The notes beneath the pieces are model-generated. The model made no database searches and had not been told where the DNA came from. It saw only the letters and a list, made by a program, of their open reading frames with translations. The translations under genes were made by a program, and so were the position numbers. From a virus, in the IMG/VR virus record IMGVR_UViG_3300003690_000003, positions 96,001 to 160,000 of that record: a stretch of DNA of 64,000 nt; one strand, 5' to 3'. Numbering within the stretch: position 1 is the stretch's first letter; the number at the start of each line of letters is the position of its first letter. Positions 1-64,000 of this stretch are shown piece by piece.

Positions 1-2810
1 AAAGCTTCAAAAGAAACAATGTTGGCTAAAACCTTAGCAATCTCATCGTTAATCACGGGTAGCTGTTTTTTAATAATATCATAAGCAATGCCGTTGGAAT
101 GCATACAGCGCATATAAAGATCATAAGCAGCATACTCTTGCTGAATGTCTTTTAACTCTTTTTGCTGTTCCATTAGATTTGTTAACTTCTGTTCTAAAGA
201 GCCTTTAAGCTTATAATATTCTAAAACCATATTCTGACATGCCTTATGCTCTCCTATAAGACTTTCCATCACATCTAGCACACCCTGTCGCTGATTTGCA
301 AGATGTTCAAAGTTCTCTATATTTTCTCGATTATCTTTGTATTCTTCGATCTTTATTGCTAGCGTAGCTAGTTCGCTCTCATACGAAACAATCTTATTCT
401 TCTCTCTCGCATAGGACAACTGTAAATCCTTAAGATTACTTTCATTTATTGAATGACTGGTCGTTAGCTCATCATATTTTTTGCGCTTCAAGGCTGTCTT
501 TGCAGGGTTTAAATCTTCTAAAAACTTCTTAAGCTCTTTTGCTTCTTTAATACTATCGAGTATTTTGGTTTTAAGATCTGGAGCCTCTTTCTTGGCCTTG
601 TGAGCATCATGAATAAACTTACATTGTGGATACTCATTTCCACAAGGAACTTCGTCGAGTAACTTGAGTTTTGTACTCTTGGTATGGTAATCCCTTTGTA
701 GCAATCGGGCTTCGCTAACTATAGATTCCATCTCATCTTGTTTTATATCGATTAAATCTTGCTTCTGATCAAGCTCATCAATATCAAATCTATTAAGAAA
801 CTCGTCTAGATTACCAATATCGGCTTTAAGTTCTTGTATCTTTTCACCACGTTCTTTATTGGCCTCTTGAGCCCTAGATAGATTCGACTTTAGTTCAGCT
901 TTTCTTTGTTCAGCATCAATAATATCAACCACTTCGTAAGGAATTGAATCGATTAGATCGTTCACTTCATCTAGCTGGAAATCTTTCGTCGAGATCTCTT
1001 CTTGTACTCTCTCACAGCTTTCTTCTTGTTCCAGAAGCTGGCTGTTTGTCTTTTTGATTTCCTCTTTGGCGGCGCTTATATCCTCTTCGAAGTTACGATC
1101 ACCAATCCTACGCAGAACACCCTTCAGATCGGCGCTATCTTCCTTTGCAAGCTTGTATTTCTTCTCAAATACCTCCAGGTCTAAGAACTTGGCTAGAATC
1201 TCTTTACGGCGCGTAGAGCCCTCTTTAATGAAGGATAGCGAATCCAGTTGAGACGACATCGATGTTAAAAGAAAATCTTCTATCGTACCGAAATGCTTAC
1301 GAATAGCAGCATCGGTTTTCATCCTGGTAGTCTCGTTGAGACTGTGGTTCTCACTCATAACGGGATCGAAATAATCAAAATCTAAATCTGTTTTGGCCTC
1401 GTCGGTTACTTCACCTTTTAGCTTCTTAATATATTTTTCTGAGCGACGATTAATCGTATACACCTTATCGCCTATTTGAAGCTCTACTTTCCCAAAGCAG
1501 GCTGATTTATGCTGGTTGATTATGTTTAGATTTTTGCGCTCATTTTTTGATGTCGTATTGAATATAGTATATAAGAGGCCATCAACAATACTAGACTTGC
1601 CAGAAAAGTTCTTCCCAAAGATTCCGACAATACCGTTTAGCTTTTCGAAATCAACTCTATTATTATCGCCATAGTTAAATAAATTGTCCCACTCAAAGTT
1701 GTTCAGCTTCCAGTTAATGTTTCTTGCTACGTCTTCTGTGGCCTCGGCCATCTTGTTATATTTTTGATTCAGATTATTAACGCGCTCCATCATTTCATCT
1801 GATGCTTCATAGTCTTTAAGATATTCCTTCATTAATCTTTCCTGTACAGAGATATCTCGAAGATTTTCTTTGAAAAAACCATTGCCGTTTACATTAATGC
1901 TTCCTCTTTGGCCCGCAGCCCTATTCAAGAAAGTAATACTCTCCGGACTGAATCTATGCTTAGCAACCTCGACAGCCCTTTTCATTACATTTAAAGGAAG
2001 GTTGTTGTTGCTCACAAGCCGTACACGGGCCCCAGAGGGCATTGTCGTACCCCGGGGCATCCTACCCTTCGGAGTGAGTTCAATGGTCACAAAGGGCTTA
2101 GGATTGAGCAGCTTGACGTGTTTTACACGAAACTCGTCCTTGCTTTCTATCTCCCAAATCAGGAAGCCCTTGTCGTTTGTTTCGCCATGATTTTGCTGTA
2201 CAATCGATCCGCAGTAGCGGACACGACCTTCGGTGTCAAGAATCTGATTGGTCTTATGAATATCCCCAAGCATCGCATAATCATGGTTGGCAAAAATAGA
2301 TACATCATGATCACCATGCTCCATTACCCACCCAATATCTGTCTTTACTCCGGCAATCGATCCGTGGTAAACAGCAATATTAATCTTGGTAGGATCAGAT
2401 GGTTCAACCCAATTCTCCTCATCAAATATAGAAAGTACGTTCATCGTTAAATCTAAATCCATTTCAACTTCGCCTGAGTTTTTTAACAGATGAAGATGTG
2501 GATGCTGAAGTGCTTCGACGATTGGGGTAATCGCATCCTGTCGTGAGGAGTTACGTAGGTTACCATCGTGGTTTCCTAGGATTGCGTAAGTTGGTGCAAT
2601 GTCTGCGAGAGTTGATAAAAACTTCGAGCACATATCAACAAACTCTGGTGATATTTGTGTTTTAGTGTGGGCAATATCTCCACCAATATAAATGAAATCT
2701 ACTTTTTCTTTTCGTAACGTCTCATACATTTGTTCGAATATCTTCCGATATTCGAAATGATATTTTAAATTTTTGATGTGGATATCTGCGCAATGCGCAA
2801 TCTTATGCAT
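1..2810 (-). CDS. Fused Mre11/SbcD nuclease - Rad50/SbcC ATPase (T4 gp47+gp46-like); 3' end lies beyond the window
   Basis: Not in the ORF track because there is no stop in the window. Hand translation from the ATG at 2810 gives MHKIAHCADIH...GGDIAH...LGNHDG...LGDIHK (metallophosphoesterase motifs). The same frame continues through the junction to Walker A GKNFSGKS (~1590-1615), a Q-loop-like MSSQ, a coiled coil and a Cys pair at 621-644. Confidence 0.9.
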   Translation of the reverse strand, partial: MHKIAHCADIHIKNLKYHFEYRKIFEQMYETLRKEKVDFIYIGGDIAHTKTQISPEFVDMCSKFLSTLADIAPTYAILGNHDGNLRNSSRQDAITPIVEALQHPHLHLLKNSGEVEMDLDLTMNVLSIFDEENWVEPSDPTKINIAVYHGSIAGVKTDIGWVMEHGDHDVSIFANHDYAMLGDIHKTNQILDTEGRVRYCGSIVQQNHGETNDKGFLIWEIESKDEFRVKHVKLLNPKPFVTIELTPKGRMPRGTTMPSGARVRLVSNNNLPLNVMKRAVEVAKHRFSPESITFLNRAAGQRGSINVNGNGFFKENLRDISVQERLMKEYLKDYEASDEMMERVNNLNQKYNKMAEATEDVARNINWKLNNFEWDNLFNYGDNNRVDFEKLNGIVGIFGKNFSGKSSIVDGLLYTIFNTTSKNERKNLNIINQHKSACFGKVELQIGDKVYTINRRSEKYIKKLKGEVTDEAKTDLDFDYFDPVMSENHSLNETTRMKTDAAIRKHFGTIEDFLLTSMSSQLDSLSFIKEGSTRRKEILAKFLDLEVFEKKYKLAKEDSADLKGVLRRIGDRNFEEDISAAKEEIKKTNSQLLEQEESCERVQEEISTKDFQLDEVNDLIDSIPYEVVDIIDAEQRKAELKSNLSRAQEANKERGEKIQELKADIGNLDEFLNRFDIDELDQKQDLIDIKQDEMESIVSEARLLQRDYHTKSTKLKLLDEVPCGNEYPQCKFIHDAHKAKKEAPDLKTKILDSIKEAKELKKFLEDLNPAKTALKRKKYDELTTSHSINESNLKDLQLSYAREKNKIVSYESELATLAIKIEEYKDNRENIENFEHLANQRQGVLDVMESLIGEHKACQNMVLEYYKLKGSLEQKLTNLMEQQKELKDIQQEYAAYDLYMRCMHSNGIAYDIIKKQLPVINDEIAKVLANIVSFEA

Positions 2811-2821
2811 GCATGGGTTCC

Positions 2822-3763
2822 TTAAACCAGTATCGATCGTTGGAGTAGTTCATCGAAGTTCATTCGAGTTGCACTATTTTTTCTAGTCTCGAACTCTTTC
2901 TTCGGCATCTCTCCAAGATCCTTATACGGATCTATATCTATCTTATACAATTCTACATCATATGTCAAGAAGTTTTTGATGATTTCGAGTGCTTTTCTTT
3001 CTGCGTCCGGGTCGAGCGCAATATATACCGACGCGTCTTTCTGTACAATTTTTCTGAAGAGATGCGAATCCATACGCAAAGTAGACCCCAACAAAGGAAT
3101 ACTATTGCGGCTAGCCACAATGGCATCAAACACGCCCTCCACCAAAACTATGTCTGAGGTCCAGTCGATAGAAAGATCATTAAACACAACATCTCTATCG
3201 ACAGGTGGGTTTTTATATTTTGGATAGCCCCCATCGTATGTACGAGCAATAAAGTAATCAGCATTTCCATTCTCATTAAACGAAGGAATGATGATTCGAT
3301 TTTCGTATTCTCCCGATGAGCAGTACCCTATCTTCCACCAAATAATGTCTTTCTTCGCTATACCTCTCTCTTTTAAATACTTCCTCGCCATAAAACCTGT
3401 CGGCGGCATGTCTTTATTTGCCAGAGAAATATACTCTGCGGGGAGCGGAATAACCTGTTCGGGCTTTTTCTTCTTTTCGAAGTGGTCCAGTAGGTCCCAA
3501 CGATCCAAATCGCGATAATCTATTTCTGTCTCTAATCGTAACCAGTTCTGGCGATGTTTATATTCTCCGAACTTCCTAATAACATGATAGATGTTGCGGC
3601 CGCGCGTATCGCACACCCAACACTTATAGACGTTTTTTGCTAGATTAACTGAAAACTTAGGCTTGTGGTGGCTGCAATATGGACAGTTAAAAAGATATTC
3701 CCTGTTAGTTCGCCGGCTCTGGCCAAGTATTTCTCTTAAGATGAAAAGTTTTTGTTCTTCCAT
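2822..3763 (-). CDS. DNA primase (Zn finger + TOPRIM)
   Basis: N-terminal CPYC...CWVC zinc finger, RIIIP, YKNPP, TOPRIM motifs VLVEGVFD and IALDPDA, and KDLGE. Confidence 0.88.
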   Translation of the reverse strand: MEEQKLFILREILGQSRRTNREYLFNCPYCSHHKPKFSVNLAKNVYKCWVCDTRGRNIYHVIRKFGEYKHRQNWLRLETEIDYRDLDRWDLLDHFEKKKKPEQVIPLPAEYISLANKDMPPTGFMARKYLKERGIAKKDIIWWKIGYCSSGEYENRIIIPSFNENGNADYFIARTYDGGYPKYKNPPVDRDVVFNDLSIDWTSDIVLVEGVFDAIVASRNSIPLLGSTLRMDSHLFRKIVQKDASVYIALDPDAERKALEIIKNFLTYDVELYKIDIDPYKDLGEMPKKEFETRKNSATRMNFDELLQRSILV

Positions 3764-4269
3764 AAAGTATACCCAGCACGTGCAATAATCACACTATCGG
3801 CTCTATCATAATAGCCGGGCTTCGGATTGCCATGCTTAGTATATTCTACCTTAAACTCGGGTGCTATGTCAAGCAGAAACTTTAAAACTTCTTCTTTAGC
3901 CTTTGTTCCTCTGGGAATTTTAATACCGTTAAGTTTTCTCGCTTGGCTGGCACCTATGTATTGAGGGTCCATGTGAAAAACATCTCTAATCGCTAATGAC
4001 GCCATTCCATTAAATCGCTGCAGGAGAGCCATTGTTTTGCCACTTGAACCGCCGCTATTAAAAAATACAAAGGGTTCCTCAATCCATATCTCTTGCGCTG
4101 CTACTTGTAGAAATCTTACATCGGCCAAAAACTCTCTTAAAGTCTCTATCTTTTCAAAAAGTCCTTTGTTTTTTCGAAGATCACAGTGTTCACAAAAAAT
4201 TATTTCTCCGTGTTTACTAATACACGACACACCTATAATGCTTGTACTAATATCAAAACCTAAAAACAT
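3736..4269 (-). CDS. RuvC-like Holliday junction resolvase
   Basis: N-terminal LGFDISTSIIG, central IWIEE and C-terminal DRADSVIIA give the RNase H-fold acidic pattern; adjacent to primase. Confidence 0.8.
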   Translation of the reverse strand: MFLGFDISTSIIGVSCISKHGEIIFCEHCDLRKNKGLFEKIETLREFLADVRFLQVAAQEIWIEEPFVFFNSGGSSGKTMALLQRFNGMASLAIRDVFHMDPQYIGASQARKLNGIKIPRGTKAKEEVLKFLLDIAPEFKVEYTKHGNPKPGYYDRADSVIIARAGYTLWKNKNFSS

Positions 4270-5651
4270 TACATATCTAGCTTAAGCTTGAATGTCATAT
4301 CCCGGGCTTCGGTTTTCTTAACGGGGGTAGCGAGCTTAACAACTCCGATTATGTTCTGCTGTACATCATATAGGACTATTTGACTAATGTACGTTGTTTT
4401 CACAAAACTTCCTGTAGGATCATTATAATCTGAATACGTAGTATTTTTAATCCCTAATGCCTCATTTTCATAAAATCCGATTGGGCCGGCCTCAAAAACA
4501 CCTGCGCCACTTTCAGAAACAAAAGTTGGATTATTTGAATGATTAAGCTCATTTTTTCTAGCATGTGCAAACATGGTTATAGTGGGGGTAACTGTCGTTC
4601 CTTTATAACTCAAATTCCAGCTTGTCTCATCGTGATCTTGAGTTTGAGTGGCCGGGTCGATCGCGCCGTCGATGCCGGCAGCAAAATACTTCCACTGGGG
4701 GGAGTTAATGTCTCCGTCATACGTCTCCTGAAATACCGGGTCTACATCCCAGGAACCGGTTAATACTATAAATCCTTCATTATATAATATAACGCCGGCT
4801 ACAGAACCAGAACCTTCACCTTGAGCATAAGCTGTGCCGGAAACTTGAATAAGATTTCCATTTCTATTCTTATCTTGTAGTTCTGCTACCAAAGTACCAC
4901 TAATATAGGTTTTTAGACTCACAGAGCCTTTTTTAATCGAGGTACCATAAAAAATCGAAGGAATAGAAATAAGTGCAACATCCGTCGCTCCGAGTTCCGC
5001 CCCACTCGCTAACAAGTTTCTTAGAGAAGAAGATACAGCATATTGTGGACTTAGCTTTTTATAATAGTTTAACGTATTCTTTAACGCATATAAATGCGAA
5101 ACCGATCCAGAGCTTGATACTTCCAAAGGGCCGCTGCCATCGGGTCCAGATGCTGTTATAACCGAGGACTCAAGGCGCGACGCGGAGGCTAGCCAATACT
5201 CTCTAGAAATCGAAGCCGTCAGGGGATAAGTATGAGTCATCACATCCCCCAGATTATTATCAGTGTTGAAGCTAGTTGTGCTTACAGTTTTAAATGAAGT
5301 ACGCGTGCCATCTTTAACCACAAACGGCTGAATGATAGGATTGAGACCTTTATAAGTATCTCTCGGGTCTGTTCCGTTTGCGACTGCCGCTTCCAAGGCT
5401 GGGAGCTTTACTCCCAAAGCATTTGCCAAGGCGGGAGGTTGCATAGCGCTTCCAGAACGGTCCACGTTCTCTTCAAAAAGAGAAATATAGCCAGGGGCGC
5501 AACTAAGAACACTGCCCGTGAACGAACCACTCATAGGAATGTTTTTATTATAGTATGCTATTCCCTGATATATATCAAACTCTATCAGAGGGTAAGATCT
5601 GATTGAATTAATAAAAAGATCATTACTTTGAAACTTAAAGATGTATGACAT
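4269..5651 (-). CDS. Virion structural protein (baseplate/tail-collar type), paralog of 5682..6782
   Basis: C-terminal YISQIVLYD...VKLATPVKK...FKLKLD resembles the tail-collar fibre (DUF3751-like) C-half; rich in S/T/G; lies in the structural module. Confidence 0.6.
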   Translation of the reverse strand: MSYIFKFQSNDLFINSIRSYPLIEFDIYQGIAYYNKNIPMSGSFTGSVLSCAPGYISLFEENVDRSGSAMQPPALANALGVKLPALEAAVANGTDPRDTYKGLNPIIQPFVVKDGTRTSFKTVSTTSFNTDNNLGDVMTHTYPLTASISREYWLASASRLESSVITASGPDGSGPLEVSSSGSVSHLYALKNTLNYYKKLSPQYAVSSSLRNLLASGAELGATDVALISIPSIFYGTSIKKGSVSLKTYISGTLVAELQDKNRNGNLIQVSGTAYAQGEGSGSVAGVILYNEGFIVLTGSWDVDPVFQETYDGDINSPQWKYFAAGIDGAIDPATQTQDHDETSWNLSYKGTTVTPTITMFAHARKNELNHSNNPTFVSESGAGVFEAGPIGFYENEALGIKNTTYSDYNDPTGSFVKTTYISQIVLYDVQQNIIGVVKLATPVKKTEARDMTFKLKLDM

Positions 5652-5656
5652 TGTTC

Positions 5657-5678
5657 TCTACCTTTTTAATTAGGTAGA
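5657..5678 (-). promoter_or_regulatory. Candidate late-promoter motif CTAATTAA within a 7-bp hairpin that covers the RBS of 4269..5651
   Basis: Minus strand reads TCTACCT-AATTAAAA-AGGTAGA-GAACA-ATG, a perfect inverted repeat at 5657-5663/5672-5678. Confidence 0.55.
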
Positions 5679-5681
5679 ATA

Positions 5682-6782
5682 TTAATAATCCAATCGAACC
5701 CTGAGTGTGAACTCATCATCGGGAGTCTTTTTAAGCGGCTCGGATAACTTTGCAGTTGCTAGAAGTTCGTTATCTGCGGAATAAAGACCTATTGTGGTAA
5801 TATATGAAACAGGACTATCATTGCTATTATTTTTAACTACAAGTTTGCTTGCGTTAAGATAGGTTGGATTAGAGGAATAGTTAAACTCATTGTTGTTTGC
5901 ACGACAGAAATAAATCGTCGAGTTTAGTTCGGTTGTATTGTTGAAAGAAACGTTCACGAACCTATTTCGAAAAGTATCACAAGAGGCGCTAATGTATGAG
6001 CCGGTAAATTGCTGTTCCACCGTGGAGCCGGAAAGATTGCCCGCGGCATGCTCCAGGGCCCGGGTGGTAAAGACGCAATGAGCGGCCGCGGGTTGCTGGA
6101 CGTTGGCGTCGAATAGGGATGCCGTTAAAACGCATATACCAGCTTGATAAAAAACAAGGCCGGCCGGTATTCCGGTGGCGCTGGGCGAAGCTTCGTAGTA
6201 GGAGCCACTATAAAGAAGCCCATATTCGCCGGCCGGAGAATTAATCTTATAAGCATTAAGCCCTCCCACATCTTGAATAAGGCAGCTGCCCGAAGGGTTG
6301 ATCGCGAGACCCCCTGTTAATACCGTAAGTGAAAAACTGCCCTTTTTAATCTCGTCTTTACTAAGAAGTCGAGCAAAGTTAATAAAGATGCATTCCTTTA
6401 CTTTAGTACCCCCCGACAAATCACCGTCTTGGTCGAACTGGCGAATATTGCCGGTTACATCATAGCCAGCTAGCACTTGAGCCATTTCATTATAAATATT
6501 AATCTTCTTAGCCTGCTGAGGGTTGAGAGTTGAGGTAGGGCTTGAGGCCGAATATCCAGAGTTGGGCGAAAAACCAATCGTTAAATCAAAGACATGATTT
6601 GCCGAGGAACTTAAATAGGGATAATCATATACTGATTCAAACATCCCATGAGTGTAGTTTTTAATGTTATTATCGCCATAGGTTCCAGAAACAATCGTTC
6701 CTGTTAATGGAATCGCCTCGTGAAGCATCGTTCTTGTCGAAACTACATCATTGTTTAAAAGTGTTTTAAAAGTACTAGCCAT
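5682..6782 (-). CDS. Virion structural protein (baseplate/tail-collar type)
   Basis: Shares IKKGS, NEFNYSSNPT/NELNHSNNPT and the C-terminal YITTIGLY...AKLSEPLKK...LRVRLDY with 4269..5651. Confidence 0.6.
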   Translation of the reverse strand: MASTFKTLLNNDVVSTRTMLHEAIPLTGTIVSGTYGDNNIKNYTHGMFESVYDYPYLSSSANHVFDLTIGFSPNSGYSASSPTSTLNPQQAKKINIYNEMAQVLAGYDVTGNIRQFDQDGDLSGGTKVKECIFINFARLLSKDEIKKGSFSLTVLTGGLAINPSGSCLIQDVGGLNAYKINSPAGEYGLLYSGSYYEASPSATGIPAGLVFYQAGICVLTASLFDANVQQPAAAHCVFTTRALEHAAGNLSGSTVEQQFTGSYISASCDTFRNRFVNVSFNNTTELNSTIYFCRANNNEFNYSSNPTYLNASKLVVKNNSNDSPVSYITTIGLYSADNELLATAKLSEPLKKTPDDEFTLRVRLDY

Positions 6783-6791
6783 TATATTATC

Positions 6792-7755
6792 CTATATCTG
6801 CTTTACATATCTAATAGGAACTTCGACCCTATAACCCGTTGTAATCCCAGTTACGGCAATAAACGTATCGATAAACTTATAGGTTTCGCCGGCGGTTGTG
6901 CCGTCCATCGAGCCAATGACGTCGGCGCCAGAGGACCCTAGTACACTAAAAAGATAATCATTTGTTTTTTGTTTTTACTGAAGTAGAAGAGCCGATTCGA
7001 AAGCCAATCCGAGTGCCGCGGGGGCCGTCGAGGGGCGTCGTACTGCCGGCATTCAACGAGCTCACAAAACTAGAATCGCCCTGTGTTAAATAATATGTTG
7101 CTATATTATCATCATCAATAAAACTAACATCTGCCACTGTGGTGTTAACCGCTGACACCAAATAACCAAGTCTATTGTCCATTTCTACCAAATATTGAGT
7201 CTCTATTAAGTCGGGGTCAAGATTTAACTCCTGAGATATATCAGTAGTATTGAGGCCCTGATCTAGCTTAATCGAGTTCGGGCCAACGTCGCTGGCCGCA
7301 CGTGAGCCATTTAAAACTCCATCTAAATCCGCCGGAATATTTACAAAGTTCCCTGCGAGGCCATTAATCGTTGAAACGGTGTTATCATCTACCACAATAA
7401 TATACGTGTCTTCGCCAGCACCTGCGAGAGGAAACCGCGCCGAACCCTGAAAATAGTTAGGTATTATCACTGGTAAATATAACAGATCATCTCTGGAGAT
7501 ACTCAAAAGTTTTGATTTTACCGAGGAGGTGTTGTTAGTAAATGCTTCTAAAACTGGAGTTTGCAAAATCTGTAAGTCGTAATAGGCCGACCCACTGGGA
7601 TTATTTTTATCGTAAAGATTGTAGTTTATTTCATCATCAGCTAAAGCAAATTTGGTGATTTTAAAGGTGCCATCCCCTTTGGCCAATCGCATGCGGCCGG
7701 TATCAGTTAAAACGGCATCTAAAATAATATCGCCAGAGTTGTCTAAAAATGCCAT
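6792..7755 (-). pseudogene. Frameshifted virion structural gene (tail-collar-like N-terminus)
   Basis: ORF 6958..7755 (LTDTGRMRLAKG...ITKFALADDEINY) stops at AAA TGA inside an A-rich 7-bp duplication. The +1 frame continues NDYLFSVLG...YKFIDTFIAVTGITTGYRVEVPIRYVKQI to TAG at 6792-6794, filling the gap to the next gene. Confidence 0.75.
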
Positions 7756-7772
7756 AGTGTGAATCCTTCTTG

Positions 7773-7780
7773 TTAATTAG
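7773..7780 (-). promoter_or_regulatory. Candidate late-promoter motif CTAATTAA
   Basis: Same 8-mer as in three other intergenic gaps; 17 nt upstream of the ATG at 7755 and followed by an AAGGA SD. Confidence 0.5.
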
Positions 7781-7805
7781 TCTTTAATATTAAATAAATC
7801 CCATA

Positions 7806-10800
7806 TTAGGATTGTTCCTCGGGATTAATGATTGGAACCTCTTCTAGCCGCACATTTAAATCGAGCTTTTTACCAGTATTCTTGGATATTATTCTAACCT
7901 TAAATACCTTTTTATTGGTTGAAGCGTGATATTCTCCTAGGCCGTCGAGCCGCGGCGACCAAACACCATCTTCACTGCCTATATGGGTAGAACTTCCCAA
8001 TAAACCCTGTAATCCTGTCAAAGCTGCCGGATTCAACGCTGCAGTTTCAAATGGAGAGCCAGCATCCGCTGAGATAAGCTTTTGCGCAAAGGCTGCCCCG
8101 ATGTGAAGATACTTACGAAAAGGCTTTTTAACACCCTTAATAACTACACTATCATCAATATGATTAGAAATATAAAATACATTTACTATTGGGAACATTC
8201 TTCCGTTATCATCTACTATTTCCAAATGATAAATAGGAGAAGGTATTGATAAGCCTCCGTGATAATCTATGCACCTAAAAGTATAATAATATTTGGTATT
8301 GGGCTCTATAACATCATCGAAACTCATACTTGTCGCCCGGCGGCCACTTGGCAAAACGCCCGGCATTGTCGCATGTAGATGTGGTGCAAAATCTGCATAA
8401 GACATTGGTTTCTCTGTCATTCTATAAATCTCAAATGTTATATCTGTGTCATCAGAACCAAATATAATAGGAGGACCCGTAACCTTGCCGGTGTCAACGT
8501 TGACTACGGCTGGTCGCTGCTGGTACTCTCTTTGCACATCATAGCGAGGCCTGTCCTCCATTTCGTTTATCATAAACTTTTCAGGAGTAAATACATACTT
8601 TACGTTTTGAGTTTGCATTAAAAATCGTACTCTATTATTAACACCCTTAAATGGGACAGTCTCTATTTCGGGAAATACCGGAGGCAAATCTCTCACTTGG
8701 ACTGTATCAAACTCGTAATAAGGAGTTTCTATTATTTTGGCTGATATAAACTGATGTGCATAAAACGACTTTGCATAAATATTTCCAAAGTGAGAAACCT
8801 CCGTATAGTTGTAGCCAGAGGGCCACACCGCGGGGGATCCCGGCAGCTCTATGTTTTCATAACAATATTGATTCCCAATCACAAAGTTATATGCATATAT
8901 GATATATTTATACCTCACGCCATAATGAACTTGTGTATCAAAATATTTAATCTTATCCAACGCCATTACGTTTGGAAAATAGAAAGTTTGAAGAGGGTTA
9001 TTAATATCGTAAAGTGCCTTTCCGGTATTAGGATCCACTCCTGTAACTTTATGTTTGCAAACTTTAAAAGCCAAAGTTTCACTATAAGCTAGTTTTCCAT
9101 TTATCATTTCTAAATAAGATCGAGACTTTTTGCGTATAATGTTCTCAAAAGCCTGTAATATCGACTGAAAAGCTGCCGGGGTGGCCACCGTCTTATAATC
9201 AGCGCCGTCGTATACTATCTTAGGGCTCGACCTGTCCGAATCATAGCTTCCTACTTCGCTAGCGGTACCCGTACTCTGGCGCATGCCTTTTGGGCCCACC
9301 AAAATTCCACGGCCGCGCGCGATGCCCCTATATTTTATTTGACCAACCAGTGCACATGGTGTGGTGGCAGCCGTTGTCGGCGCCTCATTATTTGGTAATA
9401 AACTATCCTCGGTGCTGAGCGCCGGGAATCGGGGCACTTTGCGAGATAAGTTAGCATAATCAAGCATTCTTCCAACATCTAGACATCTAAGATTATACAG
9501 ACCTCTATCCCTATGGGGTCGCAGGCCCGATTCGCTCTCGGGAACTCCTCCCCACGTCATAAAGGGCGCTAGCGCGCCACCGCCATCTACCCAATCAAAC
9601 CCATAATAGGTATGTGTAGGAACGGTTCCCAACTGCATTCCTGGTGTGTCTGGGTCCTGATCCTCTGGAATAAACTCTGTAATTTGATTACTAAAATCTA
9701 TTGATTCATTGTAAGTATTGAAACCTTCTCCTCCGGTAGCCCCGGCATCCCAGTTATTCAGATTCATCAATACAAGATTGTTGGTAATAAAATCTGTTGC
9801 GCCCGGAATGCCTTCCAGACTCTCAATCAATTCTGTATTGACATCAAGGCCTGTCATAATCGTATCAAACTCTATTGCTACCCCGTATGGAAAGTCTTCA
9901 CGATCTTGATATCTAACAAAATCAGATTCCATCATATCTTTTGAAAACCCTATATGAGTATTGAGATATCTTAGCCACTTGGTTCCCGACGGGGCGCCGT
10001 GGGCTTTCAGCTCAGCAGAATACTTTTGAAGATAGCTTCTTTTAGGACTATCGTATCCTAGCTGAGCGATTTGATCGCGGCTGCTGGGCATCCCAAACTT
10101 ATTATATAGAGTACTCTGACGTTTTAAAACCCTTCGTACACCATCTCCGATGCGGTCGCCACCCCCAAAACGCTTTGCGGCGGCGGCGGATTTATAATCT
10201 ATGTAGTTATAAATCATATATGAGTTAGGCAAGAGCCTTTCATCTATATTTGAAGCTGATGTGGCAATCTCATAGTGTTTAGAAAAATAATTATATTTTG
10301 GCTCAATCTTAGCTACCTTAACTGTAGTGGGGGCTCCTGTGGTATGTATAGGGTGATTAGCGCCATAAGGAGTATAAAACTTATAAGCATGATCTTTAAA
10401 AAAACCATTATAATTGCCAACATATTGATGTAAAAAGCCCGGATATTCCGTCAGATCGTCATTGTCGATCCACGGGCTGGGGCTGAGTGTTGGGGGGGCC
10501 GGTCGTCGATGTAAACCCCAGAAGAGGTCCCATTTGGCGCCTTGGAGCGGCGCTCTCGTAAGGGACCATGGTTCTGTAATGCTATTAGTATCATCATCAG
10601 CAAAATTAGGCGGCACCTCCTCTGAAGCCAACACCCAGACCTCGTTGAGAGAATTGACAACAAGATACTTTTTTCGTGTAAGATTATTCATTTCCCGCGT
10701 ACCATTTGGGGGTAGTCCGCCGGCGCCAGTACCACCACCTGTGCCAGTCGTGTGATGGTAGGCGAGAGGAATCGACATGGACGCGTCGCCGAGGGAGGTG

Positions 10801-11381
10801 GGATATCCAATGTATATCCACAACGGCAGGAGGTTAGCCCATGGTTTCACTAGCAAATCAGTTATTCCACCCACAATGTCATTTTCTAAGACAGCAGCTA
10901 GAGCGCCTGCCATGTCGCCAATTCCAACCTCTCCTACTTCTTCTATGGGCCATTCTAAATCAGGTATCGTGGAGTCCGGTGTCAAAGGGTGAATGGTCGT
11001 CGCCAGCGCCGGTGTACGTCCTATTGAAAAAGCTATTTTATTTGTATTAATGTTATTAGGGGTATTTAAAATTTCAAGATCATCTGGTTCAAGACTGCCG
11101 TGATATTGGGTCTGATTCAAATAACCAAAGTCTGCATAGGTATTTGGACCGTCGCCGTCTTTAAAAGACCAATATCGCCCCATCGCGCCACGAAAAAAAT
11201 CTTGTTCTGTATAGTCCGGGCCTCGCGCGCGATCATTAGCACTCATATATGTCGTTCTTAGGCATGCATGATTTAAAGCAAACTTAGGGGATGTAATATC
11301 ATCCCACCTAATTGTACTTGTCCTTTCAAGTTTTGACACCCCGACCAAGCTTCTATCAACTAAAAGGTTTCGTTTACCCAT
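7806..11381 (-). CDS. Large putative virion protein (1191 aa) with FN3-like C-terminal segments
   Basis: Long ORF in the structural module; FN3-like motifs VHYGVRYKYIIYAY and IEPNTKYYYTFRCIDYHGGLSIPS. Confidence 0.5.
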   Translation of the reverse strand: MGKRNLLVDRSLVGVSKLERTSTIRWDDITSPKFALNHACLRTTYMSANDRARGPDYTEQDFFRGAMGRYWSFKDGDGPNTYADFGYLNQTQYHGSLEPDDLEILNTPNNINTNKIAFSIGRTPALATTIHPLTPDSTIPDLEWPIEEVGEVGIGDMAGALAAVLENDIVGGITDLLVKPWANLLPLWIYIGYPTSLGDASMSIPLAYHHTTGTGGGTGAGGLPPNGTREMNNLTRKKYLVVNSLNEVWVLASEEVPPNFADDDTNSITEPWSLTRAPLQGAKWDLFWGLHRRPAPPTLSPSPWIDNDDLTEYPGFLHQYVGNYNGFFKDHAYKFYTPYGANHPIHTTGAPTTVKVAKIEPKYNYFSKHYEIATSASNIDERLLPNSYMIYNYIDYKSAAAAKRFGGGDRIGDGVRRVLKRQSTLYNKFGMPSSRDQIAQLGYDSPKRSYLQKYSAELKAHGAPSGTKWLRYLNTHIGFSKDMMESDFVRYQDREDFPYGVAIEFDTIMTGLDVNTELIESLEGIPGATDFITNNLVLMNLNNWDAGATGGEGFNTYNESIDFSNQITEFIPEDQDPDTPGMQLGTVPTHTYYGFDWVDGGGALAPFMTWGGVPESESGLRPHRDRGLYNLRCLDVGRMLDYANLSRKVPRFPALSTEDSLLPNNEAPTTAATTPCALVGQIKYRGIARGRGILVGPKGMRQSTGTASEVGSYDSDRSSPKIVYDGADYKTVATPAAFQSILQAFENIIRKKSRSYLEMINGKLAYSETLAFKVCKHKVTGVDPNTGKALYDINNPLQTFYFPNVMALDKIKYFDTQVHYGVRYKYIIYAYNFVIGNQYCYENIELPGSPAVWPSGYNYTEVSHFGNIYAKSFYAHQFISAKIIETPYYEFDTVQVRDLPPVFPEIETVPFKGVNNRVRFLMQTQNVKYVFTPEKFMINEMEDRPRYDVQREYQQRPAVVNVDTGKVTGPPIIFGSDDTDITFEIYRMTEKPMSYADFAPHLHATMPGVLPSGRRATSMSFDDVIEPNTKYYYTFRCIDYHGGLSIPSPIYHLEIVDDNGRMFPIVNVFYISNHIDDSVVIKGVKKPFRKYLHIGAAFAQKLISADAGSPFETAALNPAALTGLQGLLGSSTHIGSEDGVWSPRLDGLGEYHASTNKKVFKVRIISKNTGKKLDLNVRLEEVPIINPEEQS

Positions 11382-11432
11382 TTGATTTTCCTATAGTATA
11401 TAGATTTTTCTTGATATTTTTAAACATATTGA

Positions 11433-14400
11433 TTAGTAATCTTGTCCATTATCGTTCTGCTCAAAAACGCGTGTAGGAATCGTAATCCCTGTTTGGTTTT
11501 CATATATAGTAATAACATTTCGTCTTCGAGGCATCGTGTGCCAACCAAACCATAGTTGCTTAAGAGTTCTAACCCCGCGGTCTCGATCACTATTAGCACT
11601 TCGTGGCGGGGGCCACGCTATAGGTCGATGTGAACCAGCTTGCCAACGTCGTTTGCCGTTGGGCAAGAGTTCCTTATACCACCTATAAAAAGCTATATAA
11701 ACCTGCACTCGTTCAGGCCCAGTAAGTGATGGCGGTGGGCCCGGTGTGGTCGGTGCTTGTTGTTGCGCGGCCGCATAACCAGTAGTAGTAGTGGTCATGG
11801 TAGCCGCGGCAGTTGTAGTGGCAGCCGCGGCAGCTGCTACACGGGTGGCTTCGGCTGCGGCAGCAGCGGCTGCTGCGGCGGCTGCTTGTTGGGCCTGGGC
11901 TGCGGCTGCCGCGGTGGCGCGAGCTGCTGCAGCCTGCTGTGCAGCATATGCAACAGCAGCCGTGGGGTTGGTTCCAACTCTTGTGTCTGTGTCGTATGAG
12001 TTAGCAAACTCGATAGAATCAGAAAATGAATCAATATTTGCAGCAATATTGGATGGGACCCCATATGTTATTGCTACGGCCTGAGTGGGACTTGGATTGG
12101 GTAACTCCAGAACTGCGCCTTCGCCTCCAATCACAAATAGCTCATTATAAATAGGCATCTTTAAGCCATCAAAATTAGCCAAATGTGTTTTGTGTCTTTT
12201 AAGGCGACACATTAAAGATCTATTACCGGTATCTGCGGCTTGTACAACTGATAGAGTAAGCGGATACCAAACCGGTGCCGTAACAATCGATCCCACCCCA
12301 CCGAGCATATAAGCATGCATATATTCTACTATATATACAAATCCATATCGAGCTGCTATCAATGCGGTATTACCCGGATCAATATTTCCGTCAGATACTT
12401 CATTAATAAATGCCATTTCAGAAGGCGCCGGAGGCGGTAAAGGAGTTGTGGCTGGATTAGCAAACGCGGGAGAACTGAGGGCTGGTGAACTAGCCAAACT
12501 AGCCGCCATATTTCCTTGCTCAACCTGGGCCTGAACTTGAGGGAGGCCAGCGCCTCCTACAAAAAAGTTCCCTGCGCTCAGCGTTGTTAGGGCGGGGACT
12601 ATTGGATTGGGCTTTCCATTAAAAAAGTCCCCTTGAGTCAAATAGTTAGAAATCTGAGAAACATTAGCGACGAGTTGAGTTGCCAAATTTGAGGTGCTAC
12701 CACCAGCACCAGGCTGTAAAAGATTTATTGCTGCACTACCACTCAAAGCTTCGGCAGCAGCTTCGCGTTCAGGTTCGGTAATAAACTCTGAGTTTAATGA
12801 AAAAAGGTTGCTGACATCAAGGCCTTTCTCAGCATTAGCGCTCAGGTCCTCCGTGGTTGCAGGGGTGTTAAAAACGTTTTTTATAGGATTTTGTGGAGTA
12901 TTTTGAAATACCGTTGCGACACAGTTATTAAAATGCATTATTCCATTTTGATTTTGAATTAGCCTTGTATTCGTATGTTGCAACGCCGGATTAGTTGCTT
13001 TAAGTCCCGGCGTACTAGCAAAAGTAATAGGAGAGTTTTTATTTATATTGGCCGAAAGAATCTCGTAAAACGCTTCCTCTATGGCATTTTTAGTTGTATT
13101 ATTATCTGAGAAAATGTCCAAAGGCTTCCGACCCGGTATTCTTAAAAAGTTAGGAGTTAAAAATATTGCGCCCTGTTGGGTGACCCCATCATTTTTTCCT
13201 GTCTCGTTGGCGACTAACCGGCCCCATTGATCAAAAGTAAGTCGCTTAATGGTCCCGCCGACCGCGGCGTCGGTAGTCGAACCTACACTTAAAAGTCTCT
13301 TTGTGTTCAAAAAATCCAATCCATAAGGACGCAAAGCATCAGTGTCTATCGATTCCAAAAAGAACTGTCTAATGGTAAATATTTTTTTGCCCCCGGTCGT
13401 GGGTGCGGCGGGCGCCTGGGTCATGCTAGTTGTAGATCCTTTAGTTACTCCTATAGCACTCCTCAACGAAGAAGAAAAATCCCTGAGAAGCCTTATTAAA
13501 AATTCTATACCAGATGGTCCCGTAATCAAGGGGTTCACCGCAATAAATAAATTCATCTGTTCTTGAAGCGTTTGAGGACCAAAAAAGAAACCCATGGCAG
13601 TCAAATATTTGTTAACCGCTATAGACCACGGAGCTCCCACTACGATGGTAATAACTCCGCCTCCGAACTGTCGAGCTCGAATGTTTGCATCACGCGCAAG
13701 AGTTTGGCTGACTAACTCTTGACCCTCAGTTCCTGTAATGACGCCCATGCCGCCAATGGCTGGCTGGCCTCCAAAATCTATAATATTCTGAAGGGCGGCG
13801 CTGTACTGTTGAATAGCACCCTGGGCTACGGCTGCTGTTGTAGTTAAACTTTGTTCAATGGGCCCCATGTCAGAAACTGCACCATAGTCTACATCTCGCG
13901 GGGCACCGGTGGCGGGGTCAATATATTCAAGTGCCTCGCCGCTTTTAATTTTTTCTATAAACAAGGGTGTATAGCGATTAGTCGTAATATTATAGTTACC
14001 AGAAAGTAAAGAGGTGCTCAGAAATCTTTCTAGCTGAACGATTAATAAATCGATGCCCGGGTCAGCAGGATCTGGCTTGGTTAAAATCTGTAAAATTTTA
14101 TCTCTTGACTTATCTTCTATGGTTATCTCAACCCCATATTCATATAATCCAGTTGTAATATCTTTAATACTATTATCGCGGATCTGATATTGCATGACTC
14201 CAGTTGAGGTGTTATAATCCATTCGTTGTGGTTCGCCCACTACTTCTACTCTTTTATCAAACAAACGCAAGGGCGAATCCCCACCGGTTAATTTATTAAA
14301 TACATTAGGCTTATTAACTCTGCGCCTTATAACCCTTATTGATTCCATATTACAACTTGTTAACTTATCATTAACATTATTATATAAAGCTTCATATTTG

Positions 14401-15392
14401 GCGCCATTTACTACAGCTTCTAAATAATCAAAACCGAAATAAAGAGACAAATCATTATTTTCATTTTTCGAAAAATATAAAGGCGAAAGATAAGATGGTT
14501 TTTGTTTTCTAACTTTTTCTAAAGTTTTTAATCTATCGCGAACGGCCTTATTGGCGGTTGTCAAACCACTCAACTTATTAAAATCAAATGAATGTCTTTC
14601 TACTCTCGCAAGATTTCGCTGATCAACTATCTTAGAGTTAATAGTTTTCTGGACTCGGAGAAGATTTCCGGACTCTGAGCCGCCAGAGCCATCTCCAGTG
14701 CGCCAGCGCGCTCCCTGATCTTGGTGAACGTCGCCCACCCATAGGCTCAGGCTTGGATCATCAGAGGAAACACTTGCTGGATAAAACAGATTAGTTTCTA
14801 AGTTGACTATTGAGTTTTTAATGACCAGTTCAGAAACAGTTTTGCCAAATAAAACATCCGCTGGATCAATAACGCTGGTATCATTATCTTCATTTGTATC
14901 AACTATGGGTACCGCAAAAATACTTAAGTACGGAGGAGCGGCGCCGGGTACCTCAAATGATTTTCTAAAAAGCAAATCCGTACCGTACAGATCTCCATAC
15001 TGCTGCGCCTGTGTTGTAGAAAGGCCCGCACTTAGAGCAACGTCCCCTAAAACCGCTTCCTGAAGAGGATAAACTCCCCGCGAAACTTTACCGTTGTCCT
15101 GATTTGAGTTTAGAAAATCTTTAAGTTTCGTACGGTCAGCATATATCGATATTGCCAAAGCATCGTCACTAGTGACAACAACTAAAACATTTAACTTATT
15201 AAAAAATGACTCGCGAGTTCCTATTATAGAAGAATTGCTAGCAGCCGTAGTAAAATACTGCTTTAACACAAACTCCACATCTATCTTGAGCTTGTCGCCT
15301 CGATTATACAATGTAATATTTTTGATATAAACCGGAAATGTGTCTGGATCTTGACCGATAATGCTAAGACTATGTTCTGGGATATGTGCCAT
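11433..15392 (-). CDS. Large putative virion protein (1319 aa) with Ala/Thr/Pro low-complexity linker
   Basis: Long ORF, translationally coupled to the upstream gene (TAATG overlap at 15392); no catalytic motif recognised. Confidence 0.5.
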   Translation of the reverse strand: MAHIPEHSLSIIGQDPDTFPVYIKNITLYNRGDKLKIDVEFVLKQYFTTAASNSSIIGTRESFFNKLNVLVVVTSDDALAISIYADRTKLKDFLNSNQDNGKVSRGVYPLQEAVLGDVALSAGLSTTQAQQYGDLYGTDLLFRKSFEVPGAAPPYLSIFAVPIVDTNEDNDTSVIDPADVLFGKTVSELVIKNSIVNLETNLFYPASVSSDDPSLSLWVGDVHQDQGARWRTGDGSGGSESGNLLRVQKTINSKIVDQRNLARVERHSFDFNKLSGLTTANKAVRDRLKTLEKVRKQKPSYLSPLYFSKNENNDLSLYFGFDYLEAVVNGAKYEALYNNVNDKLTSCNMESIRVIRRRVNKPNVFNKLTGGDSPLRLFDKRVEVVGEPQRMDYNTSTGVMQYQIRDNSIKDITTGLYEYGVEITIEDKSRDKILQILTKPDPADPGIDLLIVQLERFLSTSLLSGNYNITTNRYTPLFIEKIKSGEALEYIDPATGAPRDVDYGAVSDMGPIEQSLTTTAAVAQGAIQQYSAALQNIIDFGGQPAIGGMGVITGTEGQELVSQTLARDANIRARQFGGGVITIVVGAPWSIAVNKYLTAMGFFFGPQTLQEQMNLFIAVNPLITGPSGIEFLIRLLRDFSSSLRSAIGVTKGSTTSMTQAPAAPTTGGKKIFTIRQFFLESIDTDALRPYGLDFLNTKRLLSVGSTTDAAVGGTIKRLTFDQWGRLVANETGKNDGVTQQGAIFLTPNFLRIPGRKPLDIFSDNNTTKNAIEEAFYEILSANINKNSPITFASTPGLKATNPALQHTNTRLIQNQNGIMHFNNCVATVFQNTPQNPIKNVFNTPATTEDLSANAEKGLDVSNLFSLNSEFITEPEREAAAEALSGSAAINLLQPGAGGSTSNLATQLVANVSQISNYLTQGDFFNGKPNPIVPALTTLSAGNFFVGGAGLPQVQAQVEQGNMAASLASSPALSSPAFANPATTPLPPPAPSEMAFINEVSDGNIDPGNTALIAARYGFVYIVEYMHAYMLGGVGSIVTAPVWYPLTLSVVQAADTGNRSLMCRLKRHKTHLANFDGLKMPIYNELFVIGGEGAVLELPNPSPTQAVAITYGVPSNIAANIDSFSDSIEFANSYDTDTRVGTNPTAAVAYAAQQAAAARATAAAAAQAQQAAAAAAAAAAAEATRVAAAAAATTTAAATMTTTTTGYAAAQQQAPTTPGPPPSLTGPERVQVYIAFYRWYKELLPNGKRRWQAGSHRPIAWPPPRSANSDRDRGVRTLKQLWFGWHTMPRRRNVITIYENQTGITIPTRVFEQNDNGQDY
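11750..11965. repeat. GC-rich low-complexity coding tract (poly-Ala/Thr)
   Basis: Degenerate GCN/NGC triplet runs encoding AAAQAQQAAAAAAAAAAAEATRVAAAAAATTTAAATMTTTTT. Confidence 0.85.
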
Positions 15393-16429
15393 TATTCACA
15401 GATATCCTCTTCTGGTGCATAAAGATCGCGAATGAAATACTCTCTGGTACTTATAACACTAGATCCGGGAGCTGTTCCAAGCGCCGAGAAGTCTTCTATA
15501 TTTGCCTGTCGCAACAAGTCATTACTTATTTCATTATCGACTTCTAGCGTTAAATAATATGGCACTTCTGTATTTGTATGAATAGCCGCCGAATCATCAT
15601 TAAATTTCAAGGGCAATAAGTTGCCAAACAAGGTGCTACTAGATAAATAAACTTCAATATCAAAGTTCTCTTTATTAAAATCTACGTTCTTTTCAGTTAT
15701 TTGAATAATCAAATCTTCTGGGCTAATAACTACATAGGTTCCATCTGGTTTAATAGTTGTCGTTATCGCTTGAATATTGTGTACATTGTGTTGTTGGGTC
15801 AGCGCTTCGTCTGTATATTCAGGACTATCCGCGAGGGCTGGGGACCAATCTTCTATCGCTGCAGCATACGTTCTATATTTGATAGCAATATCAATTTGAG
15901 GAATCTTTTCTATTCCGGCGGAGCTCGTATAAAAAGAAAGTGATGACGAGATCTCGCCGTGGCGCGCCGTTACTGCCCATGCTGGCTGTTTGTTAGAGTT
16001 GAGCCTCGATCTTCCTAATGGTTTTGTAAAAAAATCAATCCTATCTTGAACATATTGTAGTTCTTGGCGATTATAGATTGCACCTGGATCCATGAATAAA
16101 GGATCGTCAAGAAGGGTGCGGTCTTCTTTAAATATGGCACGAATAATCGCTGCGCTAGCACTTTGAGCCGTCTGGATACCAGTAAATACATTTAAGGTTT
16201 TAGTGGAGGGAGTATCATCTTGAATCCTTGGCTCTATACTATTTTGGCCTTCAGTTACAGTAACTTGTGTACTAGTATTATCCCCCCCCGTAAACGCAGA
16301 GTTGTATATTATACCTTCATCAAAAAAAGCATAATAAGCCGGCTTAAAAACGCCCTTGGAAAGCTTATATCTTCCATATGGGGTTAGCTTTACTTCTAAA
16401 ACTTCTTGCTTTTTATTAAAAAACTCCAT
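15392..16429 (-). CDS. Virion structural protein, tail-collar-like N-terminus
   Basis: KLTPYGRYKLSKG...YYAFFDEGIIY parallels VLTDTGRMRLAKG...KFALADDEINY of the 7755 gene. Confidence 0.55.
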   Translation of the reverse strand: MEFFNKKQEVLEVKLTPYGRYKLSKGVFKPAYYAFFDEGIIYNSAFTGGDNTSTQVTVTEGQNSIEPRIQDDTPSTKTLNVFTGIQTAQSASAAIIRAIFKEDRTLLDDPLFMDPGAIYNRQELQYVQDRIDFFTKPLGRSRLNSNKQPAWAVTARHGEISSSLSFYTSSAGIEKIPQIDIAIKYRTYAAAIEDWSPALADSPEYTDEALTQQHNVHNIQAITTTIKPDGTYVVISPEDLIIQITEKNVDFNKENFDIEVYLSSSTLFGNLLPLKFNDDSAAIHTNTEVPYYLTLEVDNEISNDLLRQANIEDFSALGTAPGSSVISTREYFIRDLYAPEEDICE

Positions 16430-16438
16430 TAATCTTTC

Positions 16439-19400
16439 TTACCCTAGAAGGTTCAAGGCTCCTTGTGCTGCGTCGGCGGCAGCCTGATCAGCCAGGTCCT
16501 GCGCCGCTTCGACATCCTCAACCGATTCGCTGGAGGCATACTGTATTCCCATATCCATCTTAACTAGCTCCACAAGAGAGAAATAATCGTATGGCCAGTT
16601 GTAAGTATAAGGAGAATCAATGCTATTTGGAACTGTTGATAAATCATCAGTAAGCCCCGTTGCTTTATATTTGTTATAGTTACTCTTCGCTCTTCGTTTT
16701 ACCTTAAATACCATCCAACGCATGTGCTCGCTAATCTGTCTCTGGTCACTATCGAAAAAGTCTTCTGCCAATAAGGAATGTTGGATTGTTGCCTCTCTAG
16801 CTTGTAGTGATTCTCCGCTAGTCTCAGGAGGTAAGTTTTGCCATATATCGGCTAAATCTTGTTGGGAAAACTTCTTTGTAAACTCAAAAACAAACATCAC
16901 AAACGGATCGATTGTTTCTCGGCCCGTTTCGGTTGTTACAAAATCAAATTTTGGAGGGAACACATAGTCTTTCAAAGCTTTACAAATCTTTAGGACGTCA
17001 GGTTTCACTTGGACTTGAGTTTGCTGACCGGCAAGAATACGAATGGCGCCGTTTCTTTGGTGCTTGCTGAATCTATAGAACTTTCTGCGGCCGTCGAGGG
17101 CAATAGTAAATGGTACCGCTACGACCGCTTCGGATACCACTTTTGCATCGGTTATGGAGCCAATCCGCTTTACGACCGGAGAAAAACCAACTACATCTAG
17201 CAAAGATTGAACATTGTAATTTGCGTCGCCATTTGGTGAACTCTCGATGTGGCCTGGATCGGTTAAAGAGATAAAAATCCCCTCTCTCCCTTGACAGATG
17301 GCCCCCTTCTGATGCCACATCCCCTTGGTCGCTAAAAGGTCGCCGCTGTGAGCGGCCGCAGTCGGAGTGAGCGGCGTCGATGCTGACACGGCAGCAAAAT
17401 TCAACACTGGCGTCTCAAACTTAGTTTGTATAAGCCATCGTTTTGTCGCGGTGGTCGTGTTGGCTATAATAGCGGTTACCTCTCTTGTCAAATCCACACT
17501 TGCACTAATCTGCATCGCCGCAAAGCGTTGTTTGGCGTCAGGGTCGTTCAGAAAAATCGTATTTGTGCTCGCGTCAGGGCTTAAATATTCCCCAGACCTC
17601 TGGTAAGTTATCTCGCTATTAGAAAAAATATCAGCCAGCATAGGCTTCCCATCATATTGCGGTTTAAAAAGAATCGTTGCAACAGCCTCACCATCATAAT
17701 AGGGAGGCGTTACGTGAACCCACGAAGGAATGTTGGCCGTTCCTTCGAAGCTGGCAGACATCGGCCGTCCAAACCCGCTAGCACGATTATACATAGTAAA
17801 AATAGTCGTATCCGCAACTTGTTTAGAAAGTTGAGTTTGCGCTGGGCTGGCGGCGCCAATGATAGATTGTTGAGTGCGGTTCAAGCTCACTTTCATGCCA
17901 TAAACAGAACCAGATTTAACCTCTCTAAATTGATCTTCGCGGGAAGATTTAAATGATTTTAAACCAGTCTGGAAAAAGTCTACCGTCTCACAGACAAAAT
18001 TATCTATAGCCAGTTCATAATTTTTAAGGCCATCTCCTGGCCATCTAACAGCATTCATACAGTTTGCCAACGTCGGATTGGTGGGATTACTAGCTAGGTG
18101 ACCATAACTAGAAGAAATACTTCCCGAGCCCACTCCCCGATCAAATATATATCCTGCATTAAAGTTATCGTAGTTAGCAGCAGGGTTCGGGTCGTCGGCG
18201 GCGGGGACCTGAATGGGGGCGAGGATCCTAGTGCTCATATGCTGCACTGGATGTAGAAGCGCTTCAAAAGGAAGCTTGTGCATATAATAATAATATCCAG
18301 TTTCATCGACCAGGGTCGAGTAAGACGCCGAGGGGTTTAATGGAAGAAGACCTTTCCATCCATAGTATTCCCCAAAATCATCTGAACCGGCGCGAGGACA
18401 GTTCGCCCCGCCGATCTGTTTCGTCTGAGACCGAGCTGAGTATTGAACATCGCGGCCGACGGTATGGCCGAGATAATCTCTGATATAGCCATCCCAAATG
18501 CTCCGAAGGATATAGTTGGAAACGCCAATTCCTGATTTAATCGTATTATACAAGATTCCCGGGCCGGCTAAGGGCTCAACAAAGGCACGAAATGCTGCTT
18601 TCGTCTCCATAAAATCAGACGTTATCCGGCCTCCACCCCTCTTGGGGAGACGACTACCCCCGGCCCAATCTGGACTAGTAGCCTCGTCGTCATTACCGCA
18701 GGCAGCCGCAGTACACTTCATAAACGGTCCATATGAAGATGAAAGTCCCTTGTAAGGCAAGAACTTAACTAACCCGGAGCATCGCAAAGCTAGCTTGTCT
18801 TTCTTCATAATATCGCCATTGACAAGAGATTTGTTATCGTAAGTCTCATCGACTACACTAAAAAATCTCATAAAATCAGAGTTGGAATAAACCTTGAAAA
18901 AATTATTCTCGGAGCTATCAGCTATAGAGGAACCAGTTAAGTCTAAAAAGCTATTATTGGGGGCCCAAAAGTCTTCAGCCGCCGTATTCAGATAATAATC
19001 CATCTGTTCACTAATTCTAAACTCGGGAACTATAGAATAATCTTTACCAATAAGTCTCAAATTCTCACAATATTGATCATAAGTTAAATAAGGCTTTTTG
19101 CCGGCTTGTTCGGCAACCTGGTATTCGGCATCGCCTGGAAAGTTTGCTCTGGGGTTATTGGTATTAAAAGATGTGGGGGCTCCACCGTCACCGGCTGCGC
19201 CGGAGATACCAATCATACATCTTTGAGTGTACATACAACTGGCGGTAATATTTCCTTCACCCCACTGATCAAATCCAGAAAAACAATTTTGAAGAAGCCC
19301 AGAGCCACTAAGGGGATTCGAAGATAAGGTATCTTGAAAGTTTGTATCAGCTGTAGTGCCCGGGCTAGGATAGCCATGACCATCGAGAGGCCAAATACTG

Positions 19401-22400
19401 GCATTTAAGGCAGCGCCCGTAGGCGACATAGGAAGATCCACTTGACTACCGGCATATCCGCGTAGAGTGCGATTATTATTCCATATATTACTAATAGAAT
19501 AGTTTACTCTCCGACGATTTCTATTAAGACCGGCATTCTTAGCTGCGGGATAAACTGTTTGTTTGTAGTTTACAAGTACTTTGTCTATATTTTCGAAAGG
19601 AGAGTTCTCAGTATTTCCAGCGGTATCTTTAAGAAGAAGCTCATTTAGACGATTGAAATACAAATCTCCTCTCTTAGTGTCGAGTTTGAGATTATATCTA
19701 TTTGTGAGTTCAATGTTTGCAAAGTAATCTACTTTATTAGCAAATGAATGATTATAAATCAATGACTGATCGATAAACGTTACATTTCTATCATTATCGA
19801 CCACTCTATTGGTGGAAACAAGAGTGTGAGTCATTACTTTGTGCTGGCTCCCTATAGGAGGTTCTATATAACTAACAATCTCGTTGCCTTTAAGACCGCG
19901 GACGCCAGTGGCCCGGTTTACTATAGTCGGGAGTGTTCTTACAGTTAGGCGGTTGTTCTTTCTTTGTTCTCGCACTAATGGGTGTGAGTGTGGGCCCGCT
20001 TGGATTTGTCGGAATGTAGGCCAGCCATAAGGGCCGTTGCGGTGAAGCATGAGAGCGTTGAACATCTGCGCAGTGCCGGCGCCTTGGCCATAGGTGCCAG
20101 CAGCGGCTTCTCCAGTACCATCGTAAATAAACCCCTCAATATATCCAAAATCTTCAGCATTCCTATTGGCATATTGCGTCTCGATCGCATCGGACTGGGA
20201 CGGGTAAAATAGTTTTACGCGCTGCTGTCCATTAAGTGTAGATAAAATATCCGTGTTTAAAGGAAATCCTAAAGTATTTTGGGACGCAGTAAGCGGATCC
20301 TTAAGAACAGTATTCAGACCCGCAAAATTTGGTCCATAAAACGGATATCCGCCGGCAGCTACGGTCTTTCGTGTAGCGCCCCATCGGTACAGGGGGAACC
20401 ACAGCGGATATGCCCCACCGGCCGGGCCCCTGACCGTGCAGCCAAAATCACTTGCCGAAACAAACTGATCTTCTAGTTTGTAATGGAAAGGTCCATCATA
20501 TCTTGAACCGTCGATAGAAAGATCTGAAGCCACTGCTCCATTAACAGTACCATTGTGACCACCAATCTGATCGATTATCATCGTAGCCGAATCACCCCTT
20601 CCATCGCCCATGCGATACCAAGAGAGCAGACTGGCGGCCGCGCTGTGTTGTTTAAAATTCTTTGCTGTACCATTGTTATATGCCTCTTCGGCCTGGTTTG
20701 CTGATAGTTCAGTGTTCCAAATAGCCACTTCATCGATGTTGCCATCAAAGTAGCCGCCAGGGGCATCAAGTTCGACTCCTATGGTGCCGTTCTCGGTGGC
20801 GATGGCCGCGGGGTTATCCAGCTGGAAGCCGGCACTTGTAGTACGATCGACGCCGTCGAGATACAGTTTCATACCGCCGAGAGAGACCCCTGCAGGATCG
20901 CCCCCCTCAAAGGTTGCCACGACATGGTGCCACTGATTATCATTTAAGTACGCAGTACCCGTCTTAATACGCCCGTTGCTGTCGCTACCATCAATTTGGA
21001 ATCTAATCCCGTCGCTAGAGTTGGTATAAAGAGCACGACCATAAATACCAAAATGTATTAACTGCTGATAGCTGCTCCAGTCCGCGGAATTAAACCACAA
21101 AGAAATCGAAAATGGCTTAGCGCTGGTGCCGCTTCCGCCAATAAGACTGTTCCAGGTAACGGCTGTTCCAATATCAATATAATCATTTGTATCATCAAAA
21201 AACATCGATGAACTGTTCTGAAGATATGCATAGCTTGTTAGACCATCATATCCATAAACCTTCGCGGTAGGAAGGAGTGAACCTGTAATCCATGCATATT
21301 GTCTATCGCTCTGCGGGATTTGATGAGTTACGTAAGCATTGTCATAGGTGTTGGTTTGATAGGTCGGCCATGAAACTCCTCCGGCGGCGAGGGCTTCGAA
21401 GCGCTTAGGAGCATGGGCGTGCTGAAGCACCAAGTCAGTTGCTAGCGAAGCGCTTGCGGCACTACTGCCAATAAGGCCCATTTGATTATCAACGGAAGCG
21501 TTTGTATCGCCGGCGTAGGAGTTGAAACGATACCACGCTTGCAGACTCGTTGGAAGCGTCTCCTTGATATTAACAACAACTCCATTATTATATAAACTCT
21601 TCACTTCGGCTGCAGCCAGGACCTTTGACCAAACCGCAAAATTGCTAATATAAGCGTTGGTATTCGCGGTTCCGCTATCTCTACTCCCAATAGTTAGGCC
21701 TTTTATAATCTGGCCAGAAGTACTCGAATTAGCTACGGTATCATTATCATTGACCCCATTAAGATAAATTGTGGCAGTTTCATCGCCGCCGTTGTCGCTC
21801 CCCCCGTTATAGGTTATAACCACATGATACCACCGATTGGTGGTAAGTGCTGTAGCGTTCAGGACGGTGACGCCTGAACTGTTGTTGCCAAAAAACTTTA
21901 AGAGACCGGTCGAATAAATATTCATATATCTCTGTACACCAAATGCCCAAACCTTGCTGCTGCTCCCGGGGAGAGTCGGAAGCCGCAGCCACAGAGAAAC
22001 ACTAAATGGCAATGCAGCGTTGCCCAAGCCACCTACAAGAGATGTCCAATCACTGGCGATGCCGGCCTCTACATAGCTTGTAGAACCATTGAAATAGCCA
22101 GCCCCCACAGGCGCCTCTTTGATCACACGCTTCGGATTTCGGTTCATCTTATTCCATGAGGGGAGGTTGGAATAAGCAACCTGAGTCAAACCATACTTGC
22201 GGATCCCCGAAGCCGAGCTGCTGGCCGCAACGCCGACTTCCACGCCAAAGCGACCAGAATGTAAAGTAGACCGCTGGTTGAGTCCGCGCGCATAATCAAT
22301 CTGATCTACAACATGGATTGTACCGGATATGCTAGGATCGCCCGGAACCGAGCCGGTGCGTCCATAGTCTATAACTCCACGGTTGCGCCAAGGAAGTGCG

Positions 22401-25400
22401 TTATATACTGACTTCTCTTCGTGAGCGGGATCCATATAGCCGCGAGATGAGACATCCCAGCCACCAGGAGCATTAAACCTGTTAACTATAATAGACTGGT
22501 TAGAGTTTGCGCCGGTACGCGTAGGAAGGGTATATTCTAAGTTGCCCCCCACATTTTGTGTAAGATTTCCAAAGGAAGGAGAGGTCTTTTGTATAGCACT
22601 AGCTGGGAGGCTCTCAGGGGTTCCATTATGAGCGCCCACCTCATCGATCAGCGAGTTTACACCAAGACTGTAGCTCGTTGAACCATCGGTGGCGTCATTG
22701 GCATTATCTCCGAGTTTCCACCAAGATATAAGATTTCCACTGGCGGCGGCAACAGTCTGTTTCAAATTAAGGCGCGCACCGTTATTATATATTTCGGTAA
22801 CATGATCTTGAGAAAGTTCTTTTCTCCAAACGGCAGCATCACATATATGACCGAGCCATTCATCCTGAACACCGGTGCCGCGGGCGCCTATAAAACATTC
22901 CATGCCGCTGATTTCAAGCGGAGCGCTAACAGTGTCTACCAGGTTGGTATCCAGTGTGCCATTAACATATAATTTTTGTGCACCGGTGGTGTCGCCCTCA
23001 AATGTGGCCACAATATGCATCCACACTCCCGTTGTAATCGTACTTGTATTTACTTTACCCGTATCGACGCTGCCAGCAATAGTAAACTCAAAGCGGCCCG
23101 AGTCGCCAGTATCCCAATAAAGACGTCTATCTGAATTTGAAAAATCAAAAATGCGGTCATTGTCACTAATACTAGGATCTACTTTTACCCACGCTGAAAG
23201 GCTGAATGCTTTCGCGCTGCCCCCGGCGCCGCCAATCTCCGCTGCCCAAACCGTGTCCGCCCCAATCAAAACCCTATCGTCGGTGGTCTCACCCCCAAAA
23301 TATACCGAATGAACTTCAGGAGTCTGCAGCGGGAATCGACCTCTCGTGGCCAAAGTCTCAGGATACAACGCAAAGTCAAACGACTGATCTTGGAAGAACG
23401 GATCATTAATGCTTCTTCCAGCGGTTTGTATAATCTGGTAGTTCTTCTGATAGTTTCCTATCCTGCTATGCATTATTGTCCCGGACATTCTCTGGTTCAG
23501 AGAACCGGTTGTCATCAAGATATTCTTGATATTAACTGGACGTTTGGTGCCAACATTCCTCTTAAGATTGGCTTTTGGTCGATTAAATAAGTATGGAGGG
23601 CTTACTGCCGGCGAATCTTCTTGTGGGTATTGAGGGCCTACAATACCGAGGGCGCCCACCTCGGCGTCGGTGGCGGGAGGAAAGATCCGGCCACCGGTCC
23701 AAAGTCCTAATAGAAGCTTAAATCCTTCTGCGCGGTCGTCGGCGTTATCTAAACCACCACCGAGGGGATCGCCCTCCCGATGTGGCCTTGAACTAGAAAC
23801 ATTAAGCTCAATATGACGGTGTTCGCGGCCTCCTACAAACTTCTCAGTAAAAGGTCCCTGCATTGGAACTTCATAGTCGGGCCCATAAACATCGGTATGT
23901 AGATTGGTTAACTGTACGCTTCCTGTAAATCGATTAACTATTTGGAGATTGTAACCGGTGTTAACTGATGAACTATATAAACTAAACGGCGCTATTAATT
24001 GACCGTCATTGGTTGTAAAATATGGAGAATTGGCGGGCTCTTTGTTGATAAATCCCATACCAAAGCCGAGTCTTCTCTTAACTCCCGGGTTTAAATTATC
24101 GGAAATATTTTGCCATTTCTCAACATCGTCTCCAAAAGCTAGCATTATATTAGCAGGAATATTGGTACCAGGAACTCTTGGGCCGGCTGGATATGTTGCT
24201 GCATAAACCACGTCACGCTGTTTTTTGCGAGTATAGTTTACGCCACTACGAATAGTCCGCAGCTTCTTAAAACTATTCTCTATAGTAAATCTATAAGGGG
24301 TCGATTTTTTTCTATTACGAACAGACTCTGTTGTCTTAAGAACCATAGTCCGGCTATGATTGACGCTTGCAACTGAAGAACTAACAGGATTTAATGTCGT
24401 TCCCTCCATACCGGCATATTTTGGATACCTCTCTGCCATCTGCAGCCAATAAGTTGCATTAACACTTTGTGAGAGTACTGTGGGGGGAGGCCCTGTGATA
24501 GGGGTGAGTATCGGATGGTGAGCGTACTTCCAGCCCGGGCTTAATGGAAGCACCGTTAAGAGAGGCCCGATGGGATCCGAGGGCTTCATTTCTAAAGTGG
24601 GGAACTTGTGTTGATATTTATCGCGCGCTAGTATGTGATTTTCCACCATTATTCGAATGCCATCTGCAAAATCTGCAGATGCCGGTACCAACTGTTCAAT
24701 CATCTTACCCAAAGAAGTATCAAACCATTTATAAAACTCAATATATTTATCTAAATCGGGTGTATTCTCAACGCGTTCAAAAAATAGCTCTCTCAGCTTT
24801 CCTAACCGTTTATATTGAGGACGATATTTATTAACTGGCTCTCCAATAAGATTGTTAAAATCGACAATGGAACCAAATATATTAAGCATTTCCTCTGAAA
24901 TGGTTTGATACATGCTCTTTTCGAATGCAAAAAAGAAAGTAATTGGACGTGATTCCCGTGTAAACTCAAGATCGTCTTGCGTGGTCAATACTTTAATCAT
25001 GTCTTGAGCATAAAGATTCTCGGGCAAATTCTGTTTTGCCGAAACTAAGTAATCTACGTCTACCACTTTAACAGAACTAACCGGGAATCCGTAACCTCGG
25101 CCGGTATGTTGAGCATTTAATATATTCCCTAATGCCCCGTAACGAGTAGTTTGAAGTGCTGTTGAACCAGAAGAAAAGTCTGCCACCACAAACTCTCCAG
25201 AAGCATCTGAGCCGGTTACCTGTTCAAAATCCCAGTTTAGTGCCAAAGTTTCTATTTGTGGAACTTCGAAATTGTTTTTACCATCCTGGAACACATAGGC
25301 ACTTCTGTAGGGATGCAGCGCGCCATAGTTTTTAACATCTCTTGCGTGGGCTTTAATCGCATCATTCTCTAAATAATCCAGCCAATATCTGCATGCTGCC

Positions 25401-28400
25401 ATCTTAACATCCGACTTGGCTAAAACAGATCCAGTAAAGTTCTCAACATGAGCGCCCACATATACGCGCTTTGACCCCGTCATAAAACCATCCGGAACTT
25501 CAGATTGAAGTAAAGAACCGCTTACACTAAACTCATTTAATATTACATCAGCATCATACTGCACTCCATATAGCTCAACAATCCAGCTATGCGAAGTAGC
25601 ATCGCTTCCGGTTACAAAATCCATCTCTGGATAGGTACTGGGACGTACGCGGACTGCTAACGACCATTTGCTATTATCATAAACCTGTTCAAATAACGGA
25701 CTTGTCAGGACAGAACCGGTTATACAGCCGCCAGAACTGGCGCTTAAAACGAACCTTGCATTATTATCGCCAGCCGCTCCACGTGCGACAAAGACTTGGA
25801 AGTTAGTCCTGTCAAGAGAGTTCCAAGTTGTTTCATCCGAGAAGAGTATTTCGCTATCGACTGCGGTATGAACTCCAAATATAGAGGCTGATACTTCAGT
25901 AAAGTTCTGAGTTGAATATAAATCGCTCGCTTGAGCGAACTTCTTAGGGAATAATACTTCGGCTTCTAATGTAAAAGCATAACCATTTGCGAGGAAGGCC
26001 CCCCCGGTAATATAATTTACTGAGTTGCTATTGGCGTTAGAAGCGTTTTGAAATACCAAAGAAGAAAAACGATCTGTGTGATTAAAGTCTATCAGACGAT
26101 CACGTGATTCCGCCATCGTTGTATTATCACGAAGTTCATATTCTATATTGTCTCCATATAAGCTCAGCTTAACTACTTCTTCATCTATTCCAAAACAACG
26201 AACCAGATTTCTAAAACTTTTTTCAGTTCCCTTGGACTTATAAATGTGAATCAGATTATTATAAATGTTCTGATATATCATACTCTTAATGTCAGTAAGA
26301 GATTTTACAAAAAGCCTATCTTCGCTTCTATCGGCTAGCTTTTCTAAAACGTCTGCGTCTAGAAATAACTCTGGAGAGAGTAAGCCGCGCGCGTCTAAAA
26401 GTCTATTACTAAAAATATTTGGTTTGTCGGATCCGCTAACATACCCAAAATCTTTAATGGTATTAACGTTTTCTATCTGCAGTTGTAGAGAGTCAAAATA
26501 CATCGCACAAATTTGTGTTAAGTTTTTTAATTCATCGCCACCCTTAGAATCTTCTTCCTGAATCCAAGTGGGAAACATACCAAATAAAGACGAATTATTA
26601 GTATGATCGTAAACAGATCCGGAGGTTTCCAAAGAAGTTAATACGGCTTGGACCTCTGGATGTGAGGGGTACAAAATAGGATCTCGGAACTCAGTGGCTG
26701 CAGCTGAAGCCGATACAATGGCAGAGCCCGTATTTCTAATAGCGGAATAGTATGTCGCATCGCGTGTCCAGGCACCGTTGGTCACGCGGCCTGAAAAGTC
26801 TAGAATAGTTAGGTCTTTACTTTCAACCCCCGTAATACCTTCATTGAACTTATAGTATACTCCCAAATCGGTATTTGCCAGGTCAGTGTTAGTACCCCCT
26901 CCCACTTGAGTAAACCAATAACGACCAATATCCTTCGAACTTCTTTGGGTCTTCCAATAGCGAAACTCGTCTAAAGAACCAGAAAGTTTACCGGCGCCGG
27001 CGGTGACGGTCGACGGTGTCGTTGTACCCGATGGAGCAGTTCTAAGGGCGCCTATATACGCCGCCATAGAGCCGCTAACCTTGTTGAGCCCAGTGGTACC
27101 TAGCAAAAGCTGCTGTTCAAAATCGCCATCAACATAAAATCTAGAGGTGATGCCGGCAGATGCTGACTTAAAAGTAAATGCATAGTGATGCCAGTTTCCA
27201 TCAGCCACTGATGCGGCGATAAAAGTATTCGTAGGTATCAACCCAGAACTATAAGTTAAACCAGCCGGATCAAGTTGAATAGTTGGAAGAGTCGTTGTGG
27301 CCGCAGGAGTCATATGATCCGTTCCAATCTGATCATAAATTGCCGAATTTGTGTCTCTTGAGCCATCGCCCATTCGCCACCAAGAAATAATATTTGACAC
27401 GTCAGAGCGCTGGCCTAAGTTTGTTGGCTCCCCGCTGTTGTAAAGTGCAGTAACTTCGGCTGAACTTAGTACCACCTTCCAAACACTTACCTCGTCTATA
27501 TAACCGGTAAAAGCCTGATCCTTCTCTTCGTCGTTTCCTAAGAAAGCACCATAAGTAGAGATAGTACCCCAATCATTCCTGGCCGTATTATAGCTACTAT
27601 TAAGAGTCTTAACCACACCATCGACATAAACGATTGCTGTTTCTGCCGGACTCGTAGCGGCGTTTCCATCATATGTTACAACTATGTGATGCCATGTATT
27701 ATCACTAATTGCATTATTGTTAGTTCGATTATTTAAATTGGTGCCGGCGGTGTCGGCATAAACTTGAATTCTATTGGCATGACTGATGGCGACCCTAAAA
27801 TCATCATTCCCTAGGGTAAAAATCCTATCTGGTGTACTGCCGCCGCCGTCCGCGGTTTTGTATACCCAAGCCGAAAAAGTGATTCTCCTGTTCGTGAGTG
27901 CCGTATTCCATGTTCCGGCTGAGCGCGTGCCGCCCAATCTAGCCGTAATATCACTATCGCCGCTAAATAGCACCCCCTTGGGCGCTGCTGTCACAGCTGA
28001 CGCGTCCACAAAGCCCATCGTCCCGGACATCATTGTTAGAAGGAAGGGACTCGTTCCATCATCGGAACCGGTTAAATCAATTCTAAAACGACCATAATCT
28101 GCGCTTGATGAGTTGGCATAGTTCCAAAGATCAAAAATAACCTCTTTTCCGGTATTGTTAGTCGTATCAAACGCATCCTTTTTCAGCCAAAACTCTACAG
28201 ATGTCCCATTGGTTAAATCAAGTTCTAGATTTGATTCTCTATTATCCGCCGGCGACCATATATTAGCCGGAGCGGTACGAGGGACCGTGCTTTTAAGATG
28301 AGGGCCTCCGTAAAGGCTAATATATTCAAGATCTTCTGGAAGACCATAGCCATCAACTATACTTCCGTCACGATCGCCCCATCCACCATAAGAAAAGTTA

Positions 28401-28735
28401 ATATATCCTGTAGTTCGTGGATATCTCTCTTCAAAAACGTATAAATCTACATATGAAGAACTATTTTCCCAGCTAAGTCTCTCATATAAAGACCCATCAT
28501 AAGGATAGGCCTTATAAATATTTCTTACTGCGTCCCCATAATATTGTTTAGCAGACCCATATCGCGCAAAGTTTTCAGGTTTTGAATAATCAATAGGAGG
28601 TAGATAGCGGCTTTCTTTAACAATGTCTGCGTCGTGATAGTTAACTGATTCTACATCAGCGCCTACACTTTCTTCTGTTCTGTTTGTTAAAGATTTAGCA
28701 ATCGAAATCTTACTAAATAGATCTTTAAGACTCAC
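16439..28735 (-). CDS. Giant (4098 aa) baseplate/tail-appendage protein with multiple LamG/ConA-like lectin domains
   Basis: Repeated LamG signatures (FSxSxW, WHHxVxT, xYxDG, G-x-IDEVxxW, SWW/YRxGD). IYKSKGTEKSFRNLVRCFG resembles the P2 gpI/T4 gp7 wedge motif. Lies downstream of the gp6-like gene. Confidence 0.8.
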   Translation of the reverse strand: MSLKDLFSKISIAKSLTNRTEESVGADVESVNYHDADIVKESRYLPPIDYSKPENFARYGSAKQYYGDAVRNIYKAYPYDGSLYERLSWENSSSYVDLYVFEERYPRTTGYINFSYGGWGDRDGSIVDGYGLPEDLEYISLYGGPHLKSTVPRTAPANIWSPADNRESNLELDLTNGTSVEFWLKKDAFDTTNNTGKEVIFDLWNYANSSSADYGRFRIDLTGSDDGTSPFLLTMMSGTMGFVDASAVTAAPKGVLFSGDSDITARLGGTRSAGTWNTALTNRRITFSAWVYKTADGGGSTPDRIFTLGNDDFRVAISHANRIQVYADTAGTNLNNRTNNNAISDNTWHHIVVTYDGNAATSPAETAIVYVDGVVKTLNSSYNTARNDWGTISTYGAFLGNDEEKDQAFTGYIDEVSVWKVVLSSAEVTALYNSGEPTNLGQRSDVSNIISWWRMGDGSRDTNSAIYDQIGTDHMTPAATTTLPTIQLDPAGLTYSSGLIPTNTFIAASVADGNWHHYAFTFKSASAGITSRFYVDGDFEQQLLLGTTGLNKVSGSMAAYIGALRTAPSGTTTPSTVTAGAGKLSGSLDEFRYWKTQRSSKDIGRYWFTQVGGGTNTDLANTDLGVYYKFNEGITGVESKDLTILDFSGRVTNGAWTRDATYYSAIRNTGSAIVSASAAATEFRDPILYPSHPEVQAVLTSLETSGSVYDHTNNSSLFGMFPTWIQEEDSKGGDELKNLTQICAMYFDSLQLQIENVNTIKDFGYVSGSDKPNIFSNRLLDARGLLSPELFLDADVLEKLADRSEDRLFVKSLTDIKSMIYQNIYNNLIHIYKSKGTEKSFRNLVRCFGIDEEVVKLSLYGDNIEYELRDNTTMAESRDRLIDFNHTDRFSSLVFQNASNANSNSVNYITGGAFLANGYAFTLEAEVLFPKKFAQASDLYSTQNFTEVSASIFGVHTAVDSEILFSDETTWNSLDRTNFQVFVARGAAGDNNARFVLSASSGGCITGSVLTSPLFEQVYDNSKWSLAVRVRPSTYPEMDFVTGSDATSHSWIVELYGVQYDADVILNEFSVSGSLLQSEVPDGFMTGSKRVYVGAHVENFTGSVLAKSDVKMAACRYWLDYLENDAIKAHARDVKNYGALHPYRSAYVFQDGKNNFEVPQIETLALNWDFEQVTGSDASGEFVVADFSSGSTALQTTRYGALGNILNAQHTGRGYGFPVSSVKVVDVDYLVSAKQNLPENLYAQDMIKVLTTQDDLEFTRESRPITFFFAFEKSMYQTISEEMLNIFGSIVDFNNLIGEPVNKYRPQYKRLGKLRELFFERVENTPDLDKYIEFYKWFDTSLGKMIEQLVPASADFADGIRIMVENHILARDKYQHKFPTLEMKPSDPIGPLLTVLPLSPGWKYAHHPILTPITGPPPTVLSQSVNATYWLQMAERYPKYAGMEGTTLNPVSSSVASVNHSRTMVLKTTESVRNRKKSTPYRFTIENSFKKLRTIRSGVNYTRKKQRDVVYAATYPAGPRVPGTNIPANIMLAFGDDVEKWQNISDNLNPGVKRRLGFGMGFINKEPANSPYFTTNDGQLIAPFSLYSSSVNTGYNLQIVNRFTGSVQLTNLHTDVYGPDYEVPMQGPFTEKFVGGREHRHIELNVSSSRPHREGDPLGGGLDNADDRAEGFKLLLGLWTGGRIFPPATDAEVGALGIVGPQYPQEDSPAVSPPYLFNRPKANLKRNVGTKRPVNIKNILMTTGSLNQRMSGTIMHSRIGNYQKNYQIIQTAGRSINDPFFQDQSFDFALYPETLATRGRFPLQTPEVHSVYFGGETTDDRVLIGADTVWAAEIGGAGGSAKAFSLSAWVKVDPSISDNDRIFDFSNSDRRLYWDTGDSGRFEFTIAGSVDTGKVNTSTITTGVWMHIVATFEGDTTGAQKLYVNGTLDTNLVDTVSAPLEISGMECFIGARGTGVQDEWLGHICDAAVWRKELSQDHVTEIYNNGARLNLKQTVAAASGNLISWWKLGDNANDATDGSTSYSLGVNSLIDEVGAHNGTPESLPASAIQKTSPSFGNLTQNVGGNLEYTLPTRTGANSNQSIIVNRFNAPGGWDVSSRGYMDPAHEEKSVYNALPWRNRGVIDYGRTGSVPGDPSISGTIHVVDQIDYARGLNQRSTLHSGRFGVEVGVAASSSASGIRKYGLTQVAYSNLPSWNKMNRNPKRVIKEAPVGAGYFNGSTSYVEAGIASDWTSLVGGLGNAALPFSVSLWLRLPTLPGSSSKVWAFGVQRYMNIYSTGLLKFFGNNSSGVTVLNATALTTNRWYHVVITYNGGSDNGGDETATIYLNGVNDNDTVANSSTSGQIIKGLTIGSRDSGTANTNAYISNFAVWSKVLAAAEVKSLYNNGVVVNIKETLPTSLQAWYRFNSYAGDTNASVDNQMGLIGSSAASASLATDLVLQHAHAPKRFEALAAGGVSWPTYQTNTYDNAYVTHQIPQSDRQYAWITGSLLPTAKVYGYDGLTSYAYLQNSSSMFFDDTNDYIDIGTAVTWNSLIGGSGTSAKPFSISLWFNSADWSSYQQLIHFGIYGRALYTNSSDGIRFQIDGSDSNGRIKTGTAYLNDNQWHHVVATFEGGDPAGVSLGGMKLYLDGVDRTTSAGFQLDNPAAIATENGTIGVELDAPGGYFDGNIDEVAIWNTELSANQAEEAYNNGTAKNFKQHSAAASLLSWYRMGDGRGDSATMIIDQIGGHNGTVNGAVASDLSIDGSRYDGPFHYKLEDQFVSASDFGCTVRGPAGGAYPLWFPLYRWGATRKTVAAGGYPFYGPNFAGLNTVLKDPLTASQNTLGFPLNTDILSTLNGQQRVKLFYPSQSDAIETQYANRNAEDFGYIEGFIYDGTGEAAAGTYGQGAGTAQMFNALMLHRNGPYGWPTFRQIQAGPHSHPLVREQRKNNRLTVRTLPTIVNRATGVRGLKGNEIVSYIEPPIGSQHKVMTHTLVSTNRVVDNDRNVTFIDQSLIYNHSFANKVDYFANIELTNRYNLKLDTKRGDLYFNRLNELLLKDTAGNTENSPFENIDKVLVNYKQTVYPAAKNAGLNRNRRRVNYSISNIWNNNRTLRGYAGSQVDLPMSPTGAALNASIWPLDGHGYPSPGTTADTNFQDTLSSNPLSGSGLLQNCFSGFDQWGEGNITASCMYTQRCMIGISGAAGDGGAPTSFNTNNPRANFPGDAEYQVAEQAGKKPYLTYDQYCENLRLIGKDYSIVPEFRISEQMDYYLNTAAEDFWAPNNSFLDLTGSSIADSSENNFFKVYSNSDFMRFFSVVDETYDNKSLVNGDIMKKDKLALRCSGLVKFLPYKGLSSSYGPFMKCTAAACGNDDEATSPDWAGGSRLPKRGGGRITSDFMETKAAFRAFVEPLAGPGILYNTIKSGIGVSNYILRSIWDGYIRDYLGHTVGRDVQYSARSQTKQIGGANCPRAGSDDFGEYYGWKGLLPLNPSASYSTLVDETGYYYYMHKLPFEALLHPVQHMSTRILAPIQVPAADDPNPAANYDNFNAGYIFDRGVGSGSISSSYGHLASNPTNPTLANCMNAVRWPGDGLKNYELAIDNFVCETVDFFQTGLKSFKSSREDQFREVKSGSVYGMKVSLNRTQQSIIGAASPAQTQLSKQVADTTIFTMYNRASGFGRPMSASFEGTANIPSWVHVTPPYYDGEAVATILFKPQYDGKPMLADIFSNSEITYQRSGEYLSPDASTNTIFLNDPDAKQRFAAMQISASVDLTREVTAIIANTTTATKRWLIQTKFETPVLNFAAVSASTPLTPTAAAHSGDLLATKGMWHQKGAICQGREGIFISLTDPGHIESSPNGDANYNVQSLLDVVGFSPVVKRIGSITDAKVVSEAVVAVPFTIALDGRRKFYRFSKHQRNGAIRILAGQQTQVQVKPDVLKICKALKDYVFPPKFDFVTTETGRETIDPFVMFVFEFTKKFSQQDLADIWQNLPPETSGESLQAREATIQHSLLAEDFFDSDQRQISEHMRWMVFKVKRRAKSNYNKYKATGLTDDLSTVPNSIDSPYTYNWPYDYFSLVELVKMDMGIQYASSESVEDVEAAQDLADQAAADAAQGALNLLG

Positions 28736-28740
28736 TTTTG

Positions 28741-30282
28741 TTACCCTTCCTCAACCCTAAACTTAAATTCTTCTGACTGTTGGACCCAGTCCTTTGATGA
28801 ATCATTATAGTAAACGAACTTTAGACCATAAGAATAGCCGCCTTCTAATAATGACATGTTTAAATCAAAATAGTTTCCTGATACATCATAAGAAAGATAA
28901 GAATATTTGGTACTGCCAGTTCCATATGGAATCACATTAAGATCGTCTACTACCCGGAAAACACGATAAGATGCGCTTACAATCGTTTCATTAGGAATAA
29001 TCGCTGTCGCTACACTATAAATGGAATCATTTATTGCCTTTGGACGTACATAAAGTCTAAACCTGGCTGTCTCACTTCGGATATAACCATCCTTAAGGTT
29101 GGATATTGCAGTTACATATTGGGTCGATGGCGCATTATCATAAGCCACAAGGGTTTTTGGAGCAACGGAGCCAGTAAAAAGTTCAGTAGTCCCATCATGC
29201 CATACATCGTAAAGCTGTGTTAAAGTACCTGTGGCGGCAAACGATGCTGAGTATATGCCGGTTTTGTACCATCCTCCAGTCACATTGATATCCAAATTGG
29301 CCGCGACATCCCCTCCAACTGGAAGTGCTAACTTAGAGCCCGCAGGGGCTGTTGAACCCGAATATAAGCTAAGCAGTATTGTTCCGGTTCCTACCGATGG
29401 AATGTCAACGAGGCGCCCTCGAACATAGTTATATAAGTATAAAGTATTAAGATTGTCTGTTGCGGTGGCTAGAGAGCTGCTATAATAAAAGCTACCGCGG
29501 TTATCTTTAACACGTGAGTCCCAGCGCGCCTCTAACACCGGGCGCTTGAAGAAAAACTCTGAAGATCTTGCAAAAAACTTTTTAGTATAGTAGGATTCAG
29601 TAGCTCCCACAGTATTTTGAATAAGGCCACCGGTTGTATTAATCCCCGTAGAACTTGAAAAATATGCTTCCTGACTAGCTGTAAGTCGCACACTGAGGCC
29701 ATAATTATCATATTCACCGCCGGACTCGCCGACTATCCAGTTTTCTACGATTTCAGAAATATCTATTTCTAGATCTTCATAGCCATTCGGGAAAGAAGCA
29801 TTATAGGTTGGAGCGCTCAAATAATCGCCACCTACCGTGGTCCACGCGCCAACCTTGCCTCTGCGCATCCAGTTCGAACCACTATTATCATAAGTGCGAT
29901 CAGTATACTCTTCCATATCTAAACCAACGCCTTCTTCCCAAGAAGATGAGATGGGTTCTATTACCAGATTAAATTGGCGAGGCAACGTATAAGCATGCCG
30001 AGCGTTATACATTCTTAGATAAAAACTTACACTCCCGCTAGCAGGAATGGTGCCCGCTGTTCGATCTGTCGAAATCGTCGACACTGGAAACTCAATTATG
30101 GTGCGTGTTAATTCTTGGGAAAGCCCATCCGATCCGGAGGCTTCACCATAAATAGAAAAAACCTCTACTACATCGGCCATTCCCATATTAGACCCCGTTC
30201 CTCTCTGACTTTCCAGCAAAGAAGACTTAAAGGCATTTGTTATAGTATTATCTTTATTAGCCGTATAACGCTTAATAGCCAT
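28741..30282 (-). CDS. Virion protein, DNRLRE-like carbohydrate-binding fold
   Basis: Pattern A.KDNTI...RTIIEF...LRMY...SSSWEEG...NW...W...GGD...DISEIVENW...NYG...FFARSS...RPVLEARW; structural context. Confidence 0.55.
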   Translation of the reverse strand: MAIKRYTANKDNTITNAFKSSLLESQRGTGSNMGMADVVEVFSIYGEASGSDGLSQELTRTIIEFPVSTISTDRTAGTIPASGSVSFYLRMYNARHAYTLPRQFNLVIEPISSSWEEGVGLDMEEYTDRTYDNSGSNWMRRGKVGAWTTVGGDYLSAPTYNASFPNGYEDLEIDISEIVENWIVGESGGEYDNYGLSVRLTASQEAYFSSSTGINTTGGLIQNTVGATESYYTKKFFARSSEFFFKRPVLEARWDSRVKDNRGSFYYSSSLATATDNLNTLYLYNYVRGRLVDIPSVGTGTILLSLYSGSTAPAGSKLALPVGGDVAANLDINVTGGWYKTGIYSASFAATGTLTQLYDVWHDGTTELFTGSVAPKTLVAYDNAPSTQYVTAISNLKDGYIRSETARFRLYVRPKAINDSIYSVATAIIPNETIVSASYRVFRVVDDLNVIPYGTGSTKYSYLSYDVSGNYFDLNMSLLEGGYSYGLKFVYYNDSSKDWVQQSEEFKFRVEEG

Positions 30283-32087
30283 TAAACCACGCTTCCTTGT
30301 ATATCTACGTTTGGATACTTGATCTCAAATGCTGAATCCCTATCAGCTTTTATATATCTTCCATCGTTTGAAAGGTGTGCATCCAAATCAAAGTTAAAAT
30401 TCGAATAAGGGTCACCGCTTTTTGCTATAAGCTTCACATCTAAAACGTCTATTACGTTGGGTACTTTTTGAAGTTCTTTATAAATATCTCCAATATAAAG
30501 GTCTTCGCCAATGTCGTACGTTGTATTGATAAAGTAGGTTCTCAATCTACTGGTGGCCGTAGCTAAAGCATTGTATTTATTCTCTTCGTAATCAGTTATT
30601 ATAACAAATTCAACTCCAAAATTAACCACTTGAGCATCTAAAATATCAATCGTATCATTTATTACTTTATAACGCGACAGCCATGTTTTTAAATTTTGTT
30701 TAATGGTTGAATTAGTATTCACTAAAAATCCATTATTATCTTCCGATAAAATATACATATTAAGATTTCTTTTGAAGGAATCAAAATCACGTAAAATCGT
30801 ACATCTTTTAACAGCTCCAAAACTAGGAGGCATTGCATAAGAGATTGCCTGATAGTCCTGGATGGTCACGGCCCTGTTTTGAGTTGCATAATAACTGAAC
30901 ACGCGCTGTTTGATTTCTTCTGTTGAGGGAAGTGATACGTCACCTAGGATGGGCTCCTCATTATTAACTTCTAGAGAAGATAAAACAGTATTTCTTTTCG
31001 CTCCGTTAAGAGATCCTTCGTTTTCAAACTGTAAAATAGGAATAGCAACTGTCGTAAGAGTATTGGCTGCAATATTAACATCACTTGCGTCATTAACTCG
31101 ATAGTGAATCGTCAAGGTTGTATTTGCCGGCGCAATGCCAAACTTGTCGGTATCAGTGAGATTAGTAGGATCAAACTCCTTGTCTGTGGTATAATCGCGG
31201 CCGTGGAGTTTCAATGTAATCTTGCTTGGATCTAAAACAGATGCATTTGTTAGCTCAGTATCGCTCCCGTATCCAAACTGTAAAAATGCGTCGGTTCTGC
31301 TTCTCTCTAAAGTAAAACGTCGAATAGCTGGCACAGCCTTTAAAATCGAAGGGACACTATTTTTATCTGCATTGTTGTTTCTGATTGCTTTATAGATTAC
31401 TTCTTGGGCCAGATGTTCTACTTCAAAATATTCATGACCCTCTGAATCTGATACCGACATAATCTCCGTTACAGCCGGTGAGGCAAGCGGAACTTTCAGA
31501 AACCTTTGGTATTCGCCAATAGTTTTGGCCTCGCGTTCCATTCGGCCAGAAATAACCTTTCCGGAAGCTTTAGCCGCAAACCCAGTAGGTGAATTAGTAG
31601 TTCCATCAACGGTTGTGATTATAATTTCATTTCCGGCGGCTCCAAAATAAATATCTTCAGTGAGAGTAAATGTCTTGCCGCCCACGGAAGTAAACTGACT
31701 ACTGGCTCGAAGAGTCGGATAATAATCTGTATCTGGCGCACCTAAAGAGTCGGCCGGTACTGTAACATAAAACTGTGCTGTTCCAACAGAAGTTGCACTA
31801 TCGGTATACTTCCAACCTAATTGGCGCGCTAGCCGTACTACATTATCATATTCTAAAGCACTATCCAAAAAAGACTCATTCACTTGATAATCCAAATAAA
31901 ATGATAAAATATCTCCTATATAAGAAACCGAATCTAATACGAGCGATCCAAAGCCTGCCTCATTGAAATCCTTAAAACTCTCAGGATAATAACGCTTTGC
32001 GTATCCCACCAGTTCCGTTTTAATCGATTCAAAATCCCGACTAGTATAGTTTACTGCTTTTATTTTCTTTCTAGAGTTTGAAGGCAT
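30282..32087 (-). CDS. Baseplate wedge protein (T4 gp6 / baseplate J-like)
   Basis: NYTSRDFESIK...DFNEAGFGSLVLD..SYIGDILSFYLDYQVNESFL, LQFGYG, QNRAVTIQDY; directly follows the gp25-like gene. Confidence 0.9.
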   Translation of the reverse strand: MPSNSRKKIKAVNYTSRDFESIKTELVGYAKRYYPESFKDFNEAGFGSLVLDSVSYIGDILSFYLDYQVNESFLDSALEYDNVVRLARQLGWKYTDSATSVGTAQFYVTVPADSLGAPDTDYYPTLRASSQFTSVGGKTFTLTEDIYFGAAGNEIIITTVDGTTNSPTGFAAKASGKVISGRMEREAKTIGEYQRFLKVPLASPAVTEIMSVSDSEGHEYFEVEHLAQEVIYKAIRNNNADKNSVPSILKAVPAIRRFTLERSRTDAFLQFGYGSDTELTNASVLDPSKITLKLHGRDYTTDKEFDPTNLTDTDKFGIAPANTTLTIHYRVNDASDVNIAANTLTTVAIPILQFENEGSLNGAKRNTVLSSLEVNNEEPILGDVSLPSTEEIKQRVFSYYATQNRAVTIQDYQAISYAMPPSFGAVKRCTILRDFDSFKRNLNMYILSEDNNGFLVNTNSTIKQNLKTWLSRYKVINDTIDILDAQVVNFGVEFVIITDYEENKYNALATATSRLRTYFINTTYDIGEDLYIGDIYKELQKVPNVIDVLDVKLIAKSGDPYSNFNFDLDAHLSNDGRYIKADRDSAFEIKYPNVDIQGSVV

Positions 32088-32103
32088 TTTATATCTCCCT
32101 ATA

Positions 32104-32499
32104 TTAGATTCCAGATTCGCTTTCTAGTATATCTACCCGGTCAGTATCTTGAAGGGGAATGATTGTATATCTAACAGAAACTCCCAAAACATTAGGATTG
32201 CCTCTCATATCATCACCACTGTGAAAATCAACATGGTTTACCGTAACAAAAGGCATATATTTCTTTACCTGAGCGTTAATCTTTTCACTTATTTCTCCAT
32301 AGGTGGCTCCTGTCATAGGTTCAAAAAAATAAGATCGCAAACCGATACCAAAATGAATATCCATAACGCGCTCGCCTTGGTTTGTTAGCAGTAAATTTTT
32401 CAAGTTTTGCTTAATCATTTCTTTATAGGTGATATTCAAATTATAAAAACCAAACTGATCATCATATCGAAGAGGAAATTTTGGTGACAAGCCTTTCAT
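32104..32499 (-). CDS. Baseplate wedge / sheath initiator (T4 gp25-like)
   Basis: IKQNLKNLLLTNQGERVMDIHFGIGL..YFFEP; 131 aa. Confidence 0.92.
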   Translation of the reverse strand: MKGLSPKFPLRYDDQFGFYNLNITYKEMIKQNLKNLLLTNQGERVMDIHFGIGLRSYFFEPMTGATYGEISEKINAQVKKYMPFVTVNHVDFHSGDDMRGNPNVLGVSVRYTIIPLQDTDRVDILESESGI

Positions 32500-32504
32500 A
32501 TCTT

Positions 32505-32535
32505 TAACCTTTTTAATTAGTTATGTAAAAAGTTA
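32505..32535 (-). promoter_or_regulatory. CTAATTAA motif in an RBS-occluding hairpin upstream of the gp25-like gene
   Basis: Minus strand reads TAACTTTTTA-CATAACTAAT-TAAAAAGGTTA (10 bp with one bulge). The 14-mer CTAATTAAAAAGGT is identical to 5660-5673. Confidence 0.55.
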
Positions 32536-32594
32536 TTTGGTACATTTATAAATAGAGATCGGTGCATAAGTCTATTAAAAAAACTTATTGTTAT

Positions 32595-35500
32595 TTATGT
32601 ACAATCTATCGGATCAAGACCTCCACCTCCATCTGTGGTATCGGATACATCATCTATCTCTGCTTCGATTCGGTCAGGTTCTTCCTCACAACTATAAGTC
32701 GATGAAGGCTCCCGCGGTTCTGGCGGAGGTCCAAGTTGTGGAGGTGCAGGGGCGGGGAGGGAAGGACACTGTTGTACGGCGTCCACAAGAGCTGGATTAA
32801 ACTCTCCTTCTGGCGGATATCCTTCAAAAAGCCTTAAAAGAATGTATATTATACCCAAAGGCCCCGGAGGTAATGCAAATATATAAGGTATTGTTCCTAT
32901 TAAATTTAAGCCGTCAGGACTTACAGATGGTCGAATAAACTTCGGTGCATTACCAAATTTCTCTGCAATCCTGTTATCCATAAACTCTACCAAATCGAAC
33001 TCCGCTATTTCTTCAGCGGCCGCTTCCTGTTCCGCTAGCGCTGCTGCCACAGCGCCGCCAGCTTGCGCAAGATCTGTGACTCTGCTGGCCTGCTCGATTA
33101 TCTGCCCGCTAACGTCTTTAATAATCTTTCCAACTACTACGTGAGGATCAATCATTTCCGCAAGTCCTTTAAGAATCCGTATGGGGGTTTCTATAAGCAT
33201 CTTTAATATAAAAGATTGCCCCATCTCTGCAAATGGTTCACCAAACGCTGCACCAATACCCAACATTGCATCGGCAAGAGCATCCGAAGAGGCTCGGCTT
33301 TCAGGATCTGTAAACGCATAATCATCTCCTGCTAAGGCCGCTCTCAGTATCATTCGAAGCGATATTTTGGTATCATTAAACATGGTTGTAAAGTCACCAG
33401 ATAGCATATCGGCAGAACGAAGTCCAATCGTAAACAAAAACTGCATTAGAGCATCACTATCATATGCGGGTGATGGCATCTGGTAGCCCGGGTTCTTAAA
33501 TAGCTTTTTGTATCCTTCATCGTTTACAATCTGATTTGCCACCTGAGTTCCATAACTAAGTTGAGTGCGGGTATCTCTAAGGAACGGCCTTACTACATCA
33601 TACATCCGAGTATCGACATATTTACTTTCCTGGGCGCCTCCACGTCTTTGAATATCGCGAGATCGCGCTGATATATCAAGAGATCCCACTGTTCCTGCGA
33701 GGGAAACTTCCCCCTTAATTCCTGTATCAACTCCCCATATCCGGCCGGTGTTGGTCGCTCCTGGATCCGCGCTCTGTATAATCCAGTTGGACTTAGTTTT
33801 ATAATAATGCTGTCTATACTTGTTATTTACCGGCTGTGGAGGAGGTGTGTCGGGCGGTGCATATTCAGTACCCGGGCAGCCGCGGCCGGCCAGCAGCGCC
33901 AGATCGACACCCAGGCCGATGTATTGATCGATCGTAGCTGAGCTGAGACATTCTGGGACTTCCTGCTGAACAGGAGTACCTGGTGCCACAGTCGCAGCGA
34001 CGAGTTCTCTCATCACCGGGTGTTCGAGAGACATTTTTGGAGAGTAATAAGCTATCCTTGACCCCATCCGAATATCTTTAAGTACATGTGTTATTGTATT
34101 ATCATAAGATTTATCGCCAGTTAAATACCCAGTTGAAGAGGGCCACCTTGCCTCATCCGGAGAGAAATCAGGCCCAAGCAAATCCGCTGCTGCCTCCATA
34201 AGAGCCCTAAACATTTGAGCCTCAGTCATCGCCTGGAGTTGCTGGGCACCCGGGGCTGGGCCGGGGTCATTGCTGGTTCCAGTAGAATTACCCAGCATTG
34301 CCTGAAACTCATCCCACTTCATGTCCCTAATTTGTTCCTCCATCGCTACCTGGCGCTCGCCATCCTGGCTAACAAGCCATATATCTACAACCTCGAAGTC
34401 TCCACTGGCTAGCCCCGGCAAGCTTGGACACTTCGAAGGATCCGAGGGGCCCGGGCCAACGCGGGGATCTTGACACCTCAACTGACTACCCGGAGATTTA
34501 TGCCATTTAAAGGGAACACTAATATCGCCGTGTGGTGTCCTGCGGCCCTTATATGCTGGGTGGTGGCGCTGTTCGTCGTCGTGGCCGGAGCTGGGAGTGG
34601 AGGGGTAATCACTCGCGTTCCAAAAGACTTTATCCCATCCCCATCGATGCGGCGGCGCAATAGTATTGTTGGCATAACCTAACTGTAACTTTGCTTGAAG
34701 TAACTTATCCGGTAAGTATGTACTCGCAACTTCTACGCGCCGGTCGATCTCGGTAACAGCATAATCTACATCTCCAGAAATGCCGCCATTGCCTGTATAT
34801 TGTGCCCAGTCTTCATGAGGTTCGTTAAGCTCGTTGATCATGGAGGGATATTGAAAAAATCTAACTGCCCAGTCGGCATACCCATCTCCATCCGCATCCC
34901 CTTCCTGCACCGCTGGCCAATCAACACCAGCAGGACCGAGATCATTGCCCGAACCAATCCCATCATGCCACCTTCGACCATAACCAAGAAGTGTCCAGGT
35001 CGGGTATCCTGTCCAAACAGCTTCGTTATAATCGCTGGGGTATAAGTCATTTTTACGCAAACGATATTGAATATCTCCCGTTCCTAGCGAGGTGATCGTG
35101 TTCCTTGCGGGGGCCTCGGCCTCGCCGTAGCCGGGGCCGGTACGTGGCTTGTCTACTTTCCACCAATAAACCGTTATCCTGTTATGAAGATCATCATATC
35201 GATTGCTTGATTCTACTATTTGATCAGATATCCAATCTTTTCTATACATATAGCGGCTGGCAGCCCATCCGCCGGTGCGAGCAGCTTCAGTAAGATGAGC
35301 ATTGCCGCCCGGGGTCATCGAACCCCCGGGTTGCTGGTCGAGATCCCAGGGATCGTCCATAGTGCCATTAGCTACGAACGGATATATAAGAGGCGTCGTA
35401 GCTTCAACAGAGAGAGACGTTTGAGAGTGCTGAAACCCAAGACCGACGCCCCCGGCGGTGTGGCCGATCTGGCGCGTCCAGCTCCAAACCGACGGCAGTC

Positions 35501-38500
35501 CTAGGTGTTTGATTACCTTGCGCCGGAAAGAGCTGCCGCCCTCTTCAAATAAATCTCCCTCGAAGGCCACGTCTACACCGCCCGCGGGGATCGTAGTGGG
35601 ATCCTGGTGGTCACCGCCGTACCAGCCGCTGCGATCCATATAAGTACCGGGGCCTCGTCCGGCGATGTCGTCTTGAAGGTTTGCTTGCGCGGAATCGGGT
35701 TGGCGTACTTCATTCCACCAAAACCTAATTGCATCATAATTGTTTTTTCGTATCGGTCCTCGAACAGCATGATAGTATTCTCGCCCCGCTACCTTCTCGG
35801 CGTGGCCTGGCTTGCCGCAGTTAGCAGTCTCACAACCTAGCCCAAGATTAATCCCTTTTTTATCACCGGCATGCCGGTGATCGTATGAACCATTGCCGGC
35901 CCTGCCTTTCCAGTAATACCAGGGACTCTCATGCTGTATGGTTCTTACTATATACATCACTGATACACTGTCCAGGCTAGTATCAGGTTTTGTATCACTA
36001 GCCCGAACGGTATTAACAAATGTATTAAATCGATCGATACTAACGACCATATCATTCCAGTTTGACGCATAAGTATATTCGCCCTCTTGGGTCGATGTAT
36101 CAAACGGAATAGGTAAAAGTTTATCCATCCATTCTTTAATCTGGCCGGCGCGACGCAGGTTCTCCTCTGCCATCATCGCGGCCTTAACGGCGTTATCTGC
36201 TTCTACCGAACCTGCTATGGGGGTTCCGGCAAGCATATTGTTTAGATTATCCATATTTACAGCTAGTTTAATATAGTTTTCGCGAACAAACACACCATGG
36301 TTTGCGGCCAAAAGAGCCTCATCCTCCGATATTGTATCAGACATAACCCCGGGGTATCGCAAAGATGTTCCATAATTATAGTCCACTTCCCTGGCGGCCG
36401 TTATTGTCTCAACTCCTTGCTGGTCCGTTGTTGTTATCTCTGGCTCTTCAAGTTCCCATGTAAATATATCTCCCCAGCCGGAGGCCCTTTTTAACTGTGG
36501 TTTAATCGGAGCCGAAGGATTGACTGTAAGTGGGAAATCAAGAACATCGGAAGTTGGCAATCCATACAATAAGAAAGAGGTGTCAGCGCCGGCGGTCTGC
36601 TTCCCAAACGCGGTATTAATAATATCTGCCATTTTGACTAATCTTTTGCGAATCACATATTCTAGAGCATATTTGCCATATGTGTCATTTAGCATAACCG
36701 TTGTTAGATCGACCGCTTCTTCGCGAGGTCCCGCAGCATCGATCGCTGCCATCACATCGAGCGGGATTATTTCAGGAGCTCCATCTGGATCTGTCGGATT
36801 TGGAAGATGTCTTCCGGGGTCCAGTTCGTGGGCTGATGACTGGGCGCGAATTCTGAGCTTATCAACATGCATTATTGATGCTTTAGTCAATGCTATTAAC
36901 ATTTGTCTTTCTAGCCTGTCCTCTCTTCCCTCGTTGGCGTCTAAGGGCATTGTCGATGTAGCGCCAATGCTACCATATATTGCTTCAATAATGTTCGTTC
37001 TAACAAACTCACCACTAAGCCAATCGGCATCTAGCCCGTATGCATCAAGCAAAAAGATATTTTTAAGAAGTTGTTCTAATAAAAGAACCTGCACATAGGC
37101 ATTCAGGACTGCATAAATTAGCGCATCCTCGACCGGTCCTATCACACAAGTTTTATCTGTACACGAGTTTTCTTCAAACTCGTTTAAAGCTTCTTGAATA
37201 ATACCATCAATATCTAACAAATCATTACCAAATGTAGCACCATTGGGACATGGTATGGGTACTAATGATAGTTTTTTAAGCTCTCCTACACTAAAAAGCT
37301 TTGAATTTCGCACATTATATGCTAGTGAATTAAACAAAGATATATATGCTGAAAAATATAAGGACTTCTTACAGGCCTGCCTTAATAACGTTGGATCCTG
37401 CTCGAAGCCGGTACTCCCGGGACCAATAGGAGGATTGTAAAGCTCAAAAGTGGAAATATAATGATCAAATACGGATGATTCAAAAGCAGATGCTAAAAAT
37501 TCTCGACCGTCACAAGAGAATTGAAAGTTATCACCTCCGTCTGCGCACTGGTAAGTGGCGGAGGCGCCCTCCGCGGGTACCGGGTATCTTTCAATCCCCG
37601 TCTCAGTTGTATAGGTTAAGGGAAACAGAGAGGCGGCCGACCCTGCCGGTACTTGTCCGGGGGAAAAATAGATATAAGAGCTTAACTCCGGATTATTATA
37701 ATCTATTATAAGAATAGAGAAATACATATTATTGTAATCGGGGAGCGGGTTGAGCGAGACACTTGAATTATTACTAAGCCATGGAGAACTAATATTACGA
37801 TCCAAACCGGCTAAGTTGTCTTTATACCCCGGGGCAACGTTGTATGTGATGGATATACCAGCACAAGCGGAACCCCGGCCTGAATCAGTAGCTTCGAATA
37901 GTCTTGCTATCCCAGCAATTTGAGGATTGCTCATTAATCGTGAAGGGAACAAACTCATTAACTGTTCTCCGGGAGGATCTCGATCAGACTCAGTCAGCGC
38001 ACCTTCGTCGTCGCGCGGGCTCGGAGGAGTGGGAAGAGCGCCGGCTTCTTCCAAAGCATCCATAAGCGCCGCATTTTCTGTACTGCATCCGGGTGTAGGT
38101 ACAAGCAATATATCTCTTAACAAAGAAATATCACGTATAAAGGCAGTTTTTGGTATATCAAAAAGACCAGTAAACATGGTAGTAATAGAGTGATTGAGTG
38201 CCGGCATGCTTGCAAAGGCCGGTACTACTCCAGCTCCACAGCCCAAATCAGGAATAGCCCCGTCCATCAAACCGGCCCCATTGTCATAAGCGTCCAAAAG
38301 AGCATCAAAAATACTGGGGTCTACGGCCTCCGTTAACATCTCTTCTATGGTACAGGGATCCAGGTCATCGACGTTAATGGGCGGCTCGGCATATACTGAT
38401 TCACAATAATCATTTGAAACACAGCCCCCCACGCATATAAAAAAATCTACTATTCGTGCATCATTAAAAAGTATCGCACTCAAAGAGGTATTGCCCCCTT

Positions 38501-40175
38501 CTAAAAAGTCGGGTTCTGTGCTCAATATATTCTTAATAACTTCCACTACTCTTTCAGAGGCAGCTCCATTAATTAAATCGCATGTTTCACGAGGTGTTAT
38601 ATTCTGCGCCACCTTCGCTAAAAATGAATCGCCTGTTTCAGAAACTATATTAAACTCTTCGTAACAAGATTCAAGGCATGCTTGAATGTTGGGTTCATCC
38701 TTGGCGATCCGTGTAGGTTGCGGATAAAGATCGATTAAAGAATTGATAGGAATTGCCTCTCCAACTTCTTCTTCATCTTGGCCGCGGCAAAGCTCAACAA
38801 TTATATCTGCGAGTGTTTGAGTTACTGCTAGTAACGCATCATAGGCGGCATCTATTAGTCCTTGTTTAATTTCTTCTACTATGCCTTTGGCGATATCAAC
38901 AGTAGGAAGATCGATTTCTATTTTAGGAATTTTGAGAATAAGCGGTTTTGGCATTATATCATAAGGATTAAGGCCCGGGATGGGAGGAAGCGTTCGGAGG
39001 GTCCACCCGGATTTTATAGCCAAACATTCTAAGGCCGCCATGATCAGATTATCAATTCCGTACTTGTTTATAAACTCTTGAACTATTTCAACTTTTGCTT
39101 CAGCGTCCTTCATCTTTTCGGCGACTTTTTGAAGCTTCTTTTCCATCTTCTTTCTTTCAGGATCTTTTTCCATGGCCTGACGAAGCATGGCTAGCTGTAC
39201 TACTGGGTCTTTAAGTTTCTTCTTGTTTTCTTCTTCGGTTTCCTTATCTATAAAGGGTTTTTGGCCCTTTTTCTGCTCATTTTCTTCGGTAGGAGAGTGG
39301 GGGCGCCCAAAAAAGTTAACTTCTACATTTGGCAAAAACTTAGCTATAAACTCCGACCACGTAGGAATTTGTCTACTTGTTTTAAGCCGATGTATTTTAT
39401 GAAGCTGAAACAATAATCGATTGACGCGTGGATCTTTTAACCCTGGTGTGTCATATAAAAAATACGTTTTCCCCTTTATAAGAGGTTTATCTAATCCGCG
39501 TTGAACCAGCGTAATATTAGTAATTTGATATGAACTATCAAATGCAATGCGTATTTTATCGTCCTCATAAGGTCGATATTTAAAGTCATTAAACTCAATA
39601 AATAATTTTATTTTCTTTACCGCGGCAAGAAGTTTGTTATAATCTTGTATAAAATTAACCGATGGTTTTGTGCTTCCCTCAAAATATTTACTCTGACTCT
39701 GGAAACCGTTAAACATAGTCGAAATATCAGCTACTTGTCTATCGAACTTAGATGTTCGATATTCTTCAACGTATATTGAAGAAGCCGCAGTATCGATCTT
39801 CTTCGGCGCTCCATCAACAACGCTTTTCTCAATAGAAAAAAGTAGAAGAGGGCGTGTCATTGGACGCGTAAAAAAGTGATAAGCCTCTCCAGTAGCGCTT
39901 GGCATCGGGGATGGAGCAGCCGCGGCTAATGGAAGTTCTTTGCCATAAAAATCATATATTTTTAGGACTGCTGACGCTTTTACAGGAATCGATGTTTCCC
40001 ATAGGGTTCCCGGTAGTGCCAAAAGATCATAATAATCTGCTTCAGAAAGTGTTCGATCTAACGTTTCCCCCCTAATCACTATTTTAATTAAGTCGCCCTC
40101 TACCCAAGGCCTGCCAACTTGACGCGCATACCATTTTCTTTGATTTAAAAGGTTCTCTCGGACTCGTGAGCTCAT
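32595..40175 (-). CDS. Very large hypothetical virion-associated protein (2526 aa)
   Basis: Uninterrupted ORF with an SD, between the spike-like and gp25-like genes; helical, Cys-containing flanks and a compositionally distinct centre. Confidence 0.55.
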   Translation of the reverse strand: MSSRVRENLLNQRKWYARQVGRPWVEGDLIKIVIRGETLDRTLSEADYYDLLALPGTLWETSIPVKASAVLKIYDFYGKELPLAAAAPSPMPSATGEAYHFFTRPMTRPLLLFSIEKSVVDGAPKKIDTAASSIYVEEYRTSKFDRQVADISTMFNGFQSQSKYFEGSTKPSVNFIQDYNKLLAAVKKIKLFIEFNDFKYRPYEDDKIRIAFDSSYQITNITLVQRGLDKPLIKGKTYFLYDTPGLKDPRVNRLLFQLHKIHRLKTSRQIPTWSEFIAKFLPNVEVNFFGRPHSPTEENEQKKGQKPFIDKETEEENKKKLKDPVVQLAMLRQAMEKDPERKKMEKKLQKVAEKMKDAEAKVEIVQEFINKYGIDNLIMAALECLAIKSGWTLRTLPPIPGLNPYDIMPKPLILKIPKIEIDLPTVDIAKGIVEEIKQGLIDAAYDALLAVTQTLADIIVELCRGQDEEEVGEAIPINSLIDLYPQPTRIAKDEPNIQACLESCYEEFNIVSETGDSFLAKVAQNITPRETCDLINGAASERVVEVIKNILSTEPDFLEGGNTSLSAILFNDARIVDFFICVGGCVSNDYCESVYAEPPINVDDLDPCTIEEMLTEAVDPSIFDALLDAYDNGAGLMDGAIPDLGCGAGVVPAFASMPALNHSITTMFTGLFDIPKTAFIRDISLLRDILLVPTPGCSTENAALMDALEEAGALPTPPSPRDDEGALTESDRDPPGEQLMSLFPSRLMSNPQIAGIARLFEATDSGRGSACAGISITYNVAPGYKDNLAGLDRNISSPWLSNNSSVSLNPLPDYNNMYFSILIIDYNNPELSSYIYFSPGQVPAGSAASLFPLTYTTETGIERYPVPAEGASATYQCADGGDNFQFSCDGREFLASAFESSVFDHYISTFELYNPPIGPGSTGFEQDPTLLRQACKKSLYFSAYISLFNSLAYNVRNSKLFSVGELKKLSLVPIPCPNGATFGNDLLDIDGIIQEALNEFEENSCTDKTCVIGPVEDALIYAVLNAYVQVLLLEQLLKNIFLLDAYGLDADWLSGEFVRTNIIEAIYGSIGATSTMPLDANEGREDRLERQMLIALTKASIMHVDKLRIRAQSSAHELDPGRHLPNPTDPDGAPEIIPLDVMAAIDAAGPREEAVDLTTVMLNDTYGKYALEYVIRKRLVKMADIINTAFGKQTAGADTSFLLYGLPTSDVLDFPLTVNPSAPIKPQLKRASGWGDIFTWELEEPEITTTDQQGVETITAAREVDYNYGTSLRYPGVMSDTISEDEALLAANHGVFVRENYIKLAVNMDNLNNMLAGTPIAGSVEADNAVKAAMMAEENLRRAGQIKEWMDKLLPIPFDTSTQEGEYTYASNWNDMVVSIDRFNTFVNTVRASDTKPDTSLDSVSVMYIVRTIQHESPWYYWKGRAGNGSYDHRHAGDKKGINLGLGCETANCGKPGHAEKVAGREYYHAVRGPIRKNNYDAIRFWWNEVRQPDSAQANLQDDIAGRGPGTYMDRSGWYGGDHQDPTTIPAGGVDVAFEGDLFEEGGSSFRRKVIKHLGLPSVWSWTRQIGHTAGGVGLGFQHSQTSLSVEATTPLIYPFVANGTMDDPWDLDQQPGGSMTPGGNAHLTEAARTGGWAASRYMYRKDWISDQIVESSNRYDDLHNRITVYWWKVDKPRTGPGYGEAEAPARNTITSLGTGDIQYRLRKNDLYPSDYNEAVWTGYPTWTLLGYGRRWHDGIGSGNDLGPAGVDWPAVQEGDADGDGYADWAVRFFQYPSMINELNEPHEDWAQYTGNGGISGDVDYAVTEIDRRVEVASTYLPDKLLQAKLQLGYANNTIAPPHRWGWDKVFWNASDYPSTPSSGHDDEQRHHPAYKGRRTPHGDISVPFKWHKSPGSQLRCQDPRVGPGPSDPSKCPSLPGLASGDFEVVDIWLVSQDGERQVAMEEQIRDMKWDEFQAMLGNSTGTSNDPGPAPGAQQLQAMTEAQMFRALMEAAADLLGPDFSPDEARWPSSTGYLTGDKSYDNTITHVLKDIRMGSRIAYYSPKMSLEHPVMRELVAATVAPGTPVQQEVPECLSSATIDQYIGLGVDLALLAGRGCPGTEYAPPDTPPPQPVNNKYRQHYYKTKSNWIIQSADPGATNTGRIWGVDTGIKGEVSLAGTVGSLDISARSRDIQRRGGAQESKYVDTRMYDVVRPFLRDTRTQLSYGTQVANQIVNDEGYKKLFKNPGYQMPSPAYDSDALMQFLFTIGLRSADMLSGDFTTMFNDTKISLRMILRAALAGDDYAFTDPESRASSDALADAMLGIGAAFGEPFAEMGQSFILKMLIETPIRILKGLAEMIDPHVVVGKIIKDVSGQIIEQASRVTDLAQAGGAVAAALAEQEAAAEEIAEFDLVEFMDNRIAEKFGNAPKFIRPSVSPDGLNLIGTIPYIFALPPGPLGIIYILLRLFEGYPPEGEFNPALVDAVQQCPSLPAPAPPQLGPPPEPREPSSTYSCEEEPDRIEAEIDDVSDTTDGGGGLDPIDCT

Positions 40176-40189
40176 TTAATATCCTTTTC

Positions 40190-41173
40190 TTAGTTTGTAG
40201 TGTTGTAATCGCTACAAATAAAAGATTCAAATCCTTCTTTTAAATAATTATTTTCCCACATTGACATATTAGTCATATGTGAGACAATGGATAATTCTGT
40301 TTGAGCCGTTTGTTGTACAATCGCCTTGATCGCATCTGCTATCATATCGGTGCTTGGCGAGGTAGATTGTCCATAAAAAGGAGATTTATGAGTATGAGAT
40401 GCAACTTTCTGATTCATTGATCTTTGATATTTTAAGAACGAGTATACTATTTCTCTCAAATCTTCAACCTGTTCACCCAACTTAAGAAGCGCATTTTTTA
40501 GATTAGTTCCTTTTACAAGCGGCTGAGAATCCGGATCGGGGCCCGGGCCTGCAATCAGATCAATACCGCTTATTCCTAGAACACGTTCGCCTCTAGCATC
40601 TCTTGCGTCTTGACTGGTAACAAGTTTGATACCTCCTCGCGACACGAGGCGGATTTGATCTGCTTTAAGAGCAATCGCCGAAGCCGCAATCGCATTTCCC
40701 ACTTTGCCATCTGGAAGCTCAAAATAGTCATCAATGTCTGCTTTTTGACTAATATAAATACGCGCAGCATCAATCTTAAAATCCGGATTTACTTTTATCG
40801 GGTTACCATCATCATCTCGTTCGCGAACATAAGATCCCATGCGCCCTACAACTAAATCTATTGCACCTACCTGAGTGTGCCCCTTCCCCCCGTATCCTGT
40901 TACTGTCGCGCCAGGACGATCGCTTCCCAATACTAACCACGCATTTCGGCTATTATTGAATACTCGATCGCTTATAAGTTCATTATATAAAGGAACCGGT
41001 TCTATAGAACGATTACCAGCAATCCCCGACTTCTCAAACTTAAGATCATCCGGAGCATTAATATAAGCTTCTAGTCTCTGCGGATTGGCAAAATCTAAAG
41101 CGACATTTTTATCGGGCCTAGGAGCTAAATATTTAGTCTTCTCGCCTACAAAATCGTCATTTTCACTGCTCAT
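40190..41173 (-). CDS. Putative baseplate spike component
   Basis: Short beta-strand repeats (IALKADQIRLVSRGGIKLVT), PLVKG, and an HxH motif (ASHTH) as in gpV/gp138-type spikes; baseplate context. Confidence 0.45.
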   Translation of the reverse strand: MSSENDDFVGEKTKYLAPRPDKNVALDFANPQRLEAYINAPDDLKFEKSGIAGNRSIEPVPLYNELISDRVFNNSRNAWLVLGSDRPGATVTGYGGKGHTQVGAIDLVVGRMGSYVRERDDDGNPIKVNPDFKIDAARIYISQKADIDDYFELPDGKVGNAIAASAIALKADQIRLVSRGGIKLVTSQDARDARGERVLGISGIDLIAGPGPDPDSQPLVKGTNLKNALLKLGEQVEDLREIVYSFLKYQRSMNQKVASHTHKSPFYGQSTSPSTDMIADAIKAIVQQTAQTELSIVSHMTNMSMWENNYLKEGFESFICSDYNTTN

Positions 41174-41184
41174 TCATTTTCCCT

Positions 41185-42123
41185 TTATCGAAGAACATAC
41201 CCTACCCCGTCGACCCACTGGGCGCCCGTATTTTGCTGGACCTGGGCCCAACTTTGTCCGACTCGATCTCGGGCGCTGGCTTGACATTGCTTTTGTGCTT
41301 CTGCCTCCAGGGCCTCGATTTTCCGACCCTCGGTCGCCTGTTCAACACATTGATTAAAAATCACAGCCTCTGCTTCAAACCTTACCTGTTGCGGAGACAC
41401 ATTTTGAGTAGCTTCACTAACTTGCCTATTATAACCCTCGCATGCGACCTGATTGCCCGCAGCGCACTGCGCTTTAAGTGCTTTCAGAATAGGATCTTTT
41501 TCTGTCGCTACTATCTCAGCCAGCTCCTGCATCGTCTCTCCTTCTCCAATTCCTGTTTTCTTAGTACTAGAGTTAAACTTACTAACCAAACTACTATCTG
41601 ATATATTCTCAGAAAACATATCAGAAATATTAATGCCGGTTGTTTTTATATAATCCCCTTTAGTGTGAGTAAGATTATCGTATCTTACCACTACAACATC
41701 TCCCCTCTCTGGTTCAGGGGATCCTTCTAACACTGTTGCTTTAAACGTAGGAAGCAGACTCACATACATAGGATCTAAAACACTCAACTTTTTAAGATTC
41801 ATATGTACTGTTGTAGGTCGAGATATAACGTAACATTTCAAATCAAACATTTTTTCTTGTGTTTTATCTATATCGGCTACTAAGCCTAAGTTTGGGTCAT
41901 ATGAAGACATCATTCCGGCGCTTCGTGGAAGCACGGCCATCACAACTGCTTCATCGTCGTCCGGTGGCAGCGCGTTTGGTACAAAGTAAGCGCTAGTGGC
42001 GCGCCCGGCGGCAGATAAGCTATTATCTAAACGCGTATCTATAAGTGGCTGATCAATCGGAGTGCCGTATGATTTTGTTTCATGTCTTTTTACAAATTCT
42101 AGGAATCTATTTGGGCGTGTCAT
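41185..42123 (-). CDS. Hypothetical protein, possible spike/hub OB-fold
   Basis: PERGDVVVVRY resembles the P-x-x-G-x-x-V-x-V motif of gp5/gpV OB-folds; helical Gln-rich C-terminus. Confidence 0.35.
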   Translation of the reverse strand: MTRPNRFLEFVKRHETKSYGTPIDQPLIDTRLDNSLSAAGRATSAYFVPNALPPDDDEAVVMAVLPRSAGMMSSYDPNLGLVADIDKTQEKMFDLKCYVISRPTTVHMNLKKLSVLDPMYVSLLPTFKATVLEGSPEPERGDVVVVRYDNLTHTKGDYIKTTGINISDMFSENISDSSLVSKFNSSTKKTGIGEGETMQELAEIVATEKDPILKALKAQCAAGNQVACEGYNRQVSEATQNVSPQQVRFEAEAVIFNQCVEQATEGRKIEALEAEAQKQCQASARDRVGQSWAQVQQNTGAQWVDGVGYVLR

Positions 42124-42419
42124 TCTTGATTTTCCTTATCAAGCATATCATAGAGATCTGATTTATCTTCTTCAGATAATCCATCCACTCCTCCTTGCTG
42201 CTTTTGAAGAAGTGCAGAAATCTTAACCATTTGCTCATTAGATCTTTGTAGATTTTCTACATATTTGGCCGCTATAGCGCCAAGCTCTTTGCGCGCTGAG
42301 TCTGACATTTTCATATCATTCATCGCGTCTATAAGAAGCGACTTGGCAAGCGCGCGGTCTTCTCTAATATTGCGCGTAGCCTCTTGAATATATTCTTCTA
42401 GATTTCGCCGCTTTCCCAT
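42120..42419 (-). CDS. Hypothetical helical protein
   Basis: 99-aa ORF overlapping both neighbours in the operon. Confidence 0.6.
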   Translation of the reverse strand: MGKRRNLEEYIQEATRNIREDRALAKSLLIDAMNDMKMSDSARKELGAIAAKYVENLQRSNEQMVKISALLQKQQGGVDGLSEEDKSDLYDMLDKENQE

Positions 42420-43108
42420 TTGTTTCTAAATACCTTATACTTTTTACGAAGTTTGTTTAAGTTATTAACTACTTGTTTTGTGTTAAGCCCAGTAATCTCC
42501 CGTAAGTATAAGTAAATAGCTTTTTTATTGAAAATTTCAATATCATTACATGACTCAAAAAGTATTTTCACAGCCTGAAGAACCTTCTTCTCATTTTCTT
42601 TGAGCATATCGCCGTCCCAATCGGACAGTTCCAAAAAAAAATTGTTCCAAAACTCTTGTTCTTCTCTTGTCTGATCATATTGTTTCTCTTTTGATATCAC
42701 CTCTTCATGAAGTTGATTTATCATGTCTTCTAAGTATACTTCTTTTTTTGCGCGACGCGCGTTCTGTTTTACTTTATGGATAAACCAATTTTTAGTTACT
42801 ACACTAAAATATGAAAAAGCTTTAGAGCCCTTGTTTGGATCATATTTATCCAATATTGTAGTAAGCCATATTTTACATTCATCTCGAAGAGAGTCGATAT
42901 TTGGCAATGAAGTAAACCGATAAGTAAAAATTATCTTATTTACCATTTCATTAAATGCTGGCTGTATAAACGCAATATATAGTTCAGTTCGTCGCTCTAT
43001 AGTACATGCTTCTTTGGCATATTCTACAATAGCATCTTCATGAATCTGTGTAAAATAATGATTCTTACGCCTCTTATTCTTCTTCTTGAGGGGTGTTGGT
43101 TCCATCAT
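42398..43108 (-). CDS. Phage sigma factor (T4 gp55-like late sigma)
   Basis: N-terminal KNHYFT, region-2-like LDKYDPNKGSKAFSYFSVVTKNWFIHKVK, and a C-terminal HTH-like LREITGLNTKQVVNNLNKLR. Confidence 0.7.
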   Translation of the reverse strand: MMEPTPLKKKNKRRKNHYFTQIHEDAIVEYAKEACTIERRTELYIAFIQPAFNEMVNKIIFTYRFTSLPNIDSLRDECKIWLTTILDKYDPNKGSKAFSYFSVVTKNWFIHKVKQNARRAKKEVYLEDMINQLHEEVISKEKQYDQTREEQEFWNNFFLELSDWDGDMLKENEKKVLQAVKILFESCNDIEIFNKKAIYLYLREITGLNTKQVVNNLNKLRKKYKVFRNKWESGEI

Positions 43109-43409
43109 CCTCTAAGTCCTCCTCTAATCTTTCTACATCCGTGGTGAGGCTATATATATCTTCAAATTTCCTCAACTCTTCACGAACAAATTTTGTCTTA
43201 ATAACCAATTCTTCTAAGATCGGTTCTCCATGATACATATCCATTGCATATAAAGAACTAGTAAACTCCTCAAACACTCGAAAAACTACATATAAATCCC
43301 CCAAGTTATCTGAGGTATAAAGCAGCTTAGCTAACACTTTATAGACATACCAAATTAACAAAATATTTAATACTACAGATAAAATCAGTCCTAATATCAA
43401 ATATGTCAT
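43074..43409 (-). CDS. Hypothetical protein with N-terminal membrane anchor
   Basis: Hydrophobic LILGLILSVVLNILLIWYVY followed by an acidic tail. Confidence 0.6.
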   Translation of the reverse strand: MTYLILGLILSVVLNILLIWYVYKVLAKLLYTSDNLGDLYVVFRVFEEFTSSLYAMDMYHGEPILEELVIKTKFVREELRKFEDIYSLTTDVERLEEDLEDDGTNTPQEEE

Positions 43410-43654
43410 CGTTGCGTGTCTAGATCCTTACGTTGCTTTTGTAGTTCTTGGCGAGATTCTTCGATAAACTCTTCTGTTATTTGACCCACTTTTTTAGTGG
43501 ATTGCTTTTTAACCCCATAAGATGGCGTTGTTAAAAGCTTTGTTAACATATCTTGCACACCACATTTTTCACACACCTGTAGTATATCACTAAGGCCATG
43601 CATTGTTAAGTATTCAATATTACAGGCGCCACACTTATAGGCATAGCGCGGCAT
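43406..43654 (-). CDS. FmdB-family zinc-ribbon protein
   Basis: MPRYAYKCGAC...CEKCG...LTKLL. Confidence 0.8.
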   Translation of the reverse strand: MPRYAYKCGACNIEYLTMHGLSDILQVCEKCGVQDMLTKLLTTPSYGVKKQSTKKVGQITEEFIEESRQELQKQRKDLDTQR

Positions 43655-43872
43655 TAGTTTTCTTCTGTTAATACTTCATCAACAAAATCTGGTACATTGG
43701 CTACTGTAGTTCCATCAAAACTAACTACAGGAGGATTTACCACAAACAGATCGCCACTATCGTCAAGCTCCCAGTCGGTTTCTTGCAACAGTTCTACAAT
43801 GTCCGTTTCCTCTAAAAGACACTTCTGTAGTGTCATCATCAATGCCCCTAGGGCTTGGTTACTAAGTTTCAT
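43654..43872 (-). CDS. Hypothetical protein (72 aa)
   Basis: Strong SD (AAGGAG); coupled to the next gene. Confidence 0.65.
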   Translation of the reverse strand: MKLSNQALGALMMTLQKCLLEETDIVELLQETDWELDDSGDLFVVNPPVVSFDGTTVANVPDFVDEVLTEEN

Positions 43873-43938
43873 TTTTTCTCCTTCTGTATGCTTTCCTGTG
43901 ACGGAAAGTCATAGTATATATTTTATCAGTGTGCATTA

Positions 43939-44694
43939 CTATTTGGTTCCTCGTATGGCAGGGTCAATATTATAAGCCTTAAAAAGTGGCTGTAGCTCCT
44001 GTTCATAATGAGAGGTAAGCCAACATGCCTTCCTTCCCAATGAACCACCGGTAATAGCGGTGGCCATATATGGAAATACGCTCGAATCATAGTGTAGGTT
44101 CCCTCGTTTGGGCTCTCCGCTATATGTGTAACACCCCCTAATACCCATACGTATGCATGCGTGTGATCCCCGAACTTCGCTATCTTGAATATTTCGTGGG
44201 GCAAAAAACTTAAAAAGATTCAGTAAGCGATCCTTTTTCCAGATTGCAGCTTGAGTAGAATAGATATATGTCGACCGGGGCGCCGAAGATATTTCAAATA
44301 AATCCAGCTCTTCAGAAACTTTCTGGTCCGGGAGTCGGGGATCGATCCCTGACTTTATTAGGCGTACAAAGCTGTAATCGGATTCCTTAAGAAACTGATT
44401 AATGGCACGAATTTTTTCTTCTTGTGCGTCATCATAAAGTATAAAATCTTCAAACATTACTAACACATGTTCTTCTTTCACCTGTGACATCGACTCAATA
44501 AACCTTTTACAATACACCTCTTCTTCATTATTTAGGACCTGGATACAGTTTGTCGGCAGCGTCTCAGCATGGTGGGGTATTAATACTGTCTTCTTGTCAA
44601 AAAACGGCGCATGTTTTTCAAGCTGTCCAAAAAACATAGACCATACATCCGCATAGCTGGGGTGAGTCCACACTACTAATCTTAAATTATCCAT
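43939..44694 (-). CDS. Putative GT-A-like glycosyltransferase
   Basis: VLVMFEDFIL (DxD-like) and QAAIWKK; last gene of the glycan cluster. Function inferred mainly from context. Confidence 0.4.
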   Translation of the reverse strand: MDNLRLVVWTHPSYADVWSMFFGQLEKHAPFFDKKTVLIPHHAETLPTNCIQVLNNEEEVYCKRFIESMSQVKEEHVLVMFEDFILYDDAQEEKIRAINQFLKESDYSFVRLIKSGIDPRLPDQKVSEELDLFEISSAPRSTYIYSTQAAIWKKDRLLNLFKFFAPRNIQDSEVRGSHACIRMGIRGCYTYSGEPKRGNLHYDSSVFPYMATAITGGSLGRKACWLTSHYEQELQPLFKAYNIDPAIRGTK

Positions 44695-44703
44695 GTTCTA
44701 TGC

Positions 44704-45066
44704 TTATATTTCCAATCCCAAAAGTCCCTTATTTCTATCAAGGTTTATAGCTACAGCATAGTCTTCGTTCCCGTCGGGCTTTCGATCGTTTACTAAATAT
44801 CTTTTACCGCCCCCAACTCCCAGAATAAGCTGATCATAAATAATACCTAGTTGTGACAGCTGTCTTTCTGTTTGGGACCGGGACCCTTCTCTGCGCCCAG
44901 ATACTAATATAATATTATAACCTTTTTTGTCCCATTCTAATAATGTTTCAACTGTTCCAGATAAAAGCTTTGGATTAAAATCTGGTTTGGTTGTTTCCGT
45001 GGCAGCGCCATGTTCTATCAATGTTCCGTCGATATCACAAAATATTGTTTTTGCCCTATTATCCAT
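44704..45066 (-). CDS. Small HAD-family phosphatase (EcbF/BcbF-like)
   Basis: IFCDIDGTL (motif I), VSGR (motif II), LVNDRKP. Confidence 0.75.
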   Translation of the reverse strand: MDNRAKTIFCDIDGTLIEHGAATETTKPDFNPKLLSGTVETLLEWDKKGYNIILVSGRREGSRSQTERQLSQLGIIYDQLILGVGGGKRYLVNDRKPDGNEDYAVAINLDRNKGLLGLEI

Positions 45067-46030
45067 AAAATAAGCTTCCTAGCTTGTTCTTAATATTGTA
45101 TTTTATTTCAGTATCAATATCTTCAAAATTAGATTTAATTCTTTCTAGGAAATCTAGTTGAGATAATATATAATGACCGCATATATTTATAAGCTCTTCT
45201 TTATTTACTGTGGGATCATAATAATCGTCTACCCACTTTTTCCAACGTCTAGAGTCATAGCATATCTGCCAAAATACGTCAAGAAGTTCAGGCTTTTCAT
45301 TTTTAATTTTATGTAGATATGTTTTAGTTTCTATCTGTCCGAATTCTGGGGCTATATTAATTGAATCTAGGCCAAGTGAAAACTTTTCGTGAATCAGCGC
45401 TGGTGGCAAATAGTCACCATTGTGTTCCTTCGCAAACATTCCATGCTGATGTACTATTTTAAGCATTCCTTTAAGTCGCTCCTTGCCATATACTCCTGTG
45501 TTTTCATTTCCTTGCAACGATGTACCTGATTGTATCACACAATATTTAATTTTTTCATATTCTGCTGCTTTAAGCTTCCGCTCTAAATCTTTTAATAGCC
45601 TGCCGACCTCGGAGGTACTAAAATGTCTGATTGCTTCCTCTGTTCCCACTTCAAAAAATATCTTCGAGTTTCGTTGATAACAATATTTAATCATTTCAAC
45701 TGTCCACTGCAAACCATCTTCATAAACGGGATATTTTTTCCAAGGATCAATGTGAATCATATCTAAATATTTGCAATCTACCTCTAAAGAATCATAACCG
45801 TCATCATCACAAAGCCCCTGGCCGGGGCCGGCATGATCGCGAGTGATGAACTGCCGCGGCATATATCTGCGAAAGGTTTTGGTCGACCACCCATTTACAT
45901 AGCCTCCTTGGGTGGCAACTTGACGACGAGAAGGGATAAATCCTATACGATGGCCTGTCTCGTTGCAAAACTCTACTACAGAGTCTACAACATTTTTTGA
46001 CATTGGGCCAATAAAATATTTAATCGACAT
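45059..46030 (-). CDS. GatZ/KbaZ-like TIM-barrel sugar-phosphate enzyme (possible C4-epimerase)
   Basis: SRRQV..GGY, RDHAGPG, IHIDP, EVGTEE, KEHNGDY and NIAPEFG match the GatZ/KbaZ motif order. Confidence 0.65.
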   Translation of the reverse strand: MSIKYFIGPMSKNVVDSVVEFCNETGHRIGFIPSRRQVATQGGYVNGWSTKTFRRYMPRQFITRDHAGPGQGLCDDDGYDSLEVDCKYLDMIHIDPWKKYPVYEDGLQWTVEMIKYCYQRNSKIFFEVGTEEAIRHFSTSEVGRLLKDLERKLKAAEYEKIKYCVIQSGTSLQGNENTGVYGKERLKGMLKIVHQHGMFAKEHNGDYLPPALIHEKFSLGLDSINIAPEFGQIETKTYLHKIKNEKPELLDVFWQICYDSRRWKKWVDDYYDPTVNKEELINICGHYILSQLDFLERIKSNFEDIDTEIKYNIKNKLGSLFYG

Positions 46031-47582
46031 TTTCCAGTGTTCTTTTCAAACTCAGCTTCCCAAAATTAAATAAAAATTTGTTAAAAGGATATTTATGCAA
46101 TGGCGCCATGTTTATCCATATAATCGCCGTCAGCACCTCTACCTTTTGAAAATCATATCCATTATCAATAATAAATTTTTTCAATATCTTTTTACACTCT
46201 AAAAGTTTAGAGTTACACAAAATATAACAGTTATCGACTGAACTATTAAACATCTTCTTGTTTACAATTTCATGATTAATACTCAGATTGTGATTCAGCT
46301 TAGCCAAATCATAATATATGTCCCCAATCGATAAATGACCTCCGAAATCTTGACGCCAATCGAGTAAACAGAAGCCATCCTCCGTTTCAAGAATATTGTC
46401 TAATATAAAATCTCCATGGAACTGTACAGGAACCCCCGCGCATAACCATTTCAAATCGATTTTATTGAAAAGCTCTTTAATAGGAGGGACCGCTTCTCCA
46501 TTAATCAGCACCGACACGTCGGAGTTTTTCTCTAAAAATGTATTAATACGTGAAAATGTTTTATCGACGTAAAACCGACGACATATCTCATCAAAGGCAT
46601 CACACTCTTTTTTTAACCACAGCCGCTCTTTTGACCACTCTAGAAGGCGCCAAAACTTCTCGCGGGTAACTGACTTAGAAAACAAACTCCCTGGGACCAA
46701 CTCATACTTATAAAAGTTATTTCCTGTGGCCACGACGCGAGGTACCAAGCCAGCAAGACGTTTGGCACGCTGAATACGATTTTGATTAATCTCGGCATTG
46801 GCAAAAAACTTTATAACGTGCTTCTCAAAAAAGTAAATCGATTCCTCCTTTTTTTCCAGCACGTCGGTCGTGGTCGTAAAGTGTTGTCGAGCCCTTTCTA
46901 GTTCTCCTACGTTGCCAATATCAATCCACCCATGTGCCTCAACAAACTTAACTGGAGCCGCCGAAGTCTCCAACATACGGTTGATTACATTTCCTTCAAA
47001 CAAAGAAGTGCTATCCCCTTCCGCGTGATATAATTTTTCTAGCTCCTCCCAAAACAAAATATAATCTTTAATCCCGCATAGTCCTACATATGCAAAATCA
47101 TAATGAAGCTCTCCTTTCTCTTTAATTTTTACTACTGCGCCCCTGTCAACCAACAGGGTGCTATATTGCGAAGCGTCATTTTTTTGCTCTCCAACACAAA
47201 AATTCTCACCACTTTGAACACACTCCAATAAAAATGTACTATCCTTAAAGAAAGTATCACATGCATTAAATATGAAAGGGCACTGAAGTTCTTCCTTGGC
47301 TTGTAAAATAGAATAAGCAAGGCTCGACCCGGGACCATTATAGTTATCCACCCACACAAAAGCACAGTTTAACTGCGGATATGCCATTTCTACAAACTCT
47401 TTTACATATAAACCATAGTGTCCTAGCGTAATCACGAACTCTGTGCCAGCTGGATATCCTTCTATAATATATGAAATAGCTGGTTTGTCCCCTATGCGAA
47501 CAAGTGCCTTGTTGGTAAAATCGGTAAGATCACCAAGGCGGCTCCCAACTCCGCTTGTTGTTATTAATACTTTATATTGCAC
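46020..47582 (-). CDS. Nucleotidyltransferase - APH/choline-kinase-like fusion (BcbE/EcbE-like)
   Basis: N-terminal TTSGVGSRL...NKAL and WIDIG; C-terminal HGDFILDNI, LLDWR and GDIYYDLAKL. Confidence 0.8.
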   Translation of the reverse strand: MQYKVLITTSGVGSRLGDLTDFTNKALVRIGDKPAISYIIEGYPAGTEFVITLGHYGLYVKEFVEMAYPQLNCAFVWVDNYNGPGSSLAYSILQAKEELQCPFIFNACDTFFKDSTFLLECVQSGENFCVGEQKNDASQYSTLLVDRGAVVKIKEKGELHYDFAYVGLCGIKDYILFWEELEKLYHAEGDSTSLFEGNVINRMLETSAAPVKFVEAHGWIDIGNVGELERARQHFTTTTDVLEKKEESIYFFEKHVIKFFANAEINQNRIQRAKRLAGLVPRVVATGNNFYKYELVPGSLFSKSVTREKFWRLLEWSKERLWLKKECDAFDEICRRFYVDKTFSRINTFLEKNSDVSVLINGEAVPPIKELFNKIDLKWLCAGVPVQFHGDFILDNILETEDGFCLLDWRQDFGGHLSIGDIYYDLAKLNHNLSINHEIVNKKMFNSSVDNCYILCNSKLLECKKILKKFIIDNGYDFQKVEVLTAIIWINMAPLHKYPFNKFLFNFGKLSLKRTLENVD

Positions 47583-47936
47583 TTAGTCGGACACTCTCTT
47601 ATAGTCATCTTCGAAGCGAACTATATCATCTTCACCAAAATATTCTCCCCGCTGCACTTCAATAAAAACCAAGTTGTCTTGGCCCGTATTGCGTATACGA
47701 TGCTTTGCTTCTACAGGGACGCGTACAACATCTCCGGCCTTAACCTCGGACGTAACATCATCCAATGTTAGGCGCCCCCCTCCTTGAACTATAATCCATG
47801 TTTCATCGCGCTTGTGATGTAGCTGGTAACTGGGGGCATGCCCTGGATATACCACTATTTCCTTCACCTTACAGTAGCTTGTATCCAAAAGGTTTTCGAA
47901 TGTTCCCCATGGGCGCGCTTCCTTATAGTGTGTCAT
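47583..47936 (-). CDS. Cupin, type II mannose-6-phosphate isomerase-like
   Basis: RPWG, SYQLHHKRDETW, HRIRNTG, IEVQRGEYFGEDDIVRFEDDY. Confidence 0.88.
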   Translation of the reverse strand: MTHYKEARPWGTFENLLDTSYCKVKEIVVYPGHAPSYQLHHKRDETWIIVQGGGRLTLDDVTSEVKAGDVVRVPVEAKHRIRNTGQDNLVFIEVQRGEYFGEDDIVRFEDDYKRVSD

Positions 47937-49105
47937 GGGACGAATTTAATCTTGGGATTTATATTAGTAAGGATGTCATGTTTTATTTCCTCGTTATAAA
48001 CGCCAGCCCTTAAGATTACTATAGCACTATCTTCGTTGCTCAACGCGGCCGGAGACGCTACCTGAAGATGTGTGCCATAAAGTCGTTTACCGTGTTTTTT
48101 AACATCGTTATCTAAGATGCTAACTATCTTGTCTGTTTGCAGTCCGTGGGCTATCAACCACTGCGAAAACACATGCCCTCCAAATAGATATATCGGCGCT
48201 GTGGCCTCCTTGACTAAAATATTAAGCTCTTGGGATAATTGCGCGTCGGCTTTTATGTACTTCATCCACAACTCTTTATGATTCTCATAAAGCTTTGGGG
48301 GTAGTTCGGATGGTCGTCTGCTGTTGCTAGTTTTTTTAATACCATAAAAAATACTATGATCATCTCTAAAATATTCTTTTTCAACAACTTCAAACCCATA
48401 GGTTTCTATAAAATAATCGACGTATACCTCATCTAAGAAATATGTGTGCTCAAAATTTAAACAATTAGAGTAGTTTTTTTCTAACATCGCTCTCATATTG
48501 GGGATAGAAAAAAACGACAGGTCCCCTATCTTCATAAATGTCGCTTTGTCGCGCATAAAACGATGAGGAGAATATACATGCTCGAATACGTGTGAATGTA
48601 CTATCGTATCATATCTTTCGGTCGCTTTAAAATTCTCATTAAACCACCCTTTAATAAGGTGCAGAGGCTCCTTAATATTCTCACTTGGATTGGGCTCCAC
48701 AATCGTCCACTTCAACTCCGGACGATTGTTTAGAATTAGGCGCCCTAAATAACCATGTAACCCTCCTATTTCCAATATGCTATTGGTCTTATCAGGCTGT
48801 CGTAAAATAAATCTAGAAAAAGCTTCGTGATGTCGGCGCCAAAGCTCTCCTACCGTCCCCGAGCCATGGCCTTTTTTATATACTATTTCCAAAGGTAAAA
48901 CAGGATCAAGCTGAATCATTCCAGACTTGCGACTAATCCACCAACTCATCGACGAAACTAAATCATCTTCTGGTGACGTGTTATCACACCCCATAAAAAC
49001 AGGAAAATTTGAAAAGGTGCACAGATGCTCCATATCTGTAGAGTTCGTAATTAAATCAGAGCCTCTTGGGATACCTGTTATAACATTTGTCTTATCTTTT
49101 TTCAT
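47933..49105 (-). CDS. SAM-dependent methyltransferase, NDP-sugar C-methyltransferase-like
   Basis: ILEIGG.HG, HVFEH, FEHTYF, ILDNDVKKHGK and YNEEI, typical of this family's architecture. Confidence 0.7.
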   Translation of the reverse strand: MKKDKTNVITGIPRGSDLITNSTDMEHLCTFSNFPVFMGCDNTSPEDDLVSSMSWWISRKSGMIQLDPVLPLEIVYKKGHGSGTVGELWRRHHEAFSRFILRQPDKTNSILEIGGLHGYLGRLILNNRPELKWTIVEPNPSENIKEPLHLIKGWFNENFKATERYDTIVHSHVFEHVYSPHRFMRDKATFMKIGDLSFFSIPNMRAMLEKNYSNCLNFEHTYFLDEVYVDYFIETYGFEVVEKEYFRDDHSIFYGIKKTSNSRRPSELPPKLYENHKELWMKYIKADAQLSQELNILVKEATAPIYLFGGHVFSQWLIAHGLQTDKIVSILDNDVKKHGKRLYGTHLQVASPAALSNEDSAIVILRAGVYNEEIKHDILTNINPKIKFVP

Positions 49106-50864
49106 TTTTTTCCCAACTCAAAAACTTATCAAAGACATATTCAGCCGGCGGATTAGCTCCGTGTTCAGATAAAAAAAGCACCGAAGTTTCAAATGGATTC
49201 CAACTATCTTTATATCTAGTCAGATTGACCGGCATTGAGAACGCACTTGTGTTCCAATCGGCCCAGACTATCTGTGGACACCCACATAGGCTTGCTAAAT
49301 GCATCGGTCCAGAAGAAGTTCCAAAAATGCATGCTGCGCTAGCCAAAGTGTTTAAAAGTTCCTTCGATTCACACTCTCGCATGTCCGCGGAACCTTCGAC
49401 AAACATGGATTCTTCTTTGGTTCCAATACATACTACATTATAGCCCACCGAATGAAGTTTTTTAATTAAGTCTTCCCACTTGTCACGGCTCCAATTGTCA
49501 TTGGGGCGCAAGCTTCTATTCCGAGCATGAATAACAACAGCTTTTTCCTCTTTTGTTTTCTCTCCTAGCTTTTTATACTCAGGGGGAAGGAAGTGTTGTG
49601 CTATCTGGATTTTTTCAGTAATCGGAGTATAGGGAGGGTTTCCAACTCTTCGCGGGCCCACAACCGATACGGCCGACTCTTGCGGATCGATTTTTAGAGA
49701 TTCCAGAGTCTCTTTAACTATGGCCCCTAGCGGCGGGATGCCCGTACGATGAAAGGTGTCTCGGGGCCCTGCGTTTTCAGGATCAAAAGGAACAAATATA
49801 TCACAAAAATCATCATATAAAAAGCGCGAATGTTTTGAAGACACACATACGGTTTTATCATAAAACGCAGAAAGGCTTCTAATATATCCCTGCCACGCAA
49901 ACAATTCCCACCCAAACTCTCCGACCCACGGACCAGCAAGTAAAATGGTTTCTTTTTCTTTCTTGTGTCTCGGCGAAAAGTCAAATCTTTCTAATAAGCG
50001 CAACGTTTCGGCAGCCCAGTTCTTTCTGGTATATTGCTGGACTGTCACTCTACCTTGTTTTCCTATCCTCTCTCTTTCTTTGGGATTCTCTAGATAAAAT
50101 GCAATCTTTTTATTTAAATCATCATAGTCTTTAAAAATAACGAGGTCTTCGCCGTCCGTAAAAAAATCTTCCCTGTCGTTCCAATCATCTGATATCAAAA
50201 ATCCGGCGGCGGCTAGAACCTTAAAAACCCGATCTGACTGACCCCCTGTCGTACAAAAATTAAGATTAATCTTGGACTGCGATACCGCCATGGAGTGTTG
50301 CTCAGCAAAAACATTGTTTATTACGCTAATAGAGTATTTGATTTGTTCCATCTTGGATTTTCGATCGCCGTACAGCGTCCCTATAAAACTAACATCATAA
50401 ATCTTTTCTAGATTTCGCGGCTTCTCAAGAGCGCTATCAAAGCCATCTGTTACCAAAAACGAGTTTTTATTAAGCTCTAATGCTTTATCTAACACATTCT
50501 TCTTATCACATGTAAAAAAGTCTGCCACTCTTGTCTTGTCGTAGAATTCTTCGTATGAATATGTAGCAAGAGGATCAGCAAACCAATAGCATAAAGGAGC
50601 AAGTTTTTTACACTCTTTAAAAACTCGAATGCTTATACCGTTACATTTAGAAAAAATTATAAAATCGGGAGCCCAGCTTTTACAAAAGCGAATAATTTCA
50701 TCATCCCTTTTAGAGGAAATAAAAGGATTCCCTTCTAAAGTATGCCCGCGAGTTCGATAGTTATAAGCAACCACTGTGTGTCCCGCGTTTTGTAGCTCCC
50801 TCAGCTTTGCGTTATCAGCACTTTGATGTATATTATCAAAAACGGCGCTATAAAATATTTTCAT
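49092..50864 (-). CDS. Two-domain glycosyltransferase (CgeB-like + GT9/heptosyltransferase-like)
   Basis: N-half YDVSFIG, SKINLNF, SDRVFKVLAAAGFLISD; C-half GEFGWEL, NW...W..LI, SSGPMHLASLCG. Confidence 0.75.
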   Translation of the reverse strand: MKIFYSAVFDNIHQSADNAKLRELQNAGHTVVAYNYRTRGHTLEGNPFISSKRDDEIIRFCKSWAPDFIIFSKCNGISIRVFKECKKLAPLCYWFADPLATYSYEEFYDKTRVADFFTCDKKNVLDKALELNKNSFLVTDGFDSALEKPRNLEKIYDVSFIGTLYGDRKSKMEQIKYSISVINNVFAEQHSMAVSQSKINLNFCTTGGQSDRVFKVLAAAGFLISDDWNDREDFFTDGEDLVIFKDYDDLNKKIAFYLENPKERERIGKQGRVTVQQYTRKNWAAETLRLLERFDFSPRHKKEKETILLAGPWVGEFGWELFAWQGYIRSLSAFYDKTVCVSSKHSRFLYDDFCDIFVPFDPENAGPRDTFHRTGIPPLGAIVKETLESLKIDPQESAVSVVGPRRVGNPPYTPITEKIQIAQHFLPPEYKKLGEKTKEEKAVVIHARNRSLRPNDNWSRDKWEDLIKKLHSVGYNVVCIGTKEESMFVEGSADMRECESKELLNTLASAACIFGTSSGPMHLASLCGCPQIVWADWNTSAFSMPVNLTRYKDSWNPFETSVLFLSEHGANPPAEYVFDKFLSWEKNEKR

Positions 50865-50870
50865 ACCACT

Positions 50871-59859: not shown

Positions 59860-61200
59860 CTACAAATATTTAGCAGCATATGTTGCTACCTTAGAGCGTT
59901 CGCCTTTCATCAAAGTGACATGGCCGGCCAATTCAAAGTTCTTGAACTTTTCCACAGCATGTGTAAGACCATTCGTCGTCTCATCGACATATGCATTATC
60001 TATTTGTTCAATATCACCAGTCAAAATAATCTTCGATCCTTCACCTACTCTAGTTATTATAGTCTTTAATTCATGAGTTGTCAAGTTCTGAGCTTCATCT
60101 ATTATAATATAAGCGTTAGCTATTGAACGCCCACGAATATAGGTCAACGCTTCGATTTCTATTCTACCACGATCGAGATACATATCTAAAGTAGTTTTAT
60201 CATTTCCCATCAAAAACTGAAGATTATCTTGGATCGGCATTAGCCACGGTTTCATCTTTTCTTCTAAAGTCCCCGGTAAAAAGCCCAAATCCTTGCCCAG
60301 AGGCTGCACAGGACGCGATACAATCATGCGTGTATAGTGGGGGTCCCCTGTGCCCATGAAATCGTCTACAGTCTGTTGTAGGCCGGCTGCTATAGCACAA
60401 AGCGTCTTACCAGATCCCGCCTTGCCAATAAGAGTGATAATCTGTACACTACGATCCATCAAAAGATCCATCGTAAACTGCTGTTCTTTATTTCGTGATT
60501 TTACTCCCCATATTCCCTTGTTATATTTGAGCAATCGGCGAAGAGGCTCTGCGTGTGAAATAAAGCGTGCTAATGCTGTCTTTTTTTGATTAGCATTGGA
60601 TACAAGCATTAAAAACTGATTGGGATGGCACGCCAGTTCTTCCGGTTCTAAATATATATCTTCTCCATCATAAAATCTTTCAATCACACGATCGTCCACT
60701 AGATGAGTAGCAAATCCGGTGAAAATGCTTTCACTGTCTTTTACAATTTGATTATTAATATAATCTTCTGTTTCTAAACCAATGGAATCGCAAATAACGC
60801 GCATATTAATATCGCGCGAAACCATAATGACTTTGCGAGTGGGGTGTTCCTTTTTAACTGATAATGCTGTAGCTATGATAAGATGATCTGGTATAGAAGG
60901 CTCTAAATCTTTAGGGAATCCGCTTTTTCGTAGAGTTTCAGAGCCCCATGCATATAAAAGCCCGTGACCTTTCCGAATTCTAACTCCGCTGAACAAAGAA
61001 CCCTTTGTGCGAAGTTCATCTAAAATACGAATTGTTTTACGCGACTGCGTACCAACGCTATCTTGGCGTTTCTTGTGTTTATCAATCTCTTCCAAAACCT
61101 TGAAAGGGATTATTAAATCGTTATTCCCGTAATTATAGATACAAGCAGCATTTGTTAAAAGAGCGCTGGTATCTAGGACGTAGAACTTTTTTCTACTCAT
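59860..61200 (-). CDS. phoH: PIN-PhoH protein (PhoH2/YlaK type)
   Basis: PIN motifs VLDTS, VLEEID, D..I, SRD.NMR; PhoH motifs GKAGSGKT, LGFLPG, YIRGRS, IIDEAQN, LTGD..QID, ERS. Confidence 0.93.
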   Translation of the reverse strand: MSRKKFYVLDTSALLTNAACIYNYGNNDLIIPFKVLEEIDKHKKRQDSVGTQSRKTIRILDELRTKGSLFSGVRIRKGHGLLYAWGSETLRKSGFPKDLEPSIPDHLIIATALSVKKEHPTRKVIMVSRDINMRVICDSIGLETEDYINNQIVKDSESIFTGFATHLVDDRVIERFYDGEDIYLEPEELACHPNQFLMLVSNANQKKTALARFISHAEPLRRLLKYNKGIWGVKSRNKEQQFTMDLLMDRSVQIITLIGKAGSGKTLCAIAAGLQQTVDDFMGTGDPHYTRMIVSRPVQPLGKDLGFLPGTLEEKMKPWLMPIQDNLQFLMGNDKTTLDMYLDRGRIEIEALTYIRGRSIANAYIIIDEAQNLTTHELKTIITRVGEGSKIILTGDIEQIDNAYVDETTNGLTHAVEKFKNFELAGHVTLMKGERSKVATYAAKYL

Positions 61201-61217
61201 CTAATGTTAATTAGACA
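61198..61217 (-). promoter_or_regulatory. CTAATTAA motif in a hairpin covering the phoH start codon
   Basis: Minus strand reads TGTCTAAT-TAAC-ATTAGATG; no SD, and the motif ends 6 nt before the ATG. Confidence 0.45.
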
Positions 61218-61246
61218 GCATATGCAACTTCTTGTTGTTTTTATTG

Positions 61247-61477
61247 TTAATGGTATCTGTATTTTACCAATATGGCTACCGGTACCCAAAAAAGTGTTAC
61301 GACTACCATAATCACTTGAACGCCAAAAATGGCGTCTAAATATCCGGTCATTCTTAATGAATTAACTATATTGGCGATAAAAACACTATTAAGTATAATA
61401 ATACAAAAAGTCACACCAAGAGTCAACAACACATAAACTAAGTCTATTAAAGCTGTTTTTAATCTTTTTAAGTTCAT
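61247..61477 (-). CDS. Small membrane protein (2 TM)
   Basis: Two hydrophobic stretches; ATGA overlap with the upstream gene. Confidence 0.6.
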   Translation of the reverse strand: MNLKRLKTALIDLVYVLLTLGVTFCIIILNSVFIANIVNSLRMTGYLDAIFGVQVIMVVVTLFWVPVAILVKYRYH

Positions 61478-61803
61478 ACTGCTGCTGCGTGGAATACTGT
61501 CTCGTCTGGTCGATAGAGAAGTTCATTTACAACAAATCCGCTCTTTTCGCCTTTGCAGTGTTTAGGAAACCATCTATTGGTATCCATAATATCTATAAAT
61601 GTATTTAAAGTATAGTAAATCTCGCCATGCACAGTTTCTAGACGCCATCGATGGGCCCGATCGCTTTGTCCTTTAACATCGCTTTCAAAAGATTTTATAT
61701 CATCCATTCGCATATAAATATGATAGTTTTTATCCTCTCGTACATGTGTAAAGTTTACAAAATATGCACCCACTTCGGCGACATTTTCAACATTAATTTT
61801 CAT
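61474..61803 (-). CDS. Hypothetical protein
   Basis: GAGGA SD; overlaps both neighbours. Confidence 0.6.
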   Translation of the reverse strand: MKINVENVAEVGAYFVNFTHVREDKNYHIYMRMDDIKSFESDVKGQSDRAHRWRLETVHGEIYYTLNTFIDIMDTNRWFPKHCKGEKSGFVVNELLYRPDETVFHAAAV

Positions 61804-62293
61804 TATTTTTTCCTCTCAAAAGAATTCTTTTATCTGGCTTAGGTATATCCAAATCAGTAGTATCTAAATCGGCAATGAGATTGGAATCATTAACAAGGTC
61901 AGAACTACTTTGTATTTTTTCGCCTCCAAGGGCCCACGCTAACTTAATACCAAGTTTTCCACAAAGGGCCATTTCAGGAGTATTTTTATTGGTCCTGTCG
62001 CCCCCATTGCCAAAAATATCCGGCCTTACCCTGTAAAGAGCCTCACAAACAGTTCCATCTTTATCATCAACCAGAACTACTCTTGTAACCCCTTGAATCG
62101 CTCCTAGTATTTCTGCTCTTTCCTCCCAAGGCATAAATATATATCCTTTTTTCTTCATTAGCCAATCATCGCTGTTAGCTGCAATAATGACATTTCCCAG
62201 TTCTGCTGCAGCCAATATCATGCGCACGTGGCCGATATGAATAGGATCAAAACCACCTGAAAGCATTATCACTGGAGTTAAGGGTTCGTCCAT
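61793..62293 (-). CDS. Cytidylyltransferase-like (HIGH) nucleotidyltransferase
   Basis: SGGFDPIHIGH, NSD.WL..KKG, ER.EI, GGDR, KIQSSS. Confidence 0.88.
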   Translation of the reverse strand: MDEPLTPVIMLSGGFDPIHIGHVRMILAAAELGNVIIAANSDDWLMKKKGYIFMPWEERAEILGAIQGVTRVVLVDDKDGTVCEALYRVRPDIFGNGGDRTNKNTPEMALCGKLGIKLAWALGGEKIQSSSDLVNDSNLIADLDTTDLDIPKPDKRILLRGKNNEN

Positions 62294-62302
62294 CTTTACT
62301 TT

Positions 62303-62695
62303 CTACCAATAAACTGTATAAGACTCTGAATTATTATCAAAATCAATAATAATATATTCAATATCTACCGGCTCGCCGCATGTCGGATTATAATATGTGC
62401 GTTCCATAAAAAAATATCCATTGGTATGATTATTATGCACGAAATCTTTGGTGTTTTGAACATCGATTAAAGAAGTAATATGAATGAGCAAATAATATAA
62501 ATCTTCATATCCATCTCCATCATCTGCTATAGCCCAAAATCTCCAATCATCAGCGGATCTTTCCTCATTATCAATACACTCCCACCCCGCATCTACAATG
62601 TGGGGGATATCATCATAATATGGCTCATAGTCTAGGACAAAGATGCAGCCATTCATTACAAAGCCCAATAAAGCGGTAATCATAAATCGATGCAT
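62303..62695 (-). CDS. Putative lipoprotein
   Basis: Signal-like MHRFMITALLGFVMNG-C with a lipobox-like Cys, followed by an acidic domain. Confidence 0.45.
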   Translation of the reverse strand: MHRFMITALLGFVMNGCIFVLDYEPYYDDIPHIVDAGWECIDNEERSADDWRFWAIADDGDGYEDLYYLLIHITSLIDVQNTKDFVHNNHTNGYFFMERTYYNPTCGEPVDIEYIIIDFDNNSESYTVYW

Positions 62696-62958
62696 TATTC
62701 TATTTCCTCGCGATTTATATATATCACGTTATCTTCTTTCCTGATGTCTAATCTTTTTTCTATATCTTCAAGCTCTTCTAGTTCCCATGGCATCGGAACA
62801 ATTTCGTTATGAGCCAACGCGACTTCGTGATAGTTTAAACGAGTTTCTAAGTACTGCATACGATTATAAAATACAGTTGTATGTCTCTTTAACACTATAA
62901 TGTTAAGAAAAGTCAAAAATCCTAGCGCTAATATTAGGGAGAAGTTAAGCTCTATCAT
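62695..62958 (-). CDS. Hypothetical protein with N-terminal TM segment
   Basis: Hydrophobic N-terminus; directly downstream of a sigma70 promoter. Confidence 0.6.
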   Translation of the reverse strand: MIELNFSLILALGFLTFLNIIVLKRHTTVFYNRMQYLETRLNYHEVALAHNEIVPMPWELEELEDIEKRLDIRKEDNVIYINREEIE

Positions 62959-62966
62959 CTTTATCT

Positions 62967-62995
62967 ATGATACATGAATATTTTTTGTTTGTCAA
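62967..62995 (-). promoter_or_regulatory. Sigma70-type promoter
   Basis: TTGACA (62995-62990), 17-nt spacer, TATCAT (62972-62967); the ATG follows 8 nt later. Confidence 0.7.
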
Positions 62996-63004
62996 TGGTA
63001 TTTT

Positions 63005-63241
63005 TTAGTTTTTGTCAGGTTCTTTTTCTTCTTTGTACGTAGAATAAATAACAATTGTTCTGAGCCCCTCAAAGGTGGCCGGAGTTACTTTCCTAGCGAC
63101 ACTAGCCTTTTCTTTTGTGCTAGCATCTACCAGCAACGCCGCCCCGAGCGCGCTGTTTTTGATTTTATACTTATAAAGCGGGCTTATTTCAACAGTTGCT
63201 TTTAAGATGATTGTTTTTCTTTCATTCTCGGTCATTCTCAA
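63005..63241 (-). CDS. Hypothetical basic protein (start uncertain)
   Basis: ORF of about 78 aa; the strong SD instead serves an out-of-frame ATG at 63273. Confidence 0.5.
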   Translation of the reverse strand: MRMTENERKTIILKATVEISPLYKYKIKNSALGAALLVDASTKEKASVARKVTPATFEGLRTIVIYSTYKEEKEPDKN

Positions 63242-63307
63242 AATGCTCTCACTGTTAACATTGTCTTTTTCATGTTAGTTCTCCTTTCTCCTAACAGACA
63301 TAATACC

Positions 63308-63336
63308 ATTATGAGTCATATAGTTTAAGAAGTCAA
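63308..63336 (-). promoter_or_regulatory. Sigma70-type promoter
   Basis: TTGACT (63336-63331), 17-nt spacer, CATAAT (63313-63308), upstream of an AGGAGAAAGGAG SD. Confidence 0.65.
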
Positions 63337-63337
63337 T

Positions 63338-63362
63338 AAAAAAACCCCCTCCGAAGAGGGGG
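63338..63362 (-). terminator. Rho-independent terminator with UUCG tetraloop
   Basis: Minus strand CCCCCTC-TTCG-GAGGGGG-TTTTTTT, downstream of 63397..63954. Confidence 0.92.
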
Positions 63363-63396
63363 CTTAATATTAAGGCCTTTAGAATACTCTTAAGGT

Positions 63397-63954
63397 TTAA
63401 GAGAACGCTGAAGCCATCGCTGTCGCGCCGGTGCCCCGATTGCAGATCTTAAGCTCCGCGGCCCAGCCGTTCAAAGCTCCGGTCAAGTTCACGAGTTTTA
63501 GCGTTGTACCGGCACCACCATCGCCGTTAGTGTCTCCTTCGAGCGTAATGACGTTATCAGCAGCGACTGATACATCCACCGCAGATGTGATCTGACCACC
63601 GATACGAACGATAATAGAACCAAGCGCGTACGCGGTGTCTGTAGTCGTTGTGAAGGTGTGTTGAACACCATCATTTAGATTTGTCGTCCACAAGACTGTA
63701 ATCCAGTCACCGATCGCTCCAGCCGCGGCTGACGGTATTGTCATTGCGAGCCCGGTAGCTGTTTCGCCTGAATAATGCGTGTTAACCGATAACGCCGTTG
63801 CAGTGATCGCGGTCCGTGCTGCACCAGCTGTCGCTGCAGCTCGAAGTGTTCTAGAATCACGGAGGCCTTCAGTAGACTCCGTCACGATATTAGCACCTTG
63901 GATTTTAAAGTCGCCTTTAATCTTTCTCAGTAAATTTACTGCTCTCTTACTCAT
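63397..63954 (-). CDS. Putative virion decoration/fibre-like protein
   Basis: Rich in T/A/G, motif MTIPSAAAG..GD.I.V, strong AGGAGG SD and its own terminator. Confidence 0.5.
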   Translation of the reverse strand: MSKRAVNLLRKIKGDFKIQGANIVTESTEGLRDSRTLRAAATAGAARTAITATALSVNTHYSGETATGLAMTIPSAAAGAIGDWITVLWTTNLNDGVQHTFTTTTDTAYALGSIIVRIGGQITSAVDVSVAADNVITLEGDTNGDGGAGTTLKLVNLTGALNGWAAELKICNRGTGATAMASAFS

Positions 63955-64000
63955 TTTAATTTCCCTCCTATAGGATTATATAAGTACGTACGTTGAGGGT

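What the first reader, a model, noticed from the sequence alone, without database searches (positions are those of the whole stretch)
4269..30282. Recurrent [S/T]-[G/A/S]-S tripeptide in a subset of virion proteins: candidate O-glycosylation sequon
Seen (hand counts): TGS/SGS/SAS/TAS/SSS, usually after a hydrophobic residue, occurs about 12 times in the 460-aa protein (4269), 8 in the 366-aa protein (5682), 13 in the 513-aa protein (28741) and about 40 in the 4098-aa protein. I see almost none in the gp6-like protein, the 2526-aa protein or PhoH. It is also nearly absent from the four inserted LamG cassettes of the giant protein, although these are equally S/G/T-rich, so simple composition does not explain it. 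The sites are dispersed rather than tandem, as expected of a recognition mark. Established: some mycobacteriophages and giant eukaryotic viruses glycosylate their virions with virus-encoded glycosyltransferases. Inference: these are acceptor sites for the GTs encoded at 43.9-58.1 kb, giving a densely glycosylated baseplate/appendage coat. This is the strongest candidate here for an undescribed system.
Basis: partly seen in the sequence, partly recalled or inferred. Interest (0 to 1): 0.88.

Follow-up and report, generated by a model that had tools for sequence, protein, structure and literature searches.

The report
Probable sugar-attachment tag on phage surface
The outward-facing proteins of this marine phage and of its many relatives, including a cultured one, carry the tripeptide Ser/Thr-Gly/Ala-Ser three to five times more often than chance; the tag tracks a conserved pair of phage sugar-transferases predicted to form one complex, so it probably marks where the phage attaches a sugar coat, though no chemistry shows this yet.

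Summary
Observation confirmed: [ST][GAS]S occurs 12, 8, 13 and 44 times (expected 2.6, 1.9, 3.2, 15.7), and SGS, TGS and SAS pass Bonferroni in an unbiased tripeptide scan. The tag is virion-wide (capsid insertion, neck, outer sheath, fibres) and lineage-wide: cultured Flavobacterium phage immuto_2-6A, Mel-JY01 and hundreds of contigs. It is 3.8x enriched in outer proteins, 0.55x in inner ones, gained 2-3x more often than permuted controls, absent from four newly inserted LamG modules but present in the native LamG domain. Only two of the window's transferases are core: tandem GT4 genes 56816-58075 (GT-A) and 55572-56819 (GT-B), adjacent in 146 of 146 loci and predicted to form a heterodimer (0.85 vs 0.00). 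The one nested relative lacking GT-B (LR756508) has largely lost the tag. Best reading (0.65): a serine O-glycosylation sequon read by a phage GT-A/GT-B complex that works like bacterial GtfA/GtfB but is not a member of that family. Against: one loss event, no glycan shown. I found no paper on the motif; this scan noted it before on other genomes.

The parts
4269..5651 (-). 460-aa peripheral baseplate protein; 12 tag sites
   Evidence: 12 vs 2.6; family 4.4x over 69 orthologs; 88 distinct site columns, 3 in at least half of orthologs
5682..6782 (-). 366-aa peripheral baseplate protein; 8 tag sites in coil, strand ends and helix ends of the model
   Evidence: (3.6x); homologs in immuto, Mel-JY01, RM378, LR756508
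6958..7755 (-). 265-aa neighbour, not enriched (internal contrast)
   Evidence: 2 vs 0.9; family 0.94-1.0x
15392..16429 (-).
   Evidence: 4 vs 0.8; family 3.5x
16439..28735 (-). 4098-aa baseplate-region protein; 44 tag sites; five orthologs of 3550-4138 aa carry 40-68
27236..27973 (-). Inserted LamG module 1 (aa about 255-500), 0 sites; it interrupts a native LamG domain whose C-terminal part has 3 sites
   Evidence: orthologs skip this stretch
22541..23329 (-). Inserted LamG module 2, 0 sites
21386..22123 (-). Inserted LamG module 3, 2 sites (exp 1.8)
20471..21223 (-). Inserted LamG module 4, 1 site (exp 1.3)
28741..30282 (-). 513-aa baseplate-region protein; 13 tag sites; orthologs carry 8-15
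30282..32087 (-). gp6-like inner wedge protein, 0 sites (negative contrast)
32595..40175 (-). 2526-aa protein, 0 sites vs 4.8 expected (negative contrast)
56816..58075 (-). GT-A: core GT4 glycosyltransferase with the RK and E-x7-E signature; predicted partner of GT-B
   Evidence: best PDB match chlorovirus B736L, E 1.7e-20
55572..56819 (-). GT-B: core GT4 glycosyltransferase directly after GT-A; the gene that tracks the tag
54706..55575 (-). Third GT-like gene, confined to close kin
   Evidence: not in the core list
43939..54709 (-). Variable sugar block (NTP transferase-kinase, methyltransferase, GT/GT9 fusion, HAD, transaldolase, AraD, HldE-type kinase, RpiB-nucleotidyltransferase); candidate glycan elaboration module, replaced by other sugar genes in immuto

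Best explanation
[S/T]-[G/A/S]-S, usually between hydrophobic residues and away from charge, is an acceptor sequon. During infection the soluble phage GT-A/GT-B GT4 heterodimer O-glycosylates it, most likely on the invariant third Ser, in proteins destined for the virion surface. The variable sugar genes next door then supply or extend a lineage-specific glycan, giving a coat over head, neck, sheath, baseplate rim and fibres. Shown: the motif, its outer-face bias, recurrent gain, the core tandem GT pair, the paired loss in LR756508. Predicted: the heterodimer. Inferred: that sugar is attached, which Ser carries it, the order of enzymes and the purpose of the coat.
For: (1) De-duplicated outer virion proteins: [ST][GA]S 1082 vs 283 expected (3.8x); inner virion 38 vs 69; non-virion 43 vs 64; permuted tripeptides 1.0-1.5x. 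(2) Within single proteins: capsid insertion 547 vs 152, HK97 core 34 vs 65 over 141 MCPs (core defined by the T4 gp23 alignment); all 14 sheath sites lie at aa 143-643, none in the C-terminal core. (3) Specific chemistry: Thr at position 3 only 1.33x, Asp/Asn at position 1 0.96x, bulky or charged middle residues 0.6-0.9x. (4) Sites lie in unrelated folds and in mixed secondary structure. (5) Parsimony gains 399 vs 130-198 for controls, and 3.2 vs 1.4-2.3 tips per gain. (6) Same fold, different history: native LamG domain 3/1.1 here, 7/2.2 and 3/0.8 in orthologs; four inserted LamG modules 3/6.0. (7) GT-B is present in 11 of 11 complete IMG/VR genomes and follows GT-A in 146 of 146 loci with room. 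(8) LR756508 is nested among tag-positive phages (SH-aLRT 98), keeps 24 of 27 core genes and lacks only GroEL, PhoH and GT-B; its tag density is 2.9 per 1000 aa vs 11-15, and no protein in its 484 kb is enriched at p<0.01. RM378 has a GT-B with an altered donor-binding motif and a weak tag. (9) GT-A+GT-B complex: ipSAE 0.85, best of 3 controls 0.00; this mark was reached by 58 of 80 solved and 2 of 110 mismatched pairs; runs agree in at least 96% of contacts, partner pLDDT at least 89. (10) The nearest solved structure for both GT profiles is chlorovirus B736L. (11) Some GT-B homologs are fused to GT2 or PF01973 domains.
Against: No glycan has been observed. The covariation is one clean loss, plus one ambiguous case (RM378). 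LR756508 virion proteins are more acidic and poorer in S/T/A, and RM378 infects a thermophile, so habitat may confound both. LR756508 keeps a residual 1.7x. A GT-pair phage binned in MAG G035 has a sheath with 2 sites vs 1.8, although a neighbour has 7 vs 2.2 (fragment). Some sites sit inside predicted strands or helices, and solvent exposure could not be computed. I assigned outer and inner classes from T4 homology after seeing part of the data, and left three unenriched proteins of unknown position (265, 1191, 1319 aa) out of both pools. Pooled homologs are not independent, and depletion in single genomes is weak (17/20.6, 18/20.4). B736L's own activity is uncharacterised (PMC9614988). The complex score is a model confidence, not a measurement.
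Confidence: 0.65

Rival explanations
1. Structural or physicochemical motif: an ST-turn or tight small-residue packing unit favoured in beta-rich outer domains. The GT pair is core for another reason, such as a DNA, host-envelope or small-molecule acceptor.
For: Many sites are at strand ends and loops. In fibres the motif lies in h-x-G-S-h repeats, with a spacing peak at 6. The fibres of LR756508 favour DGT and DGS instead, as an Asx-turn substitution would.
Against: Asx turns are interchangeable with ST turns (own knowledge), yet [DN][GA]S is at 0.96x and [ST][GA]T at only 1.33x. The same LamG fold has the tag when native and lacks it when newly inserted. Sites occur in unrelated folds and are re-invented. 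S-CBS4, TJE1 and LR756511 show no excess.
Confidence: 0.17
2. The motif is a recognition site for another modification or reader (a kinase, methylase, host enzyme, chaperone or decoration protein). Its link to GT-B is shared ancestry.
For: The sequence statistics show that something reads the motif, not what. GroEL and PhoH are also missing in LR756508. A host enzyme that methylates phage tail proteins is reported (PMC13445384, abstract).
Against: Of the three core genes lost with the tag, only GT-B is a transferase. The tag persists in phages recorded on different hosts (Flavobacterium, Microcystis as annotated, Rhodothermus weakly), which fits a phage enzyme better. No other core modifying enzyme was found.
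Confidence: 0.11
3. The tag is glycosylated, but by the variable GT9/heptose block or by host transferases, as the first reader's wider 43.9-58.1 kb assignment allows.
For: Gene 49092 has a weak TibC/Aah-family match (TIGR04414, E 4e-4), and the block could make a heptose-like donor.
Against: 19.4 bits vs a cut-off of 200. The block is not shared with immuto or G029, which carry the tag at the same density.
Confidence: 0.07

Closest known systems
Mycobacteriophage virion glycosylation by phage-encoded GTs (Freeman et al. 2023; not held; read only through PMC12619734 and PMC12582341)
   Same: A tailed phage with its own glycosyltransferases proposed to decorate virion proteins.
   Different: There the glycans are at the C-termini of capsid and tail tube subunits (PMC12619734). 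Here sites are many, internal and dispersed, the tube is depleted (0.34x), and neither GT-A nor GT-B hits a mycobacteriophage.
GtfA/GtfB priming complex for serine-rich repeat proteins (PMC6973325)
   Same: A cytoplasmic two-protein GT complex that puts the first sugar on Ser/Thr in S-x-S sequences, with conserved priming genes and variable extension GTs.
   Different: No GtfA or GtfB model or structure was hit. Both phage subunits keep catalytic signatures, whereas GtfB is a chaperone. Acceptors are dispersed tripeptides in folded virion proteins, not tandem repeats exported by accessory Sec.
Chlorovirus GT B736L / PBCV-1 A546L (PDB 3OY2)
   Same: Best solved-structure match for both GT profiles (E 1.7e-20 and 1.6e-8); a virus-encoded soluble GT-B-fold enzyme among candidate capsid-glycan GTs.
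   Different: Its activity is uncharacterised (PMC9614988). Chlorovirus capsid glycans are N-linked with no common sequence pattern (PMC4691112).
Flavobacterium phage vB_FspM_immuto_2-6A (Immutovirus, NC_055915) and Mel-JY01 (PP395634)
   Same: Same lineage, same GT-A/GT-B pair (gp181/gp180 in immuto) and same tag (SGS 64 vs 20, TGS 50 vs 21 in immuto; SGS 33 vs 4.5 in Mel-JY01).
   Different: Different accessory sugar genes. I found no paper reporting the motif or virion glycans for them.
Autotransporter heptosyltransferases TibC/Aah (TIGR04414)
   Same: Serine O-glycosylation guided by a short local motif (own knowledge); weak match of gene 49092.
   Different: Far below cut-off and not a core gene.

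Membership tests
Mycobacteriophage-type virion glycosylation | Phage encodes its own glycosyltransferases | tested here: met
Mycobacteriophage-type virion glycosylation | Glycans present on virion proteins | not testable with these tools
   needs mass spectrometry or glycostain
Mycobacteriophage-type virion glycosylation | Attachment at C-termini of capsid and tail tube | tested here: not met
   capsid sites at aa 60-290 of 603; tube family 0.34x
Mycobacteriophage-type virion glycosylation | GTs homologous to the mycobacteriophage enzymes | tested here: inconclusive
   no mycobacteriophage among tblastn hits of GT-A or GT-B; profile comparison not done
GtfA/GtfB (SRRP priming complex) | Two adjacent GT genes whose products form one complex | tested here: met
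   tandem in 146/146 loci; predicted heterodimer 0.85 vs 0.00, a prediction only
GtfA/GtfB (SRRP priming complex) | Sequence match to GtfA/GtfB families (DUF1975 domain) | tested here: not met
   no such NCBIfam, Pfam or PDB hit; only SdgA at 16.5 bits vs cut-off 800
GtfA/GtfB (SRRP priming complex) | Second subunit is non-catalytic | tested here: not met
   GT-A R205 K206 E286 E294 and GT-B R193 K194 E280 E288 are invariant
GtfA/GtfB (SRRP priming complex) | Acceptor is a tandem serine-rich repeat region | tested here: not met
   sites dispersed, broad spacing distribution
BAHT heptosyltransferases (TibC/Aah) | TIGR04414 match above cut-off | tested here: not met
   gene 49092: 19.4 bits vs 200
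Phage DNA-glycosylating systems | An enzyme that makes a hydroxymethyl base as acceptor, shared with the GTs | tested here: inconclusive
   Tet_JBP not found in 5 genomes but the control was silent; none among 27 core genes; immuto has a separate 7-deazaguanine system
Chlorovirus capsid-glycan GTs (B736L/A546L) | Homology beyond generic GT4 | tested here: inconclusive
   top hit by ten orders of magnitude for GT-A, but only over about 140-160 profile positions

The most novel reading that the evidence does not exclude
A widespread aquatic myophage lineage has a sequon-directed glycosylation system of its own: a heterodimer of two active GT4 enzymes reads a three-residue code that selection writes onto every outward-facing virion protein and removes from inner ones, producing a whole-virion glycan cloak whose outer sugars vary through swappable gene blocks.
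Probability: 0.5. Interest if true: 0.86.

Novelty: new variant of a known kind. Interest (0 to 1): 0.72.

Why it matters
Virion glycosylation in tailed phages is known from a few mycobacteriophages, and I found no report of a sequon. If true, this gives a readable attachment code, a named enzyme pair and a function for a very common viral GT family (7025 GT-B-like clusters; nearly absent from cellular genomes). A cultured member (immuto_2-6A on Flavobacterium LMO8) makes it testable with one purification and one mass-spectrometry run. A soluble two-subunit O-GT with a three-residue tag would also be a compact glyco-engineering tool.

Tried and rejected
DNA-level repeat: rejected, codons are mixed. 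Composition or low complexity: rejected by shuffles and permuted tripeptides. 'GT trio' or heptose block as driver: rejected, not core. G029 looked tag-poor around its capsid gene, but the near-whole genome is strongly positive. Phages with only a distant GT-A-like gene (S-CBS4, TJE1) show no tag; MT835496 was uninformative (74% GC). Searches for more GT-A-only genomes found none, so the loss stays a single event. I found no unrelated phage lineage with the pair, so that claim in an earlier scan note is not reproduced here. Fold searches for the 366-aa protein were inconclusive (best Z 5.7, rmsd 1.9, 69 residues, phi812 baseplate). The Tet_JBP search was silent in the controls too. No RNA holder listed. 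Freeman 2023 is not held. All-against-all clustering timed out and was replaced by reference-based families.
Full report
Setting. The window is 96,001-160,000 of a 170,861-bp virus record, held by hydrothermal-vent and seawater metagenomes. It is a T4-like myophage: gp6 and gp25, a gp23-like capsid protein and a gp18-like sheath. Its closest catalogued relatives are LR756508, Flavobacterium phage immuto, Mel-JY01 and RM378. I did not test whether it belongs to the 'moraphages', which also have core GTs (PMC12619734).

Observation. An unbiased scan of all tripeptides puts SGS, TGS, SAS and SSS at or near the top. Codons are mixed, so selection is on the protein. The flanks favour hydrophobic residues and avoid charge and a following Pro.

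Where the tag sits. Across the genome it also marks the sheath, capsid protein, neck protein and several fibres, but not the tube, portal, terminase or enzymes. Ortholog families repeat this: 460-aa 4.4x, 366-aa 3.6x, 345-aa 3.5x, neck 3.6x, sheath 2.5x, capsid 2.4x, against tube 0.34x, portal 0.33x and gp14-like 0. After de-duplication, outer proteins have 1082 [ST][GA]S against 283 expected, inner virion proteins 38 against 69, and non-virion proteins 43 against 64, while permuted tripeptides stay at 1.0-1.5x. Within the capsid protein the insertion has 547 against 152 and the HK97 core 34 against 65; all 14 sheath sites lie outside the C-terminal core. Caveats: I set the classes by T4 homology, partly after seeing the data; three unenriched proteins of unknown position were left out; homologs are not independent; and depletion in single genomes is weak.

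Tag or structure. In the AlphaFold models, sites fall in coils, strand ends, strand interiors and helix ends of unrelated folds. Position 3 is nearly strictly Ser (Thr 1.33x), and Asp/Asn cannot replace position 1 (0.96x), unlike a generic turn. Sites turn over: 88 columns in the 460-aa family, only 3 of them in at least half of the orthologs. On family trees the motif is gained 399 times against 130-198 for controls and is kept longer. The four LamG modules of the giant protein are insertions, skipped in alignments with five orthologs. The first interrupts a native LamG domain that carries the tag, while the inserts do not. Something appears to read the tripeptide itself.

Which enzyme. Of the sugar genes at 43.9-58.1 kb, only GT-A (56816-58075) and GT-B (55572-56819) are core. 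GT-A is in 8 of 8 and GT-B in 11 of 11 complete IMG/VR genomes, and GT-B follows GT-A in 146 of 146 loci with room. GT-B occurs in only 14 of 185,579 cellular genomes, all metagenome bins, on phage-like or gapped contigs where I inspected them. Both keep the GT4 catalytic signature. ESMFold2 predicts a heterodimer: score 0.85, best of 3 controls 0.00, a mark reached by 58 of 80 solved and 2 of 110 mismatched pairs, with at least 96% contact agreement and partner pLDDT of at least 89; GT-A's C-terminal residues 411-418 pack on GT-B 248-256. This supports binding and does not show it. The nearest solved structure for both profiles is chlorovirus B736L, whose activity is unknown.

Natural experiment. 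LR756508 (484 kb) nests among tag-positive phages in the capsid tree, keeps 24 of 27 core genes, and lacks GroEL, PhoH and GT-B. Its capsid, neck and two sheaths have 1, 1, 1 and 0 sites; density is 2.9 per 1000 aa against 11-15 in four GT-B genomes. Its sister contig L294 is also negative. RM378 has a GT-B with an altered donor-binding motif and a weak tag. The outgroup LR756511 had no GT-A or GT-B hit and no tag around its capsid gene. This is one clean event, confounded by more acidic virion proteins, and a MAG-binned phage with the pair has an unenriched sheath.

Mechanism. Most likely (0.65) the GT-A/GT-B complex O-glycosylates the third Ser of the tag on surface-bound proteins, and variable neighbouring genes build the rest of the glycan, as with the conserved priming pair and variable extension GTs of serine-rich repeat adhesins (PMC6973325). 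Attachment, site, donor and purpose are inferred. Rivals are a structural motif (0.17), another reader (0.11) and glycosylation by the variable block or the host (0.07).

Novelty. It works like GtfA/GtfB priming and like mycobacteriophage virion glycosylation, but fails defining tests for both. I found no paper describing the motif. Earlier notes of this scan reached a similar reading on other genomes; these are not independent evidence, and I looked at them only after stating my own reading. Verdict: a real, lineage-wide, directly testable candidate sequon; new variant of a known kind; interest 0.72.

Noticed in passing
window 49092-54709: Heptose-like nucleotide-sugar block (HldE-type kinase, RpiB-nucleotidyltransferase fusion, AraD, transaldolase, HAD, GT9 fusion) with no GmhA seen; not core to the lineage.
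   Followed up: partly
window 4269-7755 and 15392-16429: The 460- and 366-aa proteins share a C-terminal segment, and the 265- and 345-aa proteins share an N-terminal segment. From memory they resemble the two halves of a tail-collar fibre anchor domain; no Pfam hit, best fold match a phi812 baseplate chain at Z 5.7.
   Followed up: partly
window 20471-27973: Four LamG modules, 28-34% identical to each other, are inserted in the giant protein; orthologs carry none or one at other positions, suggesting an exchangeable sugar-binding module.
   Followed up: yes
P0055, P0062, P0077, P0106: GT-B homologs fused to a GT2 domain or to PF01973, a domain I recall from Maf flagellin glycosyltransferases.
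   Followed up: no
L290, L292 (PP395634): Mel-JY01, deposited as a Microcystis phage, falls in the same capsid clade as Flavobacterium phage immuto; its host record may deserve a re-check.
   Followed up: no
L291:14299-20262; L626/L637; L627/L638: Tandem duplicated sheath genes in LR756508 and in two IMG/VR genomes.
   Followed up: no
L377:9881-12829: GT-B, the third GT and a GT2 sit next to an N-run in a WOR-3 MAG chromosome; probably a mis-scaffolded phage fragment.
   Followed up: partly
L087:10616-11893: RM378 GT-B ortholog, annotated hypothetical, has a degenerate donor-binding motif and may be inactive or altered.
   Followed up: partly
L403:9480-13571 (MAG G035): 48% GC member of the lineage with the GT pair: sheath not enriched, adjacent 634-aa protein enriched; possible partial decay of the tag.
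   Followed up: partly
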